Part shown: in pieces, positions 1-64,000 of the stretch
How the letters are laid out: each line of letters starts with the position of its first letter
Numbering within the stretch: the first letter of the stretch is position 1
NCBI GenBank assembly: GCA_024234735.1
Contig: JACKNV010000009.1
Coordinates: forward strand, 75,162 to 139,161
Source of the DNA: Pseudomonadales bacterium
GTDB taxonomy: Bacteria; Pseudomonadota; Gammaproteobacteria; Pseudomonadales; Halieaceae
Direction of reading: 5' to 3'
Length of the DNA: 64,000 nucleotides
Translations under genes and position numbers: made by a program
Notes under the pieces: model-generated
What the model was told of the DNA's origin: nothing
Seen by the model: the letters and a program-made list of their open reading frames with translations, nothing else
The model's database searches: none

Positions 1-177
1 CGCATCGACCAGTTGGAGCAACAGCAGCAGGCGCTGGAGGCCGCCATGGCCGAGCCCGATTTCTACCAGCAGGACCACGCCCGCATCCGCGAAGTGAGCG
101 AGCAACTGACGGCCCTGCAGACGGAGCTGGAAACGGCCTTCGAGCGCTGGGCTGAGCTGGAGGACGATGGCCGCTAG
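1..177 (+). CDS. 3' fragment of an ABC-F type ATPase (Uup-like coiled-coil tail); 5' end outside window
   Basis: Frame 1 is open from base 1 and reads RIDQLEQQQQALEAAMAEPDFYQQDHARIREVSEQLTALQTELETAFERWAELEDDGR. Stop is TAG at 175-177. The Glu/Gln/Leu-rich tail resembles ABC-F C termini, but it is too short for a firm call. Confidence 0.4.
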   Translation, partial: RIDQLEQQQQALEAAMAEPDFYQQDHARIREVSEQLTALQTELETAFERWAELEDDGR

Positions 178-1361
178 AGCACGGCGGCCACGGATTGCGC
201 GAGGTAGTCGATATTGCGCCGGTTGACCCCGGCCACATTGATGCGCGAGGAGTCCAGCATGTAGACACTGAACTCGCCGCGCAGGCGCAGCACCTGCTCG
301 GTGCTCAGGCCGAGGAAGGAGAACATGCCGTTCTCGCGCTCGATGAAATCGAAGTCGCGGCCGCTGCTCGCGGCCAGCTTGTGGCGCAGTTCGCGCCGCA
401 GGCCGTTGATGCGCTCGCACATGGTTGCCAGTTCGGCGCGCCAGGACTGCGCCAGCGCCGCGTCGGACAGCACCCTGCCGGCCAGCAGCGCCCCGTGGGC
501 GGGCGGCATGGAATAGATACCGCGCGCGGCCACCAGTGCCTGGCTGACCGCCGCCTGGGCGCTGGACTCATCGCGGCAGACAAACATGGCCAGGCCGGCG
601 CGCTCGCGGTACAGGCCCATGTTCTTGGAACAGGAGGCGGCGATGACGACCTCGGGCAGGCGCGCCACCAGCAGGCGCAGCCCGGCGGCGTCAGCCTCGA
701 TGCCCGCGCCCAGGCCCTGGTAGGCGATATCGACAAACGGGATAAACCCGCGCTGCTCCGCCAGGGCGGCGATCTCGCCCCACTGCTCCAGGGAGAGGTC
801 GGCGCCGCAGGGATTGTGGCAACAGCCGTGCAACAGCACCACGTCACCGGGCCTGGTGCGCTGCAGATCGGCCAGCATGCCCTCGAAGTTCACCCCGTGG
901 CTGGCCGGATCGTAGTATCGATACGTCTCGAAGGTCAGGCCGACGCTGCCCAGCAACGGGAAATGCACCGGCCAGGTGGGGTCGCTCACCCACACCCGCG
1001 CCTCGGGGGCGGCGCGAAAAATCACTTCCGCGCCGATGCGCAGCGCGCCGCAACCGCCCGGTGCCTGCACGCTGCCCACGCGGCCCTCGGCCAGGGCCGC
1101 GCTGTCCGGCCCCAGCACCAGGGTCTGCATACCCTGGATAAAGGCCTCGTCGCCGGCAGGTGGCATGTAGGCCTTGGTGACTTCCTGCGCCACCAGCGCC
1201 TGCTGGGCGCTGCGGATAGCCTCGAATACCGGGCAGCGACCCTGCTCGTCCATGTAGATGCCGACCGTCAGGTCCACCTTGTCAGGGTTGGGATCGGCGC
1301 GGCAGGCGGCGGCCAGGCCGAGAATGGAATCAGCGGGAAGGCGTTCGAGTCGGTCCAGCAT
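174..1361 (-). CDS. aspartate/aromatic amino acid aminotransferase (PLP fold type I, AspC/TyrB family)
   Basis: 395-aa ORF. N terminus has DKVDLTVGIYMDEQG and the PLP-lysine region reads SCSKNMGLYRERAG, both typical of AspC/TyrB. Confidence 0.9.
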   Translation of the reverse strand: MLDRLERLPADSILGLAAACRADPNPDKVDLTVGIYMDEQGRCPVFEAIRSAQQALVAQEVTKAYMPPAGDEAFIQGMQTLVLGPDSAALAEGRVGSVQAPGGCGALRIGAEVIFRAAPEARVWVSDPTWPVHFPLLGSVGLTFETYRYYDPASHGVNFEGMLADLQRTRPGDVVLLHGCCHNPCGADLSLEQWGEIAALAEQRGFIPFVDIAYQGLGAGIEADAAGLRLLVARLPEVVIAASCSKNMGLYRERAGLAMFVCRDESSAQAAVSQALVAARGIYSMPPAHGALLAGRVLSDAALAQSWRAELATMCERINGLRRELRHKLAASSGRDFDFIERENGMFSFLGLSTEQVLRLRGEFSVYMLDSSRINVAGVNRRNIDYLAQSVAAVL

Positions 1362-1383
1362 CGGTTGTGCTCCAGGTCAGGGA

Positions 1384-2826
1384 TTACAGTTCGGCCAGCA
1401 AAGCGGTGAGAAACCGCCAGAAGGGTGCCACGGTGGCGATTTCCACGCGTTCGCTCGGCGAGTGGGCACCGCGTATGGTCGGCCCGAAAGAGAGAATGTC
1501 CAGCGCGGGCTGCTTGCCCTTGAGTATGCCGCACTCCAGCCCGGCGTGAATCGCCTTGACCGCCGGGGCGAGGCCGAACAGACGCTGGTGCAGGTCGCGG
1601 GCCCGCTGCAGCAGCGGGCTGTCGAAATCCGGCTGCCAGCCCGGGTAGCCCACCGTGGCTTCGACCTCGAGTTTGAAGGCCCGCGCCAGCGCCAGGAAGG
1701 TTTGCTGCAGGGGCCGGCTCTGGTCTTCGCTGAAAAAGCGGAAGCTGGATTCCAGGAACAGCTTGCCGGCATCCAGCCGCAGGCGTGCCAGGTTGCAACT
1801 GAGGTCCACCAGTTCCGCCGGCAAGGTCAGGTTGTAGGCCTGCGCGCCGTGCGGCATGCTGGCCACCAGGTCCAGCAGGCATCGGGTGTCGGCGGCGCCG
1901 AGCACCCGCTCGCACTGCGCCGGCTGCAACTGCAGCTGCAGGCCCGCGTCCGCCGCGGGCAGATAACCCAGCCAGCGGGCCCGCAGGACCTCCAGGGACT
2001 CGGCCAGGGCCGCGCCCGCACCGGGCGCGCAGGCGAACACCAGGCTGCCCTCCCGGGGTATGACATTGTGCGCCACCCCGGCGTCGAATGCGGCCAGCTG
2101 CACATCGGCGACGCCCTCCAGGCACTGCCCCAGCAACTTGATGGCATTGCCCAGCTGCTCCTGAATCTGGATGCCGGAGTGCCCGCCGGCCAGGCCCTTG
2201 AGCGTCAGCCGCCACTGCTCGGCGCCCGCGGGACAAGGTCGGGTGGCATATTCCCGGCGCATCTCCCAGCCGCCGCCCCCGGCGCAACCCACGTACAGCT
2301 CGTGCCAGTCCTCGGTATCCAGGTTCAGCATGAGGCTGCCCGATATCAGCCCGGGATCGAGGTTGAGGGCCCCGCCCAGGCCGGTTTCCTCGTCTATCGT
2401 GAACAGCAGCTCCAGGGGGGGATGGGCCACACTGGTGTCCGTCATCAGGGCCAGCGCCGCGGCGCAGCCCAGGCCGTTGTCGGCGCCCAGGGTGGTGCGG
2501 TCGGCCCGCAGCCAGCCGTCCTCCACCACCAGTTCCAGCGGCTGGGTGGCGAAATCGTGGGACTTGTCGCCGGTCTTGACCGTCACCATGTCCAGATGGT
2601 TCTGGATCACCACCACCGGGCGCTGTGCCAGCCCCGCCGTGGCCGGCACCGCCACCGCCAGGTTGCCGGCGGCATCGCAGCGCCACTGGTGGCCGGCCTG
2701 GTCGGCCAGGTCGATGACGTACTGGCGTACCGCCGCCTCCTGGCCCGAGGGGCGCGGAATACGGGTGATCTGGTAGAAGTGTTCCCACAGCCCGGCGGGC
2801 TGGGTGGGGTAATCTGCCGGTTTCAT
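1384..2826 (-). CDS. pepD: aminoacyl-histidine dipeptidase (M20 family, PepD)
   Basis: ORF track gives 1384-2886. Start moved to the internal ATG (MKPADYPTQPAGLWEHFYQITRIPRPSGQE), a typical PepD N terminus. M20 metal-ligand regions HLDMV and DTEDW are present. Confidence 0.88.
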   Translation of the reverse strand: MKPADYPTQPAGLWEHFYQITRIPRPSGQEAAVRQYVIDLADQAGHQWRCDAAGNLAVAVPATAGLAQRPVVVIQNHLDMVTVKTGDKSHDFATQPLELVVEDGWLRADRTTLGADNGLGCAAALALMTDTSVAHPPLELLFTIDEETGLGGALNLDPGLISGSLMLNLDTEDWHELYVGCAGGGGWEMRREYATRPCPAGAEQWRLTLKGLAGGHSGIQIQEQLGNAIKLLGQCLEGVADVQLAAFDAGVAHNVIPREGSLVFACAPGAGAALAESLEVLRARWLGYLPAADAGLQLQLQPAQCERVLGAADTRCLLDLVASMPHGAQAYNLTLPAELVDLSCNLARLRLDAGKLFLESSFRFFSEDQSRPLQQTFLALARAFKLEVEATVGYPGWQPDFDSPLLQRARDLHQRLFGLAPAVKAIHAGLECGILKGKQPALDILSFGPTIRGAHSPSERVEIATVAPFWRFLTALLAEL

Positions 2827-2942
2827 AGGGTGATCTGCAGGTGTCCGGGGGCGGCGATTATAACGGGCGGGCGCCGGGGCGACCACAGTCGCCCACCCTG
2901 TGCTACGCTGCGCCCTTCGCAGCGGGCCATCACGACAGGCAT

Positions 2943-3524
2943 ATGAGCAAGCGCTACATCACTCCCCAGGAGCTCCTGGCAGACGCTTTCGCCCTGGGCT
3001 GGCAGGTCTTCGCCAGCGGCTTCCGGCCCGATTACGTGGTCGGCGTGTGGCGCGGCGGCACCCCGGTGGGTATCGCCGTGCACGAGCTGTTGCAGCTGCT
3101 GGGTGTACGTGCGGATCACACCGCGGTGCGCACCGCGTCCTACAGCGGCATCGCCCGGCGCGAGGAGCGGGTCCAGGTGGACGGGCTGGACTACCTGCGC
3201 CAGCGCCTGGCTCCGGGGCAGGCCCTGCTGCTGGTGGACGATGTCTACGACACCGGCCTGTCGCTGCAGCAGGTCGTGACCGAGCTGCGGGCCGACCCCG
3301 CCGGCGCGGGAATCGATATCCGCCTGGCCACCCCGTGGTTCAAGCCCGGCAACAACCGCACCGGCATGCGGCCCGACTACTTCCTGCACGAAACCGATAA
3401 CTGGCTGGTGTTCCCCCACGAACTGGACGGCCTCAGCCTGCAGGAACTGGAAGCCAACAAACCCGAGCTGGCGGCGGTGCTTGCGCAACTGAAAACCGCG
3501 CTGGCCGGGCACAAACCGGCATAG
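2943..3524 (+). CDS. phosphoribosyltransferase family protein (purine PRT-like)
   Basis: ORF track gives 2841-3524. Start moved to ATG 2943 (MSKRYITPQELL). PRPP-binding loop LLLVDDVYDTGLS is present. Confidence 0.8.
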   Translation: MSKRYITPQELLADAFALGWQVFASGFRPDYVVGVWRGGTPVGIAVHELLQLLGVRADHTAVRTASYSGIARREERVQVDGLDYLRQRLAPGQALLLVDDVYDTGLSLQQVVTELRADPAGAGIDIRLATPWFKPGNNRTGMRPDYFLHETDNWLVFPHELDGLSLQELEANKPELAAVLAQLKTALAGHKPA

Positions 3525-3625
3525 TGCACAAAATAGTCCCGTACTTTTTACGCTGATTTGACCGCGCCAGAACGTACACTTGAGCTTCCAGGGCCTACAC
3601 GGCCAGAAGGCAACACGAGTACCTC

Positions 3626-3808
3626 ATGAAAAGAGTAGACAGTGGCAAGGTGAGCCTGGTGGACTTCCTCGGAAGCATCAAGTTCAACCGGCAGCACGGC
3701 GAATCCAGCTACCGGGACACCGACACGGCGCAGTTCGCCCGCTTCGAGCAGCGCGTTCGCGGCCCGCACAGCGGCGAGGACAGCCAGCTCATCCGCAGCG
3801 CCAACTGA
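3626..3808 (+). CDS. hypothetical small protein (60 aa)
   Basis: This is the only ORF in a 300-bp gap and has non-repetitive composition. No clear Shine-Dalgarno sequence and no recognisable family. Confidence 0.3.
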   Translation: MKRVDSGKVSLVDFLGSIKFNRQHGESSYRDTDTAQFARFEQRVRGPHSGEDSQLIRSAN

Positions 3809-3829
3809 GGCCCCCGGCGCGGGCGACCC

Positions 3830-4663
3830 TCAGCCCGACACCTGGCGCACAAACGGCCTGATATAGTCGCTGTTACACAGCGACCAGCGTTGCTGCGGCT
3901 CCACCAGATGGTTGCCGATCACCGCGAACACCAGGGGGTTGAATGGAAACCCCACGTGACTGGCCATGACCGCCATATTGCGCACGTAGCGCGGGTCGCC
4001 CTCGCAGCGGGCGATACCGCTGCCCACGATACCATCGGATTCACTGAACAGCGCCAGCACCGGCACCCGCAGCTCGCCGCCGCTGTAGGTATACGCCACC
4101 CAGCGCGCCAGCGCCGCTTCGTCCACTTCCACCTGGTCGTTATAAGCCCGCCCCACCAGATTGTAAATCGATGTAGCCCGGGGGTCGCCGTAGGGTGTGC
4201 CCAGGGTGATCACCTGCCGTATCCACTGCGGGTAGCGGTGCGCCAGGGCCACAGCGTACAGCCCCCCCAGGCTCCAGCCTATCAGGCTGACCTTGCCGCC
4301 GCTGGCGCGGCACTCCTGCTCGACACGGGCCGCAATGATCTCCTCGGTTTGCCGACGGTGCTCCAGAAATTCGTCCAGGCTGCGCGGGCGCACTTGCGCG
4401 GCGTTGCGCCCCAGGCCCCAGGGAATGGCGCGGTAACCGCGTCGGTTGAGGAATTTGCGCAGGCTGGCGGTGGAGCCGTCGGCCCCCATGAAACCGGGAA
4501 TGGTCATGATCGTGTGGCCGTCGCCCCGGGGCAGGCGCCGCAGGACCGGCGCCAGCATGGCGCTACTGCCCATTTCCAGCACCACCCGCCCGAACTCCAT
4601 GACGCTGTGGTGCAACTTCGGGGGACGCAGGTCGGGTACCGGGCTGTAGGCAGGTATACTCAT
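3830..4663 (-). CDS. alpha/beta hydrolase
   Basis: 277 aa with the nucleophile elbow GWSLGG and an alpha/beta-fold length. Confidence 0.8.
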   Translation of the reverse strand: MSIPAYSPVPDLRPPKLHHSVMEFGRVVLEMGSSAMLAPVLRRLPRGDGHTIMTIPGFMGADGSTASLRKFLNRRGYRAIPWGLGRNAAQVRPRSLDEFLEHRRQTEEIIAARVEQECRASGGKVSLIGWSLGGLYAVALAHRYPQWIRQVITLGTPYGDPRATSIYNLVGRAYNDQVEVDEAALARWVAYTYSGGELRVPVLALFSESDGIVGSGIARCEGDPRYVRNMAVMASHVGFPFNPLVFAVIGNHLVEPQQRWSLCNSDYIRPFVRQVSG

Positions 4664-4810
4664 ATGCAGGCCTCGCAGGTTGCTGCCCCGTCATTGTGGC
4701 CAGTATCCACTGCCAAATACAGTAAAAACCGGCTCAGTGGGTTTAATTTATCATGCTAGAATTACCGGCCTGAATACGATTCCCTGCCTCTCGATACCGG
4801 GCCCGCCGCC

Positions 4811-5560
4811 GTGAATGACCAGCGCGACACAATATACGCCGATGGCTATACGGACCCGCTGGCCGCTCCCGGCCCGTTCAGTTTCGACGACAGCGTGGCC
4901 CGGGTGTTCCCGGACATGATCAGGCGCTCGGTGCCCGGCTATACCACCATCGTGGCCATGACCGGCCTGCTGGCCGGTCGCTTCGCCACGCCCGGCAGCC
5001 GGCTCTACGACCTGGGCTGCTCCCTGGGCGCCTCCAGCCTGGCCATGCGCCAGAACATCCACCACCCGGACTGCCGCATCGTGGCGGTGGACAATTCCGC
5101 CGCCATGCTGGCGCGCTGCCGCGGTATTATCGACACCGACACCCACGATACGCCGGTGGAGCTGGTGTGCGCCAACCTGCAGGACGTGGCGATCGAGCAG
5201 GCCTCGGTAGTGGTACTGAACTTTACCCTGCAGTTCATTCCCCGGGAGCAGCGCGAGCGGGTCGTCGGGAATATCTACCGGGGGCTGCAACCGGGGGGCG
5301 TGCTGGTACTGTCGGAAAAGGTCACCTTCGAGGACCCCCACCTGGACGAACTGAATATCGAGCTGCATCACCAGTTCAAGCGCGCCAACGGCTACAGTGA
5401 CCTGGAAATCGCCCGCAAGCGCAGCGCCCTGGAAAACGTGCTGCTGCCCGAGACCCTCGCCGCGCACAAGCGGCGCATCGCCGCCGCCGGCTTCGGCAGT
5501 TGCGACGTGTGGTTCCAGTGTTTCAACTTCGCCTCGCTGATCGCCCTGAAGCCGCGGTGA
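4811..5560 (+). CDS. cmoA: carboxy-S-adenosyl-L-methionine synthase
   Basis: GTG start. SAM-binding YDLGCSLG motif and CmoA-like sequence throughout. Its stop overlaps the cmoB start. Confidence 0.92.
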   Translation: MNDQRDTIYADGYTDPLAAPGPFSFDDSVARVFPDMIRRSVPGYTTIVAMTGLLAGRFATPGSRLYDLGCSLGASSLAMRQNIHHPDCRIVAVDNSAAMLARCRGIIDTDTHDTPVELVCANLQDVAIEQASVVVLNFTLQFIPREQRERVVGNIYRGLQPGGVLVLSEKVTFEDPHLDELNIELHHQFKRANGYSDLEIARKRSALENVLLPETLAAHKRRIAAAGFGSCDVWFQCFNFASLIALKPR

Positions 5561-6540
5561 TCGACTACCAGCCCCTTATCGACCGCTGGTGTGGCGGCGA
5601 CCTGGACCGCTGGGCGCAGCGGCTGCCGCAGCAACTGGCCAGGGGCCTCTCCACCACACGTTACGGCGACCTGCCGCGCTGGCTGCAGGCGCTGGCGGCG
5701 CTGCCCGACCTGCAGGCCCGGGATATCCACCTGGATACCGCCCGGGTGGGCGCCGCCGGCAAGGCGCCGCTGGATTCGGCCACCGCCACGGCGCTGCGCG
5801 AGGCCCTGCAGCAGTTGCACCCCTGGCGCAAGGGCCCCTTCGAGCTGTTCGGGGTGCACATCGATACCGAGTGGCGCTCCGACTGGAAGTGGGACCGGCT
5901 GGCGCCCGCCCTCGACGACCTGGCCGGCCGCCGGGTTCTGGACGTGGGCTGCGGCAGCGGCTACCACTGCTGGCGGATGCTGGGCGCTGGCGCCGCCGAG
6001 GTGATCGGTATCGACCCGACCCCGCTGTTCGTGGTGCAGTACTGGGCCCTGCGCAAATACCTGCAGCGCGACCAGGCCTGGGTGTTGCCGGTGGGGATCG
6101 AGGATCTACCGGCCAGGCTGCAGGCCTTCGACACCGTGTTTTCCATGGGCGTGCTCTACCACCGCCGCTCGCCACTGGACCACCTGCTGGAGTTGCGCGA
6201 CTGCCTGCGCCCCGGTGGCCAGCTGCTGCTGGAGACCCTGGTAATCGAGGGTGGGCCCGGTGCCACGCTGGTGCCCGAAAATCGCTACGCACGCATGGGC
6301 AACGTCTGGTTCCTGCCCAGCTGCGCCACCCTGCTGGGCTGGCTGGGCAAACTGGGGTATACCCAGGCGGAGGTGGTGGATGTCAATGTCACCTCGGTGG
6401 AGGAGCAGCGCAGCACCGGCTGGATGCGCTTCCACTCCCTGGCGGACTTCCTGGATCCACAGGACCACGACAAGACCATCGAGGGCCACCCCGCCCCGCG
6501 ACGGGCCATCGTCACCGCCCGGGCACCGGGGAGCAAGTGA
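5557..6540 (+). CDS. cmoB: tRNA U34 carboxymethyltransferase
   Basis: ORF track gives 5500-6540. Start set at GTG 5557, which overlaps the cmoA TGA (GTGA). VLDVGCGSGYH SAM motif and CmoB-like C terminus. Confidence 0.9.
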   Translation: MIDYQPLIDRWCGGDLDRWAQRLPQQLARGLSTTRYGDLPRWLQALAALPDLQARDIHLDTARVGAAGKAPLDSATATALREALQQLHPWRKGPFELFGVHIDTEWRSDWKWDRLAPALDDLAGRRVLDVGCGSGYHCWRMLGAGAAEVIGIDPTPLFVVQYWALRKYLQRDQAWVLPVGIEDLPARLQAFDTVFSMGVLYHRRSPLDHLLELRDCLRPGGQLLLETLVIEGGPGATLVPENRYARMGNVWFLPSCATLLGWLGKLGYTQAEVVDVNVTSVEEQRSTGWMRFHSLADFLDPQDHDKTIEGHPAPRRAIVTARAPGSK

Positions 6541-7661
6541 TAGGCAACGCGCTACAGGACAAGTGGGCTTCCCGCTGCGCCGCGTCGCTGCTCGCAGCCG
6601 CGCTTATGCTGCTTAATGCCTGCGCCAGCGGGCCGCCCGCCGATTATCCCTTCCAGCAGCAGCGCCCGCTGGCGCTGCTGCCTGTTTCCCGCTCAGCCGT
6701 CACTGACCAGCGGGCTGCGTTTCGCGCCTACTTCTGCCAGCTGAGCGCCACGGAGGGTCAGTCCCTGCCGGAACCCCAACCCTGTGCCGAGGCCCTGGTG
6801 GAACTTGCGGGCGAAGGCAAGGCGGACCACCGGGTGGATGCGCAGGCGATTACCCGCCAGCGCTATCGCATCGTAATCGTGCTGGGTATCGGCTGGGACT
6901 GTCTGCAGGCCTTTGTCGACGTCGACAAACTGCCGCACAGGCATCTGGCGCAGCTGGGCTACGATGTCACCCTGCTGCATGTCGACGCGCTGTCCAGCTC
7001 GGCCAACAACGCCTCGCAAATCGTAACGCAACTGACGCAACTGGAAGCAGAAGGAGACAAGAAACCGATCATCATGGCAGGATATTCCAAGGGCGCCGTC
7101 GACATCCTGGAAGCTCTCGCCCGCGACCAACCCGGTACCCGCAACGTGGCCGCGGTGCTGAGCGTGGCGGGCAGCATAGGCGGCTCCCCGCTGGCGGACG
7201 CCACCTCCCAGGGGACCGTGGACCTGATGCGCTTCGCCCCGGGAGCCCAGTGCGACGTGGGCGATGACGGCGCCCTGCACAGCCTGCGCACCGATGTGCG
7301 CCAGGACTGGCTGGCACGGCACACCCTGCCGGACACAATCCGCAGTTACTCCATGGTGGCGCTGCCCCGGGCCGGCCGCGTGTCCGCCATTCTCGAGCCC
7401 GGCTACGCGATCCTCGAGGACATCACCCCCCTGAACGACAGCAACGTCCTGTTCTACGACGCGGTCATACCGGGCAGCACCCTGCTGGGCTACGCCAACG
7501 CCGATCACTGGGCTATCGCCCTGCCGGTGGCACGCTCCAGCCCGATGCTAGGTGCCACCGTGGTCGACGCGAATCGCTATCCCCGGGAGGTGTTGTGGCA
7601 GGCCATGATTGAGTTCATTATCAATGACCTGGAGAATACTGAGCAGGGTAAAGGCGAGTGA
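6537..7661 (+). CDS. lipoprotein, putative lipase/esterase (alpha/beta hydrolase-like)
   Basis: This is the 3' part of the 690-aa track ORF 5589-7661. GTG 6537 overlaps the cmoB TGA. Lipobox LLNAC and G-x-S-x-G element GYSKG are present. Confidence 0.6.
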   Translation: MIGNALQDKWASRCAASLLAAALMLLNACASGPPADYPFQQQRPLALLPVSRSAVTDQRAAFRAYFCQLSATEGQSLPEPQPCAEALVELAGEGKADHRVDAQAITRQRYRIVIVLGIGWDCLQAFVDVDKLPHRHLAQLGYDVTLLHVDALSSSANNASQIVTQLTQLEAEGDKKPIIMAGYSKGAVDILEALARDQPGTRNVAAVLSVAGSIGGSPLADATSQGTVDLMRFAPGAQCDVGDDGALHSLRTDVRQDWLARHTLPDTIRSYSMVALPRAGRVSAILEPGYAILEDITPLNDSNVLFYDAVIPGSTLLGYANADHWAIALPVARSSPMLGATVVDANRYPREVLWQAMIEFIINDLENTEQGKGE

Positions 7662-7733
7662 TACACGGCGTTACCAGACCCGCTGATTTCCTGCGCAGGC
7701 GCCGCCATCCATATCCGGCTGAGGTGACGACAG

Positions 7734-7752
7734 TGTATTCATTTTGAATACA
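7734..7752. promoter_or_regulatory. candidate operator palindrome TGTATTCA-TTT-TGAATACA
   Basis: Perfect 8-bp inverted repeat with a 3-bp spacer, 34 nt upstream of ATG 7786. The binding protein is unknown. Confidence 0.3.
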
Positions 7753-7785
7753 GTTCGCGTGACACCTTCGAGAGGACAATATGAT

Positions 7786-8439
7786 ATGAAGCGATTCACC
7801 TGTTTGGCGGCCGCGCTGGCTGCGGCCTGGGCGGCATCGGCCGATGCCGACTGGATCGATGCGGCCTGCGATATTTTCCCGGCTGGCTCGGATCACCACG
7901 ACAAACTAATCCCCTGCACCTTCAGCCAACGGCAAGGCTACATCACCATCACCCGCGATGACGGTGTGGTACACGAACTGTCTCCACTGGGAGATGGCCC
8001 GGGTAACTTCGAGGACCGGGATGGCCGCCAGGTTTACCGGGAGAGCGGCCTTGGCGACCAGGGCCAGATTTTCCGCTTCCCGGATATCTCTATCTTTGTG
8101 TACTGGAACACGAGCATGCTAGAACCGGCGGACGAGGACAATCCGACCTGGCCGTTTACTACAGCCGAGTACGACGCCACGGCGCTGTTTCGCTGTAAGG
8201 CGGCGGGCGCCACCGAATTCGGCAACTGCCCGGGCGGCATTGCGCGGATGGAGGACAACCAGGCCTCGATCACGGTGAGGAACCCGTCGGGCGAGCAGTT
8301 CACGATCAACTTCATGACCGATTACGTGAACGCGACCAACCGCGAAGTCGAGGCGAGCCTGGAGGGCGACACCTGGATCCTGCGCTTCGCCAATGGCGAG
8401 GTGTGGGAAGTTCCAATTGCCGCGATCGAGGGGGGATGA
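7786..8439 (+). CDS. secreted hypothetical protein
   Basis: ORF track gives 7744-8439. Start moved to MKRFTCLAAALAAAWAASADA, a Sec signal peptide. Cys-containing mature part with no recognised family. Confidence 0.6.
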   Translation: MKRFTCLAAALAAAWAASADADWIDAACDIFPAGSDHHDKLIPCTFSQRQGYITITRDDGVVHELSPLGDGPGNFEDRDGRQVYRESGLGDQGQIFRFPDISIFVYWNTSMLEPADEDNPTWPFTTAEYDATALFRCKAAGATEFGNCPGGIARMEDNQASITVRNPSGEQFTINFMTDYVNATNREVEASLEGDTWILRFANGEVWEVPIAAIEGG

Positions 8440-8443
8440 GACA

Positions 8444-9373
8444 GTGCGCGCGCTGACGAGAGCCTGCGTGCTGGGTGTGACCATAGGCCTGTCGGCGCCG
8501 GGCAACGCCTCTGCGTCGGAACTGGAAGGCACTGGCTGGCGCCTGCTGAACATCACATCTATGGACGACACCATCGATGTGCCGGACGATCCGTCAAAGT
8601 ACACCCTGGAATTCGCCGCCGAGAACCGCGCCGCGATGGTGGCGGACTGCAACCGCGGCGCTGGCACCTGGTCCTCGGACTCCCCTCCCCAGTTGACGTT
8701 CGGCCCCATCGCCGCCACTCGCGCGCTGTGCCTGCCGCCGTCGCTGTCGGAAAAATACCTCGCCCAGTTCGAGTGGGTGCGCAGCTTCATGATAAAGGGC
8801 GGCCACTTGTTCCTGGCCACCATGGCCGACGGTTCTATCATCGAGTTCGAGCCGCTGCCGCCGGTCGTGGCAACGGTACTGGGCGATGAGATCCGAGCCA
8901 GGGATGTGCCCGAAATGCAGGCCATTATCGTTACGCGGCTATTTGACCGCTATGCGGCGGATAACGGCATTGAGGTGACAGAATCCGAACTTGACGCGTA
9001 TATCGACCGCGTGCGCCGCGGCATCGCTGCAGGGGGGCTGACGGCGGCGGACGATTTGACTCCGGATGAGCGGCTGGAGGTCGAAGCCATGCGTCGACAA
9101 ATGGGACATGCCATGATTCGCCAGTGGAAGATCAACAAGTCACTTTACGAGAGCTACGGCGGCCGCATAATTTACCAGCAACTCGGTCCGGAGCCTCTGG
9201 ATGCCTATCACCAGTACCTAGAAGAGCGTGAACAGGCCGGCGACTTCGCGATTCTGAATCCGGACATGAGGCCCGCATTCTGGCGCTACTTTACCGACGT
9301 GTCGATGCACGACTTTATGAAACCGGGCGGCGATGACGAGGCGAACGCGTTCGCCACGCCACCCTATCAATGA
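8444..9373 (+). CDS. META (HslJ-like) domain protein with C-terminal extension
   Basis: ORF track gives 8393-9373. GTG 8444 lies 4 nt after the upstream stop and behind a GGGGGGA tract. It has a signal-like N terminus. The META pattern is LEGTGWRLLNI...ADCNRGAGTW...ATRALC. Confidence 0.7.
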   Translation: MRALTRACVLGVTIGLSAPGNASASELEGTGWRLLNITSMDDTIDVPDDPSKYTLEFAAENRAAMVADCNRGAGTWSSDSPPQLTFGPIAATRALCLPPSLSEKYLAQFEWVRSFMIKGGHLFLATMADGSIIEFEPLPPVVATVLGDEIRARDVPEMQAIIVTRLFDRYAADNGIEVTESELDAYIDRVRRGIAAGGLTAADDLTPDERLEVEAMRRQMGHAMIRQWKINKSLYESYGGRIIYQQLGPEPLDAYHQYLEEREQAGDFAILNPDMRPAFWRYFTDVSMHDFMKPGGDDEANAFATPPYQ

Positions 9374-10722
9374 ACTGGAAGCGGCACATCGGGAATAAGC
9401 GAATGCTTGATAGCGCAGCTGACGCGAGCCGTTTACCGCCCCGCCCGCATGCTCGACTGCATCTGCGCATCTCGCTGGCCGCCGGACTGTCCCTGCTGCT
9501 GGCCGCCTGTGCCTCCTTCACCCCCGAGCCACTGCAAAACTGGCCGGACCCGGCGCGGATTCAATCGCAGACCGAGCGTGGCGCCACCGTATCCGCGGGA
9601 ATTCTCAGCGACCAGGAGGCCGAAGCCCTGTACGGGGTCGATCTCAGTGCCGTCGGCCTGCAGGCCATCTGGCTACGGGTGGAGAATCGCTCCGCGCACA
9701 GCCGCTGGCTGATGGTGTCCGCGCTGGATCCGAACTACTTTGCACCGGATGAAGCGGCGGTCCTGTTCTATCCGGTGCTGGTGGGCGATGACGAGAAGCG
9801 CCTGACAGAGCATTTCCGCCAGCTGGCAATCCCGCTGAAGACAGCGTCCGGTGAGGTGACCGAGGGCTATGTGCTAGCACCCAGGCACGAGGGTGGCCGC
9901 TATCTCACGGTGTCACTGATCGGTCGCCGGCATGTACTCAATTTCGGGTTCGCCATCACCTTGCCAGGGGACGATTTCGATTTCGCACGGCTACATCCGG
10001 CGAAAATTTATGCCGGTCTGGAGCAGCCGGAGCTGGACCTGGCGCAATTGCGCGAGCAACTGCTCGCCCTGCCCTGCTGCGTCGCCAGCGCCGAGGGCGA
10101 GGCGGCTGGCGACCCGATGAACCTGGTGCTGATAGGCAATGCCAACGACGTTATGGCTTCACTATCCCGGGCCGGCTGGTCTTTTTCGAACGTCATCAAT
10201 TTCGACACGGTACGGCGCATGATCGGCGCCGCGATATCCGGGGCAGCCTATCCGGTGGCACCTGTAAGCCCTCTGTATTTCATGGACCGGCCACAGGACC
10301 TGGCACTGCAGCGCGCCCGCAACACCATCTTGCAGCGCAATCACCTGCGCCTGTGGCTCGCGCCCTTCAGTCTACAGGGTCAGCATGTCTGGGTGGGGCA
10401 GGTAAGCCGCGACATCGACATCAAGCTGACAAGCTCCAGCAGCACCCTCACCACCCACGTGATCGACCCCAATGTCGACGAGGCCCGGGAACACGTGTTG
10501 CAAAGCCTGCTGGTTGCCGGCGCCGTGGCACGCTTCGGCTTTGTCGGGGGTATCGAGCCGTCCACCCCCGACAATCCGCACACCAATCTCAGTGACGACC
10601 CCTACTTCACCGATGGCCTGCGCCTGGTGGTACTGCTCAGCGGCAGTACCACGACGGCACCGGAGGCGGTGGGTTTTATCGAATGGCGGGACAGCCGGGA
10701 TCCGGTGAGGGAGGCGCAGTGA
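9370..10722 (+). CDS. lipoprotein with LssY-like C-terminal domain
   Basis: ATG 9370 overlaps the upstream TGA (ATGA); ATG 9403 is an alternative start. Lipobox LLLAAC. C-terminal NLVLIGNANDVMASLSRAGW...QRNHLRLW resembles the LssY C-terminal family. Confidence 0.7.
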   Translation: MNWKRHIGNKRMLDSAADASRLPPRPHARLHLRISLAAGLSLLLAACASFTPEPLQNWPDPARIQSQTERGATVSAGILSDQEAEALYGVDLSAVGLQAIWLRVENRSAHSRWLMVSALDPNYFAPDEAAVLFYPVLVGDDEKRLTEHFRQLAIPLKTASGEVTEGYVLAPRHEGGRYLTVSLIGRRHVLNFGFAITLPGDDFDFARLHPAKIYAGLEQPELDLAQLREQLLALPCCVASAEGEAAGDPMNLVLIGNANDVMASLSRAGWSFSNVINFDTVRRMIGAAISGAAYPVAPVSPLYFMDRPQDLALQRARNTILQRNHLRLWLAPFSLQGQHVWVGQVSRDIDIKLTSSSSTLTTHVIDPNVDEAREHVLQSLLVAGAVARFGFVGGIEPSTPDNPHTNLSDDPYFTDGLRLVVLLSGSTTTAPEAVGFIEWRDSRDPVREAQ

Positions 10723-12914
10723 AGGTCGCCATGGCCGCGCTCGTGGCGTCCTGGTCACGTCTGAGTCTCTCCAGCCGTATCCTGGCCGGGCTGGGAGCGG
10801 GGGTGTTGACCGGGCTGTTTTTCGGGGAAGCGGCGGCTGCGCTGCAGCCGCTGGCGGATATCTATATCCGCCTCATGCAGATGCCGGTGCTGCCCTATCT
10901 GGTCACCTCGCTGGTGATCGCCCTGGGGCAGTTGGAGATGGCCGAAGCAAAACGCCTGGCGTGGCGGGGCGGGGCCCTGTTGTTACTGGTATGGCTGACC
11001 GCCTGCCTGGTCATTGTCGCGCTGCCGCTGTCATTTCCCGACTACCAGAGCGCCTCGTTTTACAGCGATGCCCTGATCCAGCCGGCGACGCCGTTCTCCC
11101 TGACCGACCTGTACTTCCCACGCAACTTCTTCGATTCGCTGGCGCGCAACGTGGTGCCGGCCGTGGTCCTGTTCAGTTGCCTGATGGGCATCGGGCTTAT
11201 CGGCTTCCGGGACAGGGAGGCGTTGCTGGCGCCCCTGCGAGTGTGGAATGCCGCGATCGTGCGCATCACCCTGTTCGTGATCGACCTCACCCCCATCGGC
11301 GTGTTTGCCATCGGCGCGGTGGCAGCGGGCACCCTGCAGCCCGAGACCGCCGGCAAACTGGAAGTATATTTTATCGCCTTCACGGCCGGCTCACTGCTGC
11401 TCGCCTTCTGGATACTGCCGCTGCTGGTTACCGCGGTCACGCCATTTCACTACCGGGAGGTGTCCGGTATCGCCCGGGATGCGCTGCTCACCGCCTTTAT
11501 CGCCAACAGTGCGTTTATCGTCCTGCCGCTGCTCATAGAACGCAGCAAGCAACTGCTGGCTCGCCATCAGCTGCTGGACAAGGAAACGAATTCCGCCACC
11601 GAGGTGCTGATCCCGATCATGTTCAACTTCCCCAATGCGGGCAAGTTACTGACCCTGTTGTTCGTTCCCTTTGCGGCCTGGCTCAGCGGCACTCCCCTGG
11701 GGGCAGTGGATTATGGCCAGCTGTTCACGGTGGGCATACCCAGCTACTTCGCCAAGGCCCAGGTGGCCCTGCCCTTCCTGCTGGACGTATTCGGTCTGCC
11801 GCACGACCTTTTTCAGCTGTACCTACCCACCACGATCATCACCGGCAAATTCGACTCGCTGGTTACCGCGGTGAACCTGATCGTGGTCGCCTTGCTGGGT
11901 GCCGCCGCCAGCGGCGACTTCCTGGTATTCGAGCGGGCGCGGCTGCTGCGCGCCGTTGTGGCCATCGTCGGCGGGACCCTGTTGCTTACCCTCGCGATCC
12001 GCCTGCTGCTGGTGGCGTTGGTCGACACCAGCTACACCCTGGACCAGGCTGTCAGGCACATGCACAAGTCGGAGCTGGCCAGCGATACGGTTGTCCACCG
12101 TGAGCTGCCGCCCGCCGCTGAACAAACCGAAAGCACGCTATCGGCCTGGGAGCGTATTACCCGGCGCGGCTCGCTCCGAATCGGGTTCGACCCCGACAAC
12201 TTGCCCATGAGTTTCTTCAACGCCGGTGGCGAGCTGGTGGGCTTTGATGTCGAGCTGGCCCAGCAGCTGGCGCAGGCCTTGCAGCTGCGGGCGGAATTCG
12301 TGCCGGTGCGCTGGCCCGAGGTGCCGCGCCTGCTGGCCGACGGGATCATCGACGTGATGCCGGGCGTCTGGTACCGCCCGTATTGGTTCTCCACCGTGCG
12401 CCTGTCCAACCCGTACTTCATCGGCACCGTGGGCTTGGCGGTTCGCGATGAACGCCGCCAGGAATTCACCAGCATGGCGGCCCTGCGCGAGCGTCGCGGC
12501 CTGAAAATCGGCGTGCCGCTGGACGCCAGCCAGATTCGCACCGCCATGGAACGCTATTTCGGGGGCAGCGACACCGAGTTCGTGGTCGTCGAGTTCTGGC
12601 AGCCGTTCTTCGAAGGACGGCACCCGGAAGTGGACGCCTTCCTCATGCCTGCGGAGAACGCATCAGGCTGGTCGTTGCTGCATCCCCGGTACACCGTGGT
12701 GGTGCCGCAACCCGACCCCGTGCATATTCCCTCGGCCTTTGGCATGGCGCGCGATGCGGGAGAACTGGTCGACATGATCAATGAATGGGTTATTTTTGCC
12801 GACAGCGCCGGCCTTATAGAAGAGCGCCACCGCTACTGGGTGAAAGGCGAGGGCATGACGGAGACCGCGCCGCGCTGGTCGATCCTGCGCAATGTGCTGG
12901 GCTGGGGCGACTAG
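10719..12914 (+). CDS. dicarboxylate/amino acid:cation symporter-like membrane domain fused to a type-3 periplasmic solute-binding domain
   Basis: ORF track gives 10683-12914. GTG 10719 overlaps the upstream TGA. There are about 430 aa of polytopic membrane region. The C terminus then reads SLRIGFDPDNLPMSFFNAGGELVGFDVELAQQLA, typical of polar amino acid binding proteins. Confidence 0.75.
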   Translation: MKVAMAALVASWSRLSLSSRILAGLGAGVLTGLFFGEAAAALQPLADIYIRLMQMPVLPYLVTSLVIALGQLEMAEAKRLAWRGGALLLLVWLTACLVIVALPLSFPDYQSASFYSDALIQPATPFSLTDLYFPRNFFDSLARNVVPAVVLFSCLMGIGLIGFRDREALLAPLRVWNAAIVRITLFVIDLTPIGVFAIGAVAAGTLQPETAGKLEVYFIAFTAGSLLLAFWILPLLVTAVTPFHYREVSGIARDALLTAFIANSAFIVLPLLIERSKQLLARHQLLDKETNSATEVLIPIMFNFPNAGKLLTLLFVPFAAWLSGTPLGAVDYGQLFTVGIPSYFAKAQVALPFLLDVFGLPHDLFQLYLPTTIITGKFDSLVTAVNLIVVALLGAAASGDFLVFERARLLRAVVAIVGGTLLLTLAIRLLLVALVDTSYTLDQAVRHMHKSELASDTVVHRELPPAAEQTESTLSAWERITRRGSLRIGFDPDNLPMSFFNAGGELVGFDVELAQQLAQALQLRAEFVPVRWPEVPRLLADGIIDVMPGVWYRPYWFSTVRLSNPYFIGTVGLAVRDERRQEFTSMAALRERRGLKIGVPLDASQIRTAMERYFGGSDTEFVVVEFWQPFFEGRHPEVDAFLMPAENASGWSLLHPRYTVVVPQPDPVHIPSAFGMARDAGELVDMINEWVIFADSAGLIEERHRYWVKGEGMTETAPRWSILRNVLGWGD

Positions 12915-12953
12915 CCCGCCTCTTGCACCGGGCTGACGCCGGGAAGCGGGCCG

Positions 12954-13637
12954 TCAGATCCAGCGCAACGCCCTGGCGATAATCGGTGTGGCCCCGGTCT
13001 GCGCGCACTCGCCGTGGGCGATCAACAGGCGTTCGGCCTTCCAGCCCAGCACCTGGTCTCGCGCGGGCCGGGTTGCTGCGCGCCGCAGGAAACTCGCCCG
13101 CCACTCGCGCGGTGTGCTCCCATGCTGTCCGACCAGGCCGTCAAGGCGCATCACCATGCCCTTCCAACCCGACAGGGAAGATTCCCGGTGGCGCTGGATA
13201 AGATCGCCAATGATAGCGGTCCGCGAAGGACGGTGAAAAAAGGCGACTTCCTGCATCGCCACCGAGCCGCGAAAAATCACCTGGTCGATTTCCGCAGCCC
13301 AGGCAGGGTCGGGCTGGTCGCCAAGCTCGGCGGCAAAGTGGAGGTCGGACCGTTTGCGGGCCAGGCCAGGTGGTGCATACAGGCCTGCCTCGGGCCAGCG
13401 CTTTGCCCACTCGGAAAGGAACAGGTGATGGATCTTGTTCGGGGAGACGATATAACGCACCGTCCCCAGGGCTGCCACTGCACTGGCCAGCTCCCCACTC
13501 AGGGCGATGGGCGACCAGACCCACAGGTTGCCATCCGCGAGCCGCGCCAGCGCCATGCGGGTGGGGTACGGGAATCCGAAAAAAGGGACGGTCGGCCCCT
13601 CGGCCACATACAGGTTCGGTGCGAACGCTTCCAGCAT
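12954..13637 (-). CDS. DUF4336 family protein
   Basis: ORF track gives 12954-13754. Start moved to MLEAFAPNLYVAEGP. IVSPNKIHHLFLSEWAKRWPEA is typical of DUF4336. Confidence 0.75.
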   Translation of the reverse strand: MLEAFAPNLYVAEGPTVPFFGFPYPTRMALARLADGNLWVWSPIALSGELASAVAALGTVRYIVSPNKIHHLFLSEWAKRWPEAGLYAPPGLARKRSDLHFAAELGDQPDPAWAAEIDQVIFRGSVAMQEVAFFHRPSRTAIIGDLIQRHRESSLSGWKGMVMRLDGLVGQHGSTPREWRASFLRRAATRPARDQVLGWKAERLLIAHGECAQTGATPIIARALRWI

Positions 13638-13666
13638 GAGCAGACTATAGCATCGTCCGGCGCGGC

Positions 13667-14467
13667 TCAGGGCGCACTGAACGGCGGCGAGCTGCGCCGG
13701 AACAGGCCGTGCTCGAGAAAGAACACCACCTGCTCCAGCACTTCGTCGTTCCACATCATGAAGGTGTGGCCGACGGGCAGTTCGATGAAGTCGGTCATAC
13801 CGGGCAGTATGGTTTCACTCACCGCAACCGTGCCGTCGCCGCGCTCCTCGGGCTGCCCCGGCACGAACGGCAGGTAGTTGACAGTGCCGGCGATCACCCC
13901 CAGCTCGAAGCCAGCACGGCCCAGGCGGCGCGGTACCGATTGCTCGGAGGTGCCCAGTTCCGCCACGGCGGCCGGCAGCAGGGGCTGCAGCAGGCCGAGC
14001 GATGCCACGTAATCCGCCATCTGGCTTCCCTGGTTGGGCGGCCCCAGCATGACCACCCGCTGCAGTCCGGGGATATCGTGCCGGGCGAGATACTGCCTGA
14101 CCAGGATGCCGCCCAGGGAGTGGGTAACAAAATACACCCGCTGCAGTTGCAGCGCCGCGCAGCCGGCCAGGCCCTCCCGCACCGCCATATCCGCCAGCTC
14201 CGGGATGGAGTGCGTCAACGAGGGATAGGTGGGGCTGACAACCTGGTAGCCCGCCTCTTCCAGGTGCCACTGCAGCGCTTTCATGGACCAGGAAGTGCGC
14301 CCCAGGCCATGCAACAGCACCACGCAGGATGCACCTTGCGGCGCGCCCTGCCCCGCGCTTGCCGCCCGGGCCGGCACCCAGGCCGCAGCCAACAACAGCA
14401 CCAGAACCAGCAACGCGCGGGGCCTGCCTGCTGTCGCACCGTTCAACCTGGCCAGCGGCGCTCGCAT
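13667..14467 (-). CDS. secreted alpha/beta hydrolase (esterase/lipase family)
   Basis: Signal peptide, LLHGLGRTSWSM, and nucleophile elbow THSLGG. Confidence 0.8.
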   Translation of the reverse strand: MRAPLARLNGATAGRPRALLVLVLLLAAAWVPARAASAGQGAPQGASCVVLLHGLGRTSWSMKALQWHLEEAGYQVVSPTYPSLTHSIPELADMAVREGLAGCAALQLQRVYFVTHSLGGILVRQYLARHDIPGLQRVVMLGPPNQGSQMADYVASLGLLQPLLPAAVAELGTSEQSVPRRLGRAGFELGVIAGTVNYLPFVPGQPEERGDGTVAVSETILPGMTDFIELPVGHTFMMWNDEVLEQVVFFLEHGLFRRSSPPFSAP

Positions 14468-14475
14468 CGCCGGGC

Positions 14476-16902
14476 CTAGTGCAGCGCCTTGTCCACCTGG
14501 TGCTCCTGGAACACGCAGTCGAACACCTCGCGGTAGGTGCGCGCGAAGTGCACGTTGATGCCCTCGCGCAGGTAGTCGGGCAGCTCCTCGAAATCGCGGC
14601 GGTTGGCGTGGGGCAGGATCAACTCCATGATCTTGCTGCGCCGCGCGGCGATGACCTTCTCGCGAATACCGCCCACCGGCAGCACCTGGCCGGTGAGGGT
14701 CAGCTCGCCGGTCATGGCCAGCGGCCGCTTGATGCGCTCCTTGCGGGCCAGCGATACCAGGGCGGTGGCGATGGTGATGCCGGCGCTGGGCCCGTCCTTG
14801 GGGGTGGCGCCCTCGGGCACGTGCAGGTGCACCATGCTGACATCGAAGAAATCGGGATCGCAGCGGTAGTCCTTGAGATGGCTGACCACATAGCTGTAGG
14901 CGATTTCCGCCGACTCGCGCATGACGTCCCCGAGGTTGCCGGTCATCTTGAAGCCGCGATTGAGGGTGTGCACCTGGGACGATTCGATCGCCAGGGTGGC
15001 GCCGCCCATGGCGGTCCAGGCCAGGCCGGTGGCCACCCCCAGGCCGCGCAGCGGTTTGTCGGGCTGGAACGGCGGCTTGCCCAGCAGGCTGTCGATATCC
15101 TTCTTGCCCACCCGCAACTTGTCGTCACCGGCATCGAGCAGGTTGACGATGGACTTGCGCATGATCCGCGCCAGCTGCTTTTCCAGGGTGCGCACCCCCG
15201 CCTCGCGGCAATAGGAATCGATGACGTACTTCAGGGCCGCCTCGTTGATCTTCAACTGCTCCTCGCCGAGGCCGTGACGCTGCAGCAGGCGCGGCCACAG
15301 GTGGTTGCGGGCGATGGCGAGCTTTTCCTCGGCCACGTAGCCCGACAGGCGCAGGGTTTCCATGCGATCCAGCAGCGGCCCGGGGATGGTGTCCAGCTGG
15401 TTGGCGGTGCAGATGAACAACACCTTGGACAGGTCCACCCGCAGGTCCAGGTAGTGGTCCAGGAACTCGCCGTTCTGCTCCGGGTCCAGCACCTCCAGCA
15501 GGGCCGAAGCGGGGTCGCCCTGGAACGACGAGCCGATCTTGTCGATCTCGTCGAGCATGATCACCGGGTTGGCCACCTTGACCTCTTTCAGGGCCTGCAC
15601 GAACTTGCCGGGCATGGCGCCGATATAGGTGCGACGGTGGCCCTTGATCTCGGCCTCGTCGCGCATGCCCCCCAGGCTGAAGCGGTAGAACTCGCGCCCC
15701 AGGGCGTCCGCCACCGAGCGGCCTATGCTGGTTTTGCCCACACCCGGCGGGCCCACCAGCAACAGGATGGACCCCGAAATCTCGCCCTTGAAGGAGCCCA
15801 CCGCCAGAAACTCGAGGATGCGGGCCTTCACGTCTTCCAGCCCCTCGTGCTGCGCCTCCAGCACCTGCCGGGCGTGCTTGAGGTCGAGGCGATCCTCCGT
15901 GTAAACACCCCAGGGCACCGAAGTGGCCCAGTCCAGGTAATTGCGGGTGACGCCGTATTCCGGCGAGCCGGTTTCCAGCACCGCCAGTTTCTCCAGTTCC
16001 TCGTCGATACGCTCGGCGGCCGCCTGCGGCGGCTGCAGGCCCTCCAGGCGCTGCCGGAACATCTCCACCGCGGTGGTGCGGTCGTCCTTGGAGATGCCCA
16101 GCTCCTTCTGGATGACCTTCAACTGCTCGCGCAGGAAGAACTCCCGCTGTTGGGCGGACACCTTGTCATTCACCTGGCTGGTGATGCGCCCCTGCAGCTC
16201 GGCGAGTTCGCGCTCCTTGCGCAACAGGCCCAGCACTTTTTCCATGCGCGATACCAGCGGCAGGGTGTCCAGGATCTCCTGCAGGTCGTCCCCGGAGGCA
16301 GTGGTGAGGGCCGCGGAAAAATCCGCCAGCAGGCTGGGCTGGTTGGGACTGAAGTTGGCCAGGTACTGTTTGAGCTCCTCGCTGTACAGGGGGTTGAGGG
16401 GCAGCAGCTCGCGGATCTCCTTGATCAGGGCCATGGCGTAGGCCTTGACCTCGTCGGCATCGCGGTCACCCTGGCTGCGGGGGTACTCCACCTGGACCAG
16501 GTACGGGGGTTTGTCGTTCAGCCAGCGAACGATGCGGAAGCGGCGGATCCCCTGGGCCAGGAAGTGGCCGCGCTGATCGGCCACCGGCGGGCGGTGCAGG
16601 CGCACCACGCAGCCGATGTCGGGGAACTGGCGCGGCTCCACCGCGGCGGGCCCGGAGCGCTCGACGTAAGACAGGCCGAGCACGCCCTGCCCGGCCTTGC
16701 CCAGCGCCTCCAGGGTGGAGCCCCACTCCTGGGGATTGATGGCCACCGGCTGCACCTGCCCGGGAAAGAACGGGCGGTTGGGCACAGGCATCAGGTACAG
16801 CGTATCCGGCAGCACGTCGTCCACCACTGCCGGGATCGCCGCCTCGCCCCGTGCGGACATCACCTCGGGGTTGCCGTCCACCGCTTCCTCGCGTTCGCTC
16901 AT
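14476..16902 (-). CDS. lon: ATP-dependent Lon protease
   Basis: 808 aa. Walker A GPPGVGKTS and the Lon proteolytic domain PKDGPSAGITIATAL. Confidence 0.95.
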   Translation of the reverse strand: MSEREEAVDGNPEVMSARGEAAIPAVVDDVLPDTLYLMPVPNRPFFPGQVQPVAINPQEWGSTLEALGKAGQGVLGLSYVERSGPAAVEPRQFPDIGCVVRLHRPPVADQRGHFLAQGIRRFRIVRWLNDKPPYLVQVEYPRSQGDRDADEVKAYAMALIKEIRELLPLNPLYSEELKQYLANFSPNQPSLLADFSAALTTASGDDLQEILDTLPLVSRMEKVLGLLRKERELAELQGRITSQVNDKVSAQQREFFLREQLKVIQKELGISKDDRTTAVEMFRQRLEGLQPPQAAAERIDEELEKLAVLETGSPEYGVTRNYLDWATSVPWGVYTEDRLDLKHARQVLEAQHEGLEDVKARILEFLAVGSFKGEISGSILLLVGPPGVGKTSIGRSVADALGREFYRFSLGGMRDEAEIKGHRRTYIGAMPGKFVQALKEVKVANPVIMLDEIDKIGSSFQGDPASALLEVLDPEQNGEFLDHYLDLRVDLSKVLFICTANQLDTIPGPLLDRMETLRLSGYVAEEKLAIARNHLWPRLLQRHGLGEEQLKINEAALKYVIDSYCREAGVRTLEKQLARIMRKSIVNLLDAGDDKLRVGKKDIDSLLGKPPFQPDKPLRGLGVATGLAWTAMGGATLAIESSQVHTLNRGFKMTGNLGDVMRESAEIAYSYVVSHLKDYRCDPDFFDVSMVHLHVPEGATPKDGPSAGITIATALVSLARKERIKRPLAMTGELTLTGQVLPVGGIREKVIAARRSKIMELILPHANRRDFEELPDYLREGINVHFARTYREVFDCVFQEHQVDKALH

Positions 16903-17062
16903 CTGTGCTCCAGGCTCTTGTCCGAGATCAATTCAATCTGCTCTATATTGGGGCCGGACGCCGATTTTCAAGCTCGGCCGCTCCCGGGCCGTGCACCGCA
17001 GGGACCTCGAGCGGTATACTGCTGCCTCCCGGGGCAGCACCCAGACAGGAGAGGACCAGGCA

Positions 17063-18337
17063 GTGCACATAGACCAACTTTCTACCGCCGAACTGGAGCA
17101 GCAACTCGCTGCGCTGGAGGCCCGCTATGCCGAACTCGGGCAACTGGAACTGGCGCTGGACCTGACCCGCGGCAAACCCTGCAGCGAACAGGTCGCGCTA
17201 TCCGACGGGCTGGACGGCGTCCTCGCCGGCAACTACCTCAGCGGCGGCGTCGATACCCGCAACTACGGCGGCCTGGAAGGCCTGGCGGAGGCCAGGGCGC
17301 TGTTCGGTTCGGTGCTCGGCCTGCCCCCGGAGGAGACCCTGGTCGGCGGCAACTCCAGCCTGACCATGATGTACCAGGTGGTCGATTTCGCCCTCAGCGA
17401 GGGCCTGCGGGGCCCGCAATCCGCCTGGGGCAACAGCGACACGGTGAAATTCCTGTGCCCGTCACCGGGCTACGACCGCCACTTCGCCATCTGCGAGCAC
17501 CTGGGCATCGACATGATCCCGGTACCCATGCTGGACAGCGGCCCGGACATGGACGCGGTGGAAGCGCTGCTGCGGGAGGACCCCGCCATTGTCGGCATCT
17601 GGTGCGTGCCCCGCTTCTCCAACCCCACCGGCTGTACCTACAGCGATGCCACCGTGGAGCGCATGGCCGCCCTGCCGAGGCTCGCCGGGGAGCACTTCCT
17701 GGTCATGTGGGACAATGCCTACGCGGTACATACCCTCTACGACGACGCCCCGCAGCTGGCTTCGATCGCCGAGTACTGCCGGGCCCAGGGCACCCTGGAC
17801 AATGTGTTCCAGTTCGGCTCGACCTCGAAGATCACCCATGCCGGTGCCGGCGTGGCCTTCATGGGCAGCAGCCCGGCCAACCTGGCGGCGTTCTGCAGGC
17901 ACCTGGGTTACCAGAGCATCGGCCCGGACAAGGTGAACCAGTTGCGCCACGTGCGCTTCCTGCAGGATCGCGAGCGCCTGGCGGCCCACATGGCGCGCCA
18001 CGCGGCCATCATCCGGCCGCGCTTCGAGAGCGTGCTGCAGACCCTGGAAAAGGAGCTGGCGGGTACCGGCATGGGCAGCTGGACCAGCCCCCGGGGAGGC
18101 TACTTCATCTCCTTCGACACCCTGCCCGGCCTGGCCCGCGAGGTGGTGCGCCTGGCCGGCGATATCGGGGTGAAGCTGACCCCCGCCGGGGCCACCTTCC
18201 CGTACGGCGAGGATCCCCAGGACTGCAATATCCGCCTGGCGCCCACCTTCCCCCCCGCCCCGGCGGTGGAGGCCACGGTGGAAGCCTTCGTGGTCTGCGT
18301 GCAACTGGCCTCGGTGCGCCAGCGACTGGGTACTTAA
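17063..18337 (+). CDS. class I/II PLP-dependent aminotransferase
   Basis: This is the 3' part of track ORF 16697-18337; start set at GTG 17063 (VHIDQLSTAELEQQL). LDLTRGKP and FGSTSKITHAG (PLP lysine) motifs are present. Confidence 0.8.
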   Translation: MHIDQLSTAELEQQLAALEARYAELGQLELALDLTRGKPCSEQVALSDGLDGVLAGNYLSGGVDTRNYGGLEGLAEARALFGSVLGLPPEETLVGGNSSLTMMYQVVDFALSEGLRGPQSAWGNSDTVKFLCPSPGYDRHFAICEHLGIDMIPVPMLDSGPDMDAVEALLREDPAIVGIWCVPRFSNPTGCTYSDATVERMAALPRLAGEHFLVMWDNAYAVHTLYDDAPQLASIAEYCRAQGTLDNVFQFGSTSKITHAGAGVAFMGSSPANLAAFCRHLGYQSIGPDKVNQLRHVRFLQDRERLAAHMARHAAIIRPRFESVLQTLEKELAGTGMGSWTSPRGGYFISFDTLPGLAREVVRLAGDIGVKLTPAGATFPYGEDPQDCNIRLAPTFPPAPAVEATVEAFVVCVQLASVRQRLGT

Positions 18338-18471
18338 TAGCGCAACGCCTCGCTACGAAGCCGAAATCAAGGATCCGGGCGGGGAAGCCTTTTCGAATGC
18401 GAGTATCGGGGAAGCAAGCGGAAAGGCTTCACCGGCCGGGGCCGATAGCAAGCGCTAATCCTGGAAGCACC

Positions 18472-18954
18472 TCAGTGAGGGTTGTCCGGATCCAGGTCGA
18501 AGGTTTCCAGCAGCCAGTCGTAGTACAGGCCGCTGGAAAGGAAATCCAGGTAGATTTCATTGACCAGTGCCAGCAACCTGCGGGTGGCGTATTCCACGTC
18601 ACCGTCGCGCACCTGCAGGGTGAGGGCCACCTCTCCGTCGCGGTTATAGGTGCTGATGCCGACCTTGTCAGGGGCGCAGCGCCGGTGGTCCGGCAGGGCG
18701 CCATCCTGGCGCGCCCGCAGCCAGGCCTTCAACTCGCGGTACATCGGCGAGCCGGCCGGCACGGCGGGCAGCACGCAGGGCAGGCGCAGGGTCTGGCGGC
18801 GCTGGTTCCAGTGCACCTGGAACAGCTGCCCGCGGTGCCAGCGCAGCCGGTACTCACCGTTGCCGCCGCGCGTCTCGCGGCGGCTGAAGGCGCCGAACAC
18901 ACCCCGGCCAGCATAGTCCTGCAACAGCTCACCCACCTGCACAGCGGCACTCAT
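18472..18954 (-). CDS. hypothetical protein (160 aa), translationally coupled to the TPP enzyme
   Basis: Its ATG shares one base with the upstream TGA (TGATG). No signal peptide and no recognised family. Coding-like composition. Confidence 0.6.
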   Translation of the reverse strand: MSAAVQVGELLQDYAGRGVFGAFSRRETRGGNGEYRLRWHRGQLFQVHWNQRRQTLRLPCVLPAVPAGSPMYRELKAWLRARQDGALPDHRRCAPDKVGISTYNRDGEVALTLQVRDGDVEYATRRLLALVNEIYLDFLSSGLYYDWLLETFDLDPDNPH

Positions 18955-20945
18955 CAGTGGGCGACGGCCCCCACCCCGGGTTCGGCGTTGAGGGAGATGC
19001 CCGGGGGATAATCCCGGGGCGAGGTGAACTCCTTGATCGCCTGGCAGTTGATCAGGCTGGACACCTTCTCGTCGCGGGCCAGTTTATAGGCCCGGGCCAG
19101 GGCCGCGCGGAAGTCCTCCGGCGTGCTCACATAGACCCCGTTGGCGCCCAACCCCTGGGCCATCTGGTCGTAGCGCAGGTGCTCCTGGAACAGGTACATC
19201 TGCAGGGAGCGGGCGGAGCGGGCGGCATTGGTCCACACCCCCCAGGCGTTGTTGTTGTAAACGATGGTAATGGTGGGCCAGCCATACTTGCTGGCGGTAT
19301 CCAGCTCGAACATGCTGTAGGCCACCCCGGCATCGCTGGTGATGCAGATAGTGGGCGCCCCCTCGTAGCCTTTCTGGGGGCCGACACCGCGCTGCACCGC
19401 CGCGCACACGCCCATCATCATGGCCATGTCCGGGCCGATGGCGCCGTACTGGTAGGGTGGCACGATCGACTGCCCGGGGCGCTGCGCCCGCAGGTAGCGA
19501 CCGGCGAAAATACCGCTGGTCCAGCCACCGCCGCCGGTGACGATCGCCTGCGGGTCTTCGGTTTCCGTGTCGATGAAATGCTGGGTGTCCCGGGCGATCA
19601 CCGCCGGGTGCAGGTAGCCGGTCTTCTTGCTGTAGCCCAGGCCGAGCTGGTAGGTCTCGTCGATATGGGCCTGGTAGGCTTTCTTCGCCTTGGCGATCTC
19701 GTCCACCCAGGCGGGGCGCTTGCGGCTCTTGCTGGCATCCTGCAGGGCCTCGAGGAACAGCCTGGCATCGCTGACCACTCCCAGGTCCAGCGGCCAGTTG
19801 CGGCCCAGGTCCTCCTGCACCGGGTGGGCGCGTATCGCCTTGATCTCGGGGTTGAAGCGGTACTCGCCTGGGCTGGGCATGCAGTACTGGCCGACGAAGA
19901 TCACCAGGTCGGCGCTGAGCAGGGCGTCGGGCGCCGCCATGACGCACAGGCGGTGGCCATCGGGGAAGGCCCCGCGGGTCGGCCCCGAGGTGGCCACGGC
20001 GATATCGCCTTTCTCGGCGACCTTGCGCAGCGCCTCCCAGCCCTCGCGCTGGAACACCCCCTGCCCGGCCACGATCAGCGGCCGTTCGGACTTGCCGAGC
20101 ATTTTCACCACCTGGGCCATCTCCGCGTCCCCCGGGTAGGCCCTGGAGGTGCTGCGATACTGGCTCTTGTCGTAGAAATCCTTGAGCTCGTCGGGATTCC
20201 GGAAGCGGGCGCGGGCCACCTCCGCGGGAAAGTCCAGGTGCACCGGACCGGGCACCCCGGATTTCAGGTGGCGGAAGGCAAAGCCACCGTACTCGTGCAC
20301 CCGCGTGGGGTCGATCAGGCGCTTGCCGTACTTGCGGATACCCTCGGTCTGGGGCTGCTGGTAGCCTGTCTGGATAAACGCCTCGCGATCATCGCCGGCA
20401 ATCGTCATATTGCTGGCCAGCACCAGCAGCGGCGTGCGCGCCGCATCGGCCGCGGCGATGTTCATGATCATATTGGTGAAGCCCGGCCCCTCGGTGCCGG
20501 AAGTCGCCACCACCTGGCCGGTGGCGCGGGAAAAGCCGTCGGCCATCGCGCACATCGAGCTCTCCATGCGACCGCCGTAGGCGGGTATGCCGGCGGCCGC
20601 CAGGGCGTTGATGACCGTATAGTTCCCCGGGCAGCAGAACAGGCCCGCCAGTTCCTCCTTGACGCACAGCTGGGCAAAGACCTCGGCGCCGCTCATGCCA
20701 CGGCCCTCGAATTTCGGGGTGACCGGCGCCTCTTCCAGCGAGGCGGTGAAATCGGCGGGAATAGTGATCGAGGGAATACTGACCTTGCCCAGATCGACCT
20801 GGTCGGCACTGAAGGCCCGGGCGCCGGCCCCGGCGGCTACCGCCGCGCCTACCCCGGCGGCGGACTTGCGCAGGAAGTCGCGGCGCGAACCGCCGTCCTC
20901 GTTGCGCTGTTCGCCTGCCGGTTGCGGGTTTTGTTGCTCATCCAT
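18954..20945 (-). CDS. Tat-exported thiamine diphosphate-dependent enzyme (acetolactate synthase/pyruvate oxidase superfamily)
   Basis: 663 aa. Twin-arginine motif GGSRRDFLRKSAAGVGAAVAAGAGARA at the N terminus. Three-domain TPP-enzyme layout with the ThDP-binding region ITSDAGVAYSMFELDTASKYGWPTITIVYNNNAWG. Confidence 0.8.
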   Translation of the reverse strand: MDEQQNPQPAGEQRNEDGGSRRDFLRKSAAGVGAAVAAGAGARAFSADQVDLGKVSIPSITIPADFTASLEEAPVTPKFEGRGMSGAEVFAQLCVKEELAGLFCCPGNYTVINALAAAGIPAYGGRMESSMCAMADGFSRATGQVVATSGTEGPGFTNMIMNIAAADAARTPLLVLASNMTIAGDDREAFIQTGYQQPQTEGIRKYGKRLIDPTRVHEYGGFAFRHLKSGVPGPVHLDFPAEVARARFRNPDELKDFYDKSQYRSTSRAYPGDAEMAQVVKMLGKSERPLIVAGQGVFQREGWEALRKVAEKGDIAVATSGPTRGAFPDGHRLCVMAAPDALLSADLVIFVGQYCMPSPGEYRFNPEIKAIRAHPVQEDLGRNWPLDLGVVSDARLFLEALQDASKSRKRPAWVDEIAKAKKAYQAHIDETYQLGLGYSKKTGYLHPAVIARDTQHFIDTETEDPQAIVTGGGGWTSGIFAGRYLRAQRPGQSIVPPYQYGAIGPDMAMMMGVCAAVQRGVGPQKGYEGAPTICITSDAGVAYSMFELDTASKYGWPTITIVYNNNAWGVWTNAARSARSLQMYLFQEHLRYDQMAQGLGANGVYVSTPEDFRAALARAYKLARDEKVSSLINCQAIKEFTSPRDYPPGISLNAEPGVGAVAH

Positions 20946-20995
20946 GCTTGTTCTCCTTATCGATTGCTGTTCAGCTGGCGGCCAGGTGCCGCCCG

Positions 20996-21373
20996 CTAGT
21001 TTTCCCAGAGCGTCTTGACGAAATACACCAGGTCCCAGACCGCGTCATCGCTGCCCAGCTTGGCACGCCAGGCGGGCATGGCCACGCCGGCGCCGTTGGC
21101 GATGCTGTTGTAGATTTCCTGGTCGGTACTGCCGCTGTAATAGTAGGCGGGCTGGGTCAGGTCGGTGGCGTCGGAAATGACGTCGACCTGGGCGCGCCCG
21201 TCGCGGCCGTGGCACTCGGTGCAGTACTGCTGGAACAACTGCGCGCCGCGCTCCACGGCGGCGGCATCGTCAGGCGGGGGATCCTGCGCCAGCGCGGGAC
21301 ACATCGCGGTCGCGCCCAGCGCGATCGCCAGGACCCGGGCACCGGCTCCTGGCAGGGGGAAAGGCAAGCGCAT
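20996..21373 (-). CDS. monohaem c-type cytochrome (secreted)
   Basis: Signal peptide and a single CTECH haem-binding motif, with a downstream Met ligand region. It ends 50 nt upstream of the TPP enzyme gene. Confidence 0.85.
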   Translation of the reverse strand: MRLPFPLPGAGARVLAIALGATAMCPALAQDPPPDDAAAVERGAQLFQQYCTECHGRDGRAQVDVISDATDLTQPAYYYSGSTDQEIYNSIANGAGVAMPAWRAKLGSDDAVWDLVYFVKTLWEN

Positions 21374-21461
21374 GGTCGTTCTCCTGTGGTGGGGTTAGGG
21401 GCATCATAGTACCTGCCGGGAAGCCCGCGGGAAACTCCCGGGAGGAACGCCGCGCGGGGAC

Positions 21462-21800
21462 TTATTCCTCCTGGCCGCGCTGCCCCGGCGAGCCGCCGGC
21501 AAAGGGGAAACTGGCGACGTTGCCGCCCTGGGCGTCGGACACCTTGCCGCTGCCCTCCTTGTCCACCTCGTCGATGCGGATGATCGCCTGCAGCGGAATA
21601 TAGCTGCGCTTGACGCCGCTGAACTCGTTCTTGAGCTTCTCTTCGCCAGGGTCCACCACGATCCTGGAGCGCTCCCCGAAGACGAATTCCTCCACTTCGA
21701 TGAAGCCCCACATATCGCTCTGGTAGATTTGCCTGGCGAACACCTCGAATACCTGGTTGCCGTTCTGGAAAATCACCTTGTAGACGGGCTGGCTTGCCAT
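21462..21800 (-). CDS. DUF1820 family protein
   Basis: YKVIFQNGNQVFEVFARQIYQSDMWGFIEVEEFVFGE is the conserved DUF1820 N terminus. Divergent placement next to miaB is common. Confidence 0.8.
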   Translation of the reverse strand: MASQPVYKVIFQNGNQVFEVFARQIYQSDMWGFIEVEEFVFGERSRIVVDPGEEKLKNEFSGVKRSYIPLQAIIRIDEVDKEGSGKVSDAQGGNVASFPFAGGSPGQRGQEE

Positions 21801-21950
21801 GCTGTCCTCATTCGATGCCGCGCCGGGGCAGGCGCCCCGCGTTGCACACCTGTCTCAAAAAGGGCGGCAATATTACCACCGTGTAGCCAGAATACCAGTC
21901 GGGCTGGGTTTGCACGAGGTTCCCCTGTATAATCCGCAGCCCTTTCCAGT

Positions 21951-23309
21951 ATGGCCCAGTACGCGGCGATCCACCTTGTGAGCAAGAAACTTTACATCCG
22001 CACCCACGGCTGCCAGATGAACGAATACGATTCCGCACGCATGCGGGATCTGCTGCAGGCCAGCCATGGCCTGGTGCCCACGGAGGACCCGGAAGAGGCC
22101 GACGTACTGCTGCTAAATACCTGTTCCATAAGGGAAAAAGCCCAGGAAAAGGTGTTTCACCAGCTGGGCCGCTGGAAGCGCCTGAAGAACCGCAAGCCCG
22201 AGCTGATCATCGGCGTCGGCGGCTGCGTGGCCAGCCAGGAAGGCGCCGAGATCGGCCGCAGGGCGCCCTATGTGGACCTGGTGTTCGGCCCCCAGACCCT
22301 GCACCGGCTGCCCGAGATGATCGCCCGGCGCGGCCCCGGCGGCGCCATGGTGGTGGACGTCAGCTTTCCCGAGATCGAGAAGTTCGACCGCCTGCCGGAC
22401 CCCAAAGTGGAGGGCCCCAGCGCCTTCGTCTCCATCATGGAGGGTTGCAGCAAATACTGCACCTTCTGCGTGGTGCCGTACACCCGCGGCGAGGAGGTTT
22501 CCCGGCCGGTCGACGACGTGATCGCCGAGATCGCCCACCTCGCCGCCGGCGGAGTGCGCGAGGTGAATCTGCTGGGGCAGAACGTCAACGCCTATCGCGG
22601 CGACAATCACCTGGGGGAGACCGTGGACTTCGCCGAGTTGCTGTACCTGGTGGCCCGCATTCCCGGGATAGCACGCATCCGCTACACCACCTCCCACCCG
22701 GTGGAGTTCAGCGATGCCCTGATCGAGGCCTATGCCGAGATACCGCAGCTGGTCGACCATCTCCACCTGCCGGTGCAGAGCGGCTCCGACCGTATCCTGA
22801 TGGCGATGAAACGCGGCCATACGGTGCTGGAGTACAAGTCCAAGATCCGCCGGCTGCGCAAGCTGCGCCCCGACATCAGTATCTCCTCGGACTTCATCGT
22901 GGGCTTCCCCGGGGAAACCGAGGCCGACTTTGCCGCCACCATGAAACTCATCGAGGAAATCGGCTTCGACACCTCCTTCAGCTTCGTCTACAGCGCCCGT
23001 CCGGGCACTCCGGCGGCCGAGCTGCCCGACACCACCGACGAGGAGACCAAGAAGCGGCGCCTGCAGATCCTGCAGACCCGCATCAGTCAGCAGGCGCAGC
23101 ACATCAGCCGGCAGATGGTGGGCAACACCGAGACGATACTGGTCACCGGCCAGTCGAAAAAGGACCCGGGACAGCTGCAGGGGCGCACCGAGAACAACCG
23201 GGTGGTGAACTTTTCCTGCCCCGACACTGCCCTGGTGGGCCAGTTTGCCCGGGTGGATATCCTCGAGGCGCTGCCCAACTCCCTGCGCGGCGTCCTCAGC
23301 GGTAGTTGA
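21951..23309 (+). CDS. miaB: tRNA-2-methylthio-N6-dimethylallyladenosine synthase
   Basis: Radical-SAM [15 protein letters not shown], the N-terminal [10 protein letters not shown] cluster, and a TRAM C terminus. Confidence 0.95.
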
Positions 23310-23373
23310 CGCAAGTGAATTCCGGTATATCCTTAATCTTCAACAGCACTGCCCGGCGCGGCCCCAGAGCATC

Positions 23374-24393
<1,020 letters not shown>

Positions 24394-24398
24394 ACCTG

Positions 24399-24872
24399 AT
24401 GGTGGACATCCAGAACGCCAGCGGCGAGCCAGTACCCGACGAGGATGACTTACGCGGCTGGATCGCGGCCACCCTGGCCCGCCTGCAGCACCAGGCGGAT
24501 ACCGAGATCAGCCTGCGCCTGGTGGACGCCGGGGAAATGAGCCGGCTCAACCGCCAGTACCGCCACAAGGACGGCCCCACCAACGTGCTGTCGTTTCCCG
24601 CCGAGCTGCCGCCGGAGCTGGGGCTGCCACTGTTGGGTGACATCGTCATCTGCGCCCCGGTGGTCAGGGCCGAAGCCGCCGCCCAGCACAAATCCCTGGC
24701 GGCCCACTGGGCCCATATGGCAGTGCACGGCACGCTGCACCTGCTGGGCCATGATCATATCGAAGAGGACCAGGCGATCGCGATGGAGGCCCTGGAAAGC
24801 GCCATACTCGCCGGTCTCGACTACCCCTGCCCCTACCGGGCGCAGCCGCCTCAGGAGAACTCACCGGCATGA
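24399..24872 (+). CDS. ybeY: rRNA maturation endoribonuclease YbeY
   Basis: Zinc motif HGTLHLLGHDH. ATG 24399; GTG 24390, which overlaps the ybeZ stop, is an alternative start. Confidence 0.92.
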   Translation: MVDIQNASGEPVPDEDDLRGWIAATLARLQHQADTEISLRLVDAGEMSRLNRQYRHKDGPTNVLSFPAELPPELGLPLLGDIVICAPVVRAEAAAQHKSLAAHWAHMAVHGTLHLLGHDHIEEDQAIAMEALESAILAGLDYPCPYRAQPPQENSPA

Positions 24873-25714
24873 GCGACGACCGATCTGGCAACGATTCCGG
24901 GGAAAAGTCCTGGATCAACAAGTTTGCCGAGCTGTTTTCCTCAGAGCCCCGCAGTCGCGAGGACCTGCAGGAGATCCTCGCCCTGGCAGTCGACAACGAG
25001 GTCATCGACGCCGATGCCCGCAGCATCATGGAAGGCGCCATGGAGGTCAGCGACATGCAGGCCCGGGACATCATGATCCCGCGCACCCAGATGGTGGTGA
25101 TCAAGGCCGAGTCCTCCCTGGAGGACATCCTGCCGCAGATCATCAACAGCGCCCACTCCCGCTACCCGGTGGTGGGCGAGGGCCTGGACGACATCTACGG
25201 CATCCTCCTGGTAAAGGACCTGCTGCCGCAGATCCTGTGCAAGGGCAACAGTGAATTCCACATCCGCGAGCTGCTGCGCCCCTCGGTGGTGGTGCCCGAG
25301 AGCAAGCGCCTCAACGTGCTGCTGCGGGAATTCCGCGAGAACCGCAACCACATGGCCATCGTGATCGACGAGTACGGCGGGGTGGCCGGCCTGGTGACCA
25401 TAGAGGACGTGCTGGAGGAGATCGTCGGCGAGATCGAGGACGAGACCGACGCCCAGGTGGACCAGTTCATCCGCAAGATCACCGATGACGACTACTTTGT
25501 AAAAGCCCTCACCCCCATCGAGGATTTCAACGAGTTCTTCGGCACCCGCTTCAGCGACGAGGAATTCGATACCATCGGCGGCCTGGTGATCCAGTCCCTG
25601 GGGCACATGCCCAGTCGCAACGAGACCGCCACCATTGACCGCTTCGAATTCCAGGTGATCAACGCCGACCAGCGCAAGATTCACAGCCTGCGCATGCGCC
25701 CCCTGCAAGACTGA
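24869..25714 (+). CDS. corC: CBS-domain Mg/Co efflux-associated protein CorC/YbeX
   Basis: CBS pair followed by the CorC_HlyC C-terminal domain. ATGA overlap with ybeY. Confidence 0.9.
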   Translation: MSDDRSGNDSGEKSWINKFAELFSSEPRSREDLQEILALAVDNEVIDADARSIMEGAMEVSDMQARDIMIPRTQMVVIKAESSLEDILPQIINSAHSRYPVVGEGLDDIYGILLVKDLLPQILCKGNSEFHIRELLRPSVVVPESKRLNVLLREFRENRNHMAIVIDEYGGVAGLVTIEDVLEEIVGEIEDETDAQVDQFIRKITDDDYFVKALTPIEDFNEFFGTRFSDEEFDTIGGLVIQSLGHMPSRNETATIDRFEFQVINADQRKIHSLRMRPLQD

Positions 25715-25737
25715 TCCGGCTGCCGGGGCGATAGCGA

Positions 25738-27255
25738 ATGAATTCCGAACCCGGGCTGCACCCGCTGCTGGTACTGGTGCTGGCGCCCCTGGCCGGGGCG
25801 CTGGTCACCCTCTCCCTGGCGCCGTTCGACCTGTGGCCGGCCGGCATCCTCAGCTGCGCCCTGTACGCCTACCTGCTGTGCACCTGCAGCCTGCGCCAGG
25901 CGCTGTGGCGCAGCTGGCTGTTCGGCCTGGGCATGTTCGGCAGTGGCGTCTCCTGGGTGTACGTGAGTATCGACGTCTACGGCGGCGCCGGGCCGGTGCT
26001 GGCCACCTTCCTGATCGTGCTGTTCTGCGCGGGGCTGTCGCTGCTGTTCCAGGTCAGCTTCGGCTGGTTCTACGTGCGCTTCGTTCGCGCCCTGCCGGGG
26101 GGCATGCTGGTGGGCTTTCCGGTGACCTGGGTGCTGTCCGAGTGGCTGCGCAGCTGGCTGCTCACCGGCTTTCCCTGGCTGTATCTGGGCTACGCCCACC
26201 TGGACACGCCCATTGCCGGCTGGGCGCCGGTGGTGGGTGTGTACGGGCTGTCCTTCATCTGCGCCCTCACCGGCATCTGCCTGTTCCTGGCCTGGCGCAG
26301 CCGCCAGGCGATCGCCTGCACCACCTACGCCGTCATCGTCATCACCCTGTGGGCCGGGGGTGCCGTGCTCCGGCCCATGGAGTGGGTGGTCAAGGCCAGC
26401 GAGCAGCCCCTGCGGGTGGTCATGTACCAGCCCAACGTGCCCCAGGAGCACAAGTGGGACCCGGCCTGGTACCGGCCCATCCTGCGCCAGCTGCGGGAGG
26501 CCAGCGAACCCCACTACGGCGCCGACATTCTGGTCTGGCCCGAGGCCGCCGTGCCCAACTACTACCAGCGCGCCCGCGGCTTCCTGGACCCCATCGACCG
26601 GCGCGCCGACGCCAACCAGACCACCCTGTTCGTGGGCGCCCCCTATCTCGGCGAGGAGGACGGCAGCTACCACAACAGTGTCATCGCCCTGGGACAGGGA
26701 CAGGGGGTCTACCACAAGCAACGCCTGGTTCCCTTTGGTGAATACGTGCCGCTGGAGGGCCTGCTGCGCGGCCTGATCGATTTCTTCGACCTGCCCATGT
26801 CCGCCTTCAGCCCGGGGCCCGCCGACCAGCCCCCCCTGCGAGCCGGCCCCTACCGGGTGGCGCCGTTCATCTGCTATGAAGTGGTCTACCCCGAACTGGT
26901 GGCGCGCGCCGCCCGCCAGGCCGACGTGCTGCTGACCATCAGCAACGACAGCTGGTTCGGCAGGTCCATAGGGCCCCTGCAGCACCTGCAGATCGCCCGG
27001 ATGCGGGCCCTGGAAAACGGCCGCTACATGATCCGCGGCACCAACAACGGCGTGTCCGCCATCATCGACCAGCGCGGCCGTATCGTGGCCCGCACCGAGC
27101 AGTTCGTGGAAGCCACCCTGGCGGGGGATGTGGAGGTCATGCTGGGCAACACCCCGTTCAGCAGCTTCGGGGTCATCCCGGTGGTGTCGGCCTGTGTCGT
27201 CACCCTGGCGCTGATGTGGCTGATGTACCTGGGATTCTGGCGCGAGGACAGCTGA
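25738..27255 (+). CDS. lnt: apolipoprotein N-acyltransferase
   Basis: 505 aa. N-terminal polytopic region plus a nitrilase-like domain (ICYEVVYPE). Conserved position after corC. Confidence 0.93.
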   Translation: MNSEPGLHPLLVLVLAPLAGALVTLSLAPFDLWPAGILSCALYAYLLCTCSLRQALWRSWLFGLGMFGSGVSWVYVSIDVYGGAGPVLATFLIVLFCAGLSLLFQVSFGWFYVRFVRALPGGMLVGFPVTWVLSEWLRSWLLTGFPWLYLGYAHLDTPIAGWAPVVGVYGLSFICALTGICLFLAWRSRQAIACTTYAVIVITLWAGGAVLRPMEWVVKASEQPLRVVMYQPNVPQEHKWDPAWYRPILRQLREASEPHYGADILVWPEAAVPNYYQRARGFLDPIDRRADANQTTLFVGAPYLGEEDGSYHNSVIALGQGQGVYHKQRLVPFGEYVPLEGLLRGLIDFFDLPMSAFSPGPADQPPLRAGPYRVAPFICYEVVYPELVARAARQADVLLTISNDSWFGRSIGPLQHLQIARMRALENGRYMIRGTNNGVSAIIDQRGRIVARTEQFVEATLAGDVEVMLGNTPFSSFGVIPVVSACVVTLALMWLMYLGFWREDS

Positions 27256-27621
27256 TCAGCTGGCGCTGGACTCCAGGATAAACGCCTCCAGCCGCTTGTC
27301 GATGCCGAACACATGGCGGGTCAGCCACTCGGTGAGAAAGGTGGCGATGATCTCCCGGAACTGGGCGTCCAGTTCCGTCTCGCTGCCCAGCAGGCCGGCG
27401 ATCTCCTGGCGAAAGCGGTGGTGGGCCCGGATATGCTCCTCCCGGCCCGGGAAATCGAGCTGCAGCATGTACTGCTCCTCGAGCTCGAAATGGTACTCGG
27501 TATAGGCCTGCAGCCGGAGCACCACTTCCCTGTCCGCCGCCTCTTCCTTGAGCAGGTCGAGGATTTCGAACAGTTTCTGGTGCTGGGCGTCCTGCCAGAT
27601 GAGTTCGCTGGTCTTGCGCAT
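27256..27621 (-). CDS. hemerythrin-like metal-binding protein (bacteriohemerythrin)
   Basis: ORF track gives 27256-27828. Start moved to MRKTSELIWQDAQHQKLF. H..HF..EE and H...F...WL..H ligand spacing. Confidence 0.8.
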   Translation of the reverse strand: MRKTSELIWQDAQHQKLFEILDLLKEEAADREVVLRLQAYTEYHFELEEQYMLQLDFPGREEHIRAHHRFRQEIAGLLGSETELDAQFREIIATFLTEWLTRHVFGIDKRLEAFILESSAS

Positions 27622-27628
27622 CCTATGA

Positions 27629-30304
<2,676 letters not shown>

Positions 30305-30324
30305 TGCTCCCACAGAGACCTGCC

Positions 30325-30843
30325 ATGAACCGCCGCCTGGCCCGCCTTACGCTCGCCCTCGCAGTCACCTGCCTGCTCGGCGCCTGCGGCTTCCAGCTGC
30401 GCGGCACCGGCGACCAGGGCGCGGCCCTGCCTGCCGCGTGGCGCAGCATGTACCTGGTGACGGGCAACCCCAACGCCGAGTTCAGCCAGGCGGTGCGCCA
30501 GGTGTTCGCCACCGACGGTGTCGTCTGGACCGACAAGGCCACTGCCGGCTACTCGCTGGTGCTGGGGCCCGAGCGTTTCAGCCAGTCCAATTTGTCCCTC
30601 AACGCCGAGGCCCGGGTATCGCAGCTGGAGCTGACCATGCAGGCGAAATTTGCCGTCGTGGATGCCAGCGGGAACGAGGTGATGCCCGAGGCCACCGCCT
30701 CGGTGCAGGTCCAGATGGAAAACGACCCGCGCAATGCCATGGGCAAGGGCGATGAGATCCGCATTCACAAGAGCGAGATGCGCACCGAACTGGCGCGGCA
30801 AATCCTGCGCCGTATCGGGTTCTTCGCCAACAGCCACGACTGA
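30325..30843 (+). CDS. lptE: LPS assembly lipoprotein LptE
   Basis: Start at MNRRLARLTLALAVTCLLGACGFQLRG (lipobox). Conserved leuS-lptE-holA order. Confidence 0.88.
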   Translation: MNRRLARLTLALAVTCLLGACGFQLRGTGDQGAALPAAWRSMYLVTGNPNAEFSQAVRQVFATDGVVWTDKATAGYSLVLGPERFSQSNLSLNAEARVSQLELTMQAKFAVVDASGNEVMPEATASVQVQMENDPRNAMGKGDEIRIHKSEMRTELARQILRRIGFFANSHD

Positions 30844-31856
30844 TGCGCATCTACCCCGAGCAACTCGCCGCGCAACTCAAGCGCCAGCTGCTCCCGGTTT
30901 ACCTGGTCAGCGGTGACGAGCCGCTGTTGCAGCAGGAATGCTGCGACCTCATCCGCCGCGAGGCGCGCGCCGGCGGCTGCACCGTGCGCGAGGTCGTCGA
31001 GGCCGGCGGCGCCCGCTTCGACTGGCGGGAGATTCTGCACAACGCCACCAGCATGTCGCTGTTCGCCGAGCGCAAGCTGGTCGAGTTGCGCCTGCCCAGC
31101 GGCAAGCCCGGCGCCGAGGGCAGCAAGGCCCTGTGCGAGTTCCTCGAGCTGGCGAACCCCGACGATGTGCTGCTGATGGTCACCGGCAAGATCGACAAGC
31201 AGTCCACGAAAAGCAAGTGGTACCAGGCCCTGGACAGGGCCGGCGCCACCATACAGGTGTGGCCCGTGGACGCCGGCAAGCTCCCCGGCTGGCTGCGCGC
31301 GCGGGTGGAGAGCGCCGGCCTGCATATCGATGACGACGCCCTGCAGCTGCTCTGCGACCGGGTGGAGGGCAACCTGCTGGCGGCGGTGCAGGAAGTGGAA
31401 AAGCTCAAGCTGCTGGCCAGCGATGCCCACATCAGCGCCGCGACCGTCACCGCCGCGGTCTCGGACAACGCCCGCTACAATCTCTTTGAGATGGCGGACA
31501 ACGCCCTCAAGGGGGACGCCGCGACCAGCCTGCGAATGCTCCATGGCCTGCGCGGCGAGGGTTCCGAGCCGGTGGTGGTGCTGTGGGCCCTGGCCCGGGA
31601 GATTCGCAGCCTGCATGAATTGCAGCTCGATTGCGCCGCCGGCCACAACGTGCAACAGGCCATGAAGGCGAGGCGGGTCTGGCCGCAACGCATGCCGCTG
31701 GTACAGGCGGCGCTGGCCCGCCACGACAGCGAATCGATGTCGCAATTGCTGGAGCGGGCCGCCAGGGTCGACGGCAGCATCAAAGGCTATGCCGGCGGCA
31801 AACCCTGGGACAATCTGGAAGACCTTGTACTCGGCCTGTGCCGGGGCGACCGGTAG
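30843..31856 (+). CDS. holA: DNA polymerase III delta subunit
   Basis: 337 aa. Its ATG overlaps the lptE TGA. YLVSGDEPLLQQE is the HolA N terminus. Confidence 0.9.
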   Translation: MRIYPEQLAAQLKRQLLPVYLVSGDEPLLQQECCDLIRREARAGGCTVREVVEAGGARFDWREILHNATSMSLFAERKLVELRLPSGKPGAEGSKALCEFLELANPDDVLLMVTGKIDKQSTKSKWYQALDRAGATIQVWPVDAGKLPGWLRARVESAGLHIDDDALQLLCDRVEGNLLAAVQEVEKLKLLASDAHISAATVTAAVSDNARYNLFEMADNALKGDAATSLRMLHGLRGEGSEPVVVLWALAREIRSLHELQLDCAAGHNVQQAMKARRVWPQRMPLVQAALARHDSESMSQLLERAARVDGSIKGYAGGKPWDNLEDLVLGLCRGDR

Positions 31857-31894
31857 GGGCGACCGGTAGGGGCAACCGGTAGGGGCGGCCAGTA
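31843..31894. repeat. tandem repeat, 4 x 13 bp (GGGGCGACCGGTA)
   Basis: Sequence is GGGGCGACCGGTA GGGGCGACCGGTA GGGGCAACCGGTA GGGGCGGCCAGTA. The first unit supplies the last holA codons and its TAG stop. Confidence 0.9.
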
Positions 31895-31989
31895 AGCGCG
31901 CTCGCCGGCGCCCTCCCACCTGTACACTATTCGGGCATGTGCTGCGCTCCGCCGGGCAACTCCCGCTTGCTTTCCCCCTCTCGCGATAC

Positions 31990-32009
31990 TACTGTACATA
32001 CATACAGTT
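31990..32009 (+). promoter_or_regulatory. LexA (SOS) box upstream of imuA
   Basis: TACTGTACATACATACAGTT matches CTGT-N8-ACAG. It lies 31 nt upstream of ATG 32040. Confidence 0.85.
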
Positions 32010-32039
32010 TATTGACGGATCTACCCCGGGAGCAGGGCC

Positions 32040-32780
32040 ATGAACGAAGTACTCGAACAGATCACCAGGCGCGGCGACACCTGGCGCGGGCGGCGCACCC
32101 GTTTTCACTATCATGAACCTTCCGCCAACAGTGGGCACCACGGCCGCAGCGGCCTGGCCACGGGCTACAGCACCCTGGATGCGCAGCTGGACCAGGGGGG
32201 CTGGCCCCTGGATGGCGCCATCGAGCTGCTCAGTGACGGCAACGGGCTGGGCTCCATGGGCCTGTTCCTGCCCGCCATGGAAAAGCTCAGCGAACAGGGC
32301 CGCTGGCAGGCCTTTATCGCGCCGCCCTACATACCCTATGCCCCGCTGCTGGCGGCGCGGGGCATCGATACCCGGCAGGTTCTGCTGGTGCACCCGCAGA
32401 ACCGCCAGGACCTGTTGTGGAGCACCGAACAGGCCCTGCGCAGCAGCACCTGCAGCGCGGTGTTCAGCTGGCTGGGGGGGGGCAATTATCGCTACGGCGA
32501 ATTGCGTAAACTGCAGCTGGCCGCGGCTGGCGGCGACCGCCTGGCAGTCCTGTTCCGCCCCAACCAGGCCGCCGCCAGCCACTCCCCCGCCAGCCTGCGC
32601 CTGCAAATGCGGGAGTACCGCCGGGTACACATCATCAAACAGCGTGGCGGCAACCAGGATATAGACGTGGACCTGCCCCAGGCGGAAGACGTGCCGGGGC
32701 AGCCACAGCTATGGGAGCTGCCGACCGGGCCCGCCGCGGCATGGCAGCGGCCGGGAGAGAACCTGGCGGCGACACGCTAA
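32040..32780 (+). CDS. imuA: translesion synthesis-associated protein ImuA (SulA/RecA-fold like)
   Basis: 246 aa. GGWPLDGAIELLSDGNGLGSMGLFLPAM...VLLVHP...WSTEQALRSSTCSAVFSWL resembles ImuA/SulA2. A LexA box lies upstream, and imuB and dnaE2 follow on the same strand. Confidence 0.8.
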   Translation: MNEVLEQITRRGDTWRGRRTRFHYHEPSANSGHHGRSGLATGYSTLDAQLDQGGWPLDGAIELLSDGNGLGSMGLFLPAMEKLSEQGRWQAFIAPPYIPYAPLLAARGIDTRQVLLVHPQNRQDLLWSTEQALRSSTCSAVFSWLGGGNYRYGELRKLQLAAAGGDRLAVLFRPNQAAASHSPASLRLQMREYRRVHIIKQRGGNQDIDVDLPQAEDVPGQPQLWELPTGPAAAWQRPGENLAATR

Positions 32781-32787
32781 CGGGTCC

Positions 32788-32862
32788 GCCCGGGGCTGAC
32801 CTGCCCGGGGCTGACCTGCCCGGGGCTGACCCGCCCGGGACTATCCCGCCCGGAACGGGACA
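32788..32862. repeat. decaying tandem repeat, about 5 x 15 bp (GCCCGGGGCTGACCT)
   Basis: Two perfect units, then GCCCGGGGCTGACCC, GCCCGGGACTATCCC and GCCCGGAACGGGACA. It begins immediately after the imuA stop. Confidence 0.85.
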
Positions 32863-32919
32863 GGGCACCCCGCCCGGAGCTATACTTGGGCCCCCAACCG
32901 GAACAAGGATGTAAATGCC

Positions 32920-33357
32920 ATGCAGGATCTGCCCCATCACTACCATGTCAGCGCCAGCGCTGAAAACGAAGGTACCGTTACCCTGATCGCGGATAACCTG
33001 CCCCAGATCGTTACCGCCCCGCCGGCGGAATTTGGCGGCCCCGGCGACCAGTGGTCCCCCGAGACCCTGCTGGTAGGCGCCATTGCCGACTGTTTCATCC
33101 TGACCTTCCGGGCCATCGCCCGGGCCTCCAAGCTGGAATGGGTCAATCTGGAGTGCGCCGCGGAGGGCGTACTGGACCGGGTCGAGCGGGTTACCCGCTT
33201 TACCGAGGTGACTGTCAGGGCCACCCTCACCGTACCGGCCGATACCGATGTCGACAAGGCCACGCGGCTGCTGGAAAAGTCCGAGGAGGTCTGCCTGGTC
33301 ACCCAGTCCATGACGGCCACGACCCATCTGGAGGCACAGGTCGTCACCCAGGGCTGA
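32920..33357 (+). CDS. OsmC/Ohr family peroxiredoxin-like protein
   Basis: 145 aa. SPETLLVGAIADCFILTF and EEVCLVTQS are the two conserved Cys regions of the OsmC family. Confidence 0.85.
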   Translation: MQDLPHHYHVSASAENEGTVTLIADNLPQIVTAPPAEFGGPGDQWSPETLLVGAIADCFILTFRAIARASKLEWVNLECAAEGVLDRVERVTRFTEVTVRATLTVPADTDVDKATRLLEKSEEVCLVTQSMTATTHLEAQVVTQG

Positions 33358-33445
33358 TGAATGCGGCGCCCCGGACACCGGCCCGCGGCGCCTGCTTATC
33401 CCGCCGCCGGGCGGACGATGACAAACCGATGCAGGGCATGACGCG

Positions 33446-33658
33446 ATGGATGCTTGGCTGAGCGACTACGGGGTCACCCTCGGCGTCGGGGCACTGATCC
33501 TCTTCATGATTTTCATTGTCTGGGACCTCGCCAGGCGCAGCAACGCCGGCAAGTTCGGCACCCTGATCCTCTATATCGGCCTGGCCATGGGCATCGTCGG
33601 CTTTCTGATGAAACTGGTCATCACCTACCTGTTGGAAAGTGCCGGAGTTGGCGGCTAG
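33446..33658 (+). CDS. DUF2788 small membrane protein
   Basis: 70 aa with two TM helices. IFIVWDLARRSNAGKFGTLILY is DUF2788-like. Confidence 0.7.
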   Translation: MDAWLSDYGVTLGVGALILFMIFIVWDLARRSNAGKFGTLILYIGLAMGIVGFLMKLVITYLLESAGVGG

Positions 33659-33963
33659 TTGGCACCGGCCACCAGGCGCTGCTGCTCCTGGTACTTACGC
33701 AACTCATGGTTGTACTGCTCGGCGACCAGTTCCAGTTGGGCCAGGAAGGTACTGAACTGGCGGCTGTTCATGTAGCTGCACTCCAGATACTGCTCCCCCC
33801 GCCGCAAATACCTCTCTACCGCCTCCTGGGCCTGGTACATCTCCTCCTCGGTCGCCACCGCCGCATCCGGTATCACCGGCATCTGCCGCGGCTTGGTGAC
33901 AGGACAACCCGCCGCCACGTTCATGGCCAGGCACAGCGCAGGTACCGCAATCAAGGCTTTCAT
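33655..33963 (-). CDS. lipoprotein, unknown function
   Basis: ORF track gives 33655-33987. Start moved to MKALIAVPALCLAMNVAAGC (lipobox), preceded by GGAGGG. Its stop overlaps the DUF2788 stop (CTAG). Confidence 0.65.
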   Translation of the reverse strand: MKALIAVPALCLAMNVAAGCPVTKPRQMPVIPDAAVATEEEMYQAQEAVERYLRRGEQYLECSYMNSRQFSTFLAQLELVAEQYNHELRKYQEQQRLVAGAN

Positions 33964-33989
33964 TTCACATCCCTCCAATTGATACAAAA

Positions 33990-34018
33990 GGTAACATCAC
34001 CTTCGGCAAGGTGTTACC
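33990..34018 (-). terminator. terminator-like hairpin followed by a T-tract on the minus strand
   Basis: The minus strand reads GGTAACACCTTGCCGAAGGTGATGTTACC followed by TTTTGTAT. The stem is 11 bp with a 3-nt bulge. It sits just upstream of the lipoprotein RBS, so its role is ambiguous. Confidence 0.35.
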
Positions 34019-34196
34019 ACTATCCTCCCGGAAGCCGCCAAAAACAAGCAGCACATAGGATTTTTTGTTAAAAAAACCATTATTTACCAAAGACGAGACA
34101 CAGGCAGATAGCGCACCATCATGTAACATACAGTAACATTCCGGCGCCAGTATGAGGCATGCCGCGCTGCCGGCCGGCGCTGGACAGGCCCCGCGA

Positions 34197-34236
34197 AAAT
34201 ACCCGATACTGTATATATGCACAGTATCGGGTATTT
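34197..34236 (+). promoter_or_regulatory. LexA (SOS) box embedded in a 40-bp palindrome upstream of imuB
   Basis: Core TACTGTATATATGCACAGTA is at 34207-34226. The arms AAATACCCGATACTGT / ACAGTATCGGGTATTT are perfect 16-bp reverse complements. Confidence 0.88.
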
Positions 34237-34290
34237 CATAATGGGCGCGCTTTCCCCGCCCGAACCCGGCCGCCGGGCGGGGCAGCGGCA

Positions 34291-35718
34291 ATGAGCCTGT
34301 GGTTGTGCCTGCGCCTGCACCAGCTTCCCCTGCAATGCCTGGAGCGCCGGGAAGAGCAGGCGGTGGCGGTTATGGCGAAACAGCGCGTGCTGCGCCGCAA
34401 CGACTGTGCCGCCGCCTGCGGCATCCGCGAGGGCATGAGCACTGCCACGGTGCACGCCCTGGCCGGGGATGGCGCACTGCGCCTGCTGGAGCGGGATACG
34501 GCAGCCGAGCGGCGTTGCCTGATGCAGTTGTGCTGCTGGGCATACAGCATCACACCGCAGCTGTTCACCTGGCGGGAAGACTGCCTGCAACTGGAGATCG
34601 GCGGCTGCCTGACCCTGTTTCGCGGGTTGGAACGCCTGTTGGCGGAAGTGACCGACGGCATCGGCCGTCGCGGCTACTCTGCGGTGTATGGCCTCGCCCC
34701 CACCCCCGGAGCCGCGTGGCTGCTGTCCTTTGCGCCAACCGGGACAGCACTTGACGCGACCGCGCCCCTGGAAGAGCGCCTCGCCCCCCTGCCGCTGGCA
34801 TTGCTGGATCGCTTCGCCGACGTGGTCGACTCGCTGCGGCGGGCGGGCCTGCATACCCTGGGAGACGTGCTGGCGCTGCCGGGCAGCGCCCTGAGCCGCC
34901 GCTGCGGCAGGGACTTCACCCTGTTCCTGCAGCAGGTGCTGGGGCAGCGGGAGGAGCGGCAGGCCTGTTACCAGCCTCCGGCGAGCTTCACTGATGCCTA
35001 CTGGTTCGGCTACGAGGTAAAGGCCAACGGCGAGTTGCTGCCGGCCGTGCAACTGCTGCTGCAGTCCCTGTGCACCTTCCTGCGCAACACCCAGCTGTAT
35101 ACCAGCGAGATCCGCTGGCAATTGATCGGCCTGGACAGGACCGTGCGGGAAGTCAGCGTGCGCAGCACCAGCAGCCACAGCGACTGGCAGGCCTGGCAAC
35201 AGCTGACCGCCATACGCTTCGAGCGGCTGCAACTGGCGGGCGGGGTGGAGGGCCTGGCCCTGGAATGCCATGAGCTGAGGCCGGGGCAACAGGAAAGCGG
35301 CGACCTGTTCAACCCCGGCAGGCAGGGCGAGCCCCTGGGCAGCCTGCTGGATCGCCTGTGCAGCCGCCTCGGCCTGCAGGCCATCGAGCAGGTGAGCTGC
35401 CGGGACGAACACCTGCCGGAGCTGGCCGTACACACCTGCGCCGGCCAGGCGGGAGATAGCGCCACAGTGAACCAGCCCGACGCCCAGCGCCCCTTCTGGC
35501 TACTGCCCCGCCCCCAGGTATTGCGCCAGTCCCGCGAGCAGCTGTACTGGACGAGCGCCCTGACCCTGGTTTACGGGCCGGAGCGCATCGAGGACAACTG
35601 GTGGCAGGAGGCGGTCAGCCGGGACTACTACATCGCCAGGGATCGCCGCGGCCAGCACTACTGGGTATTTCGCGACCGCCTGGCGCGCCAGTGGTTCATC
35701 CACGGCATCTTCGCCTGA
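34291..35718 (+). CDS. imuB: Y-family polymerase-like protein ImuB
   Basis: ORF track gives 34159-35718. Start moved to MSLWLCLRLHQLPLQCL, a typical ImuB N terminus. About 475 aa. Confidence 0.85.
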   Translation: MSLWLCLRLHQLPLQCLERREEQAVAVMAKQRVLRRNDCAAACGIREGMSTATVHALAGDGALRLLERDTAAERRCLMQLCCWAYSITPQLFTWREDCLQLEIGGCLTLFRGLERLLAEVTDGIGRRGYSAVYGLAPTPGAAWLLSFAPTGTALDATAPLEERLAPLPLALLDRFADVVDSLRRAGLHTLGDVLALPGSALSRRCGRDFTLFLQQVLGQREERQACYQPPASFTDAYWFGYEVKANGELLPAVQLLLQSLCTFLRNTQLYTSEIRWQLIGLDRTVREVSVRSTSSHSDWQAWQQLTAIRFERLQLAGGVEGLALECHELRPGQQESGDLFNPGRQGEPLGSLLDRLCSRLGLQAIEQVSCRDEHLPELAVHTCAGQAGDSATVNQPDAQRPFWLLPRPQVLRQSREQLYWTSALTLVYGPERIEDNWWQEAVSRDYYIARDRRGQHYWVFRDRLARQWFIHGIFA

Positions 35719-35725
35719 ACGGGCC

Positions 35726-36430
35726 TCAGTGAAAATAGCTGTCCCGCACCCGCTGTAGGTAGCTCACCAGGTTGTCGCGCGCCAGCCCCGCCTCCTTGAC
35801 CGGCGAGGCAACCGGCGTCAGCAGGATGTTGGCCAGCAACCCATAGGCCGCCGCGTCCACGGTGGTCGCCCTGTCCCCCATGAGGAACGGCTCGTCGCCC
35901 AGGAAATCCGCTACCGCCCCCAGGTCGCGGATGCCGATGGCGTGGATTTCGCGCTCACTGTGCACCCCGAGGCCGTGCCCCTCGATGCGCCTGCCTATGC
36001 CCCGGCGGATGGCGGGCCCCGCCAGGCGCCGCACCGGCAGGGGCATTCCGCCGAGCACGATGTCCCGGAAAAACTGCCAGTTGGCATCGACCATCCAGCG
36101 GTCATACACCATGACCCAGTAGAGGTTCTCCTCCAGCAGGCGCTGCAGCGCCAGGGCCACGGCCCGCTGCCCGGCGGACAGGCCGGCATTGCCATCGACA
36201 CCGAACTCGCCCTCGAGATAGTCGATGGCAAGGGTGGAATCGCCGATACGCCGGCCGCTGTGCTCGATATAGGGCAGCTTTTTCTTGGGGGCGCCGAACG
36301 GCACCTTGTCGATGACCGCGGTGAAGGGCAGCCCGACGATTCTCAGGTAGGTGTCCAGTTTGAGACAGAAGGGGCTGACCGAGGGCAGCCCCCAGGCACT
36401 GGGCAGGTGGTGAACGATCAGCTCCGACAC
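35726..36430 (-). CDS. glutathione S-transferase family protein (metaxin-like N-terminal domain)
   Basis: ORF track gives 35726-36580. GTG 36430 chosen as start (VSELIVHHLPSAWGLPSVSPFCLKLDTYLR). GST N- and C-domain pattern. Confidence 0.7.
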   Translation of the reverse strand: MSELIVHHLPSAWGLPSVSPFCLKLDTYLRIVGLPFTAVIDKVPFGAPKKKLPYIEHSGRRIGDSTLAIDYLEGEFGVDGNAGLSAGQRAVALALQRLLEENLYWVMVYDRWMVDANWQFFRDIVLGGMPLPVRRLAGPAIRRGIGRRIEGHGLGVHSEREIHAIGIRDLGAVADFLGDEPFLMGDRATTVDAAAYGLLANILLTPVASPVKEAGLARDNLVSYLQRVRDSYFH

Positions 36431-36870
36431 GATATCTCCTCCAGCCACTGCGGCCAGGGCGGGTGTTCCTGCGGCTGCCAGATGGACAACATGAAGCGGT
36501 CCGCCTCCTGTGGCGACCAGATTCCCCGGTCGATGGCGTAGCGCGAGTAAAAGGCACTGACCCGCCAGTTGGCGGCGCAATGAATCAACACCTTGCGCTC
36601 TCCGACGGCCTCCATCAGCTCCAGGAAGCGCTCATAGTCGGCCACGGTGGGCGCGGCGAAGTCCACCGGCAGGTACAGGTATTCGATGCCCTGGCCTGCG
36701 ACGATGTCGGCCTCTCCCGGCACCGCGTACTGGCTGGAATCGGGCATGAGGTTCAGCACCACCTCGACCCCCGCCGCCCCGAGTTGCGCCAGTTGCTCCG
36801 GCTCGACCCGCCCGGCAGTCGCGACGGTATCGCTCACCCGCCGATAGTTGTAGGCCTGCTCGACTCCCAT
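36418..36870 (-). CDS. DUF442-like protein tyrosine phosphatase family protein
   Basis: 150 aa with active-site-like LIHCAANWRVS. Confidence 0.65.
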   Translation of the reverse strand: MGVEQAYNYRRVSDTVATAGRVEPEQLAQLGAAGVEVVLNLMPDSSQYAVPGEADIVAGQGIEYLYLPVDFAAPTVADYERFLELMEAVGERKVLIHCAANWRVSAFYSRYAIDRGIWSPQEADRFMLSIWQPQEHPPWPQWLEEISCRS

Positions 36871-36904
36871 ATCCTGCTCCCTCGCCCGCTGCTATGGGCG
36901 CCTG

Positions 36905-37456
36905 TCAGTCAGTATCCCCCAGAATACCCGTGTCCCGGCCATCTAGGCTGGTGACATTTTTCTCCTGCCAGTACTGCTCGATGCCCTCGCGGCCACGCGT
37001 CTCGGCCCACTTTTGCAGGGTGGGGCGCTCCCCCAGCAACTCATAGCGCGGCACGGCATAGCCGCAAGAGGTCAGCACCAGTTCCAGTTGCAGGCGAAAC
37101 ACCTGCCGGGCGCCCACGTCCGGCGGGAACAGTGCGAGCATCGCGGCCCAGTCGCCATCGCGCGGGTGCAGGGCCGTGGCCCTGCCATACAGGCGCAGAA
37201 TCAACGGCTGCTTGCCGAACGAGCAGAACATGATGGTCATGCGCGGGTTGTCCCGCACATGGGCGGCACACTCGTTACCGCTGCCGGTGAGATTGAGCCA
37301 GGCCACCTCGGTGGGGCTGATGACCCTGAAGGTATCCATCCCCTTGGGCGATACGTTCACATGGCCCTCGGCCGCCGCCGTGCCGACAAAAAACATCTGC
37401 TGCTCGCCGATAAACTCAATGTGCCGGTCTGCCAGCGCCGCAAATCGTTCAGCCAT
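36905..37456 (-). CDS. pyridoxamine 5'-phosphate oxidase family protein
   Basis: 183 aa. FFVGTAAAEGHVNVSPKG...LNLTGSGNECAAHVRDNPRMTIMF is typical of the PNPOx-like FMN-binding split barrel. Confidence 0.8.
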   Translation of the reverse strand: MAERFAALADRHIEFIGEQQMFFVGTAAAEGHVNVSPKGMDTFRVISPTEVAWLNLTGSGNECAAHVRDNPRMTIMFCSFGKQPLILRLYGRATALHPRDGDWAAMLALFPPDVGARQVFRLQLELVLTSCGYAVPRYELLGERPTLQKWAETRGREGIEQYWQEKNVTSLDGRDTGILGDTD

Positions 37457-37682
37457 CCTCGGGCTTCTCCTGTAACAGCTCCTGCCGCTCGCGTTCGTAC
37501 TCTTGGTAAGGCTCCGAATACTGTTTCATGCATTCCTCGTACTGGGTGCCGGGTAATTTCTGGCACTCCAGCTGCCGGTTCTGCTGAATGGCATCATACA
37601 CCTGTTGGTTGCTGCAGGCTTGTAACAGCCACGCAGCCAGCAGGAGCAGCAGCCCACCGGTGCGGGCCTTCCCGCGGGACAT
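37449..37682 (-). CDS. small lipoprotein
   Basis: 77 aa with lipobox LLQAC. 8-nt overlap with the downstream gene. Confidence 0.6.
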   Translation of the reverse strand: MSRGKARTGGLLLLLAAWLLQACSNQQVYDAIQQNRQLECQKLPGTQYEECMKQYSEPYQEYERERQELLQEKPEDG

Positions 37683-37714
37683 TATTCAGCCTCCCCGGCG
37701 CTGGCGGACGCGGC

Positions 37715-37754
37715 CGTAAATGGCGCGCTCCCGGTTATCGCGGCCGCGATCACC
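37715..37754 (-). repeat. intergenic element A (homologous to element B; attC-like relic or shared regulatory site)
   Basis: The minus strand reads GGTGATCGCGGCCGCGATAACCGGGAGCGCGCCATTTACG. 22 of 27 proximal positions match element B. It ends 32 nt before the start codon at 37682. Confidence 0.5.
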
Positions 37755-37801
37755 CAGCAGGGGTCCGGTCATACTGGAGCTCGCCCCCCCGCCAGGCCCG
37801 C

Positions 37802-38290
37802 TCAGGTGGCTTCGGCATTGCTGGTGAACAGGTACTTGGCGCCCGAAAACCCCTCATACAAGCGCCGATGTGCCGCCTCTGAGAAGGTATCGTCGCGCTC
37901 GACATACTGCGATATCCACTCGAGCAGCATAGGCAAATTGGCATCCTGCTCTGCCCTGGAGGCATATTTATGCGGCTCCCAGGGCCGGACCCTCGCATTC
38001 TGGATACAGGCCTGGATCGGCAGATTGAGAAAGTAAATTTCATTCGCCTGGTGTATGGCCAACTCCAGCAAATCGGCATAGCAGCCCTCGATCACCCAGC
38101 CCGGGTTTGCGGCGATGAACTTGCCGATCTGCTGCCAGGAGGATTGCACGGTCCGCCGGGTTGGCGGCGATGTGGGCTCCCATGCCAGCGTGTCCAGGTC
38201 CAGATGAGCCAACCGGTACCGGGCACTGAGCTTCTGGGCGAGGGTCGATTTGCCCGAGCCGGAGTTGCCGAACACCAGTATGCGTTTCAA
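37802..38290 (-). CDS. P-loop NTPase (adenylate/shikimate kinase-like)
   Basis: ORF track gives 37802-38392. TTG 38290 overlaps the upstream TGA (TTGA). Walker A FGNSGSGKST. Confidence 0.7.
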   Translation of the reverse strand: MKRILVFGNSGSGKSTLAQKLSARYRLAHLDLDTLAWEPTSPPTRRTVQSSWQQIGKFIAANPGWVIEGCYADLLELAIHQANEIYFLNLPIQACIQNARVRPWEPHKYASRAEQDANLPMLLEWISQYVERDDTFSEAAHRRLYEGFSGAKYLFTSNAEAT

Positions 38291-38826
38291 AGGCAAACTA
38301 CCCCTGTGCGCCCTTCGCGGCCCGCGGCGCCCGCAGGGCCGTTCAGCATTTTTTGCCAGTAACCCACATCCACCCACTTGCCCTGCTTCCAACCCACTTC
38401 AGCGAAATGCGCCACCTGGTCGAACCCCATGCGCTCGTGCAGGCGCACGCTGGCCTCATTGGGCAGCGCAATGCCCGCTATGGCGGCGTGCAAGCCCTGC
38501 TGCGCCAGGCGCGGCAACAGCGCCGAGTAGAGCGCCTTGCCGTGCCCCCTTCCCTGTTGGCCGGGCTCCAGGTAGACCGTGGTTTCCACGCTCTGGCGAT
38601 AAGCGCTGCGCACCTGCCAGCGGTTGGCGTAGGCATAGCCCACCACCCGCCCGCTATCCACACATACCAGCCAGGGATAGGAAACGGTACAGGCGAGCAC
38701 CCGCTGCGCCATCTCATCCACGGTGAGCGGCTGCTCCTCGAAACTGATGACCGTGTTCTCGATATAGTAATTGTAGATATCGCAGATGATCTGGCAATCG
38801 CCAGGCTCTACTGGGCGAACGTCCAT
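38287..38826 (-). CDS. GNAT family N-acetyltransferase (phosphinothricin acetyltransferase-like)
   Basis: 179 aa. YNYYIENTVISFEEQP and QGRGHGKALY acetyl-CoA motifs. Confidence 0.85.
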   Translation of the reverse strand: MDVRPVEPGDCQIICDIYNYYIENTVISFEEQPLTVDEMAQRVLACTVSYPWLVCVDSGRVVGYAYANRWQVRSAYRQSVETTVYLEPGQQGRGHGKALYSALLPRLAQQGLHAAIAGIALPNEASVRLHERMGFDQVAHFAEVGWKQGKWVDVGYWQKMLNGPAGAAGREGRTGVVCL

Positions 38827-38858
38827 GACCTGCCCTTGCCAATGACAGCGGATATGAG

Positions 38859-38906
38859 CATAAACGGCACCCTCCCGGTTGTCGCGCCACCGGGCTCAGT
38901 TACCGC
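38859..38906 (-). repeat. intergenic element B (homologous to element A; attC-like relic or shared regulatory site)
   Basis: The minus strand reads GGTAACTGAGCCCGGTGGCGCGACAACCGGGAGGGTGCCGTTTATG. It has an xxTAAC ... GTTTATG outline with an inner CCCGG/CCGGG stem. It ends 32 nt before the start codon at 38826. Confidence 0.5.
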
Positions 38907-38976
38907 CCGGGGCGCCGTATCTAGTGTTGCACCATCCATGCGCGCCGCCCCGGTGCGAGCGAAACCGTGCCGCCGA

Positions 38977-39249
38977 CTACGCGTTGTACAAGGTAAAAAT
39001 CCCTATGCCTATGAAGCCGATACCGGCGACATAGTGCAAATAGCGCTCATTGATATATTCTGCCAGCAGGCTGCCGGCCAGCACGCCTACTGCGGATGCC
39101 ACCACCAGGGCGGCGGACGCGGCAAGAAACACCGTGTATTTGCTGACCTCCTTGTCCGCCGCGAACAGCATCGTGGCGAGTTGGGTTTTATCACCCAACT
39201 CGGCAATGAATACCGAGACGAATATCGTCAAGAATATCTTCCAGTCCAT
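38977..39249 (-). CDS. TMEM165/GDT1 (UPF0016) family membrane protein
   Basis: ORF track gives 38977-39282. Start moved to MDWKIFLTIF. The E-x-G-D-K-T motif (AELGDKTQLA) is present. Confidence 0.8.
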   Translation of the reverse strand: MDWKIFLTIFVSVFIAELGDKTQLATMLFAADKEVSKYTVFLAASAALVVASAVGVLAGSLLAEYINERYLHYVAGIGFIGIGIFTLYNA

Positions 39250-39332
39250 GTCCTGCCTTACTCCGCTACCAATAAGTACCACCCCGGCGGGAGGATACCA
39301 TTTTCTTTGCCCGAGGCCTGACGCCGGCGATT

Positions 39333-39623
39333 TCAGGTATCGTTCGAACCGAATACCCGCTGGATGTCAGCCCCGGTTATGCCGTGAATTTCCACTATCT
39401 TGTTTTGCGAGGCACCGCCCGCGACAATGCGCAGGGCGCTCTCATGAACAGCGAGCTCCTTACCAAGCAGTTTGAGCACCGCCGCGTTGGCGCGCCCCTT
39501 CTCCGGGGGGGCAGCCACCCGGATTTTGAGCGCATCACCGAGCCACCCGGCCACCCCCGGCCTGGAGGCACCGGGCACCACCTTGACCTTCAGCCTAACA
39601 ATATCCTGCATTGGCGTGGCCAC
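39333..39623 (-). CDS. DUF167 (YggU-like) protein
   Basis: 96 aa. LKVKVVPGASRPGVAGWLGDALKIRVAAPPEKGRANAAVLKLL is the DUF167 signature. Confidence 0.8.
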   Translation of the reverse strand: MATPMQDIVRLKVKVVPGASRPGVAGWLGDALKIRVAAPPEKGRANAAVLKLLGKELAVHESALRIVAGGASQNKIVEIHGITGADIQRVFGSNDT

Positions 39624-39742
39624 TCAATGGTAAAAAGACGCCCTCTGCCTGCTCCCCACAGGTTCCCGCCCTGCCGGGCCGGGACGACTTCCACGACTTG
39701 CCGCCGGACACCTGACGGAGCGACCGGTACGCCCTGCCGCGA

Positions 39743-40120
39743 TCACTTGCTCTTGTGGGCAACTTTATGAGCATTCTTTTCCCAGTTTCTGCCATCAAAT
39801 TCCAAGATGCGGATCGATTTGGGTTGGGTATCCAGGCAATTGACGTTTACATCGACACCGTCGGGATTTGAACGCGGCGTGTAAAACGGCTTTACTCCGC
39901 AGACTTTGCAGAAGGTGTGCCTGGCAACGCCGGTATTGAAGGTATAGGTGGACAGCGAATCTTCGCCGCTCAAGAGCGTGAAATTTCGAGCAGGCACAAT
40001 GAGGTGTAGAAACCCCGACTTTGAACAGATCGAACAATTGCAGCGATCGGCCTCGATGGCTTCGGGGGCCTCGACTTCAAAAACAACCGCCCCACAGTGG
40101 CAGCTTCCCTTATATATCAC
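39743..40120 (-). CDS. GFA (glutathione-dependent formaldehyde-activating / CENP-V) family protein
   Basis: ORF track gives 39743-40231. GTG 40120 chosen (VIYKGSCHCGAVVFEV); the start is uncertain. CHCG and CNCSIC zinc motifs are present. Confidence 0.7.
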   Translation of the reverse strand: MIYKGSCHCGAVVFEVEAPEAIEADRCNCSICSKSGFLHLIVPARNFTLLSGEDSLSTYTFNTGVARHTFCKVCGVKPFYTPRSNPDGVDVNVNCLDTQPKSIRILEFDGRNWEKNAHKVAHKSK

Positions 40121-40252
40121 CGAACTCTCCCGTATATCGTGGCGCTTGCCACAGTGGGCAAGCGGCGGCGCGGCCGAAGGCCCGGGTTCTGCCTGCACGA
40201 AAGGCTCCGGAACGTGGCGCACCCACCGCAATACCTCACCACGCCTGATCGC

Positions 40253-40675
40253 TTACATCACGCTCCAGATAGCCAGAACAAAGGCAGCCATAAATGCTGG
40301 TATGACCAACCCACCTATTTTCATCGCGGTATCCGTGGATTTCATACCTTCCATGTCGGAAACCAGAGCAAATTTGCGGCGTTTGAAAACAGCATATACG
40401 CAGACGATATTACAAATTATTGCCAACAGTGCGAAAATGATTTTGTACAGAAACAGGCCCGCCAGGTGGCTCTCATCAAGCATCATGGCCCCGGTAATGA
40501 ACACCGCTGTGAAAGCTGGTATTTCAATCCATATATCCGTTTTGTAATGCATCCTGGCGGCTTTTATGTATGACGCATCATCCCTCATTCCATCAAACTC
40601 AATCGCAAATTCCGCGCCCACCACGCCAATCCAGATGCCGAGCGCGATCAGGTGTATAACCAGAATCAGACTCAT
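40253..40675 (-). CDS. hypothetical membrane protein (4 TM)
   Basis: ORF track gives 40253-40735. Start moved to MSLILVIHLIALGIWIGVVG. No family recognised. Confidence 0.55.
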   Translation of the reverse strand: MSLILVIHLIALGIWIGVVGAEFAIEFDGMRDDASYIKAARMHYKTDIWIEIPAFTAVFITGAMMLDESHLAGLFLYKIIFALLAIICNIVCVYAVFKRRKFALVSDMEGMKSTDTAMKIGGLVIPAFMAAFVLAIWSVM

Positions 40676-40914
40676 CGTATGCCACTCGAGCAAGCAACGC
40701 ACCATGTAGCGTGACAGCCGGGACGGAGTGCACAAAGCAACCCCCGGCTACCTGATACTGCAACCTGTCTGCAATGCACTACTGCACCCTCGTTAACATT
40801 ACTTGCCATGACTCGTTTTTCTCCATCGCTTCAGCCAACGCGTTTGAGCCGAACTCTTTGAGTTTTTCGATGACGCGCAACCGATCTTCGGCCGGGCGAT
40901 GCTGCAACCTCTTG

Positions 40915-41754
40915 TCATGTTCCAGCATAGCCAAACTCCCTGACGCCCTTGCGCCAGAAAACAAGGCCGAAACATGCTGCAACCAACGGTACGGCGAGCC
41001 CGAATTCATCGGCAAACCATACCGTGGCGTCACCCGATTCCGTCATGGGAGAGAAGAATTTCTGCAGGAAGACGTTGTGGCTCATGTGAAAGGTCACGGC
41101 TGGCCACAGGCTATCTGATTTGTAGCGGATGTATGCCATCACACAGGACATCGACACGAGACAGACCGTGATTGCCACGATTTGAAAGGCCAAAGGGGTT
41201 GCGGTGTTGCCGTAAAAACCCAGAAACATGATAGGCCAGTGCCACATGGACCAAAGCAAACCGCTCAGCAACGCCACATGAGTGAAGCCGAGGTTCTCCG
41301 ACAGCGCCGGCACCAGAAGGCCCCGCCACCCGACCTCTTCGCCCAGGACGCCCGGCAGGAGCAGCACAAAACTTACAGTAGCAGTGAGAACAAACCGTAA
41401 CGCGATAATGGATTCATCGGACCACGACTCCAGCATATAACCGGCCCGTATCTCTTCCACAAAACTACTGCCGTACCAGCTCCCCGGGGAAAGACCCCAT
41501 ATCCCGACATATGCAATGGTTGAGTAGGCAAGCGGGATCAGATAGCTCTGACGCTGATACTTCCAGTTGCCCCAACGCCAACCAAGCGAGCTCAACTCAC
41601 GACCGCATACGAGACATGCACCAAAGGTCGCCAATCCGACGGTTAGCATCAACGGACTGGCACTTTGATACCGCAATAGCAACCAAACACCGAGCGGATA
41701 CAGGCCCGCCACGAACAGGATAAACGCCACGACAATACGCCAGGAACTATTCAA
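40915..41754 (-). CDS. CPBP family intramembrane glutamic endopeptidase (CAAX protease-like)
   Basis: 279 aa with a TTG start 2 nt after an attC R' box. EEVGWRG motif and a downstream H...H region. Confidence 0.8.
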   Translation of the reverse strand: MNSSWRIVVAFILFVAGLYPLGVWLLLRYQSASPLMLTVGLATFGACLVCGRELSSLGWRWGNWKYQRQSYLIPLAYSTIAYVGIWGLSPGSWYGSSFVEEIRAGYMLESWSDESIIALRFVLTATVSFVLLLPGVLGEEVGWRGLLVPALSENLGFTHVALLSGLLWSMWHWPIMFLGFYGNTATPLAFQIVAITVCLVSMSCVMAYIRYKSDSLWPAVTFHMSHNVFLQKFFSPMTESGDATVWFADEFGLAVPLVAACFGLVFWRKGVREFGYAGT

Positions 41755-41756
41755 TG

Positions 41757-41848
41757 ACTTAACCCGGAGCAGAGCTTGTTACAGGTGTACAACACCGGGC
41801 ACCTTCTGGCAGCCCGACCAAGGCACAGACGAGGCTCATTTGTTAAAC
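41757..41848 (-). repeat. attC site (92 bp)
   Basis: The minus strand runs from GTTTAAC-AAATGAGC to GCTCCGG-GTTAAGT. R'' overlaps the end of the upstream ORF. TTAAC..GAGC / GCTC..GTTAA pairing was checked by eye. Confidence 0.7.
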
Positions 41849-42090
41849 TCTGTAGGCTTTTCCAGCTCATAAATCGTTTCTGATATTTCTTCCAATCTGG
41901 CTGAATAGTAGGCCTGCGCATCGTATAACCCACGGTTGTAAAAATAGGCCCCTACTTCTTCGGCAAAAAAATCGATCAGGAACTGTGCATCAAAGGTGCC
42001 TATCTCCTGATCCAGTTCCTCTAGAAAATACAGCTTCACCTTCTGTACTATCTGGGTCTTTTCTTCGTCTGTAAATTGAAGCTTCTTCAT
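41836..42090 (-). CDS. DUF2164 family protein
   Basis: 84 aa. IGTFDAQFLIDFFAEEVGAYFYNRGLYDAQ is DUF2164-like. Confidence 0.7.
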   Translation of the reverse strand: MKKLQFTDEEKTQIVQKVKLYFLEELDQEIGTFDAQFLIDFFAEEVGAYFYNRGLYDAQAYYSARLEEISETIYELEKPTEFNK

Positions 42091-42214
42091 ACACTTAACC
42101 TACAGGTGCCAGGCATGCTGTTGCCCGGGTAATACCAGAACACCACAAAGCGGCAAGTAGATCCCTCCAGCCCAACATGTGGTAACAGCGGTAATCTGCA
42201 ACGTAACTGAATAT

Positions 42215-42583
42215 TTATAAGCAGGTTTTTGCGCGATTGATAACTGCCTGATGCTCAGGGCGAACTGGCATAACCTTGAATGGGCTGACATTTGCACCGC
42301 CGGTATTACCCTTTGGCACCAACCCGAACATTGTCTTTGTAGCGGCTCCGACTATACGAACCACCTGACCCGAAAACTCACCAATCCGAGAGTTTCTAAG
42401 CGCCCAGCGAAGCATGAGCACATGAGCTTTAACGTGCCAGAAAGTAGACTCCTGCCCAATGACATGGGCATTCTCATAGTGCTTGAACTCGAGATCGATA
42501 TCTTGCGCTGCACGCGCCTTTTCCGCCAATTCAATTTCCTTCAATACATATGGGGCTATGTTCTTCGAAAAAGCACCAAGCAT
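42215..42583 (-). CDS. DUF3703 family protein
   Basis: 122 aa. HVIGQESTFWHVKAHVLMLRWAL...GQVVRIVGAATKT is DUF3703-like. Confidence 0.65.
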   Translation of the reverse strand: MLGAFSKNIAPYVLKEIELAEKARAAQDIDLEFKHYENAHVIGQESTFWHVKAHVLMLRWALRNSRIGEFSGQVVRIVGAATKTMFGLVPKGNTGGANVSPFKVMPVRPEHQAVINRAKTCL

Positions 42584-42716
42584 CGTCTATCTCCGATATA
42601 CGCGTATACGTCGCGGGCCCAGGCGGATGAACCTGCCAGTAGTGAAATCTCACGCCGCAACATTGCCAGACAATGAAAATGATATTAACGGAATTCATGC
42701 CCTGCGCAAAAGCTTG

Positions 42717-43256
42717 TTAGCAGAGCATTTGCCACGCCGAATAGCCTGCCGTGAAAAATATCATCAGCGCAGTAGTATAAAAGCAGAGCGTGAACCCAAT
42801 GGCCCTCGATGGCGCTCCTTGTTTATAGCCGGCAAAAAAGAGAACACGCCCAACACCAAAGGCCATGGAGGCAATCGGCACCACAGATAGCCATTTAGCC
42901 GGCATCGTCACTGACCAGAAAACGTAGGCAAAGGTAGCCAATACCGTTTGCTCGAGGGTATTCTGTATAAGCGCCTGCAACAACCTTGCTTGCTCGGTGC
43001 CATTAGAAAGCCCGCCACCATCAATATCCTCTGGGGTAAAGAAACGATGCTTCGCCAGGCGACCAACCGAAACAACCAGAAATAGTATCGGGACCAAACA
43101 CCACAAGATAGCCGTGCTTAACCTCTCGAGTAATGGCATACCACCACTAAAACCAAACGGGTTCAGGTAAGCGCCAAATAACAGAATCGACAGCGCCAGT
43201 AAAAAGCCGATTATCATGCCCTTTAATACACCAAGCTGCTTGTTGCTCAAACTCAT
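42717..43256 (-). CDS. MAPEG family membrane protein
   Basis: 179 aa with 4 TM helices. RLAKHRFF...NTLEQ and GRVLFFAGY patterns. Confidence 0.65.
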   Translation of the reverse strand: MSLSNKQLGVLKGMIIGFLLALSILLFGAYLNPFGFSGGMPLLERLSTAILWCLVPILFLVVSVGRLAKHRFFTPEDIDGGGLSNGTEQARLLQALIQNTLEQTVLATFAYVFWSVTMPAKWLSVVPIASMAFGVGRVLFFAGYKQGAPSRAIGFTLCFYTTALMIFFTAGYSAWQMLC

Positions 43257-43312
43257 TGTTTTTCCTTGTGTCTTGCACCTGTCGCTCGCTGCAACATATT
43301 GTTATAACGCAC

Positions 43313-43660
43313 TTACATTTTGACCCCAAAGTAATTGAGCGCCAGGACCATTGCGAAGTAACTTATTATTGTTGCCGCAACAGATGCCGAAAGACTTAGA
43401 TAGAAGCCCCAGCCAAATTTCAGCAACAGTGGCAGCACGACGAACAGCACCAGAGATGGTAATACCAACCAAAAAACGCTGGTTGATAATGCGGAAACTT
43501 TTTCAATATCTTTTGTGTCGATGTATAGCCAGAACATGGCCAAAACCGAAACAAGTGGAACGGATGCCAAGATAGCCCCGATTAAAGAGCTACGTTTAGC
43601 CACCTCTGAAATTGCAACTATGAGAAGCGTTGTAACTGCTATTTTCAATACATAGTACAT
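43313..43660 (-). CDS. DUF3147 family membrane protein
   Basis: 115 aa with 4 TM helices. The N terminus YVLKIAVTTLLIVAISEVAKRSSLIGAILASVPL is typical. Confidence 0.65.
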   Translation of the reverse strand: MYYVLKIAVTTLLIVAISEVAKRSSLIGAILASVPLVSVLAMFWLYIDTKDIEKVSALSTSVFWLVLPSLVLFVVLPLLLKFGWGFYLSLSASVAATIISYFAMVLALNYFGVKM

Positions 43661-43686
43661 GATTATTTAAGCACTATCTCGATCGT

Positions 43687-43920
43687 CTAACGCCATGGTT
43701 TGGAGCTTTTCTCATTGCCATACTTGAATTGACCAGTTGCTTTGGCCATCAGCAATTGTCGATCTGTTCCAAGGCAGTTTGAGGCTTTAGCGGAAAACTT
43801 GGCAGCATCATTTCCCTTGAGCGTGGTAACTACCTTTCCCTTGTAGGATATCTGGACTACCCCGTTCTTTGATTCAGTAAAATCAAATGGACTGTCATCC
43901 AATTTTTTACTGCCCGTCAT
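43687..43920 (-). CDS. hypothetical protein (77 aa)
   Basis: ATGA overlap with the upstream rhodanese fragment. No family recognised. Confidence 0.45.
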   Translation of the reverse strand: MTGSKKLDDSPFDFTESKNGVVQISYKGKVVTTLKGNDAAKFSAKASNCLGTDRQLLMAKATGQFKYGNEKSSKPWR

Positions 43921-44156
43921 TTGTTTACACCAAACACCTGAAGCAGCGTTGCCCTGTTTACACGTCCCCGACTTGTATCCGAAGTCATGATTCTTTTAGG
44001 GATGTTGATTGCTGTGGGGATGTGTTCTATTTCATAGGCGTCTGGGGCACGAGCATCGATTACAATGACGTCGCCAACACTGCTCAATGATTCACTCAGA
44101 TCCCACGAATCGGTTTCGTACCGTAATTTTGTTTTATAGAATTCATGTTGCCTCAT
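43917..44156 (-). pseudogene. truncated rhodanese-domain gene (N-terminal half only)
   Basis: VIVIDARAPDAYEIEHIPTAINIP is the rhodanese N-terminal region. The active-site Cys loop is missing and the reading frame runs into unrelated sequence. Confidence 0.5.
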
Positions 44157-44178
44157 AAAAATCTCCCCTTCTTCTTAC

Positions 44179-44270
44179 ACATAACGCCGTGGTAAGGGGC
44201 AAATTGAACGGTGATTAATTGTCTCGCACAGGCCCGCAGGGCCAGATTGAAATTTACCACCTTCTTATGT
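44179..44270 (-). repeat. attC site (about 92 bp, degenerate R'')
   Basis: The minus strand runs from ACATAAG-AAGGTGGTAA to TTACCACGGC-GTTATGT. The GGTGGTAA/TTACCAC stem is present. R'' carries AAG instead of AAC. Confidence 0.55.
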
Positions 44271-44558
44271 GTTGCTGCCATATTGATGCAGAACCTCGAC
44301 CACTTGCACTTGATAAGACCGATACCATCTAGATTTACCAAGTGATTGCGCCCGCTTATGCTCAGGGTTGTTTTTCCAGGCCTGGATACTTTCCCTATTC
44401 GGCCAATAGGAAATCGCTAATTCACTGTTGCCTTCGGTTGATGAGGTAAACTCGATGCAACCATATTCGTTAATGGCCAGCTCTCTCATCCGATTTGCCA
44501 TATCTGAATATGACTCATCAAGCTTTTTGATCTGGGCCCTGAAGATAACTGCGTACAT
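44265..44558 (-). CDS. antibiotic biosynthesis monooxygenase (ABM) family protein
   Basis: 97 aa. MYAVIFRAQI...GCIEF...ISYWPNRESIQAWKNNPEH is ABM/Dabb-fold like. Confidence 0.7.
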   Translation of the reverse strand: MYAVIFRAQIKKLDESYSDMANRMRELAINEYGCIEFTSSTEGNSELAISYWPNRESIQAWKNNPEHKRAQSLGKSRWYRSYQVQVVEVLHQYGSNT

Positions 44559-44673
44559 TGGTCACCAGGTTTTTTAGGAAAACGCCCAGCACTCGGGCTT
44601 GAATTGCGGAGCAATGAAACTTCGAGGCGACTTTTAACCTGTGCTACCGCTGCTTTTTAAGCATTCCACGCAA

Positions 44674-45123
44674 CTACACCTCCTCAAATTCGACTACAAC
44701 AGCCTTCTGCGATGCGACCAATAGATCGTTGTCGTCTAAACTGCCATCTGGGTTTACTCGAATTTCGTGATACGCGGCATCTTGCGGAAAGGCTGCTAGA
44801 TAATCCGTTAGAAGCTCACTAGTACGACCAGGATCTCTAGCCAGGACCCTGGCCTGATATGCCCCAGAGGAACCCGCGACCAGCAGGGTTACTTGAGGGT
44901 TTGCCTTGACATTGCGCCACCATTGCCCGTGGTCCGAAGTAAAACACCGAATAGAAACACCCCGACGGATGTAGCGCACAGGGGTTGAATAGGCCCTGCC
45001 CGATTTCCTGCCGGTGTATGTAATCAACAACACACTCCGACTCATTAGGGTATGAAATGGAGACTTTAGAAGCATTCCAACTACTATGTTGATTATCTTA
45101 AAAAGTGGCTCAGGAATTTTCAT
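44674..45123 (-). CDS. DUF385/deazaflavin-dependent nitroreductase-like protein
   Basis: ORF track gives 44674-45156. Start moved to MKIPEP, downstream of an R' box at 45139-45145. LLITYTGRKSGRAYSTPVRY...WWRNVKANP is typical of the family. Confidence 0.7.
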   Translation of the reverse strand: MKIPEPLFKIINIVVGMLLKSPFHTLMSRSVLLITYTGRKSGRAYSTPVRYIRRGVSIRCFTSDHGQWWRNVKANPQVTLLVAGSSGAYQARVLARDPGRTSELLTDYLAAFPQDAAYHEIRVNPDGSLDDNDLLVASQKAVVVEFEEV

Positions 45124-45261
45124 GGCTTCGAATGCGACACCTAACAGCCTCACCACAGGCTGACAATAGATTGTGACTGTTTCACCAAAATGCCGAAGGC
45201 ATGTAGAAAATACAAGCTCTTGGCAATCCTATCGCGCCTCGTTTATTGGGCGCAGAATATC

Positions 45262-45645
45262 TCACAGTGGTTCTTCTCCAACTATACAGAATCCATGACC
45301 AAATGGGTCACTACAAAACGCTACAGGAGGGTAACCAGAAATTCTGTGCTCCTCTTCCAATTTTGCACCTGCTGCCAACGCTTTTTTAAGTGTCTCTTCG
45401 AAATCTTTGACGCGGAAATCAATATGCACAGGGGTCCAGTGTCGTTTATATCTCCGAAGGTCATCACTGCCTCTAGCGGGGGAAGTACCCGCCGGTTTTG
45501 CAAGCAGACCAATGGTTGTCCCATCAGCAGAAAGAATGGCAAATCCAGGATGTGGACGCGATGTTTCAATAAAGCCAAAAGCCGCGCCAAAGAACTCCAA
45601 TCCTTCTTCGATAGTTGGAACATCTATCGATACTGTGACTATCAT
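45262..45645 (-). CDS. VOC (glyoxalase/bleomycin resistance) family protein
   Basis: ORF track gives 45262-45756. Start moved to MIVTVSIDV. Has beta-alpha-beta-beta-beta module pattern and C-terminal DPFGHGFCIV. Confidence 0.7.
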   Translation of the reverse strand: MIVTVSIDVPTIEEGLEFFGAAFGFIETSRPHPGFAILSADGTTIGLLAKPAGTSPARGSDDLRRYKRHWTPVHIDFRVKDFEETLKKALAAGAKLEEEHRISGYPPVAFCSDPFGHGFCIVGEEPL

Positions 45646-45876
45646 AATATCTTCGAAGTGGTTAACTGCACGCGGCCTAAAGCCACCTAATGATTCGACA
45701 ACCAGCGCGCGGTACGTGCGCCCGAGCGAAGGGGGCGAGCTGACAGTATTTATCAAGTGCCGTCATTGCCAGGCCCTGTTCGCATGAGTAGTTGGTATAT
45801 GAACTTGCCATACTAGAGATAGCACGCCAGGTATTCTCACTACCAATCAGATAGCGTTTTGTTTCCTGACTGAACT

Positions 45877-45933
45877 ACCTAACGCCTTGCCCACAGCGCC
45901 GCTTGCGCCGTCCGAAGCGGCAATTGGTTAAAT
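45877..45933 (-). repeat. attC site (57 bp)
   Basis: The minus strand reads ATTTAAC-CAATTGCCGCTTCGGACGGCGCAAGCGGCGCTGTGGGCAAGGC-GTTAGGT. R'' contains the stop codon of the upstream cassette ORF. Inner stem is GCCGCTT/AAGCGGC. Confidence 0.75.
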
Positions 45934-46167
45934 GTCATTATCTTCTTCCTTTAGGACCATGCTTACAAGTCTATGAACCAACGGCGAAACTACAATTATT
46001 GTTGGGAATGCGATAACAAACGCGAAAGCCCAGGCTTTTAACCATATATGAATAATATTGCTGACCAAGCCAACATTAAAAATACTTATCACTAAAGACA
46101 TGATGCATGACATTAGCAATGACATAAAAAATGAAAATACGATTCTATGATGTTTGCGATCAATCAT
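45928..46167 (-). CDS. DUF2798 family membrane protein
   Basis: 79 aa with two TM helices. IVFSFFMSLLMSCIMSLVIS...WLKAWAFAFVIAFP is typical. Confidence 0.7.
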   Translation of the reverse strand: MIDRKHHRIVFSFFMSLLMSCIMSLVISIFNVGLVSNIIHIWLKAWAFAFVIAFPTIIVVSPLVHRLVSMVLKEEDNDI

Positions 46168-46195
46168 TTACATCAATTCTCTACGATATCGTGCC

Positions 46196-46291
46196 ATTTA
46201 ACACCGCATTATCGGGTGCAAACGAAGGGAGCATCCCAGCCGGTTCTCCGGCGACATAAATGCCTTATTATGCGGCGCATATGGGTTATAT
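46196..46291 (-). repeat. attC site (about 96 bp)
   Basis: The minus strand runs from ATATAAC-CCATATGCGCCGCATAAT to ATAATGCGGT-GTTAAAT. CCGCATAAT / ATAATGCGG pairing is present. Confidence 0.6.
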
Positions 46292-46305
46292 AGCTACCAG
46301 TTCCC

Positions 46306-46530
46306 TCAATACAGCCGCCTCTTCTCGTCGTCGCTGATCACCACTTCAACTGCCTCAAGTGGAGCGGGAACTTTTCCGTTAGCAGCCATGCTTTCAAGTA
46401 GCGGGGCATCACGCACAACCTCTGCCCTGCCACTAATGCGGAGAGTCTCTCGTTTTCCTGGAACCAAAAAATCAAACCTAAATCGCGCGGACTGAATCAG
46501 TCGTCTAGTAGTGGATTGTAATAGGCACAT
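46306..46530 (-). pseudogene. C-terminal fragment of a PNPOx-like (pyridoxamine 5'-phosphate oxidase family) cassette gene
   Basis: Only about 60 residues (FDFLVPGKRETLRISGRAEVVRDAPLLESMAANGKVP) remain from a family that is usually about 150 aa. It abuts and overlaps the VOC ORF with no attC between them. Confidence 0.55.
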
Positions 46531-46883
46531 AGCTTGTTACCATCGAGGTCACGACAGTAGCCGAACGATGCCCCGTTTCCCCTTTCGCCAAAATTACCTT
46601 CATTGGTACCACCAAGTTCCAGTGCTTTAGCATGAAATGCCGCCGCTTCTTCTTCGGTGTCAAACCCGAAACCGCACATCGTGCCGTTGCCGACGGTAGC
46701 TGCACATTCGTCGCGTGGATTGAGCACGCCAAACATTTCGTTACCACTGCGGTAGATCCGCCCTCCACGCGGTGTCTCAAAAAATGCCGTCCATCCCGCG
46801 AAACCCAACAATTCATCGTAGAATTCCAGAGCCTTTTCCATGTCGTTAGTGCCAACTGTGAAGTACCCAAGTCTGCTAGCCAT
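46497..46883 (-). CDS. VOC (glyoxalase) family protein
   Basis: 128 aa. LGYFTVGTNDMEKALEFYDELLGF...CRDLDGNKL is VOC-like. Confidence 0.75.
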   Translation of the reverse strand: MASRLGYFTVGTNDMEKALEFYDELLGFAGWTAFFETPRGGRIYRSGNEMFGVLNPRDECAATVGNGTMCGFGFDTEEEAAAFHAKALELGGTNEGNFGERGNGASFGYCRDLDGNKLCAYYNPLLDD

Positions 46884-47000
46884 TATTTCCCCCTCTTATA
46901 GAAAACTATTAGGCCATGGACCGTCAGCTACGATCAAAGGCCGATGTTACAAATCAGGTTCTCGAACGCTTTTCTGGATGAATACTCGATACCAACGACC

Positions 47001-47216
47001 TCATAACGCCTTGGCACCGGCGCCGTTTATGGCGTCCGCGTGCTTCGACTTGTTAGCTGATCTGCCTAGTAAATATAGAACCGCACCTGCCCCCATGAAC
47101 AGTGTCATAACAGCAAACCCAGAAAGGTAATCTCTAAAGGCGTTTAAACTTTCTGTATCCATAACTTCAGCTATTTCAGGAGAACATTTTATTGAGAGGA
47201 TTGAGATAACAACCAA
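47001..47216 (-). CDS. hypothetical small membrane protein, possibly 5'-truncated by the IS
   Basis: TTG start 11 nt from the IS end and one TM helix. Weak evidence. Confidence 0.25.
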   Translation of the reverse strand: MVVISILSIKCSPEIAEVMDTESLNAFRDYLSGFAVMTLFMGAGAVLYLLGRSANKSKHADAINGAGAKAL

Positions 47217-47255
47217 TATATTAAATGTGAACTGGCACCACTTTTGTGGACACTT

Positions 47256-48110
47256 TCAGGCGCATAGTAGCGCCACCTCTTCGGGCGATTGATACCCGAT
47301 CTGGGAGTGCAAACGCTCCCTGTTGTAGAACTCAATATACTCAACAATCTTAGCGGTCGCTTCAATTCGATCCCTGAAGGAGACCTGGTGAACGAGTTCC
47401 GCTTTCAGGGTGTGGAAGTAGGATTCCACCGAGGCATTGTCCAGTGGATTCCCCTTCCTGCTCATGCTGCGTGTCAGGCCGGATTCCTCGACCAGTTCAC
47501 GGTAGTCGTGTGCTGCGTATTCAATCCCCTGGTCGGAGTGGAAGATACAGCCATCGCTGACCTTCTCTCGTGACAGGGCCATACGCAGCGCACTCATGGC
47601 AAATTCGGCACTGCGCTGCCTGGCAAACGACCAACCCACGACCTTGCGACTGTACAGATCCAGCACCACCGCGTGATACAGCCAGCCCTTGCCAGTCCGG
47701 ATATAGGTGAAGTCACCCGCCCACAGGACACCCGGAGTCTCAGGGGCCGATTCCCGACCCAGCACATTGCCCGTGGAAGAGTAGAACTCATGCAGGCCTG
47801 GCCGCCATTGATACAGGCCACGGGTCGAGGCTTGCCGACCCATTTCGCGCATCAGGCGCTGCACGCGCCGGCGACTGCAGGAATAGCCCAATCTGCGCAG
47901 GTCCTGGTGCAGCCGTGCTGCACCGTAGGCCCGACGGAAACCCTGGTGACGCTCGTCAATCACGGTCTTTAGCTCCTGGTCGTAGACCCGGCGCGCGCTG
48001 GTGGGCCGGGTCAACCACGCATAGAACCCGCTGGCCGATACCCCGAACAGATTGCACATGCGTCGCACTTTGTACTCATGACGGTTCTCCGCGATAAAAG
48101 CGAAGATCAC
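47256..48110 (-). CDS. IS3-family transposase OrfB (DDE/integrase core)
   Basis: 284 aa. DFTYIRTGKGWLYHAVVLDLYSRKVVGWS...HSDQGIEY...SRKGNPLDNASVESYFHTLKAE carries the DDE motifs. Confidence 0.9.
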   Translation of the reverse strand: MIFAFIAENRHEYKVRRMCNLFGVSASGFYAWLTRPTSARRVYDQELKTVIDERHQGFRRAYGAARLHQDLRRLGYSCSRRRVQRLMREMGRQASTRGLYQWRPGLHEFYSSTGNVLGRESAPETPGVLWAGDFTYIRTGKGWLYHAVVLDLYSRKVVGWSFARQRSAEFAMSALRMALSREKVSDGCIFHSDQGIEYAAHDYRELVEESGLTRSMSRKGNPLDNASVESYFHTLKAELVHQVSFRDRIEATAKIVEYIEFYNRERLHSQIGYQSPEEVALLCA

Positions 48111-48478
48111 TTGTTTCTTGTCTCGAAGAACCGTTGCGCCTTTTTTAGCAGTTCAAGTTCCTCATCGCGATTCTTCAGGGCTTTTTCCAACTGCTGAATT
48201 CGCTTCTGAGCCTTGAGTAACTCCGCGTCTTTCTCTACGCGGGGATCAGGCCTGCTGGCTTTGCGCTTCGGGGATGGTTTGGAAGGCTTCATGTGTTTGT
48301 TTTCCCTCAACTCACCTCGGCGGTGCTCCATGCACCATCGGTACAGCATGACGGGATGTAGCCCCAATGATTCTGCTACGTCCTTGGCCTTAACGCCAGG
48401 GTGGCTGGCCAACATAACGGCCTGAAGTTTGTAGGCCAGGGTATAACGATCGTAGTTACGCTTCCGGGTTTGCCCCAT
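48107..48478 (-). CDS. IS3-family transposase OrfA (HTH)
   Basis: 123 aa with an HTH N terminus and a leucine-zipper-like C terminus. It overlaps orfB by 4 nt, so a frameshift fusion is possible. Confidence 0.88.
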   Translation of the reverse strand: MGQTRKRNYDRYTLAYKLQAVMLASHPGVKAKDVAESLGLHPVMLYRWCMEHRRGELRENKHMKPSKPSPKRKASRPDPRVEKDAELLKAQKRIQQLEKALKNRDEELELLKKAQRFFETRNK

Positions 48479-48596
48479 GTCGCGGACCTCTTTGATAAAA
48501 CGGTTGATGACCGTCCATCAAAGTGGTGCTAGTTCACTGACCCGGCGAAGCTGCGGCAGTCCGAGGCAGCTTGCTGCCGGTGCGTGCCTAAGCTTG

Positions 48597-49058
48597 TTAT
48601 GTTGCAACTGTCTGCTCAACAATAGGTAGTAACCTAGAATCAATTACTGCAGCAGCTCGATGACCAATGCCAGCCATACATTCTGGGTCACTAGCAAAAT
48701 CAAAGAAAGTTTGAATAGAGTTTTGTTTCACCAACATGACAAAATCCCATTGTTCATCACTAGGGCCTATAAAGTAATCGCCACCCTCTCCAATAAAAAG
48801 CAAGCTACCACCAGATTGCTCTAGAAACGGCAGCGTATGATCTATATATTTTTGAAATGCTTCTTTTCCTGATATAGGTGATTCAGGCGACAATTCTGGA
48901 TTTTTGGAGTAGTCCGCTATTGCTCGAAAACGTAGTAAATTAAGCATAACGACCTCCCCAGAGATATTCCTCTGAAAAAGTTTTGTACCTGATTCTTGCG
49001 TAGGATCTAAATAATTCGATTTCATATTTTTAACTGCACTAATTTTTATAAGCAACAT
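48597..49058 (-). CDS. DUF1330 family protein
   Basis: 153 aa (alternative start ATG 49025). VVMLNLLRFR...FIGPSDEQWDFVMLVKQNSIQTFFDF is DUF1330-like. Confidence 0.7.
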   Translation of the reverse strand: MLLIKISAVKNMKSNYLDPTQESGTKLFQRNISGEVVMLNLLRFRAIADYSKNPELSPESPISGKEAFQKYIDHTLPFLEQSGGSLLFIGEGGDYFIGPSDEQWDFVMLVKQNSIQTFFDFASDPECMAGIGHRAAAVIDSRLLPIVEQTVAT

Positions 49059-49063
49059 AAAGC

Positions 49064-49114
49064 CGCCAACAAGGGCGCGCTATAAGCGCGCCCTGCTGCT
49101 TGGCCTTGTTACGC
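49064..49114 (-). repeat. attC site (about 51 bp)
   Basis: The minus strand reads GCGTAAC-AAGGCCAAGCAGCAGGGCGCGC-TTATA-GCGCGCCCTT-GTTGGCG. R'' contains the antitoxin stop codon. Confidence 0.65.
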
Positions 49115-49390
49115 GGCTGATACATTGATTTTGACGCCAAGAGAATGAAGAACTTTTTGGACTGTTTCATATCTTGGCTTTGCCCCAGGAGCAAATGCCT
49201 TATATAGGCTCTCCCGTCCCAAGCCTGACTCTTGTGCTATCGCAGACATGCCTCGTGCCTTGGCGACATGCCCAATGGCGGCAAGAAATACACTGGGGTC
49301 ATCATCCTCAAGCGCAGCGGAAAGATATTCTGCGATAGTTTCCTCACTATCGAGATATGCGCTTGGATCAAATTCTGTGACTTTAACCAT
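49109..49390 (-). CDS. addiction-module antidote protein (HTH, HigA-like antitoxin)
   Basis: 93 aa. FDPSAYLDSEETIAEYLSAALEDDDP...ARGMSAIAQESGLGRESLYKA is typical. It lies 5 nt downstream of the toxin gene. Confidence 0.85.
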   Translation of the reverse strand: MVKVTEFDPSAYLDSEETIAEYLSAALEDDDPSVFLAAIGHVAKARGMSAIAQESGLGRESLYKAFAPGAKPRYETVQKVLHSLGVKINVSAA

Positions 49391-49395
49391 ATCAG

Positions 49396-49695
49396 TTACT
49401 CCGCTCTTAATTCGGACAAAATCTGCCGAGCACGAGCTATATCCTTGCCTTGGCTCGATTTATCTCCTCCACATAGGAGAAGCACCACCAGACCAGCTTT
49501 ACGGGTGAAATAAATCCGATAGCCTGGCCCAAAATGTATTCTGAGTTCATGCAGGCCGGAACCAAGAGACTTGGAATCACCAGTATTACCTTGGCGCAGT
49601 GATTCGATTCGAGCCAGTATTCTCGCGATGGCTTTTCGGTCCCTTAGCTTTGAGAGCCATTTCGAGAAGACATCAGTCTGCTGAACTTGATACAT
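49396..49695 (-). CDS. RelE/ParE-superfamily addiction-module killer toxin
   Basis: 99 aa. FSKWLSKLRDRKAIARILARIESLRQGNTGDSKSLGSGLHELRIHFGPGYRIYF is typical. Confidence 0.85.
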   Translation of the reverse strand: MYQVQQTDVFSKWLSKLRDRKAIARILARIESLRQGNTGDSKSLGSGLHELRIHFGPGYRIYFTRKAGLVVLLLCGGDKSSQGKDIARARQILSELRAE

Positions 49696-49701
49696 TTAGC
49701 A

Positions 49702-49730
49702 AGTGTATCCTATTAGATACACTCATGCAA
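49702..49730 (-). promoter_or_regulatory. candidate TA-cassette promoter with overlapping palindromic operator
   Basis: On the minus strand TTGCAT (49730-49725), a 17-nt spacer, then TACACT (49707-49702). The palindrome AGTGTATC-CTATTA-GATACACT (49702-49723) covers the spacer and -10. The ATG lies 6 nt after the -10, implying a leaderless transcript. Confidence 0.5.
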
Positions 49731-49753
49731 TTGGTGTGATGCTTGCAGAGGCC

Positions 49754-49814
49754 GCCAAACGCTCACAGTTGGGGCGGCCGGCACGGCCGTCCCGACAATC
49801 TGTGCTTGTTAAGT
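49754..49814 (-). repeat. attC site (61 bp)
   Basis: The minus strand reads ACTTAAC-AAGCACAGATTG...CAACTGTGAGC-GTTTGGC. CAATCTGTG / CAA-CTGTG pairing leaves one extrahelical base. R'' contains the upstream stop codon. Confidence 0.75.
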
Positions 49815-50156
49815 GTGTTTGGCACGAATCCACCGTATAGAGATGTAGAACACAGAAATTGATGCGGCTACCATGCTCACGTTACCCAATAAGACTATGA
49901 AGTTGTAATAATTTGATGGGTACTCTATTAGAACTTCCGTGTCGCCTTCACTATAGGACCACCTCAGACCAGGTAGAAACCATAAACCGATTTGACAAGC
50001 CACATATACGAAAGCGAAAAAACCCAGTGCCAGACCAGAGTTCTCTTTGCTTTTTGCATACAACCAGAATCCAGATAATGAAAGAACTATAAATGCGCTC
50101 ACATAACCATAAAGATTTGAGTATACGGACAACGCAGACAGGTTCATAACGGACAC
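49809..50156 (-). CDS. hypothetical membrane protein (115 aa, 3-4 TM)
   Basis: Cassette-sized ORF bounded by attC sites on both sides. No family recognised. Confidence 0.55.
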   Translation of the reverse strand: MSVMNLSALSVYSNLYGYVSAFIVLSLSGFWLYAKSKENSGLALGFFAFVYVACQIGLWFLPGLRWSYSEGDTEVLIEYPSNYYNFIVLLGNVSMVAASISVFYISIRWIRAKHT

Positions 50157-50253
50157 TTAACGCCTGAGCTCAGGTGCGTTTGAGGCGACGCACGCTTTTG
50201 CGGTAGCAAAAGTGGGTGGCGGGTCAAACGTCACCTGCAGCGATTTGTTAGGC
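50155..50253 (-). repeat. attC site (about 99 bp)
   Basis: The minus strand runs from GCCTAAC-AAATCGCTGCAGGTGACGTTTGA to TCAAACGCACCTGAGCTCAGGC-GTTAAGT. Both cores fit the consensus and the long arms pair. My hand count differs from the ORF track by 1 nt in this area. Confidence 0.8.
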
Positions 50254-51027
50254 GCGTGTTTCACCTGAGCCGATGACCTGCTGGAGACTTCCCCACTGTT
50301 CAGCATCAATACCCTTTATAAGCATCCACAGCGCCAAAGATAGCTCAGCCACAAGAGCAGGGAGCAAAATGATCGACCCAAGGCCTGAGATTGAGTCAAT
50401 GGCGAGAATAGCGCCGAAACTGTTGGCCAGATAGCACGCACCAGCAAGGATCATTAATCGTCCAATCAGTTTAGGGAGAAAACCGCAGCGCACAATCAAT
50501 ATGCCAAGCGTTACGCAGTAAATTCCGAAAAACACGAGCGCAACATGGTAGCCAAAAGCATGAGACCGCAACGAGTGATAGGCGATCTCTTGAACCTGGC
50601 TTGAACCCAGAGCCTCTGACGTGGAAGCACCATTAAGCCAAAGCAGCGCGTCCATATGATTGAGCAAATTCGTGCCTGAGATCGCGGCCATTACTAGCCG
50701 CAAACACGCCGCGAACAATGCCAGCAAAAATCCCACGGACCTCAAGACGACGAAGAATATGACCGCCAAGGCGACATCACACACGAGCATTAGCAGTTCA
50801 GCGGACAAGCCGGCCCTATACAAATGTTGTGAACCCAGTATGTTCGCTGCTGTAGCAGAAGCATCTCCCGCAACAATAAGTTGAGAGCGCACGAAAACTT
50901 CAGAAAATAGTCCGGCAGCAATGATGAAGAGGTAGAGAGCGCCTCCGGCACGTACGTATGATGGTACGAAGTGATCAAGCTTCGGGTCAGTCAACGATTC
51001 TTTCCCCTCTGTGTTGATTGGAGCCAT
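50248..51027 (-). CDS. DUF4386 family membrane protein (first cassette)
   Basis: 259 aa, polytopic. YVRAGGALYLFIIAAGLFSEVFVRSQLIV is DUF4386-like. The start lies 13 nt from the GCCTAAC junction. Confidence 0.7.
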   Translation of the reverse strand: MAPINTEGKESLTDPKLDHFVPSYVRAGGALYLFIIAAGLFSEVFVRSQLIVAGDASATAANILGSQHLYRAGLSAELLMLVCDVALAVIFFVVLRSVGFLLALFAACLRLVMAAISGTNLLNHMDALLWLNGASTSEALGSSQVQEIAYHSLRSHAFGYHVALVFFGIYCVTLGILIVRCGFLPKLIGRLMILAGACYLANSFGAILAIDSISGLGSIILLPALVAELSLALWMLIKGIDAEQWGSLQQVIGSGETRA

Positions 51028-51040
51028 TGTACCGGCGCGC

Positions 51041-51110
51041 GCCTAACAGCTACTTCGTTGGACCAAAGCAGAAATACGAATTGTGTATTCCTGAAACACT
51101 CCACACGCCC
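51041..51110 (-). other. attI / first-cassette junction region (candidate)
   Basis: GCCTAAC at 51041-51047 equals GTTAGGC on the cassette strand, the expected composite core at the head of the array. The extent of attI to the right is a guess. Confidence 0.45.
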
Positions 51111-51299
51111 CCTATTCCAAAAAAGCTCAATAAATCAACGCGCTAGCCTTTCGACTACATTTCCCTCTCCCCGGCACAGTTCTTATGTCAGTGTGCGCCG
51201 CCGGGAGACGGGCCCCACTTTCCATGCCGGCCGCCAAAGCATATCCCATATTTTCAGACGCTTACATTTTTTCGTTTGGTGCACATTAGACTATTTCCC

Positions 51300-51707
51300 A
51301 TGAAAAACGGTCATCGAGTTGATAGCCTCGGGCCGGCCATGGTTTGCTTGTTGACAGCAACCCCAGAGACCGTCATTCATGGACGATGTACGAGTCCCCA
51401 TTCCCGCCGGGTCTACCCGTTTCATGGATCACCTCGCCGTTCACGCCACTGTCGCCCCGTCGACACAACGGACGGCGCTGAACGCCCTGATGTACCTGTA
51501 CACAAATTACTTCGGGCGCGATCCACAAGCGCTGAATTTCAGCTACGCCAAAACCACGCGCAGGCTGCCGACAGTACCTACGCACAAGGTTCCGACATAC
51601 ACGCCATTAAGAAACTGCTGGGGCACGACGACGTCACCACCACCGAGATTTACACCCACGTGCTCAACCGCGGGGCCATGGGTGTGATCAGCCCGGTAGA
51701 CGGTTAG
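51300..51707 (+). pseudogene. intI: integron integrase (intI) remnant
   Basis: One frame reads [34 protein letters not shown]...[10 protein letters not shown], which is the IntI N-terminal domain, and is preceded by an in-frame TGA. It then jumps to another frame reading [37 protein letters not shown], the IntI C terminus with the catalytic Tyr. About 170 central residues are absent. Confidence 0.8.
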
Positions 51708-51727
51708 CGCGAAAATTGCGCCGCTAT

Positions 51728-51763
51728 TTGACAGCCTCCAATATACTGTATATTCATACAGTA
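51728..51763 (+). promoter_or_regulatory. dnaE2 promoter candidate with overlapping LexA (SOS) box
   Basis: TTGACA (51728-51733), a 17-nt spacer, then TATTCA (51751-51756). The LexA box TACTGTATATTCATACAGTA (51744-51763) covers the -10 and ends 1 nt before ATG 51765. No Shine-Dalgarno sequence is present. Confidence 0.8.
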
Positions 51764-51764
51764 T

Positions 51765-54700
51765 ATGTCAAGCTACGCCGAACTCCACTGCCTCAGCTGC
51801 TACAGCTTCCTGCGCGGCGCCTCCCACCCCCACGAGCTGGTGGAGCGGGCGGCGCAGTTGGGCTACGCCGCCCTGGCCATCACCGACGAGTGCTCCCTGG
51901 CGGGCATCGTCAAGGCCCACGTGGCGGCCAAGGAGCACGGCCTCAAGCTGCTGGTGGGCAGCGAGTTCAACCTCGAAGAGGGTATCAGGCTGGTGGCGCT
52001 GGCGCCGTCGCGGGCGGCCTACAGCGAGCTGTCCGGGTTGATCAGCCTGGCCCGGCGGCGCAGCCCCAAGGGCGAGTACCGCGCCGCACTGCGGGACGTG
52101 ATCTTTCATCTCAAGCGCTGCCTGCTGATCTGGCTGCCGCGGGATGACGACGAGGCCGGCCGCGCCTGGGGCCGGCAGCTCGCCCGCCTGTGCGCGGGCC
52201 GGGTGTGGCTGGGCATCACGCACCTGCTGGGCAACAACGAGGTGGTGCGCTACCTCACCCTGCACCGCATGGCCGGTGAGCTGGGCATACCCCTGGTGGC
52301 CTGCGGCAACGTGCAGATGCACGAGGCGCAGCGCAAGCCCCTGCACGACGTGTTCAGCGCCCTGCGCCACAACACCAGCATCGGCCAGCTGGGGCGGCGG
52401 CGGCTGGCCAACAGCCAGCAGCACCTGCGCGCCTGCGGCAGGCTGCGGCAGCTCTACCCGCCGGCCCTGCTGGCGCAGACGCTGCACATCGCCGCGCTGT
52501 GCGATTTCAGCCTGGACGAGCTGCGCTACGAGTACCCCGAGGAGGTGGTGCCCGCCGGGCACACGGCCAACAGCTACCTGCGCCGCCTGGTGGCCGCGGG
52601 CGGCGCCCTGCGCTGGCCGCAGGGCGTGCCGGTGGATATCCAGCAGCGCATCGACGGGGAGCTGGCGCTTATCGAAGAGCTGCACTACGAGTACTACTTC
52701 CTCACCGTGTACGACATCGTGCGCTTCGCGCGCTCCCGCGCCATCCTCTGCCAGGGGCGCGGCTCGGCGGCCAACTCGGTGGTGTGCTACTGCCTGTTCA
52801 TCACCGAGGTTTCCCCCGAGCAGATCTCCCTGCTCTTCGAGCGCTTCATCTCGAAGGAGCGCGACGAGCCGCCGGATATCGACGTGGATTTCGAACACGA
52901 GCGCCGCGAGGAGGTGATCCAGTACATCTACGCCAAATACACCCGCAAGCGCGCCGCCCTGGCGGCCACCGTCATCACCTACCGCTCCCGCAGCGCGGTG
53001 CGCGACGTGGGCCGGGCCCTGGGGCTGGACCCGGTGTTCGTCGACGACCTGGCCAAATCCCTGGCCTGGTGGGATCGCACCGCGGATCTCGCCAGGCGCT
53101 TTGCGGAGCAGGGTGTGGCCCAGCACAGCCGGCAGGCGGAGCTGTTTTACACCCTGGTGCAGCAGATCCTCGGCTTTCCCCGCCACCTGTCCCAGCACGT
53201 GGGCGGCTTCGTCATCACCCGCAGCCCCATCTCCGCCCTGGTGCCGGTGGAGAACGCCAGCATGGCCGAGCGCACCGTCATCCAGTGGGACAAGGAGGAC
53301 ATCGAGGCCCTGGGCCTGCTCAAGGTGGACATCCTGGCGCTGGGCATGCTGTCGGCCATCCGCAAGAGCCTGCAGCTGGTGCAGCGCTACTGCCCCGCCA
53401 TCAAAACCGTGAGCGACGTGCCGAAGGAGGATGCGGCCACCTACCGCATGCTGCAGGCGGCCGACACCGTGGGGGTGTTCCAGATCGAGTCCCGCGCGCA
53501 GATGTCCATGCTGCCCCGCCTGAAACCCGAGAACTTCTACGACCTGGTGATCGAGATCGCCATCGTCCGCCCCGGCCCCATCCAGGGCGACATGGTGCAC
53601 CCCTACCTGCGGCGCAAGCAGGGGCTGGAGCCGGTCACCTATCCCAGCGAGGCCATCAGGTCGGTGCTGGAGCGCACCCTGGGGGTACCCATTTTCCAAG
53701 AGCAGGTGATCCGCCTGGCCATGGTGGCGGCGGGTTTTTCCGGCGGCGAGGCCGACCAGCTGCGCCGCGCCATCGCCAACTGGGGGCGCAACAGCAAGCT
53801 GCTCGGCTTCGAGCAGCAGCTCACCCGCGGCATGATGGCGCGCGGCTACGACGAGGCCTTCGCCCGCCGCCTGTTCGAGCAGATCAAGGGCTTTGCCGGC
53901 TACGGCTTCCCCGAGTCCCACTCCGCCAGTTTCGCCCTGCTGGCCTATATCTCCGCCTGGCTCAAGTGCCACCACCCGGCGGCCTTCTACACCGGCCTGC
54001 TCAACAGCCAGCCCATGGGGTTTTACAGCCCCTCGCAGCTCATCCAGGATGCTCGCCGCCACGGCGTCACCGTGCTGCCCATCGACGTCAACCACAGCGG
54101 CTGGGACCACCTGTTACTCGACGCCCGCGAGGCCGGGCTGCAACAGCCCCCCCTGCGCCTGGGCTTGCGTCTGGTAAAAGGCCTCGGCGAAGAGGCTGCG
54201 CAGCGCATCGCCCAGGCGCGCCAACGGGGGCCGTTCCGCCAGATCAGCAATCTGCGCCAGCGGGCGCAACTGGGCAAGCGCGACCTGGAGGCGCTGGCGG
54301 GCGCCGACGCCCTGGCCTCCCTGAGCGGCCACCGCCACCAGTCCCAGTGGCAGATCATGGCGCTGGAGCAGGCGCGCCCGCTGCTGCAGGATGAGCAGCG
54401 CGCCAGCGCCGGTTATTTCGACGACGGCATCCAGCTGCCCGCGCCCGCCGTGGCGGAAGAGGTACTGGCGGACTACCGCGCCACCGGCCTCACCCTGCGG
54501 GCCCACCCCATGAGCCTGCTGCGCGACCGGCCACCCTTCGACCGCTGCAAGCGCCACGCCGACCTGGCGGCGCTGGGCAACAACCGCTTCGTGCGCATCG
54601 CCGGGCTGGTTACCTGCCGCCAGCGCCCGGGCAGCGCATCGGGGGTGCTGTTTCTCACCCTGGAGGATGAAACCGGCAACAGCAATATCGTGGTGTGGCA

Positions 54701-54866
54701 GCGCACCCAGCAGCAGTTTCGCCAGGCCCTGATGAGCGGCCAGCTGTTGCTGGTCAACGGCACCGTGGAGAGCCGCGACAATGTCATCCACATCATCGCC
54801 GGGGGCCTGTACGACTACAGCCACGAGTTGCAGGCCCTGCAGATATCGTCGCGGGATTTCCGCTGA
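51765..54866 (+). CDS. dnaE2: error-prone DNA polymerase III alpha-like subunit DnaE2 (ImuC)
   Basis: 1033 aa. N-terminal PHP domain YAELHCLSCYSFLRGASHPHELVERAAQLGYAALAITDE, and a size typical of DnaE2 rather than DnaE1. Confidence 0.93.
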   Translation: MSSYAELHCLSCYSFLRGASHPHELVERAAQLGYAALAITDECSLAGIVKAHVAAKEHGLKLLVGSEFNLEEGIRLVALAPSRAAYSELSGLISLARRRSPKGEYRAALRDVIFHLKRCLLIWLPRDDDEAGRAWGRQLARLCAGRVWLGITHLLGNNEVVRYLTLHRMAGELGIPLVACGNVQMHEAQRKPLHDVFSALRHNTSIGQLGRRRLANSQQHLRACGRLRQLYPPALLAQTLHIAALCDFSLDELRYEYPEEVVPAGHTANSYLRRLVAAGGALRWPQGVPVDIQQRIDGELALIEELHYEYYFLTVYDIVRFARSRAILCQGRGSAANSVVCYCLFITEVSPEQISLLFERFISKERDEPPDIDVDFEHERREEVIQYIYAKYTRKRAALAATVITYRSRSAVRDVGRALGLDPVFVDDLAKSLAWWDRTADLARRFAEQGVAQHSRQAELFYTLVQQILGFPRHLSQHVGGFVITRSPISALVPVENASMAERTVIQWDKEDIEALGLLKVDILALGMLSAIRKSLQLVQRYCPAIKTVSDVPKEDAATYRMLQAADTVGVFQIESRAQMSMLPRLKPENFYDLVIEIAIVRPGPIQGDMVHPYLRRKQGLEPVTYPSEAIRSVLERTLGVPIFQEQVIRLAMVAAGFSGGEADQLRRAIANWGRNSKLLGFEQQLTRGMMARGYDEAFARRLFEQIKGFAGYGFPESHSASFALLAYISAWLKCHHPAAFYTGLLNSQPMGFYSPSQLIQDARRHGVTVLPIDVNHSGWDHLLLDAREAGLQQPPLRLGLRLVKGLGEEAAQRIAQARQRGPFRQISNLRQRAQLGKRDLEALAGADALASLSGHRHQSQWQIMALEQARPLLQDEQRASAGYFDDGIQLPAPAVAEEVLADYRATGLTLRAHPMSLLRDRPPFDRCKRHADLAALGNNRFVRIAGLVTCRQRPGSASGVLFLTLEDETGNSNIVVWQRTQQQFRQALMSGQLLLVNGTVESRDNVIHIIAGGLYDYSHELQALQISSRDFR

Positions 54867-54959
54867 GCCGGCCGCGGGGCGGCCGGGCGCCTGTAAGAAT
54901 CGCGGAATATGGTCTAAACTGGCCGCCACAATAATCTGCACCACACGGAGTCGTGCCCC

Positions 54960-56879
54960 ATGAAAAACATCGCCGCCGCCTCGCTGCTGGCCGCCCTGGC
55001 AACCGCCGCCGGCCCGGGCGTGTACGCCCAGGTCAACCCCACCGAACAGGATCGCGACCTGCTGTCCCGGGAGTACACCGGCAAGGTTTACTCGCCCTAC
55101 GCCGAGCGCGATTTCGCCACCAACGTCTATTTCGGCGACACCCACCTGCACACCGACATGTCCATGGACGCCGGCGCCTTCGGCAACCGCCTGGGCATGG
55201 ACGAGGCCTACAAATTCGCCCGCGGCGAGCAGGTGAACTCCTCCAACGGCGGCCCGGTGCGCCTGTCCCGGCCGCTGGATTTCCTGGTGGTGGCGGACCA
55301 CTCGGACAACATGGGTTTCTTCCCCGACATGTTCGCCGGCAAGCCCTTCATCCTCGCGGACCCCACCGGCAAGAAATGGTACGACATGATCAAGCAGGGC
55401 AAGGGGGTGGACGTGGCGATCGAGCTGATCAGCCTGTTCTCCCAGGGCCAGTTTCCCAAGGCGCTGATCTATACCCCCGACTCGGCGCCCTACAAGGCGG
55501 CCTGGGCAGATACCGTCGCCGCGGCCGAACGCTATAACGACCCCGGGAAGTTCACCGCCTTTATCGGCTACGAGTGGACCTCACTGATCATGGGCAACAA
55601 TATGCACCGGGTGGTGGTCTACCGCGACGGCGGTGACAAGGGCGGGCAGATGGTGCCCTACACCACGGTGCCGCCCCTGGGCAGCCCCAACCCCCGCGAC
55701 CTGTGGAAGTGGCTGGCCGAGTATGAACAGAAAACCGGCGGCAACGTGCTGGCCATCGCCCACAACGGCAACCTGTCGAACGGCATCATGTTTCCCATCA
55801 GTGAGCAGTATGACGGCAAAAAGCTGGACGTGGACTACGTGACCCAGCGCGCCAACTGGGAGCCCCTGTACGAGGCCACCCAGATCAAGGGCGATGGCGA
55901 GGCCCACCCGCTGCTCTCGCCCAATGACGAGTTCGCCAATTACGAGACCTGGGATTTCGGCAACCTCGACCTGTCGGCCAAGAAGACCGACGCCATGCTC
56001 TCCGGGGAATACGCCCGCGAGGCGCTCAAGCGCGGCCTGCAACTGGAGGCCGAGCTGGGTACCAACCCCTACAAGTTCGGCATGATCGGCTCCACCGACA
56101 GCCACACCTCGCTGGCGGCGGTGCAGGAGGACAACTTCTTCGGCAAGCACTCCGGCGCGGAGCCTGCGCCGGAGCGCCTGACCCACGCCTTCATGAGCAA
56201 CGTCAACGGCACCATCATGGGCTGGCAGCAGGTGGCCTCCGGCCTGGCCGCGGTGTGGGCCAAGGAGAATACCCGCGAGGCCCTGTTCGACGCCATGGAA
56301 CGCAAGGAGGTCTACGCCACCACCGGGCCGCGCATGATGGTGCGCTTTTTCGGCGGCTGGGATTTCACCGACAAGGATCTGAACAACCGCGAGCCCGCCT
56401 TTGCCGGCTACGAAAGGGGCGTGCCCATGGGCGGCGACCTGCCGGCGGCGCAAGCCGGCAAGGCACCCAGCTTCCTGGTCTTCGCCCTGCGCGACCCCAT
56501 CGGCGGCAACCTCGACCGCATCCAGATCATCAAGGGCTGGTACGACGGCAAGAAGCAGCATGAGAAGGTGTACGACGTGGCCTGGTCGGGCGATCGCAAG
56601 CCGGGCAAGGATGGCAAGGTGCCCCCGGTGGGCAATACCGTGGATGCCAAGACCGCCTCCTGGACCAACACCATCGGCGCCTCCGAGCTGGGCGCGGTGT
56701 GGACCGACCCGGATTTCGATCCCGATCAGCGGGCCTTCTACTACGCCCGGGTGATCCAGATCCCCACCCCGCGCTGGTCCACCTATGACGCCTTCCGCTT
56801 CGGCGTGCCGCTTCCCGACGGCGCCCCCGTCGCCACCCAGGACCGGGCCTATACCTCACCCATCTGGTTCAACCCCTGA
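54960..56879 (+). CDS. secreted DUF3604 family protein (PHP-like metal-binding N terminus)
   Basis: Signal peptide. VYFGDTHLHTDMSMDA and VADHSDNMG are typical of DUF3604. Confidence 0.8.
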   Translation: MKNIAAASLLAALATAAGPGVYAQVNPTEQDRDLLSREYTGKVYSPYAERDFATNVYFGDTHLHTDMSMDAGAFGNRLGMDEAYKFARGEQVNSSNGGPVRLSRPLDFLVVADHSDNMGFFPDMFAGKPFILADPTGKKWYDMIKQGKGVDVAIELISLFSQGQFPKALIYTPDSAPYKAAWADTVAAAERYNDPGKFTAFIGYEWTSLIMGNNMHRVVVYRDGGDKGGQMVPYTTVPPLGSPNPRDLWKWLAEYEQKTGGNVLAIAHNGNLSNGIMFPISEQYDGKKLDVDYVTQRANWEPLYEATQIKGDGEAHPLLSPNDEFANYETWDFGNLDLSAKKTDAMLSGEYAREALKRGLQLEAELGTNPYKFGMIGSTDSHTSLAAVQEDNFFGKHSGAEPAPERLTHAFMSNVNGTIMGWQQVASGLAAVWAKENTREALFDAMERKEVYATTGPRMMVRFFGGWDFTDKDLNNREPAFAGYERGVPMGGDLPAAQAGKAPSFLVFALRDPIGGNLDRIQIIKGWYDGKKQHEKVYDVAWSGDRKPGKDGKVPPVGNTVDAKTASWTNTIGASELGAVWTDPDFDPDQRAFYYARVIQIPTPRWSTYDAFRFGVPLPDGAPVATQDRAYTSPIWFNP

Positions 56880-56888
56880 GGGGGTTGG

Positions 56889-57914
56889 TCAGCGCGCGGC
56901 CGCGGCGGCCGCGCTGAAAAACCGCCAGGTCACCTCCGCCCCATCCAGCTCATGGCTGGTGGGGCCCAGTATCCTGGGCAGGTTGAACACCGGGTGCGGC
57001 ACCGTATGCCCTCCTCCCCTGATCGTCACCAGGCTGACAGGCGGGCGCCCCGGAGCGAGCCATTCGGTGCTCTCCACCCGGGTGCCATCCCCGGGCACCC
57101 GGTCGTTCCAGACACGGTGCTCCCCGGCCCCCTCGTAGCCGGCCAGTTGCGCCCAGTAGACGGCCGTTTCCAGCGAAGACATCACCTCGCCCCGGCTGCG
57201 GTTGCCGAATATTTCCACCGTGCCGCCCTGGTAGGGGTTAACCGGGTCGTCGGTCCCGTTCATGACCAGGGCGGCCACCGCCTTCCCGGAGGGCCGGCAA
57301 TCCGACCCCGCGGGTACCGGCAGGCTGGCGGCCATGGCGGCAATTCCGGCCACCAGGTCGGGCGCTTCCAGGCCCAGGCGATAGGCCATCTGGCCACCAT
57401 TGGACAGGCCGACGGCAAATACCCGGGCGGGATCGACGCCCTGCTCCGCCTCCATGTGTACCACCAGGGCCCGCAGGAAGCCGACGTCGTCGATATTCTC
57501 GCGGTTGGCGGCATAGTCGGCGCCGGCGCGGCAGTCGTTCCAGTGGCGCTGGTAGCCGTCGGGATAGACCACGACAAAGCCGTGGCGCTCGGCCAGCACG
57601 TCGAAGCCAAAGCGGGTCAGCTCGCGCATTCCCTCGCCATCGCCTCGCGAGCCGTGCATCACCAGCAGCAGCGCGGGCCGTTCGGCCTTTGCCGCGGGAA
57701 TATAGGCCAGCCAGCTGCGCTGCCTGTCGCCGTGAACCATCACCCCGCGCTCGCTGGTTCCGGGGAGGGCCGGCGGCTCCATGGAGTCGGCGCGCAGATA
57801 CCACCACCAACCCAGCACCGCCGCCAGCAGGATAACCACTACCGCCAGGACAACGACCCTGAGTAATCTGCGCACACCTCGCCCCTCGCCTAACACCGGC
57901 CAGTTGCCAACCAC
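56889..57914 (-). CDS. PHB depolymerase family esterase (LpqC-like)
   Basis: N-terminal TM/signal region, LLVMHGSRGDGEGM, and nucleophile elbow GLSNGGQMAYRL. Confidence 0.8.
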   Translation of the reverse strand: MVGNWPVLGEGRGVRRLLRVVVLAVVVILLAAVLGWWWYLRADSMEPPALPGTSERGVMVHGDRQRSWLAYIPAAKAERPALLLVMHGSRGDGEGMRELTRFGFDVLAERHGFVVVYPDGYQRHWNDCRAGADYAANRENIDDVGFLRALVVHMEAEQGVDPARVFAVGLSNGGQMAYRLGLEAPDLVAGIAAMAASLPVPAGSDCRPSGKAVAALVMNGTDDPVNPYQGGTVEIFGNRSRGEVMSSLETAVYWAQLAGYEGAGEHRVWNDRVPGDGTRVESTEWLAPGRPPVSLVTIRGGGHTVPHPVFNLPRILGPTSHELDGAEVTWRFFSAAAAAAR

Positions 57915-57937
57915 TGCGCAAAGTCTAGACTCAAACC

Positions 57938-58681
57938 ATGGTGTTTGGATATAGCAAACGGTGCGCGGCGCCAGGACTGCTAGGGTTTGTTCTGATGATG
58001 TCTATACACAGCAACGCGGGGGCGCCGCCCCCGGAGCGCGAGGCCATGCTCGAGGCCATCGCCACCTCGGTGCGCGAATCGCGCAGCTATACCGGCCTGG
58101 AAGCACTGGCCCCGCGGGTGATGGCGGCCATGGCGGCGGTTCCCCGGGAGGAGTTCGTGCCACCCGCCTACCGGCACCGCGCCTACGACAACACGCCGCT
58201 GCCCATCGCCGCCGGCCAGACGATTTCCCAGCCCCTCATCGTGGCCCTGATGACCCACCTGCTGGACCCACAGCCCGATGATGTCGTGCTGGAGGTCGGC
58301 ACCGGCTCCGGCTACCAGGCCGCGGTGCTGTCAGGGCTGGTGAAACAGGTGTACGGTGTGGAGATCGTTGCCGAGCTGGCCACCGGGGCCGCCGCGGTCC
58401 TGGCGCGACTCGGCTACGCCAACGTCACCGTACGCGCCGGCGACGGCTACGCCGGCTGGCCCGAGCACGCCCCCTTCGACGCCATAGTCGTCACCGCCGC
58501 CGCGCCGCAGATTCCGCCGCCGCTGCTGCAACAACTGAAACCCGGCGGCCGGCTGGTGATCCCCGTGGGCGAGCAACACGGTTACCAGGAACTGCTGCTG
58601 ATAAGCGTGGACGAAAACGGCCAGGTCAGTGAGCGCGCGATGCTGCCGGTGCGCTTCGTGCCGCTGACCGGGGAGCGCTGA
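57938..58681 (+). CDS. pcm: protein-L-isoaspartate O-methyltransferase
   Basis: QTISQPLIVALMTHLL and VLEVGTGSGYQAAVL motifs. Unusually, it has a signal-like N terminus. Confidence 0.88.
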   Translation: MVFGYSKRCAAPGLLGFVLMMSIHSNAGAPPPEREAMLEAIATSVRESRSYTGLEALAPRVMAAMAAVPREEFVPPAYRHRAYDNTPLPIAAGQTISQPLIVALMTHLLDPQPDDVVLEVGTGSGYQAAVLSGLVKQVYGVEIVAELATGAAAVLARLGYANVTVRAGDGYAGWPEHAPFDAIVVTAAAPQIPPPLLQQLKPGGRLVIPVGEQHGYQELLLISVDENGQVSERAMLPVRFVPLTGER

Positions 58682-58712
58682 ACTGCGTGGCACTCAAGGT
58701 GGACGATAGAGG

Positions 58713-58820
58713 CATCGAACCTGGGAGGTATTTGCGGGACCGTTGAGCGCATGGACGCGCGAAACGAGCCTACATGGATGTATTCACGGCGAGTCCCGGA
58801 AATACCTCCCAGGTTTGATG
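58713..58820. repeat. long inverted repeat (28-bp arms, 52-bp spacer) between convergent pcm and argG
   Basis: Arms are CATCGAACCTGGGAGGTATTTGCGGGAC (58713-58740) and GTCCCGGAAATACCTCCCAGGTTTGATG (58793-58820). 26 of 28 positions are complementary. Confidence 0.85.
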
Positions 58821-58853
58821 CCGCCTGCCACTAACCGGCCATCAAACAGGTGG

Positions 58854-60074
58854 TCACAGCGGTGAACGCCCCTTGTTCGCCGCAATCCGCATACGCAGGG
58901 CATTGAGCTTGATGAAGCCCTCCGCATCCTTCTGGTTGTAGGCTCCCGCGTCCTCCTCGAACGTGGCGATACTCTCGTCGAACAGACTGTCGGCCGACTG
59001 GCGGCCGGCAACGATCACATTGCCCTTGTACAGCTTCAGCCGTACCTTGCCGTTCACCACCTGCTGGGAGTTGTCGATCGCCGCCTGCAGCATCCTGCGC
59101 TCCGGCGACCACCAGTAACCGTTGTAGATCATGTTGGCGTAGCGCGGCATCAACTCGTCCTTGAGGTGCGCGACCTCGCGATCCAGGGTGAGCGACTCGA
59201 TGGCGCGGTGCGCCTTGAGCATGATGGTGCCGCCGGGGGTCTCGTAGCAACCCCGCGACTTCATACCCACATAGCGGTTTTCCACGATGTCGTCGCGGCC
59301 GATGCCGTTGGCGCCGCCTACCTTGTTGAGCGTTTCCAGCACCGTGGCCGGCGTCATGGCCTGCCCGTCCAGAGCGACGATGTCGCCGTGCCGGTATTCC
59401 AGCTCGATGTAGGTGGGCGTGTCGGGCGCCGCTTCCGGGCTCACGCTCCAGCGCCACATGTCCTCCTCGGCCTCCGCCCAGGGATCTTCCAGAATGCCCC
59501 CCTCGTAGGAGATATGCAGCAGGTTGGCATCCATGGAGTATGGTGATTTCTTCTTCGCGGTGGAGAAATCCACCGGGATATCGCGCTCCCTGCAGTAGGC
59601 CATCAGGGTTTCGCGGGAGGTCATGTCCCACTCGCGCCACGGCGCGATTACCTTGATCCCCGGCTTCAGCGCGTAGGCGCCCAGCTCGAAGCGCACCTGG
59701 TCATTGCCCTTGCCGGTGGCGCCATGGGAGATGGCATCGGCGCCGGTCTCGTTGGCAATCTCGATCAGGCGCTTGGCGATCAGCGGGCGGGCAATGGAGG
59801 TGCCCAGCAGGTACTCGCCCTCGTAGATGGTGTTGGCGCGGAACATGGGGAACACGAAGTCGCGCACGAACTCCTCGCGCAGGTCGTCTATGTAGATCTC
59901 CCTGACCCCCAACGCCTCGGCCTTGGCCCGGGCCGGCTCTACCTCCTCGCCCTGGCCGATATCGGCGGTGAAGGTCACCACCTCGCACTGGTAGTTATCC
60001 TGCAGCCAACGCACGATAACCGAGGTGTCCAGGCCGCCCGAATAGGCCAGGACCACTTTCTTTATGTCTGACAT
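58854..60074 (-). CDS. argG: argininosuccinate synthase
   Basis: ORF track gives 58854-60101. Start moved to [18 protein letters not shown], the ATP-binding motif. Confidence 0.95.
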
Positions 60075-60205
60075 GCCACGCTCCATGAATGCTGTGCCCA
60101 AAAGCGGGCCATTTTACTCTCCGGCGGCGCCGATTCCCAGCGGCAGGCGCCCTGCCCGCGCCCGGCGGCGGCCCCTTGTTTCCGCTGCGCCGGCTTTGCG
60201 GTAGC

Positions 60206-61291
60206 ATGCACATTCTGTTTTCCAGCCACAGGCCCATCGTGACCACACTCACCATCACCCGCCCGGACGACTGGCACGTGCACCTGCGGGACGGTGCCGC
60301 CCTGCGCCACACCTGCGCCGACATGGCCCGTTATTTCGGTCGCGCCATCGTCATGCCCAACCTGACCCCGCCGGTGACCACGGTGGCCGAGGCGGCGGCT
60401 TACCGGCAGCGCATCCTGGCATCCATGCAGGGCCTGCCGCGCCAGTTCGAACCGCTGATGACCCTGTACCTCACGGACCGCACCGCCCCGGCCGATATCC
60501 GCCAGGCGGCGCAGGCGGAGTTCGTGCACGCGGTCAAACTGTACCCGGCCGGCGCCACCACCAATTCCGCGGCCGGTGTCGCCCACCTGGAGGCCCTTCA
60601 TCCCACCTTCGCGGCAATGGAAGAAGCCGACCTGCCGCTGCTGGTGCACGGCGAGGTCACCGACCCCGAGGTGGATATTTTCGACCGCGAGAAGGTGTTC
60701 ATCGATCGCCACCTGGCCCCTATCGTGCAGCGCTTCCCGGGTCTGCGTGTGGTGCTGGAACACATCACCACCCGCGATGCAGTGGGCTTCGTGCGTGCGG
60801 CGGGCGAGCGCGTGGCGGCGACCATCACCGCCCACCACCTGTTGTTCAACCGCAACGACATGCTGGTCGGTGGCATCCGCCCCCACTACTACTGCCTGCC
60901 CATACTCAAGCGCAATATCCACCAGGCGGCCCTGCTGGAGGTCGCGACCTCCGGGCACCCGCGCTTCTTCCTGGGTACGGATTCCGCCCCCCACAGCACC
61001 GCCAACAAGGAAACCAGCTGTGGCTGCGCCGGGGTATACAGCGCCCACAATGCCATCGAACTGTATGCGGAGGCGTTTGCGGGTCTGGGAGCGCTCGACC
61101 GGCTGGAGGACTTCGCCTCCCATTTCGGCGCGGATTTTTACCGCCTGCCGCGCAATGCCGACACCATCACCCTGGCGCCCGGGAGCTGGCAGGTGCCCGC
61201 GCAGTTGCCCCTGGGAGAGGGCTCCCTCACCCCGCTGCGCGCCGGCGAAACAGTGGCCTGGCGGGTGCTGGACCAGGGCGGCGACTCTTGA
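60206..61291 (+). CDS. pyrC: dihydroorotase (homodimeric type)
   Basis: [12 protein letters not shown] motif. The start is uncertain: ATG 60206 or GTG 60239. The ORF track start at 60089 is unlikely. Confidence 0.9.
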
Positions 61292-61929
61292 GCGAAACCG
61301 CCGAGCACCGTATTTGCGAACGCTTTCGCGGCTTCCTGCCGGTGATTGTCGATGTCGAGACCGGCGGCTTCATCGCTGCGACCGACGCCATCCTGGAGAT
61401 TGCCGCCACCACGGTGCGCATGGACGAGGACGGCATGCTGGCGGTGCACCGCACCCACGACTTCCACGTGCAGCCCTTCGAGGGCGCCAATATCGAGCAG
61501 TCGGCACTGGATTTCACCGGCATAGATCCCTGGCACCCGTTCCGCCAGGCGATCACCGAAGCGCAGGCACTGGACGAATTGTTCCGCGCACTGCGCAAGG
61601 AGATCCGCGAGCAGAACTGTACCCGGGCCATTCTGGTGGGCCACAATGCCCACTTCGACGCGGGCTTCATCAACGCCGCGGTGGAGCGCTGCGGCATCAA
61701 GCGCAACCCCTTCCACCCGTTTTCCTTTTTCGATACCGCCACCCTCTCGGGGCTGGCCTACGGCCAGACCGTCCTGGCCAAGGCCTGCGCGGAGGCGGGT
61801 ATCAGCTTCGATAACAGCGAGGCGCACTCGGCCGCCTATGATGCCGAGCGCACTGCGGAGCTGTTCTGCGAGATCGTCAATCGCTGGAAGGAGTGTGGCG
61901 GCTGGACACCTGACTTCAGCGGCGACTGA
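61288..61929 (+). CDS. rnt: ribonuclease T
   Basis: DEDDh exonuclease with [11 protein letters not shown] and [14 protein letters not shown] motifs. Confidence 0.92.
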
Positions 61930-61940
61930 AGCGCCACGAC

Positions 61941-62555
61941 CTAGTCGGGCGCCTCCAGCGACTGCTCCGCGCCGATCTGGTTGAGGATGGCATCGAGCTC
62001 TTCCAGCAGCGCATGGACCTCATCCAGCCCCAGCAGGCGGTACTTGACCGCCTCTTCCAGGGGCAGCAGTTGCAGCAGCGTGTAAGCCACCTGCCAGGCA
62101 TCGTCATAATCCGGTTGCAGGGCCATGCGCTGCACATGGGGGTGGGCCTGCAGGCTGCGCAGCACCTGGGGCAGCTGCTCCCAGCGCGGCGCCATCCGGG
62201 CGGCCGGGAGAGCCGCTCGCAGGGAGACCTCGCCTACCAGCAGCCCGCTGGCGCGCTCCGAGGTGGCATGCAGGTCGAAGCGCCGACCGCCCTCGATGGT
62301 GACCCCCAGCAGGCCGTTGGGTAACTGATCCCAGTCCACGATGCGGGCGCTGGTGCCGTAGTCTCCCAGTTGCGGGGCCGCCGCGCCCCTGACCGCCACC
62401 TCGGCACCGCGGCGAATCCACACCACGCCAAAGGGGCTGTCGTTCTTCATGCTGTCGCGCACCAGGTCCAGGTAACGCTGCTCGAAAATCTGCAGCGGCA
62501 TCTTCCCGTAGGGCAACAACACCCCCGACAGCGGGAACAGCGGCAGCTCGGTCAC
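61941..62555 (-). CDS. LON substrate-binding (LON N-terminal) domain protein
   Basis: ORF track gives 61941-62819. GTG 62555, behind GGAGGG, gives VTELPLFPLSGVLLPYGKMPLQIFEQRYLDL. Confidence 0.8.
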   Translation of the reverse strand: MTELPLFPLSGVLLPYGKMPLQIFEQRYLDLVRDSMKNDSPFGVVWIRRGAEVAVRGAAAPQLGDYGTSARIVDWDQLPNGLLGVTIEGGRRFDLHATSERASGLLVGEVSLRAALPAARMAPRWEQLPQVLRSLQAHPHVQRMALQPDYDDAWQVAYTLLQLLPLEEAVKYRLLGLDEVHALLEELDAILNQIGAEQSLEAPD

Positions 62556-62824
62556 GCGCCCTCCACGCCGGCAGGCCGGGTGTCGTGCTCCAGCGCCGCC
62601 AGCAACGCCAGTGCCTGTTCGCGGTTGTCGCCGCACACCGCGGGCTCGGCCAGAAACTGGCCGCAGCACTGCGGCCGCCGGGGGTCGCCGAACAACTGGC
62701 AGCGGCGCTCCCGGTCCAGGTGCACGCAAGTCTCTCCCGCCGGTTTGCCGCGGGGCATGCCGAAAAAGGGCTGGCTGATGGCGGGCGCCACGCAACAGGC
62801 GCCACAGTGCGGGCGGCACTGCAT
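62552..62824 (-). CDS. YkgJ-family cysteine-cluster protein
   Basis: ORF track gives 62552-63241. Start moved to MQCRPHCGACCVAP, whose ATG overlaps the upstream TGA. It has a CxxCGxCC-type cluster plus distal Cys residues. Confidence 0.75.
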   Translation of the reverse strand: MQCRPHCGACCVAPAISQPFFGMPRGKPAGETCVHLDRERRCQLFGDPRRPQCCGQFLAEPAVCGDNREQALALLAALEHDTRPAGVEGA

Positions 62825-64000
62825 CAGGCGCTCTCCGGCCCCAGCGGTTTCACCAGCACGATGAGTAGCGGCAGCAGCAGCAGCGCGCCCAGCACGGCGG
62901 CCACCATGGCCAGCACGGTGAGCAGCCCGAAATAGATGCTGGGGTTGAAATTCGACAGGGTCAGCATGGAAAACCCCACGACCACGGTGACGGTGGTGTA
63001 GTACATCGCCCGGCCGATACTGTTGTGGCAGCGGTACATGGTGGCCCTGTAATTGCGATCCACCGGAAATTCGGCAATAAAGCGGTGCACGTAGTGAATG
63101 CAGTCGTCCACGCCGATACCGACCACGATCGCCGCAATGGTGATGGTCATGATATCCAGCGGGATGCCCATCAGCCCCATGATACCCAGCACCAGGCCCG
63201 CCGCCAGCAGATTGGGGGCCAGCGCGATCAGCGCCAGCCACAGGGAGCGGAACAGCACGAGGAACATCAGCAGGATCGCCAGGAACACCGCCCCCAGGGT
63301 GAGGATCTGGGACTTGAACAGGCTCTGCAGCACGTTGTTGTACAGCACCAGCATGCCGGTGAAGCGAATGCGCTCGGGGGCGATGCCCAGCTTGGTTTCC
63401 AGGGAGCTGCGCAGGTCCTTGAGAAACTGGTCGCGGCGCAAATCCTTGCTGGTTTCCATGACCCGCACCGTGACCCGCGCCTGCTCCCGCTCGCGGGAAA
63501 AATACGGATCGACCATCATCGCGCTGACATCCGGCGGCAGGCTCTTCTGCACCAGGGCGAGTTCGACACTGCCCACGTCCTCGCCCAGCAGGTTTTTCAC
63601 CACCGCGAATACTGTCGACAGGGACAACACCTTGCCGGTCTCCGGCTGCGCATCGACAAAATGGTGTACCGCGTCCAGCTCGCGCATACCCTGCAGGCTG
63701 AACCAGTAACTGGGGGTGAAGGATTCCCCGGCAGTTTCGAAATCGTCCACGTCGCTGGCGAACTCATCTTCCCACTCGTCCTCCCAGCCATCCCCCGCCT
63801 CGTCCGCGGCGCCGGGCGGCGGAGCGAAATCCTGGCTGTCACCGGCGAAGGGGTCGTCCTCCGCCACGGGCGCCGCCCGCGTCCCGGCGACCGGCTCCAG
63901 GCCCGGCAGGGGCTCGTCCATGTCCAGCGGCTCGAGAATGATATCCAGGGGAATGGTGCCGCCGAGCTTTGAATCCAGCAACTCCATCCCCTGGTAGATC
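62824..64000 (-). CDS. MMPL/RND-superfamily transporter, C-terminal part (5' end outside window)
   Basis: The frame is open to the window edge. The C-terminal six-helix bundle reads ALIALAPNLLAAGLVLGIMGLMGIPLDIMTITIAAIVVGIGVDDCIHYVHRF. Confidence 0.8.
   Translation of the reverse strand, partial: IYQGMELLDSKLGGTIPLDIILEPLDMDEPLPGLEPVAGTRAAPVAEDDPFAGDSQDFAPPPGAADEAGDGWEDEWEDEFASDVDDFETAGESFTPSYWFSLQGMRELDAVHHFVDAQPETGKVLSLSTVFAVVKNLLGEDVGSVELALVQKSLPPDVSAMMVDPYFSREREQARVTVRVMETSKDLRRDQFLKDLRSSLETKLGIAPERIRFTGMLVLYNNVLQSLFKSQILTLGAVFLAILLMFLVLFRSLWLALIALAPNLLAAGLVLGIMGLMGIPLDIMTITIAAIVVGIGVDDCIHYVHRFIAEFPVDRNYRATMYRCHNSIGRAMYYTTVTVVVGFSMLTLSNFNPSIYFGLLTVLAMVAAVLGALLLLPLLIVLVKPLGPESA

Follow-up and report, generated by a model that had tools for sequence, protein, structure and literature searches.

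Thiamine diphosphate (ThDP) enzymes are textbook cytoplasmic catalysts. The described systems closest to the enzyme reported here are oxalyl-CoA decarboxylase (OXC), 2-hydroxyacyl-CoA lyase/synthase (HACL), benzaldehyde lyase (BAL)/formolase and BbmA (PDB 8X3X, 8VZJ, 7PT1-4, 2AG0, 4QQ8), together with the mycobacterial PRK05858-type 'acetolactate synthase'. The OXC/HACL/BAL/BbmA group shares with our enzyme the PYR, middle and PP fold, the catalytic Glu and the Mg-ThDP motif, but the identity is only about 25-31%. Its members are all cytoplasmic, and several act on CoA esters, which would not be expected in the periplasm; furthermore, they lack the Tat signal, the 37-residue linker, the GAVAH tail, the dedicated cytochrome c and the 160-aa partner described below. 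The chemistry that we propose, oxidation of an enamine by an external acceptor followed by hydrolysis or transfer of the acyl-ThDP, is that of pyruvate oxidase/PoxB, PFOR and oxalate oxidoreductase. However, PoxB is cytoplasmic or peripheral, contains FAD and reduces quinone, while PFOR and oxalate oxidoreductase rely on [4Fe-4S] clusters and are members of another ThDP family.

Other parallels come from export and respiration. Operons of the torCAD type, which encode a dedicated chaperone such as TorD, DmsD or NapD, have the same order as the locus studied here, namely a cytochrome c, a Tat cofactor enzyme and a small cytoplasmic protein, and the cofactor is loaded before export; their cofactor is molybdopterin rather than ThDP, and their cytochrome is a membrane pentahaem protein, whereas here it is soluble and monohaem. 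In flavocytochrome c and SorAB-type systems, too, a dehydrogenase that Tat exports to the periplasm in soluble form has a small dedicated monohaem cytochrome c, which feeds the respiratory chain, although the catalytic cofactor is FAD or molybdenum. Class I chaperones of type III secretion hold extended N-terminal segments of exported proteins, and some of them (ExsC, 3KXY; InvB, 2FM8; ShcF, 1S28; SchA, 4G6T; VecA, 9UWZ) may resemble our 160-aa protein, as modelled, in size, topology and their small alpha/beta fold.

Layout of the locus

The locus lies in a 64,000-nucleotide stretch of DNA, which is the window referred to throughout. A sequence-only reading of this DNA had proposed an operon of three co-oriented genes, and the open reading frames bear this out, all three lying on the minus strand (Table 1). 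The gap of 50 nt that it gave between the first two genes is exact, the cytochrome TAG occupying 20996-20998 and the enzyme ATG starting at 20945, and the Shine-Dalgarno sequence stands 7 nt upstream of this ATG. The hairpin in the spacer has no T-run on the coding strand and is therefore not a clear terminator. The third gene had been described as coupled to the second, and indeed its start codon and the enzyme stop codon share one base, coordinate 18954, in the TGATG overlap. The hairpin beyond the third gene has a minimum free energy of -52.4 kcal/mol (z-score -2.1), with only weak hairpin-type matches in Rfam, and this region is probably the end of the operon. A promoter scan found no sigma-70 site, and Rfam gave no riboswitch or other RNA across positions 18000-22200. 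Elsewhere in the window, a low-GC stretch at 40-52 kb was considered as an rRNA operon and rejected.

Table 1. Features of the locus, in window coordinates or enzyme residues.
Feature	Position	Strand	Details
Three-gene operon	18472-21373	-	Cytochrome c, ThDP enzyme and 160-aa ORF, all co-oriented
Monohaem class I cytochrome c, 125 aa	20996..21373	-	Pfam, CxxCH and Sec-type signal peptide
Spacer between cytochrome c and ThDP genes	20946..20995	-	50 nt; short GC hairpin GGCGGCACCTGGCCGCC and AAGGAG ribosome-binding site
ThDP enzyme with predicted Tat signal, 663 aa	18954..20945	-	Pfam domains, motifs, alignment
Predicted Tat signal peptide of ThDP enzyme	20805..20945	-	Residues 1 to ~47; RR conservation, codon-position pattern
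Family-specific linker	Enzyme residues ~48-83		37 residues, motif IPSIxIP
PYR domain	Enzyme residues 84-190		Catalytic Glu128
Middle domain	Enzyme residues 277-401		
PP domain	Enzyme residues 478-633		Cofactor motif S537-D-A-X24-N564-N565
160-aa partner protein, unnamed family	18472..18954	-	TGATG-coupled to enzyme; predicted cytoplasmic
Convergent intergenic region	18338..18471	.	Long hairpin; faces + strand aminotransferase gene

The ThDP enzyme, its predicted signal and the cytochrome

The enzyme matches PF02776 (72.7 bits), PF00205 (73.9 bits) and PF02775 (65.4 bits), all over the cut-off, and the resulting order TPP_enzyme_N, _M, _C (PYR, middle, PP) is that of the POX/ALS superfamily. 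In an alignment of 19 sequences, Glu128, Gln192, Ile503 and the SDA-X24-NN motif are invariant, indicating that the ThDP cofactor site is intact; the Mg-ThDP motif GDG-X24-27-NN takes the form S537-D538-A539-X24-N564-N565, with the Asp and both Asn invariant. The C-terminal tail (...PGxGAVAH) does not vary either, and its last residue is His in 83/83 enzymes. A loop of sequence GQYCMPSPGEY is both invariant and specific to the family, and the middle domain retains a nucleotide-binding strand-loop, RPLIVAGQG. The AlphaFold model of the enzyme, built on the 19-sequence alignment, had a mean pLDDT of 57, too poor for pocket analysis.

Phylogenetic placement, which the sequence-only reading had suggested as a check, showed the enzyme family as one sharply bounded clade on a long stem, with cytoplasmic proteins of about 555 aa from the HACL/OXC/BAL/PRK05858 neighbourhood as its nearest relatives, at no more than 31% identity. 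Among NCBIfam models the best matches likewise come from this neighbourhood, and no curated NCBIfam cut-off was reached by the enzyme (for example, 166 against 539). This held for the oxalyl-CoA decarboxylase/2-hydroxyacyl-CoA lyase models PRK09259 (111.6 against 557 bits), TIGR03254 (97.6 against 739 bits) and NF058623 (118.3 against 600 bits), and also for the acetolactate synthase (AHAS) model TIGR00118 (156.8 against 538 bits). A separate ThDP enzyme of 29% identity is encoded elsewhere in the host genome and may be the housekeeping AHAS. The solved structures closest in sequence are BbmA, OXC, HACL and BAL (E 4e-36 to 4e-27), and the matches to pyruvate oxidase are far weaker (E 8e-12 with the whole enzyme, 1e-4 with the middle domain alone). 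The middle domain by itself best matches the flavin-free BbmA, OXC and HACL (E 1e-11 to 1e-8); its further matches (E 1e-7 to 1e-4) include glyoxylate carboligase, cyclohexanedione hydrolase and pyruvate oxidase, all of which bind FAD. No flavin motif was identified, and nothing in these matches points to a flavin or another electron relay in the enzyme.

A twin-arginine motif had been recognised at the N terminus, which does read ...G19-S-R-R-D-F-L-R-K-S-AAGVGAAVAAGAGARAFSA. A variable acidic n-region (residues 1-19) precedes S20-R-R-D-F-L-R-K27, and an Ala/Gly h-region and small-residue sites come after it; in terms of the Tat consensus (S/T)-R-R-x-F-L-K, the order is S20RRDFLRK27, then AAGVGAAVAAGAGA, then ARA/AFS. 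The twin arginine is present in 81 of the 82 testable homologues, which span six phyla, and lies 72-87 residues before a CCPGNY motif. The start codon lies upstream of it and is preceded by the Shine-Dalgarno sequence, and the stretch from SRR to the PYR domain evolves as coding sequence: over these 84 codons, most of the differences that separate it from 11 close relatives are third-position changes (one comparison gave 12/5/32 at positions 1/2/3), with a ratio of synonymous to non-synonymous codon changes of about 2:1. Met84 was also considered as the true start and was rejected, since several homologues have Gln there and the sequence upstream of it evolves as coding. The N terminus also gave a weak match to PF10399, the Rieske Tat-signal family (E 0.0013; 18.6 bits, cut-off 24). 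TatC is encoded in the host genome (241.9 bits), as are CcmE and three haem-copper oxidases.

The first gene had been read as a signal-peptide monohaem cytochrome c, an assignment that the domain searches confirmed (PF13442, 2.5e-14, 53.8 bits; PF00034, 34.9 bits; both over the cut-off). It has the features of a class I c-type cytochrome, with a single CxxCH (C51-T-E-C-H55, at 21209-21223), a distal Met within an AMPAW motif, and a Sec-type signal peptide of about residues 1-29; the hydrophobic N terminus closes with ALA|Q.

Co-inheritance and the 160-aa partner

We compared 83 related loci from Pseudomonadota, Acidobacteriota, Planctomycetota, Hydrogenedentota, Nitrospirota and bins labelled Bacillota. 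The pairing of cytochrome and enzyme that had been proposed for the single locus recurs among them, the cytochrome gene adjoining the enzyme gene in 72 of 83 loci and doing so also when the gene order changes. Each of these 72 cytochromes has a single CxxCH, and both MP[AGPS] and a hydrophobic N terminus are seen in 70 of them. The 160-aa gene adjoins in 77/83 loci. The genes are arranged either as cyt-ThDP-160 or as 160-cyt-ThDP; Planctomycetota and some Blastocatellia have the 160-aa gene upstream of the cytochrome and apart from the enzyme gene. Most of the loci missing the cytochrome or the 160-aa gene are at contig ends, while three to four with ample flanks (L027, L032, L051, L082) lack one or the other. 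At least one carrier of the module, Pseudohalioglobus lutimaris HF004, is in culture. Taken together, the position of the start codon, the conservation of the twin arginine and the adjacency of the cytochrome give good support both to Tat export of the enzyme, as predicted from its sequence, and to a functional link with the cytochrome.

Across the 83 loci, no further gene is common to the different lineages, and the neighbours give no general clue to the substrate. Genes for quinohaemoprotein PQQ dehydrogenases occur in the vicinity of the module in 8/83 loci and are absent from this window; a haem plus copper-monooxygenase-like protein is found near it in 8 loci and a family III CoA-transferase in 4.

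The third gene had been called an orphan, a label that did not survive comparison with other genomes, as its product is a member of a conserved family whose occurrence strictly follows that of the enzyme. The family was present in all 12 genomes with the enzyme, and among 139 other genomes there was one 28-bit fragment match. It also accompanies an outlying relative of the enzyme (35% identity) that has no RR motif; the contigs of such outlying relatives (P0122, P0127) are too short to show a cytochrome. Conserved motifs include YAxRGVF, WHR, PEHRRID and a C-terminal FDLDPD. The protein has no match in Pfam or NCBIfam, and no signal peptide or hydrophobic segment was found in it; it thus matches neither the TorD/DmsD nor the NapD family and is not a member of the redox enzyme maturation families PF02613 and PF03927. 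Its AlphaFold model has a mean pLDDT of 92.7, and the best Foldseek matches are the type III secretion class I chaperones ExsC, InvB, ShcF, SchA and VecA. These matches are weak (E 8e-3 or weaker, around 1e-2; TM 0.35-0.55; probability up to 0.99; identity 10-20%), and type III secretion itself plays no part here, where the client would be a Tat substrate. Gene context and modelled fold are the two lines that suggest a chaperone-like role for this protein. The translational coupling is equally compatible with a chaperone and with a stoichiometric subunit.

A candidate periplasmic ThDP dehydrogenase

The reading towards which we lean, with modest confidence, is that the module is a self-contained, torCAD-like periplasmic ThDP dehydrogenase reducing its own cytochrome c. 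The enzyme would fold, dimerise and bind ThDP-Mg2+ in the cytoplasm, which would account for the use of Tat rather than Sec as the export route, and the 160-aa protein would keep the long N-terminal signal and the linker bound while the enzyme is being completed. Export would then be carried out by TatABC, a step for which TatC is present and the signal motif is conserved. In the periplasm, the ThDP ylide would add to a small carbonyl (a 2-oxo acid, an aldehyde or a 2-hydroxyketone) to give a C2-alpha carbanion/enamine, which the co-encoded monohaem cytochrome c, a partner by co-inheritance, would oxidise in two one-electron steps. The acyl-ThDP would be hydrolysed to a carboxylic acid, and the cytochrome would pass the electrons to a haem-copper oxidase. 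We infer both the oxidative chemistry and the substrate class of the enzyme. A more specific version, namely a flavin-free ThDP:cytochrome c oxidoreductase with direct enamine-to-haem transfer in the periplasm, which would be a new class of respiratory dehydrogenase, its export overseen by a new class of Tat chaperone that has a type III chaperone fold, is put forward tentatively and with considerable doubt. The well-flanked loci without a partner gene count against the preferred reading. The sequence-only reading had likewise envisaged a periplasmic oxidative enzyme passing electrons to the cytochrome: its Tat export and cytochrome tie are well supported. Among solved structures, the closest relatives are not pyruvate oxidase but lyases and decarboxylases that work non-oxidatively and have no flavin.

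The non-oxidative nature of BbmA, OXC, HACL and BAL, as sequence relatives, counts against the dehydrogenase reading. The enzyme might instead be a periplasmic non-redox lyase or carboligase (BAL- or HACL-like), making or breaking C-C bonds beside a carbonyl with no net oxidation, and the cytochrome would serve another enzyme such as a neighbouring PQQ dehydrogenase. Apart from the closest structures being lyases and decarboxylases, and PQQ dehydrogenases lying near the module in a few loci, Gln192 is presumably the BAL/AHAS-type Gln, in an active site where OXC has a Tyr-Glu pair, an assignment that we take from the BbmA alignment and from the placement of the motif. We nevertheless consider this quite improbable, because the cytochrome stays beside the ThDP gene through changes of gene order, and because the PQQ dehydrogenases that could be its alternative partners occur in only about a tenth of loci, are missing from this window and have a cytochrome domain of their own. 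Unlikely too, if less so, is a flavocytochrome-like enzyme with FAD in its middle domain, on the pattern of pyruvate oxidase/PoxB, where the flavin would relay the ThDP electrons to the cytochrome. The RPLIVAGQG strand-loop and the middle-domain matches to FAD-binding enzymes would fit, as would the GQYCMPSPGEY loop, which sits at what we take to be the position of the AHAS RFDDR flavin-contact motif; yet the best middle-domain matches are flavin-free, and no flavin motif was identified.

Two further alternatives concern the 160-aa protein and the RR region. With the function of the module unchanged, the 160-aa protein could be a small subunit co-exported by Tat 'hitch-hiking', comparable to PaoABC or to the small and large subunits of hydrogenases, in which case it would not act as a cytoplasmic chaperone. 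The TGATG coupling suggests a fixed stoichiometry, the strict co-occurrence extends to the outlying relative that has no RR motif, and small partner subunits are frequent in this superfamily and established for AHAS. On the other hand, the modelled fold looks like that of secretion chaperones and not of ACT-type regulatory subunits, the operon layout equals that of torCAD, and some Blastocatellia as well as Planctomycetota have the gene upstream of the cytochrome, away from that of the enzyme. We rate a subunit as rather unlikely. Very improbable in our view is that the RR region stays uncleaved and anchors the enzyme in the membrane, as happens in Rieske proteins, so that it would sit at the outer face of the inner membrane instead of in solution. 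The sub-threshold PF10399 match speaks for this; against it, the h-region is Ala/Gly-rich and weakly hydrophobic, and conserved small-residue sites of the kind that signal peptidase I cleaves (AFA/AFS/AFT-A) come after it.

Our literature searches returned no description of this three-gene system, and no report of a ThDP enzyme that Tat exports or that has a cytochrome c as its partner. An enzyme of this kind that carries a conserved signal for folded-state export, and that is inherited with a cytochrome c and a chaperone-shaped helper protein in at least six phyla, points to an undescribed extracytoplasmic oxidation of small carbonyl compounds. A secreted, robust, cofactor-loaded ThDP enzyme could serve biocatalysis, and the 160-aa protein would widen the range of Tat-substrate chaperones. 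If the dehydrogenase reading is true, ThDP would be a new cofactor class for periplasmic respiration, and the module could let heterotrophs common in soil, in sediment and in the sea (Acidobacteriota, Planctomycetota, Halieaceae) draw electrons from small carbonyls without importing them, or the same route could instead serve to detoxify these compounds without import.

Operon layout and the N terminus of the enzyme

The genes for the cytochrome c, the thiamine diphosphate (ThDP) enzyme and the 160-aa protein are close-packed on the minus strand of the window. The enzyme ATG lies exactly 50 nt past the cytochrome stop codon and 7 nt past AAGGAG, and one base is common to the enzyme stop codon and the ATG of the 160-aa gene. 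The cytochrome is a class I monohaem protein, for which PF13442 and PF00034 both scored above their cut-offs; it has a hydrophobic N terminus ending in ALA|Q, a single haem motif and a distal Met within AMPAW. Re-examination of the ORFs, the motifs and the 50-nt gap showed that the sequence-only reading had described this three-gene operon correctly throughout.

On its downstream side, the 160-aa gene converges with an aminotransferase gene across a 134-nt spacer that folds as one long hairpin (-52.4 kcal/mol, z -2.1), possibly a terminator that works in both directions and lacks a T-run. The aminotransferase is of the type Ic aspartate class (NF053594, 575 bits); the match starts only at residue 129-132 of the listed 546-aa ORF, and translation probably begins about 125 codons further on than the first start codon. 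A DUF1820 gene lies 88 nt upstream of the cytochrome gene and is part of the Halieaceae-type gene order of this region (Lon, MiaB, PhoH, YbeY, CorC, Lnt) rather than of the module, which appears to have been inserted between the DUF1820 and aminotransferase genes.

Features of the module, its flanks and the low-GC island in the window
Feature	Position	Strand	Basis or remark
Aminotransferase gene	16697-18337	+	NF053594
Hairpin spacer	18338-18471		
160-aa protein	18472-18954	-	ORF; no Pfam or NCBIfam match
ThDP enzyme, 663 aa	18954-20945	-	ORF; PF02776, PF00205, PF02775
Cytochrome c, 125 aa	20996-21373	-	ORF; PF13442, PF00034
Haem motif CTECH	21209-21223		
DUF1820 gene	21462-21800	-	
Low-GC island	40500-51760		
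attC-like repeats, TAACGCCTTG...GCGTCCG	45880 and 47004		two copies
IS3-type transposase pair	47256-48478		island
Gp49-type toxin and HI1420-type antidote	49109-49695		island
Frameshifted tyrosine-recombinase remnant	50971-51707		island end; C terminus resembles integron integrases
1033-aa ORF	51765-54866		adjoins island; DnaE2-type error-prone polymerase-like, named from reading the sequence

The enzyme begins with MDEQQNPQPAGEQRNEDGG-SRRDFLRK-SAAGVGAAVAAGAGARAFSA. Its proposed Tat export presupposed a start codon upstream of the RR motif and conservation of that motif in orthologues, and both were borne out. Between SRR and the PYR domain (84 codons), the differences from 11 close relatives lay mainly at third positions (for example, 12/5/32 for positions 1/2/3), and synonymous outnumbered non-synonymous codon changes by about 2:1, so this segment is translated and evolves under purifying selection. 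Met84, the next in-frame methionine, was rejected as the start, since several homologues carry Gln at that position. R21, R22 and F24 were invariant in an alignment of 19 sequences of 65-96% identity, with the preceding residues varying freely, and the RR motif was present in 81 of 82 testable proteins from the 83 related loci, 72-87 residues ahead of a CCPGNY motif. The predicted export of the ThDP enzyme is thus well supported.

An enzyme family that keeps its gene neighbours

All three domains of the ThDP decarboxylase-like superfamily are present in the enzyme (PF02776, PF00205, PF02775), and Glu128, Gln192, Ile503 and S-D-A-X24-N-N were invariant among the 19 aligned sequences; judged from its residues, the cofactor machinery is intact. 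Features specific to the family are the Tat signal, a 37-residue linker carrying an IPSIxIP motif, a GNYT motif beside the ThDP site, a middle-domain loop reading GQYCMPSPGEY, and a C-terminal tail whose final residue is His in 83/83 proteins. A word-indexed search gave more than 2,600 hits at E up to 0.001. The top 120 were all about 650-680 aa long and 65-96% identical, and were annotated at most as 'thiamine pyrophosphate-binding protein' or in acetolactate-synthase-like terms. When 1.84 billion cluster representatives were searched exhaustively, the family boundary proved sharp: full-length relatives at 55%, 46% and 35% identity were followed by ordinary proteins of about 555 aa, at most 31% identical, whose matches start near residue 85.

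In the tree, the family formed one fully supported clade with a stem of 0.9 substitutions/site on its side of the outgroup root and short internal branches. Phylum labels were strongly clustered (7 changes vs a minimum of 5), indicating that inheritance was mostly vertical within phyla, with a few transfers. The best NCBIfam matches of the nearest outgroups were PRK05858, HACL and OXC, all under cut-off. The enzyme itself reached no NCBIfam cut-off and so belongs to no named subfamily. The nearest solved structures were BbmA, OXC, HACL and BAL/formolase, a ranking that the middle domain alone reproduced, with the FAD-binding glyoxylate carboligase, cyclohexanedione hydrolase and pyruvate oxidase below them.

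Synteny of the cytochrome with the enzyme in other genomes, on which the proposed pairing hinged, was confirmed: the cytochrome gene neighbours the enzyme gene in 72/83 loci, and the 160-aa gene is likewise adjacent in 77/83. Most of the absences fall at contig ends, and only four loci (L027, L032, L051 and L082) lack one or both partners despite available flanking DNA. The order is cytochrome-enzyme-160 in Pseudomonadota, Bryobacterales and Hydrogenedentota, and 160-cytochrome-enzyme in Planctomycetota and some Blastocatellia. The trio has thus been kept together through rearrangement, which is stronger evidence for a functional unit than fixed synteny, and the enzyme-cytochrome partnership is well supported. 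No other gene was common to the 83 loci across lineages. Within the Halieaceae the module is patchy (12/151 genomes, 5/40 genera); the window's own genome is a metagenome-assembled genome (3.4 Mb, 17 contigs, completeness 85%).

Some neighbours are limited to certain lineages. In 8/83 loci of several lineages (e.g. L002:8501-12490 and L039:13295-15190), the module has as its neighbour a quinohaemoprotein laid out like polyvinyl-alcohol dehydrogenase, whose cytochrome c domain is N-terminal and whose PQQ propeller is C-terminal. In 8 others the neighbour is a 490-aa protein that combines a haem motif with a His pattern like that of copper monooxygenases, and a CoA-transferase is nearby in four. 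The first two, neither of which occurs in the window, are possible upstream partners in the pathway in some lineages.

A low-GC island elsewhere in the window

An 11-kb island of small minus-strand genes (47-53% GC vs about 66%) resembles an array of chromosomal integron cassettes that has decayed, or another mobile island of that sort. Besides the tabulated elements, it encodes CAAX-protease-like, glyoxalase, ABM monooxygenase, F420H2-quinone-reductase-like and DUF4386 proteins, and it holds no rRNA or tRNA.

The 160-aa protein and a proposed periplasmic oxidation

The 160-aa protein had been taken for an orphan; instead, it is a member of a conserved protein family (about 160 aa) that has no name; its 178 database matches are all 'hypothetical' and carry no Pfam domain. 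Among 151 sampled Halieaceae genomes, each of the 12 that carry the enzyme has this gene immediately next to the enzyme gene; the 139 enzyme-less genomes gave a single 28-bit fragment match. The protein has no signal peptide or hydrophobic segment. Its AlphaFold model is confident (pLDDT 92.7), and the best PDB matches were the type III secretion class I chaperones ExsC, InvB, ShcF, SchA and VecA, with weak scores (E 8e-3 or worse, TM 0.35-0.55). The module also has the same layout as torCAD, namely a cytochrome, a Tat enzyme and a small cytoplasmic protein. We therefore lean towards a cytoplasmic export or maturation chaperone, at somewhat better than an even chance, over a small subunit exported by hitch-hiking with the enzyme, which is the less probable reading but a credible one. 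On a short contig (L088:175-2656), the outlying 35% identical relative P0127, in which the RR motif is absent and Asp replaces the catalytic Glu, is also followed by a clear homologue of the 160-aa protein (E 1.4e-30), suggesting that the partnership may predate Tat export or not depend on it.

A full-text literature search found no published description of a Tat-exported or periplasmic ThDP enzyme, or of this gene trio, a genuine and conserved unit that had gone undescribed. Cells make and retain ThDP in the cytoplasm, and the active sites of the superfamily arise at the dimer interface; an exported member therefore has to be folded and loaded before it leaves, as Tat allows. The genome encodes TatC, CcmE and three haem-copper oxidases and so is equipped for export, haem attachment and terminal oxidation. 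Oxidation of the ThDP enamine by one-electron acceptors is established chemistry, as in ferricyanide assays and PFOR; we know of no documented direct transfer from the enamine to a c-type haem. The lineage-limited neighbours hint weakly, and not decisively, at aldehydes, hydroxyketones or C1-C2 acids as the substrate. Oxidative chemistry and a chaperone role for the 160-aa protein are the best supported of what we infer. The enzyme would add ThDP to a small carbonyl substrate. The dedicated cytochrome c would then take electrons from the enamine one at a time, in two steps; hydrolysis of the acyl-ThDP would follow, and the cytochrome would hand the electrons on to an oxidase.

Follow-up and report, generated by a model that had tools for sequence, protein, structure and literature searches.

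A predicted ImuA-ImuB-DnaE2 SOS mutasome of Halieaceae in three boxed units, with a fossil integron in its imuB-dnaE2 gap

Layout and gene content of the locus

The 64-kb window, which is the whole stretch of DNA analysed here, very probably carries the Halieaceae (OM60/NOR5) ImuA-ImuB-DnaE2 SOS mutasome, arranged as three boxed units with an old split and with a gap that hosts a decayed integron (Table 1). The three-unit boxed layout is a known configuration and extends across the Halieaceae, and the previously unrecognised part is the dead integron in the 16-kb gap between imuB and dnaE2. As the original prediction held, imuA, imuB and dnaE2 lie on the plus strand in canonical order and are non-contiguous, with opposite-strand genes between them. 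All three genes are confirmed, spaced apart in the window. A chimeric assembly is ruled out, as imuB and dnaE2 occur together, with matching content, on one 94-kb metagenome scaffold (L003 and L088).

Profile-HMM searches, proposed earlier as a check on the three assignments, support two of them directly. The imuA product scores 204 bits against the NCBIfam ImuA model (NF033429, ImuA_translesion; cut-off 150), with a weak match to the PA3008 SulA structures, and the dnaE2 product scores 1401 bits against the NCBIfam model 'error-prone DNA polymerase' (NF004225; cut-off 939) and contains the Pfam domains PHP, DNA_pol3_alpha, finger, HHH_6 and OB. The imuB product matches no NCBIfam model and shows a modest match to Pfam IMS (30.6 bits; cut-off 23.2). 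Full-length alignments of this product give 30-43% identity to the central gene both of contiguous imuA-x-dnaE2 operons and of nearby splits that have small gaps, and the ImuB family profile matches Y-family polymerases (Pol IV) in the PDB with E = 2.5e-26. Because no curated ImuB model matched, the ImuB assignment rests on synteny, homology and the Y-family profile match. The catalytic DE of the PDB Pol IV aligns to DC in the ImuB family profile, and ImuB is apparently inactive as a polymerase. An imuB start at 34159, which gives the longest ORF, would take in LexA box 2; it was rejected and 34291 kept because the relatives align from 34291.

The 1.5-kb spacer between imuA and imuB consists of resident genes, the most conserved of which is osmC. 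The three spacer genes named in the original prediction are recovered at different levels: OsmC matches Pfam and is there in most relatives, and DUF2788 and the minus-strand ORF, a lipoprotein in the original prediction, are present in the gene calls, on identical contigs. No attC match was found in this spacer at any locus.

Table 1. Features of the window (positions count from its first letter).
Feature	Position	Strand	Description
LexA (SOS) box 1	31990-32009	+	TACTGTACATACATACAGTT; ends 30 nt 5' of imuA ATG
imuA	32040-32780	+	246 aa; RecA/SulA-like accessory protein
imuA-imuB spacer	32920-33963		osmC 32920-33357 (+), DUF2788 33446-33658 (+), 102-aa ORF 33655-33963 (-)
Promoter-like site	34181-34210	+	TGGACA-18-GATACT; consensus match only; -10 element overlaps LexA box 2
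LexA (SOS) box 2	34207-34226	+	TACTGTATATATGCACAGTA; ends 64 nt 5' of imuB ATG
imuB	34291-35718	+	475 aa; Y-family polymerase homolog, conserved C-terminal domain
Native Halieaceae gene block	35726-39623	-	GST-like, PTPase-like, PNPOx-like, small ORF, AAA_18 kinase-like, GNAT, GDT1, YggU
Low-GC block	39743-44178	-	Small unrelated ORFs: GFA, Rce1-like, DUF2164, DUF3703, MAPEG, others (Pfam)
attC	44179-44270	-	Weakest of six; R1 14.4 bits, E = 0.29; R2 17.8 bits, E = 0.03; outside R2 training set
attC	45877-45933	-	ATTTAAC...GTTAGGT; R1 23.7 bits, E = 7.6e-4; R2 33.7 bits
attC	47001-47058	-	GCTAAC...GTTATGA; R1 22.7 bits; R2 39.2 bits
IS3-family insertion sequence	47227-48537	-	orfA 48107-48478, orfB 47256-48110; Pfam HTH_Tnp_1, rve, HTH_21
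attC	49055-49114	-	After toxin-antitoxin cassette; R1 21.7 bits; R2 40.8 bits
Toxin-antitoxin cassette	49109-49390, 49396-49695	-	HigA-like antidote 49109-49390, Gp49/HigB-like 49396-49695; Pfam dnstrm_HI1420, Gp49
attC	49754-49814	-	ACTTAAC...GTTTGGC; after 115-aa ORF; R1 23.4 bits; R2 40.6 bits
115-aa ORF	49809-50156		Precedes attC 49754-49814
attC	50155-50253	-	GCCTAAC...GTTAAGT; first cassette; R1 18.3 bits, E = 0.024; R2 29.6 bits, E = 1.8e-5; outside R2 training set
First cassette, DUF4386 gene	50248-51027	-	Pfam DUF4386
GTTAGGC core (GTTRRRY)	51041-51047	-	14 nt upstream of first cassette ATG; read from sequence
intI (integron integrase) pseudogene stub	51379-51707	+	329 nt; 36 nt before dnaE2 box
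TTGACA, -35-like hexamer	51728-51733	+	10 nt upstream of LexA box 3; read from sequence
LexA (SOS) box 3	51744-51763	+	TACTGTATATTCATACAGTA; 20-mer ends 1 nt 5' of dnaE2 ATG
dnaE2/imuC	51765-54866	+	1033 aa; error-prone C-family polymerase

A fossil integron in the imuB-dnaE2 gap

The 16-kb gap is made up of ~4 kb of conserved native genes and ~12 kb of a low-GC fossil chromosomal integron. It had been described as anonymous insertions and as exclusively minus-strand; in fact, its larger part is a decayed integron, whose plus-strand intI remnant lies against the dnaE2 box. The native block has normal GC (0.57-0.67) and Pfam matches, and its genes recur 3' of imuB in L066, L014 and other relatives, with PNPOx present in most loci. 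GC then falls from ~0.67 to 0.42-0.55 over 40-51.5 kb, and the genes of this part are of kinds typical for cassettes, accompanied by a toxin-antitoxin pair and an IS3.

The intI stub retains the start codon and the N-terminal SAM-like part, followed by a 144-nt deletion. A large internal deletion has taken out both the catalytic core and the patch specific to IntI, and the C-terminal part is frameshifted. The stub matches Pfam Phage_int_SAM_4 and the Phage_integrase C-terminus, and it aligns to the intact intI that L103 has at this position.

The attC sites were searched with a covariance model (A2/R1, here R1) that shows covariation and was built from other loci only, with no window sequence, and with its iterated version R2, which as a positive control finds 31 attC sites in four independent integrons, all on the cassette side. 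The best six R1 matches in the whole window, searched on both strands, all fall on the minus strand between 44.2 and 50.3 kb, and every other match has E >= 1.4. The GTTAGGC core upstream of the first cassette is likely the attI/cassette junction, as its position fits attI. At the distal end of the low-GC block, 4.5 kb (39.7-44.2 kb; GC 0.42-0.58) give no attC match with R1 or R2; this part is cassette-like, and composition and gene content alone suggest a cassette origin.

The integron in this strain is a fossil, because its intI is a stub, its attC scores are low, an IS3 element interrupts the array and every same-species contig has an identical array. With the independent model, the attC sites of the window score 14-24 bits, clearly less than the 24-64 bits of active arrays. 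The IS3 element ends in 25-nt inverted repeats (47227-47251 and 48513-48537; 88% complementary) and appears to have inserted inside the attC of cassette 48597-49058. The stub is identical in six same-species contigs. The integron is thus predicted to be no longer able to shuffle cassettes on its own.

Integrases next to dnaE2 in relatives

An intact integrase lies at the same spot in many Halieaceae. The IntI proteins adjoining dnaE2 in L097 and L103 score 408-415 bits (cut-off 265), those of L174, L175, L181 and L182 are labelled 'integron integrase' at the source, and decayed copies occupy the spot in L052, L093, L094 and L096. Minus-strand attC arrays lie 3' of imuB in L014, L031 and L045, and weaker or single attC matches occur in L052, L023, L039, L029 and L013. 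In L097, L181 and L182, a single box stands 5' of intI, and intI and dnaE2 either are 3-6 nt apart (stop to start) or overlap by 14 nt, so that at least these three have an apparent intI-dnaE2 bicistron. L174 has the same type of junction (2-nt), and its sole strict box lies ~1.4 kb upstream, past an IS. In Marinobacter genomes, intI lies 0.8-2.3 kb upstream of a contiguous imuA-imuB-dnaE2; boxes stand 5' of both intI and imuA in L177 and L178, and 5' of imuA only in L179. Our literature search found no report linking intI to dnaE2 or other mutasome genes.

These arrangements raise the possibility that selection places cassette shuffling and error-prone synthesis, two SOS-induced generators of diversity, in a common neighbourhood under LexA, in some relatives on a single intI-dnaE2 transcript; the window would be the decayed end state. 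We regard this as tentative and rather doubtful. It would fit the 11 Halieaceae lineages in which intI or its remnants adjoin dnaE2, the single box ahead of intI-dnaE2 in three of them, the Marinobacter loci and the linkage seen in 5 of 80 dnaE2-centred metagenome loci. However, the Halieaceae cases may stem from one inherited insertion, the repeated decay of the integrase at this site argues against strong selection, and the integrons of Congregibacter brevis, L176 and Alcanivorax are located elsewhere. The pattern was also seen first and searched for afterwards, which brings ascertainment bias. The integron is not universal and did not cause the split, since nine Halieaceae loci in which only a short gap parts imuB from dnaE2 are without one.

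Age of the split and predicted SOS control

The order holA-box-imuA-...-box-imuB-...-box-dnaE2 is found in ~80 Halieaceae genome loci, with ImuB identities of 50-83%. A strict box stands 5' of imuA in 64 of 66 Halieaceae loci, 5' of imuB in 71 of 79 (3 more have one mismatch) and 5' of dnaE2 in 17 of 18, where the script puts the core a median of 4 nt before the start; in the window, the 16-nt core of box 3 ends 3 nt 5' of the dnaE2 ATG. Retention of a box per fragment is not universal, because dnaE2 in L097, L181 and L182 has no box of its own and sits behind intI and one box. The split is old, at the family level or older, rather than a recent accident, and conservation of the boxes suggests that selection on them upholds it.

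It is accordingly improbable that insertions recently split a contiguous LexA-controlled operon in this lineage, with boxes rebuilt per fragment for independent tuning, as originally proposed. The gaps and boxes are real, and outside the Halieaceae clade imuA-imuB-dnaE2 normally forms a contiguous operon with one box, as the original prediction said of imu cassettes in general; the few loci with imuA and imuB adjacent behind one box (L075 and L084) make a contiguous ancestor plausible at some depth. However, the comparison with relatives, proposed earlier to see which interruptions are lineage-specific, finds the three-unit layout family-wide and also in the sister lineages L098, L100 and L101, which makes it ancient, and same-species contigs show no difference. 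Moreover, imuA, imuB and imuC at separate loci with an SOS box for each are already described in a passage of the review PMC3901139 that cites Erill 2006.

The old, boxed layout would thus provide separate DNA-damage control for each gene, as predicted, in an arrangement that is neither unusual nor lineage-specific. Because each unit has its own box, kept at orthologous positions across Halieaceae, we take the three as separately SOS-controlled; LexA binding, damage induction and separate transcripts at imuA, imuB and dnaE2 are inferred from the sequence. From established SOS biology, and with the boxes at or just 5' of the start codons, LexA dimers on the three boxes would block three promoters. 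Upon DNA damage, RecA-ssDNA filaments would promote LexA self-cleavage and parallel de-repression of the three units, and ImuB would connect both ImuA and DnaE2 with the beta-clamp so that lesions are bypassed mutagenically. Transcription of dnaE2 would start from its own boxed promoter just 3' of the intI stub. The ~12-kb part of the gap is a sedentary chromosomal integron with minus-strand cassettes that point away from intI.

Identity of the integron and of the boxes

The low GC, the IS and the toxin-antitoxin pair are found in genomic islands too, the IntI-specific patch is deleted from the stub and the distal part of the block is without attC, yet a generic island or prophage remnant acquired through an ordinary tyrosine recombinase is very unlikely: the fused stub pieces fit TIGR02249 best, with an E-value of 1.8e-25 that is ~17 orders of magnitude below the ~1e-8 for XerC/D, the stub aligns to same-locus intact integron integrases that have the IntI patch and score above the curated cut-off, six attC matches lie on the correct strand beside it, a GTTAGGC core stands where the attI junction is expected, and Pfam finds no phage genes in the gap.

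The results also bear on the boxes, whose sequences and coordinates were given exactly in the original prediction. CTGT-N8-ACAG occurs at exactly three sites on both strands of the window (31992, 34209 and 51746), with no further box, as had been claimed, and all three read as near-consensus gammaproteobacterial LexA boxes. That they are chance AT-rich sequence or sites of another regulator, with the genes not SOS-regulated, is hardly credible: the loose 16-mer pattern is only modestly unlikely (0.67 sites expected; at least three in 6 of 100 shuffles), but the 20-mer TACTGTATATATATACAGTA, with up to three mismatches, matches the same three sites alone in the window and nothing in 100 shuffles, the sites match the canonical gammaproteobacterial SOS box and are kept at orthologous positions in dozens of genomes with divergent flanks, and the imu cassette is LexA-regulated wherever studied, according to a passage of PMC3901139. 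The promoter scan calls a full promoter for neither imuA nor dnaE2, and the site at box 2 alone passes. In L175, a TTGACC similar to the TTGACA of the window precedes the dnaE2 box.

Assignment of the three mutasome genes and their LexA boxes

Profile-HMM searches bear out the assignment of imuA, imuB and dnaE2 in the original prediction. ImuA (246 aa), the RecA/SulA-like accessory protein of the cassette, passes the curated equivalog NF033429 (ImuA_translesion) with 204.3 bits against a cut-off of 150. DnaE2, or ImuC (1033 aa), the second Pol III alpha homolog, reaches 1401 bits with NF004225 ('error-prone DNA polymerase'; cut-off 939), while the replicative DnaE model gives 598 bits, under its own cut-off of 1002. 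ImuB matches Pfam IMS with 30.6 bits and none of the NCBIfam models. Active Y-family enzymes carry DxD where the N-terminus of the window ImuB reads LWLCLRF. Alignment places this protein and the middle genes of contiguous imuA-x-dnaE2 operons from metagenomes in one family, with 30-83% identity to the window protein and a conserved C-terminal block, RPxWL...GPERI...WW...RDYY. Because a single-sequence search of ImuB against the PDB gave no match, we used the profile of this family, which matches Pol IV, Dpo4, REV1 and polymerases iota and eta (best E = 2.5e-26). In the profile alignment, the catalytic 'DE' of Pol IV corresponds to 'DC' in the ImuB family, which fits the published view that ImuB is a Y-family protein without catalytic activity (PMC6511836). 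The three genes do not form a single co-transcribed operon in the window, where gaps of 1.5 kb and 16 kb with opposite-strand genes lie between them.

A search of both strands of the window for CTGT-N8-ACAG finds exactly three sites, and a search with the 20-mer consensus TACTGTATATATATACAGTA, allowing up to 3 mismatches, returns the same three sites only (2-3 mismatches each) and 0 matches in 100 dinucleotide-preserving shuffles. Both searches support the claim that each gene is preceded by a LexA-type box and that the window holds no others. A promoter-like TGGACA-18-GATACT has its -10 overlapping box 2, before imuB, and a TTGACA lies 10 nt 5' of box 3, before dnaE2. Following established SOS biology, LexA would repress the three promoters, and RecA-stimulated cleavage of LexA would de-repress all three units jointly, while the differing sequences and positions of the boxes could set differing induction thresholds. 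At box 3, the 20-mer ends 1 nt and the 16-nt core 3 nt before the dnaE2 ATG, and the spacing is similarly close at most loci of the Halieaceae, with a scripted core-to-start median of 4 nt. Since this operator-ATG spacing is too tight for a Shine-Dalgarno leader downstream of the box, the dnaE2 mRNA may, speculatively, be leaderless or have a very short leader.

About 100 nt upstream of the imuA box, the 13-nt unit CCGGTAGGGGCRA is repeated three times in tandem, covering the 3' end of holA and the DNA just beyond its stop.

Coordinates of the features in the window and in homologous loci from other genomes and metagenomes
Locus	Feature	Position	Strand
Window	13-nt tandem repeat (x3)	31850-31890	
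Window	holA stop	31856	
Window	Box 1 (CTGT-N8-ACAG)	31992	
Window	imuA	32040-32780	
Window	Box 2 (CTGT-N8-ACAG)	34209	
Window	imuB	34291-35718	
Window	Six attC sites (R1 model)	44179-50253	minus
Window	IS3 and apparently interrupted attC	48479-48596, 47200-47230	
Window	Cassette with apparently interrupted attC	48597-49058	
Window	intI stub	51379-51707	plus
Window	Box 3 (CTGT-N8-ACAG)	51746	
Window	Box 3 region	51744-51767	
Window	dnaE2 (imuC)	51765-54866	
Window	Imperfect palindrome	58714-58819	
L097	intI-dnaE2	8971-13096	
L181	intI-dnaE2	5968-10092	
L181	dnaE2 called as three ORFs	7055-10092	
L182	intI-dnaE2	5964-10096	
L174	intI-dnaE2	10001-14094	
L174	LexA box to intI	8630-10001	
L174	Perfect LexA box	8630	
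L174	IS4-like transposase gene	8672-9838	
L109	intI and mutasome	6070-13102	
L177	intI and mutasome	7969-15078	
L178	intI and mutasome	7969-15084	
L179	intI and mutasome	8001-16573	

Conservation of the split layout

Metagenome contigs that match the window proteins exactly have the same content. Since imuB and dnaE2 occur together on a single 94-kb scaffold, the layout did not arise by misassembly. Scanning genomes with ImuB yielded 80 loci, nearly all labelled Haliea, Halioglobus, Halieaceae and allies, with ImuB identities of 50-83%. The comparison shows that the split is not lineage-specific, as the same order and boxes recur nearly everywhere in these loci: leuS-lptE-holA-[box]-imuA-...-[box]-imuB-...-[box]-dnaE2. 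The imuA-imuB spacer of the relatives measures 0.06-8 kb and usually contains osmC, and the imuB-dnaE2 spacer measures 1 to >10 kb, with minus-strand genes and usually a PNPOx-like gene. In the 300 nt upstream of the gene, a strict box is present at 64/66 loci for imuA, at 71/79 for imuB (another 3 have a single mismatch) and at 17/18 for dnaE2. In L075 and L084, imuA and imuB are adjacent and carry the imuA box only, and in L097 an integrase intervenes between the box and dnaE2. Three sister lineages beyond the family (L098, L100 and L101; DnaE2 identity 68-72%) likewise carry three boxes, and their gaps measure ~1 kb. The majority of the other sampled bacteria have a contiguous operon with a single upstream box. 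The recurrence of order and boxes across Halieaceae and the sister lineages indicates that the split is ancient and maintained rather than strain-specific.

The window shares with the canonical imuABC cassette (Abella 2004; Erill 2006; PMC3901139) its three proteins, their order and orientation, and an upstream gammaproteobacterial SOS box. It differs in that the cassette is in pieces, which nevertheless stay in canonical order within one 23-kb neighbourhood instead of being scattered, in that this layout is fixed family-wide, and in that the biggest gap holds an integron. The best-studied split form is the mycobacterial one, in which imuA'-imuB and dnaE2 are separate and both parts are LexA-controlled. 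The section of PMC3901139 that summarises Erill et al. (2006) describes the cassette both as one operon and in further arrangements, among them a split with one SOS box per gene, and names an evolutionary pressure that keeps the cassette LexA-regulated. A three-way split is therefore an already described configuration, and the Halieaceae provide a family-level example of it, not a new principle. The box counts across the family are clean comparative evidence that LexA control was kept or re-established for each fragment, and this retention supports the view of such pressure as that section presents it. Of the original interpretation, the reading of three LexA-boxed units stands, given the conserved boxes, but the rarity and recency ascribed to the arrangement do not, given the family-wide split and its place in the literature, and the identity of the large gap was missed.

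A decayed integron in the gap between imuB and dnaE2

The GC content falls from ~0.67 to 0.42-0.55 between ~40 and 51.5 kb. This low-GC region carries small minus-strand ORFs of 84-279 aa with unrelated functions by Pfam (GFA, Rce1-like, DUF2164, DUF3703, MAPEG, ABM, two glyoxalases and DUF4386), a toxin-antitoxin pair of the Gp49/HigA type, and an IS3 with 25-nt inverted repeats at its ends. The 4 kb that directly follow imuB (GST-like to YggU) are close to normal in GC, and the same genes are found downstream of imuB in relatives such as the homologous locus L066; on these two grounds we consider this part native.

The DNA directly before the dnaE2 box encodes the C-terminus of a tyrosine recombinase. 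The two remaining recombinase pieces of this stub match Pfam Phage_int_SAM_4 and the C-terminus of Phage_integrase, and when the pieces are fused, the best model is TIGR02249, with 90 bits and E = 1.8e-25 (full-length cut-off, 265), compared to ~1e-8 for XerC/D. The stub and the intact intI of L103 have the 5' region and start codon in common; a 144-nt deletion follows in the stub, and a further large internal deletion has taken the catalytic core and the IntI-specific patch. The TIGR02249 match, the loss of core and patch, and the intact positional homologs in L097 and L103 indicate that the window integrase is IntI-derived yet non-functional. A candidate attI junction is a GTTAGGC core 14 nt ahead of the ATG of the first cassette, where such a junction would be expected.

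We searched for attC sites with a covariance model from other loci (R1), trained on L097 and L109 sites only. Its structure was set by hand from single-sequence folds, with the canonical R/L-box pairing fixed, because the RNAalifold consensus was not useful, and was then checked by covariation: 82% of cells pair, compared to 30-46% with a slid partner, and compensatory changes occur in 7/7 L-box pairs. With filters off and both strands of the entire window searched, the top six matches of R1 all lie on the minus strand of the low-GC region, with E = 8e-4 to 0.29 and low scores of 14-24 bits, and the next-best matches (E >= 1.4) are scattered. The iterated model R2 finds the same six attC sites in the window and no further attC in 39.7-44.2 kb. 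As a positive control, it was applied to four independent integrons of the Halieaceae type, where its 31 sites all fall on the cassette side. A strict regex for attC cores has no match in the window. Two home-made gapped palindrome scanners show ~2-fold enrichment within the gap, which is non-discriminating in 67%-GC DNA, and a gapless inverted-repeat finder is blind to attC because of the extrahelical bases.

The top match of the palindrome scanners is unrelated, a strong 106-nt imperfect palindrome at 58.7 kb (arms of ~25 nt, ACCTGGGAGGTATTT...) between two convergent genes, one for argininosuccinate synthase and one for a PCMT-type methyltransferase. It may serve as a terminator in both directions or be a REP-like element; Rfam models match nothing within the window, this palindrome included. 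As a separate observation, the IS3 has apparently inserted in the attC of one cassette, where an attC-like 5' half (TAACAAGCTTAGGC...) continues directly into the IS3 inverted repeat.

On the sequence, the distal part of the gap is best described as a sedentary chromosomal integron whose integrase is dead. All same-species contigs carry an identical array, which together with the gutted intI suggests that cassette recombination is currently absent, and the integron is predicted to be inert in this strain. Two further readings were rejected. The imuA-imuB gap is not a second cassette array, since the attC model matches there in no locus. The integron is also not the cause of the imuB/dnaE2 split, because integron-free Halieaceae and the sister lineages share both the split and the dnaE2 box; the integron is absent from nine Halieaceae loci with a short imuB-dnaE2 gap, a set that is short-gap by construction.

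The window system is a split imuABC locus plus a decayed chromosomal integron, both of known kinds. Decayed chromosomal integrons are known with intI pseudogenes and as CALIN-type attC clusters (Cury 2016). The array resembles those of chromosomal integrons in its small promoterless-looking ORFs separated by attC, its toxin-antitoxin cassettes and its IS insertion, and differs from the typical case in the gutted intI, the fixed content and the weak attC. As in sedentary chromosomal integrons whose intI is under SOS control (Guerin 2009; Cambray 2011, PMC3108266), the window has an IntI-type recombinase, here a remnant, divergent from a co-oriented array; unlike in them, its integrase end adjoins an SOS polymerase gene. 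Stubs and weak attC arrays of this type are easily overlooked in annotation and taken for anonymous insertions.

Integrons beside mutasome genes in Halieaceae and Marinobacter

We examined the same site in relatives, in metagenome loci centred on dnaE2 and in loci found with full-length IntI as the query. In many Halieaceae lineages, intI or its remains immediately precede dnaE2 and share its strand. The gene is intact in L097 and L103 (408-415 bits; TIGR02249 cut-off, 265; IntI patch in both) and decayed by an internal deletion in L096 and by a frameshift in L094. In L093 and L052, N- or C-terminal stubs remain, with attC nearby; short IntI-stub queries missed these two remnants, which full-length IntI found. 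Minus-strand attC arrays lie 4-11 kb downstream of imuB in L014, L031 and L045, and weaker or single attC matches occur in L052, L023, L039, L029 and L013. From an IntI search of a large protein database, six Halieaceae-type contexts were sampled. Four of them adjoin dnaE2 (L174, L175, L181 and L182), three of which are the genomes of L048, L028 and L062, with imuB-intI distances of roughly 44, 32 and 29 kb; the other two integrons, in L173 (Congregibacter brevis) and L176, lie elsewhere.

The arrangement of boxes at this site varies. L175 and L096 have one box before intI and another before dnaE2, and L103 and the window have a box before dnaE2 only. In L097, L181 and L182, the only box is the one upstream of an intact intI, with none between the genes, and dnaE2 begins 3-6 nt past the intI stop or overlaps intI by 14 nt, so that intI and dnaE2 look like an SOS-controlled bicistron. 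In L174, where intI is also intact, the intI-dnaE2 junction is 2 nt, and an IS lies between intI and the nearest strict box, ~1.4 kb upstream. A LexA box just upstream of intI is a feature that the Halieaceae relatives share with many described chromosomal integrons; an intI that apparently shares box and transcript with dnaE2, as in some of these relatives, sets them apart.

A second family shows a related layout. The distant metagenome locus L109 (DnaE2 53% identical) reads box-intI-box-imuA-imuB-dnaE2, with a textbook attC array, and its IntI shares 89% identity with an integron integrase from Marinobacter. In the Marinobacter genomes L177 and L178, intI lies 0.8 kb upstream of a contiguous, co-oriented imuA-imuB-dnaE2, with boxes before intI and imuA, and in L179 (M. 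nauticus) it lies 2.3 kb upstream, with the sole strict box before imuA. An integron of Alcanivorax is located elsewhere. As in Halieaceae, an IntI-family integrase lies immediately upstream of and co-oriented with the mutasome genes in the Marinobacter-type loci, and the array is on the far side. Unlike in Halieaceae, the mutasome is contiguous, intI stands ahead of imuA instead of dnaE2, with one to three unrelated genes in between, and the integrases are ~52% identical to the Halieaceae ones.

Two SOS-induced generators of novelty, the integron integrase and the ImuABC translesion machinery, are therefore neighbours in at least two marine gammaproteobacterial families, and in some Halieaceae the integrase and the translesion polymerase look like one transcription unit. 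This recurrent intI-mutasome linkage, including the apparent bicistrons, is what remains of interest once the known kinds of system are set aside. The physical linkage is present here and appears to be unreported: a full-text literature search for integrons with mutasome genes or with Halieaceae or Marinobacter found no paper on it among those covered, which does not by itself prove novelty, and reviews discuss the SOS regulation of integrons apart from that of imuABC. We propose, as a conjecture that we hold to be rather unlikely, that the linkage is a selected, functional SOS 'evolvability island' in marine gammaproteobacteria. Through the putative LexA-controlled intI-dnaE2 bicistron of Halieaceae and the intI upstream of imuA-imuB-dnaE2 in Marinobacter, DNA damage would induce both cassette shuffling and error-prone synthesis from a single locus, and the window would represent a fossil stage in which intI is dead and dnaE2 has its own box. 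If the coupling is real and selected, cassette recombination would be tied to mutagenic repair in both mechanism and regulation, and cultured, tractable organisms for testing it would be at hand in Mangrovimicrobium sediminis (L175), the Halieaceae isolate GM1-29 (L182) and Marinobacter spp.

Two of the Halieaceae-type loci show further features. On the Halioglobus chromosome of L174, the IS is represented by an IS4-like transposase gene between a perfect LexA box and intI, and the start of intI is immediately preceded by a half box (TACTGTAT); possibly the operator or promoter of intI was split by the IS. In L181, a long-read MAG, dnaE2 is called as three consecutive ORFs (PHP, alpha-finger and HHH-OB), which probably reflects frameshift sequencing errors and not a true pseudogene.

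Follow-up and report, generated by a model that had tools for sequence, protein, structure and literature searches.

The AT-rich gene block between imuB and dnaE2 is read here, from its sequence, as what is probably left of a decayed sedentary chromosomal integron (estimated probability about 0.88), in line with the preliminary description of this DNA. The window (the whole 64 kb stretch that was analysed) contains an integrase (intI) pseudogene identified with the TIGR02249 profile and seven attC sites, and intact counterparts are found at the same junction in relatives (Table 1). In 1-kb windows the GC content is 0.44–0.55 at 39.5–51.5 kb compared with 0.66–0.70 (about 0.67) in the flanks, confirming the reported switch to AT-richer DNA at about 39.7 kb and its extension up to the intI remnant; a shallower decrease, from 0.65 to 0.58, begins at about 36.5 kb, left of the AT-rich block. 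The minus strand of 39743–51027 holds 21 non-IS ORFs and two IS ORFs, matching the more than 20 short ORFs claimed. No conservation of the AT-rich genes was found in relatives, where conservation in distant ones had been named as evidence against an integron.

Of the family labels assigned earlier, Pfam searches confirmed DUF4386 (E = 6.5e-52), DUF2798, DUF2164, DUF3703, MAPEG, Rce1-like/CPBP, two glyoxalase/VOC proteins, ABM, GFA, and a Gp49/HigB-like toxin paired with an HI1420-type antitoxin (cassette 49109–49695), and gave no support at E ≤ 0.1 for DUF1330 (48597–49058) or DUF3147 (43313–43660); the precomputed annotation of the latter ORF is PF28289.

Table 1. Features of the imuA–dnaE2 region (window coordinates; R1 and R2 are attC covariance models)
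Feature	Position	Strand	Basis or detail
LexA box (CTGT-N8-ACAG) upstream of imuA	31992–32007		Motif search
imuA	32040–32780	+	NF033429, 204 bits (cutoff 150)
imuB, maximal ORF	34159–35718	+	Pfam IMS, 30.6 bits (cutoff 23.2)
Perfect palindrome, 16-nt arms, enclosing LexA box 34209–34224	34197–34236		Just upstream of likely imuB start
Distal block, nine ORFs, likely old GC-ameliorated cassettes	35726–39623	-	Families; GC3 0.70–0.85
AT-rich putative distal cassettes without complete attC	39743–44178	-	Pfam; half-sites
attC, 92 nt, after ABM cassette	44179–44270	-	R1 E = 0.027; R2 E = 1.2e-8
attC, 57 nt, after DUF2798 cassette	45877–45933	-	R1 E = 6.1e-5; canonical AAC…GTT
attC, 78 nt, after VOC + PPOX-fragment cassette	46196–46273	-	R1 E = 0.23; R2 E = 0.0036
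attC, 58 nt, end of IS-truncated cassette gene	47001–47058	-	R1 E = 0.02; R2 E = 2.8e-7
IS3-family IS, 1309 bp	47228–48536	-	Pfam HTH_Tnp_1, rve, rve_2/3, HTH_21
attC 5' half (R''–L'') of orf153 cassette, severed by IS	48537–48602	-	ACATAACAAGCTTAGGC… runs into IS repeat
attC, 60 nt, after toxin–antitoxin cassette	49055–49114	-	R1 E = 2.4e-7
attC, 61 nt, after orf115 cassette	49754–49814	-	R1 E = 3.8e-5
attC, 99 nt, after first cassette (DUF4386, 50248–51027)	50155–50253	-	R1 E = 1.8e-10
Predicted attI core / first-cassette junction	51040–51053	-	Reads …GCTGTTAGGCG…; alignment
Decayed LexA box, intI promoter	51342–51357		Reads GTTTGCTTGTTGACAG; relatives CTGTAT…ATACAG
intI pseudogene	51379–51707	+	TIGR02249 profile search; tblastn with six full-length IntI proteins
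dnaE2 promoter-like region: TTGACA 51728–51733, LexA box 51746–51761	51728–51761	+	
dnaE2 (error-prone DNA polymerase, ImuC)	51765–54866	+	NF004225, 1401 bits (cutoff 939)

Integrase pseudogene, attC sites and insertion sequence

The intI pseudogene diverges from the minus-strand array, as had been described, and its stop codon lies at 51705–51707. Two stretches of TIGR02249 (315 positions), 48–104 and 271–313, match it, each in its own reading frame (E = 5.3e-15 and 1.6e-8); the matches span 51276–51707 and so cover 51300–51707, where the remnant had been placed. Because the match is split over these two segments, two internal deletions are indicated. With the tblastn queries, only about residues 50–118 and 288–328 map in the window. 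Approximately residues 1–15 and 60–118 are retained in one frame and 288–328 in another, and the deletions take out about 170 codons, among them those for the catalytic core and the IntI-specific insertion. Neither profile search nor tblastn detected a further intI within the window. The TAACAGCTA motif of the predicted attI core is kept in the related locus L009. Alignment with L068, L011 and L009 reveals the decay of the intI-promoter LexA box, and no LexA box was found in this promoter region even when one mismatch was allowed.

The attC covariance model R1 was built solely from the arrays of relatives, with the window sites excluded, and is skewed to Halieaceae-type sites. Across the 64 kb it matches seven attC sites, all on the minus strand between 44179 and 50253 (E = 1.8e-10 to 0.23), and nothing else with E < 0.5. 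The inverted repeats reported between ORFs are thus recovered by a relatives-only model, but the exact wording of their ends, RYYYAAC…GTTRRRY, was overstated, as the literal pattern occurs just five times in the window. At least seven ORFs (DUF4386, orf115, antitoxin, orf153, DUF2798, ABM and MAPEG) do end with their stop codon within R''. In the attC L-helix, compensatory changes are present in 6/6 pairs, and 91.7% of cells are paired versus 28–37% with the partners slid. Applied to eight loci never seen by the model, R1 gave 40 matches, all on the array side. At E < 1 it found nothing in ten loci: eight without integron features (L010, L012, L013, L022, L028, L048, L063 and L066), L007, which extends just 1.6 kb upstream of dnaE2, and L051, interpreted as an array that has eroded entirely.

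The AT-rich composition and the IS element could also come from an unspecific genomic island gained by horizontal transfer, or from an assembly chimera, with no integron involved. This is vanishingly improbable and is effectively ruled out by the integron-integrase-specific profile match, the attC model matches with their covariation, the attI-like core, the homologous intact integrons at the equivalent locus of relatives, and the recurrence of this structure in many independent assemblies reading across both junctions.

Signs of decay are found in the sites themselves. The site after the first cassette is 91% identical to L011:3991–4089 and that after the toxin–antitoxin cassette 90% identical to L068:1072–1131; in the latter the R' triplet GTT has become TTT, and the R'' triplet AAC has become AAT at 46196–46273 and AAG at 44179–44270. 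The contrast between these mutated triplets (3/7 window sites) and those of non-training attC sites of relatives (0/9) is marginal (Fisher p ~0.06). The window has seven attC sites in 11.3 kb, compared with about one per 330–450 bp in intact relatives.

The array could still be mobile if a second intact integrase, encoded at another genomic locus or by a plasmid, acted in trans. Four of the seven sites retain canonical AAC/GTT and good scores, attC types are common to L011 and L068 at the identities given above, and Halieaceae-type integrons occur at a second locus too in some genomes. We nevertheless judge this improbable: the triplets are broken at the other three sites, distal attC sites are gone, the window has no further intI, and same-strain contigs from six samples (≥ 99.9% identity) display no cassette gain, loss, reordering or indels, the IS being the only structural polymorphism observed. 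The array is therefore considered likely to be immobile at present.

The IS comprises orfA (48107–48478) and orfB (47256–48110), has 14-bp inverted repeats (TGAACTAGCACCAC and TGAACTGGCACCAC) and lacks a target-site duplication; it is missing in allele L169. Its insertion cut short an attC and a cassette gene: the '71-aa ORF' at 47001–47216 is the 3' remnant of a gene that L169 carries as a continuous 150-aa ORF, and the severed half attC gives no covariance-model match.

Putative distal cassettes and the extent of the array

Recognisable attC sites are confined to the intI-proximal 7 kb. Farther out, the ORFs at 39743–44178 (GFA, orf160, CPBP, DUF2164, DUF3703, MAPEG, orf115b, orf77 and a rhodanese fragment) are matched by neither R1 nor R2; R''/R' half-sites persist, with an excess of TAACAA and GCGTTA on the minus strand, and a collapsed attC is present at 41757–41784. 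Left of 44179, the ORFs are candidate cassettes by their strand, size, composition and half-sites and by one homolog in the L011 array.

The preliminary description began the array at 39743. AT-rich candidate cassettes run from there, but the array probably reaches past this point to 35726, next to the imuB stop, as older, ameliorated cassettes. The nine ORFs of this outer block (families GST, DUF442-like/BLH phosphatase, PPOX, 77-aa lipoprotein, P-loop kinase, ArsN1 acetyltransferase, GDT1 and DUF167) are short, functionally unrelated and on the same strand as the cassettes; the kinase has a 55% homolog within the attC-bounded array of L011. From attI toward imuB there is a smooth increase in GC3 (Spearman rho 0.85 against distance from attI, p = 5e-9), and the outer block carries on this monotonic gradient. 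Furthermore, imuB directly abuts dnaE2 in most gammaproteobacteria, which implies that everything between them is inserted. Against this, the array may stop at about 39.7 kb, leaving 35726–39623 as ordinary chromosomal genes: no attC and no convincing half-sites were detected there, the GC content (0.53–0.66, mostly ≥ 0.59) is near-native, and L051 has the two imuB-proximal genes in common with the window, its DUF442-like and PPOX orthologs adjoining imuB at ~70% amino acid identity, within the range of the core genes nearby (last 100 residues of ImuB, 64%; DnaE2, 86%). We regard this shorter array as unlikely, although a serious contender. In the longer array, the gradient would reflect the order of acquisition with amelioration. 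Differing donor genomes, instead of age, could be part of its origin.

The SOS locus and its counterparts in relatives

Homologs of imuB align to the maximal ORF only from about residue 45, and translation probably begins downstream of the LexA box, at about 34250–34290. The extended LexA motif has three matches in the window versus 0.02 expected by chance, one perfect box each for imuA, imuB and dnaE2, and because each gene keeps its own box, all three are expected still to be SOS-controlled. The dnaE2 box ends 3 nt before the ATG. The integron platform directly adjoins this LexA-controlled promoter, as had been pointed out.

The host is a marine Halieaceae bacterium. In tblastn searches ImuB was found upstream of dnaE2 in dozens of gammaproteobacteria, and a Halieaceae-type intI is directly upstream of dnaE2 in 9 of 12 genes examined. 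Intact genes occupy this position in L011, L068 and L009 (IntI 391–437 bits, cutoff 265), in the cultured Halioglobus japonicus, Haliea sp. E17 and Mangrovimicrobium sediminis, and in two MAGs; of the eight genomes with Halieaceae-type IntI examined besides L011, L068 and L009, five have this layout. IntI divergence follows host divergence, and the two imuB-proximal genes are shared with L051, which also speaks for ancestry. By these comparisons the integron is taken to be ancestral to a Halieaceae subclade at the imuB/dnaE2 junction, not a strain-specific insertion; the position given in the preliminary description stands, but not a local insertion event.

In five genomes (four Halieaceae, one Arenicella) the intI–dnaE2 gap is 2–15 nt and the sole LexA box is upstream of intI. 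The locus is of significance mainly because in relatives the intact intI and dnaE2, the gene for the error-prone polymerase, apparently form a single operon under LexA control. The 57–60 nt spacer architecture of the window is also found in L068, Haliea sp. E17 and M. sediminis.

Proposed history and comparison with known systems

An ancestor of the Halioglobus/Haliea group would have gained the integron between imuB and dnaE2, in the layout of the relatives: intI toward dnaE2 with a LexA box over its promoter, attI just upstream as the cassette entry point, and opposite-strand cassettes stacked back to imuB. In the window lineage, two deletions and a frameshift would then have removed about two thirds of the intI coding sequence, and the intI LexA box would have decayed. 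Loss of the resident integrase would have let the attC sites drift, leaving seven recognisable near attI and half-sites farther out, and insertion of the IS3-family element would have removed part of one attC and part of one cassette gene. The resulting array of about 20–28 small accessory genes would be frozen, and its toxin–antitoxin cassette may hinder large deletions. Cassette expression, if any, would come from Pc-type or internal promoters; a search of the cassette strand gave no sigma-70-like Pc promoter.

In IntegronFinder, an attC cluster without an integron integrase is classed as CALIN. Automated classification would probably assign this label to the window, whose attC array likewise has no functional neighbouring integrase; unlike a CALIN, it retains an attached intI pseudogene and a putative attI core, as expected of a degraded complete integron in situ rather than of a dispersed attC cluster.

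Xanthomonas integrons downstream of ilvD derive from a single ancestral acquisition with vertical inheritance of intI, which was inactivated repeatedly by lineage, after which the arrays were stable (Colombi et al., bioRxiv 10.1101/2025.06.18.660453). The single acquisition at a fixed locus, vertical intI, repeated inactivation and later array stability are paralleled across the window, L051, L008, L068 and L011. Host family and locus differ, the Halieaceae platform being inside the imuA-imuB-dnaE2 SOS operon, with intI co-oriented with and directly before a host SOS gene, in several cases with no intervening promoter or LexA box.

In chromosomal integrons of the Vibrio cholerae superintegron type, the intI promoter carries a LexA box (Cambray et al. 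2011, PMC3108266). The window resembles these and other large sedentary integrons in its chromosomal location, intI divergent from the attI–cassette array, lineage-typical attC families, toxin–antitoxin cassettes and, in intact relatives, the intI LexA box; its array is much smaller (about 20–28 cassettes), its attC sites are more varied and its integrase is dead. In Vibrio, imuABC presence correlates with the superintegron-bearing chromosome, and adjacency is not reported (PMC3323433). The integron within the imuA-imuB-dnaE2 SOS locus is a known kind of element in a genomic context that we did not find described in the literature. All three genes of the LexA-regulated mutagenesis cassette (Erill et al. 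2006, as cited in PMC3108266 and PMC3323433) are present in the window, each after a gammaproteobacterial LexA box; unlike the canonical cassette they do not form one operon, since intervals of 1.4 kb and 16 kb filled with other genes lie between them and each has a separate LexA box.

The integrase remnant and the attC array

The overall reading of the preliminary description, a decayed integron between imuB and dnaE2, is supported; mechanistically the window holds a standard integron that died and is eroding. The integrase remnant was confirmed by HMM searches, which recovered two fragments in two reading frames (51276–51707) with TIGR02249 "integron integrase" as the top profile for both: fragment 1 matches profile positions 48–104 (E 1.6e-8) and fragment 2 positions 271–313 of 315 (E 5.3e-15). 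The fragments score 34.3 and 55.6 bits respectively (TIGR02249 cutoff 265), with profile positions 105–270 missing; the IntI proteins of relatives score 391–437 bits. Mapping with six full-length IntI proteins of relatives delimited the surviving parts: a start codon at 51379, residues ~1–15 and ~60–118 in one frame, and residues ~288–328 in another, with the stop at 51705–51707. Some 170 codons are gone, the catalytic core among them. The C-terminal 40 amino acids share 72–78% identity with Halieaceae IntI, and the sequence, to judge from its profile matches, derives from an integron integrase, not from XerC/D or a phage integrase. A complete functional integron needs an intact tyrosine recombinase intI with the catalytic RHRY residues and the IntI-specific insertion; the window contains fragments only. 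The remnant and the cassette array diverge in orientation, as is required of an integron. We know of no general sequence model for attI; a candidate core, GTTAGGC, was located by alignment with TAACAGCTA of L009, a relative with an intact integron. A crude consensus scan of the minus strand at 50900–51800 gave no sigma-70 match for the cassette promoter Pc.

To locate attC sites, we used a covariance model trained on 16 sites from relatives' arrays only (L068, L011, L018 and L029). With filters off, the model identified seven window sites, all on the minus strand, and no other match below E 0.5 anywhere in the 64 kb. No match at E < 1 was obtained in ten control loci, comprising eight without integron features (L010, L012, L013, L022, L028, L048, L063 and L066), L007 (whose sequence covers just 1.6 kb ahead of dnaE2) and L051 (interpreted as an array that has eroded completely). 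On eight loci outside its training the model gave 40 matches, 40/40 on the array side of intI. In a 34-site alignment, all six base pairs of the L-helix show compensatory changes, 91.7% of cells are paired versus 28–37% in slid controls, and the R box is conserved in sequence; an R box conserved in sequence with L boxes conserved in structure is the hallmark of attC. Two window sites are 90–91% identical to L068 and L011 sites, though the adjoining genes are unrelated, which is typical of lineage-specific attC families. The seven matches and the L-helix covariation thus establish the attC sites described earlier as inverted repeats, but not the literal wording RYYYAAC-N-GTTRRRY, which has only five matches window-wide, without clear enrichment, because real R boxes are looser. 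Sites are left for only ~1/3 of the ORFs. Two heuristic hairpin-stability scans with an obligatory AAC…GTT could not tell attC sites from GC-rich flanks, which fold just as stably, and the covariance model took their place. Scans of the window gave no Rfam match at the gathering threshold and no tRNA integration site. In L009, a plus-strand match (5078–5148, E 3e-5) lies ~500 bp downstream of dnaE2, off the expected array side; it may represent either a stray attC or a second array.

Features of the window, with attC sites scored by the covariance model trained on relatives
Feature	Position	Strand	Detail
imuA	32040–32780
OsmC-like gene	32920–33357		follows imuA
Perfect palindrome	34197–34236		16-nt arms, LexA box inside; precedes imuB
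Collapsed attC site	41757–41784
attC	44179–44270	minus	E 0.027; mutated triplet AAC to AAG
ORF of metagenome gene callers	45190–45690	plus	166 aa
Glyoxalase-like ORF	45262–45756	minus	Glyoxalase_6, E 8e-13 (Pfam)
attC	45877–45933	minus	E 6.1e-5
attC	46196–46273	minus	E 0.23; mutated triplet AAC to AAT
attC	47001–47058	minus	E 0.02
IS3-family element	47228–48536		1309 bp, no target-site duplication
attC	49055–49114	minus	E 2.4e-7; mutated triplet GTT to TTT
attC	49754–49814	minus	E 3.8e-5
attC	50155–50253	minus	E 1.8e-10
Candidate attI core	51041–51047		GTTAGGC
Degenerate LexA box of intI	51342–51357		GTTTGCTTGTTGACAG
dnaE2 promoter-like region	51728–51767		TTGACA and LexA box

Extent and erosion of the array

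The composition switch reported at about 39.7 kb was reproduced in 1-kb windows, with GC falling from 0.66–0.70 in the flanks to 0.44–0.55 at about 39.5–51.5 kb; a shallower fall begins at ~36.5 kb. The AT-rich block contains 21 small minus-strand ORFs plus a two-ORF insertion sequence. Pfam recovered the gene labels previously assigned (DUF4386, DUF2798, DUF2164, DUF3703, MAPEG, ABM, GFA, Rce1-like/CPBP, two glyoxalase/VOC genes, and a Gp49/HigB-type toxin with an HI1420-type antitoxin), except for DUF1330 and DUF3147. A rhodanese ORF (profile positions 10–40 of 102) and a 74-aa ORF overlapping a VOC gene are gene fragments. The public plus-strand ORF call is probably on the wrong strand, because Pfam supports the minus-strand glyoxalase-like ORF that it overlaps.

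GC3 climbs with distance from attI (Spearman rho 0.85, p 5e-9), from about 0.27–0.53 in the first 7 kb to 0.48–0.65 at 8–11 kb and 0.70–0.85 in the genes at 35726–39623, with host genes at 0.83–0.93; the gradient is consistent with amelioration along the order of acquisition. The leftmost block genes, which reach as far as the imuB stop at 35718, include a DUF442-like and a PPOX gene with orthologs (about 70%) beside imuB in the closest relative, L051; a kinase gene of the 35726–39623 block has a 55% homolog within the attC-bounded array of L011, and in most gammaproteobacteria dnaE2 directly adjoins imuB. From the gradient, these homologs and the usual abutment, we infer that the entire 16-kb imuB–dnaE2 interval stems from the integron and that its cassettes become older and more ameliorated away from attI, and we move the left boundary from 39743 to the end of imuB. 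An array that stops at 39.7 kb is the less likely reading; no attC was found left of 44179, and an iterated model that includes the window's own sites adds none at 35.7–44.2 kb, where the support for cassette status of the ORFs is indirect.

Recombination triplets are mutated in three of the seven window attC sites versus 0/9 non-training sites of relatives (Fisher p ~0.06), and there are seven sites in 11.3 kb, compared with about one per 330–450 bp in intact relatives. Half-sites persist on the minus strand among the distal AT-rich ORFs: 8/11 minus-strand GCGTTA and 10/12 TAACAA motifs of the window fall within 41.4–50.3 kb, and R'' boxes lie at the stop codons of the MAPEG and DUF2164 genes. 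The IS3-family element interrupts the attC of the cassette at 48597–49058. The metagenome allele L169 (1–229) is free of the element, and a continuous 150-aa membrane-protein ORF spans the insertion point; this makes the 71-aa ORF of the window a truncated gene and shows the element to be polymorphic across metagenome samples. Six same-strain contigs, at least 99.9% identical, show no cassette indels apart from the element. Contig L003 ends at the boundary of the element, which suggests that the genome holds several copies. Several stages of decay are recorded in the window: the integrase has suffered deletions, the LexA box of intI is lost, attC triplets are drifting, an IS has done damage, and GC3 forms a gradient.

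The intI–dnaE2 junction and its predicted SOS control

Taken alone, the window represents an ordinary outcome, and its wider value lies in its genomic context: the unexpected element is the conserved placement of intI before dnaE2, apparently as one operon, inside a split SOS mutagenesis locus. The host belongs to the Halieaceae (DnaE2 is 78–86% identical to that of Halioglobus and Halieaceae genomes), and in the relatives L011, L068 and L009 full-length IntI (423–437 bits) is encoded directly upstream of dnaE2 and co-oriented with it, with AT-rich attC arrays on the other side. A homolog search returned at least 120 Halieaceae-type IntI clusters (67–100% identity). In five of eight further contexts dnaE2 is directly downstream (Haliea sp. 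E17, Mangrovimicrobium sediminis, Halioglobus japonicus and two MAGs) and in three the integron is elsewhere (Congregibacter brevis and two genomes with the integron near an RND efflux pump gene); intI is immediately upstream of dnaE2 in 9/12 Halieaceae-type cases. The Halieaceae IntI proteins group as one clade, with 61–69% identity within it, 52–55% to Marinobacter and 42–46% to Arenicella. Because IntI identity tracks host divergence, the comparison argues for old, mostly vertical inheritance; with its fixed locus passed on vertically in a clade, the element qualifies as a sedentary chromosomal integron. The history in the preliminary description is corrected: the integron is ancestral at the locus rather than a local insertion, as intact intI before dnaE2 in relatives indicates.

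In L008 (Halioglobus sp. ASO61) one attC is left and intI is gone; in L051 a 9.7-kb run of small minus-strand ORFs separates imuB and dnaE2, with attC and intI absent. Searches with full-length IntI (tblastn) found no intI remnants in the closest relatives, L051, L008 and L007. Luminiphilus (L012) and more distant genomes have no integron at the imuB–dnaE2 site. Lineage-specific loss of intI from the Xanthomonas integron at ilvD (10.1101/2025.06.18.660453) parallels the Halieaceae case. A tandem run of 18-nt repeats in L008 (6870–7048) sits at the GC boundary, upstream of what is left of the AT-rich block there.

The motif ACTGT-N8-ACAGT has exactly three matches in the window versus 0.02 expected, directly upstream of imuA, imuB and dnaE2, all of which are present (imuA 204 bits, cutoff 150; dnaE2 1401, cutoff 939; imuB IMS 30.6, cutoff 23.2) and predicted to be LexA-regulated. 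The three genes do not form one contiguous operon, as imuA ends at 32780, imuB occupies about 34250–35718 and dnaE2 starts at 51765. In the SOS-regulated integron reportedly described by Guerin in 2009, a LexA box overlaps the intI promoter. All 14 intact relatives examined have a LexA box at this promoter (in L177 an IS lies between box and intI). Where relatives have a perfect box ~20 nt upstream of the intI ATG, the window sequence is degenerate. This agrees with the reported correlation between loss of the LexA box and inactivation of intI (Cambray 2011, PMC3108266).

Two junction types were distinguished. Type A comprises L011, L009, H. japonicus and the P0015 MAG; here the one LexA box precedes intI, and dnaE2 begins just 2–15 nt after the intI stop, so that dnaE2 could be SOS-controlled only via the intI promoter, Pint. 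The P0074 MAG has a type A junction, but with an IS now between LexA box and intI. Type B comprises L068, Haliea sp. E17 and M. sediminis; here TTGAC and a second LexA box are found in a spacer of 57–60 nt, and this box stops 3 nt short of the dnaE2 ATG. The window spacer is of type B, and in L051 and L008, too, dnaE2 is directly preceded by a LexA box. Because these three lineages with decayed or vanished intI all carry dnaE2's own box, intI may, small as the numbers are, have become dispensable once dnaE2 had gained its own promoter.

We estimate a probability of roughly 0.4 that in a Halieaceae subclade and, apparently independently, in Arenicella, intI and dnaE2 are one LexA-controlled unit, retained by selection or locked in. 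The basis is the 2–15 nt gap and the lone SOS box ahead of intI. On this reading, one promoter would induce both cassette shuffling and translesion mutagenesis upon DNA damage; the arrangement would be locked in, at minimum, through the dependence of dnaE2 on Pint, and the window lineage could have lost intI only after dnaE2 had its own promoter and LexA box. Across a family of marine bacteria, one locus physically joins integron recombination to the ImuABC/DnaE2 mutasome, the best-known pair of SOS-induced evolvability devices, and in several genomes the two apparently share a single LexA-controlled promoter. Co-transcription and co-induction are testable in cultured strains with the intact layout (Halioglobus japonicus, Haliea sp. 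E17 and Mangrovimicrobium sediminis).

In the window, and also in L051, L068, L172 and L173, 3 nt lie between the dnaE2 LexA box and the ATG, and TTGACA is 12 nt upstream of the box. Such spacing is too tight for an ordinary leader or Shine-Dalgarno sequence, and suggests that the dnaE2 mRNA has a very short leader or none, or that the start codon is set wrongly. In L177, a complete MAG chromosome, a DDE transposase gene (3172–4338) lies between the Pint LexA box (3130) and intI (region 3130–4501), an IS66 element is inside the array and dnaE2 follows intI by 2 nt; the insertion may have uncoupled intI and dnaE2 from SOS control. In the window, imuA is followed by the OsmC-like gene and small ORFs in a patch of GC about 0.60; since OsmC also follows imuA in Luminiphilus L012, which has three LexA boxes as well, the imuA–imuB split predates the integron clade.

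Distribution of the linkage beyond the Halieaceae

In Arenicella (L017) a LexA box is followed by intI, a 9-nt gap and dnaE2, with two attC matches upstream. Among 80 diverse metagenomic IntI loci (≤55% identity) dnaE2 is beside intI only in L100, plus a doubtful case, L090; the linkage is therefore not a general integron property. In a quick neighbour-joining tree, IntI proteins with and without the linkage are interspersed. The linkage is lineage-specific and possibly recurrent. On the reading of intI and dnaE2 as one unit, the looser juxtapositions in L100 and in Marinobacter, with intI upstream of imuA, would suggest a recurrent affinity between integrons and imuABC. We found no published description of intI–dnaE2 or intI–imuA adjacency in the searchable literature; the nearest published statement to the Halieaceae adjacency is that, in Vibrio, the presence of imuABC correlates with the superintegron-carrying chromosome (PMC3323433). 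In L100 (11–4444), from a distant IntI clade, dnaE2 (40–48% identity, several frames) is immediately followed by intI on the same strand, the reverse of the Halieaceae order, and there is no gammaproteobacterial-type LexA box.

In two Marinobacter genomes intI precedes an imuA-imuB-dnaE2 set with its own LexA box by about 0.5–0.8 kb. The metagenomic Marinobacter locus L087 and L029 (Marinobacter salarius R9SW1) are 99.95% identical over intI and about 700 bp downstream, and diverge exactly before the LexA box and imuA-imuB-dnaE2 of L029; imuABC is absent at that point in L087. Because the same intI occurs there without imuABC, the adjacency is strain-variable in Marinobacter, and an obligate intI–imu linkage in that genus is ruled out. 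L087 also lacks 2.3 kb of the attI-proximal cassettes of L029, and the mutagenesis cassette is a presence/absence polymorphism beside an apparently active Marinobacter integron.
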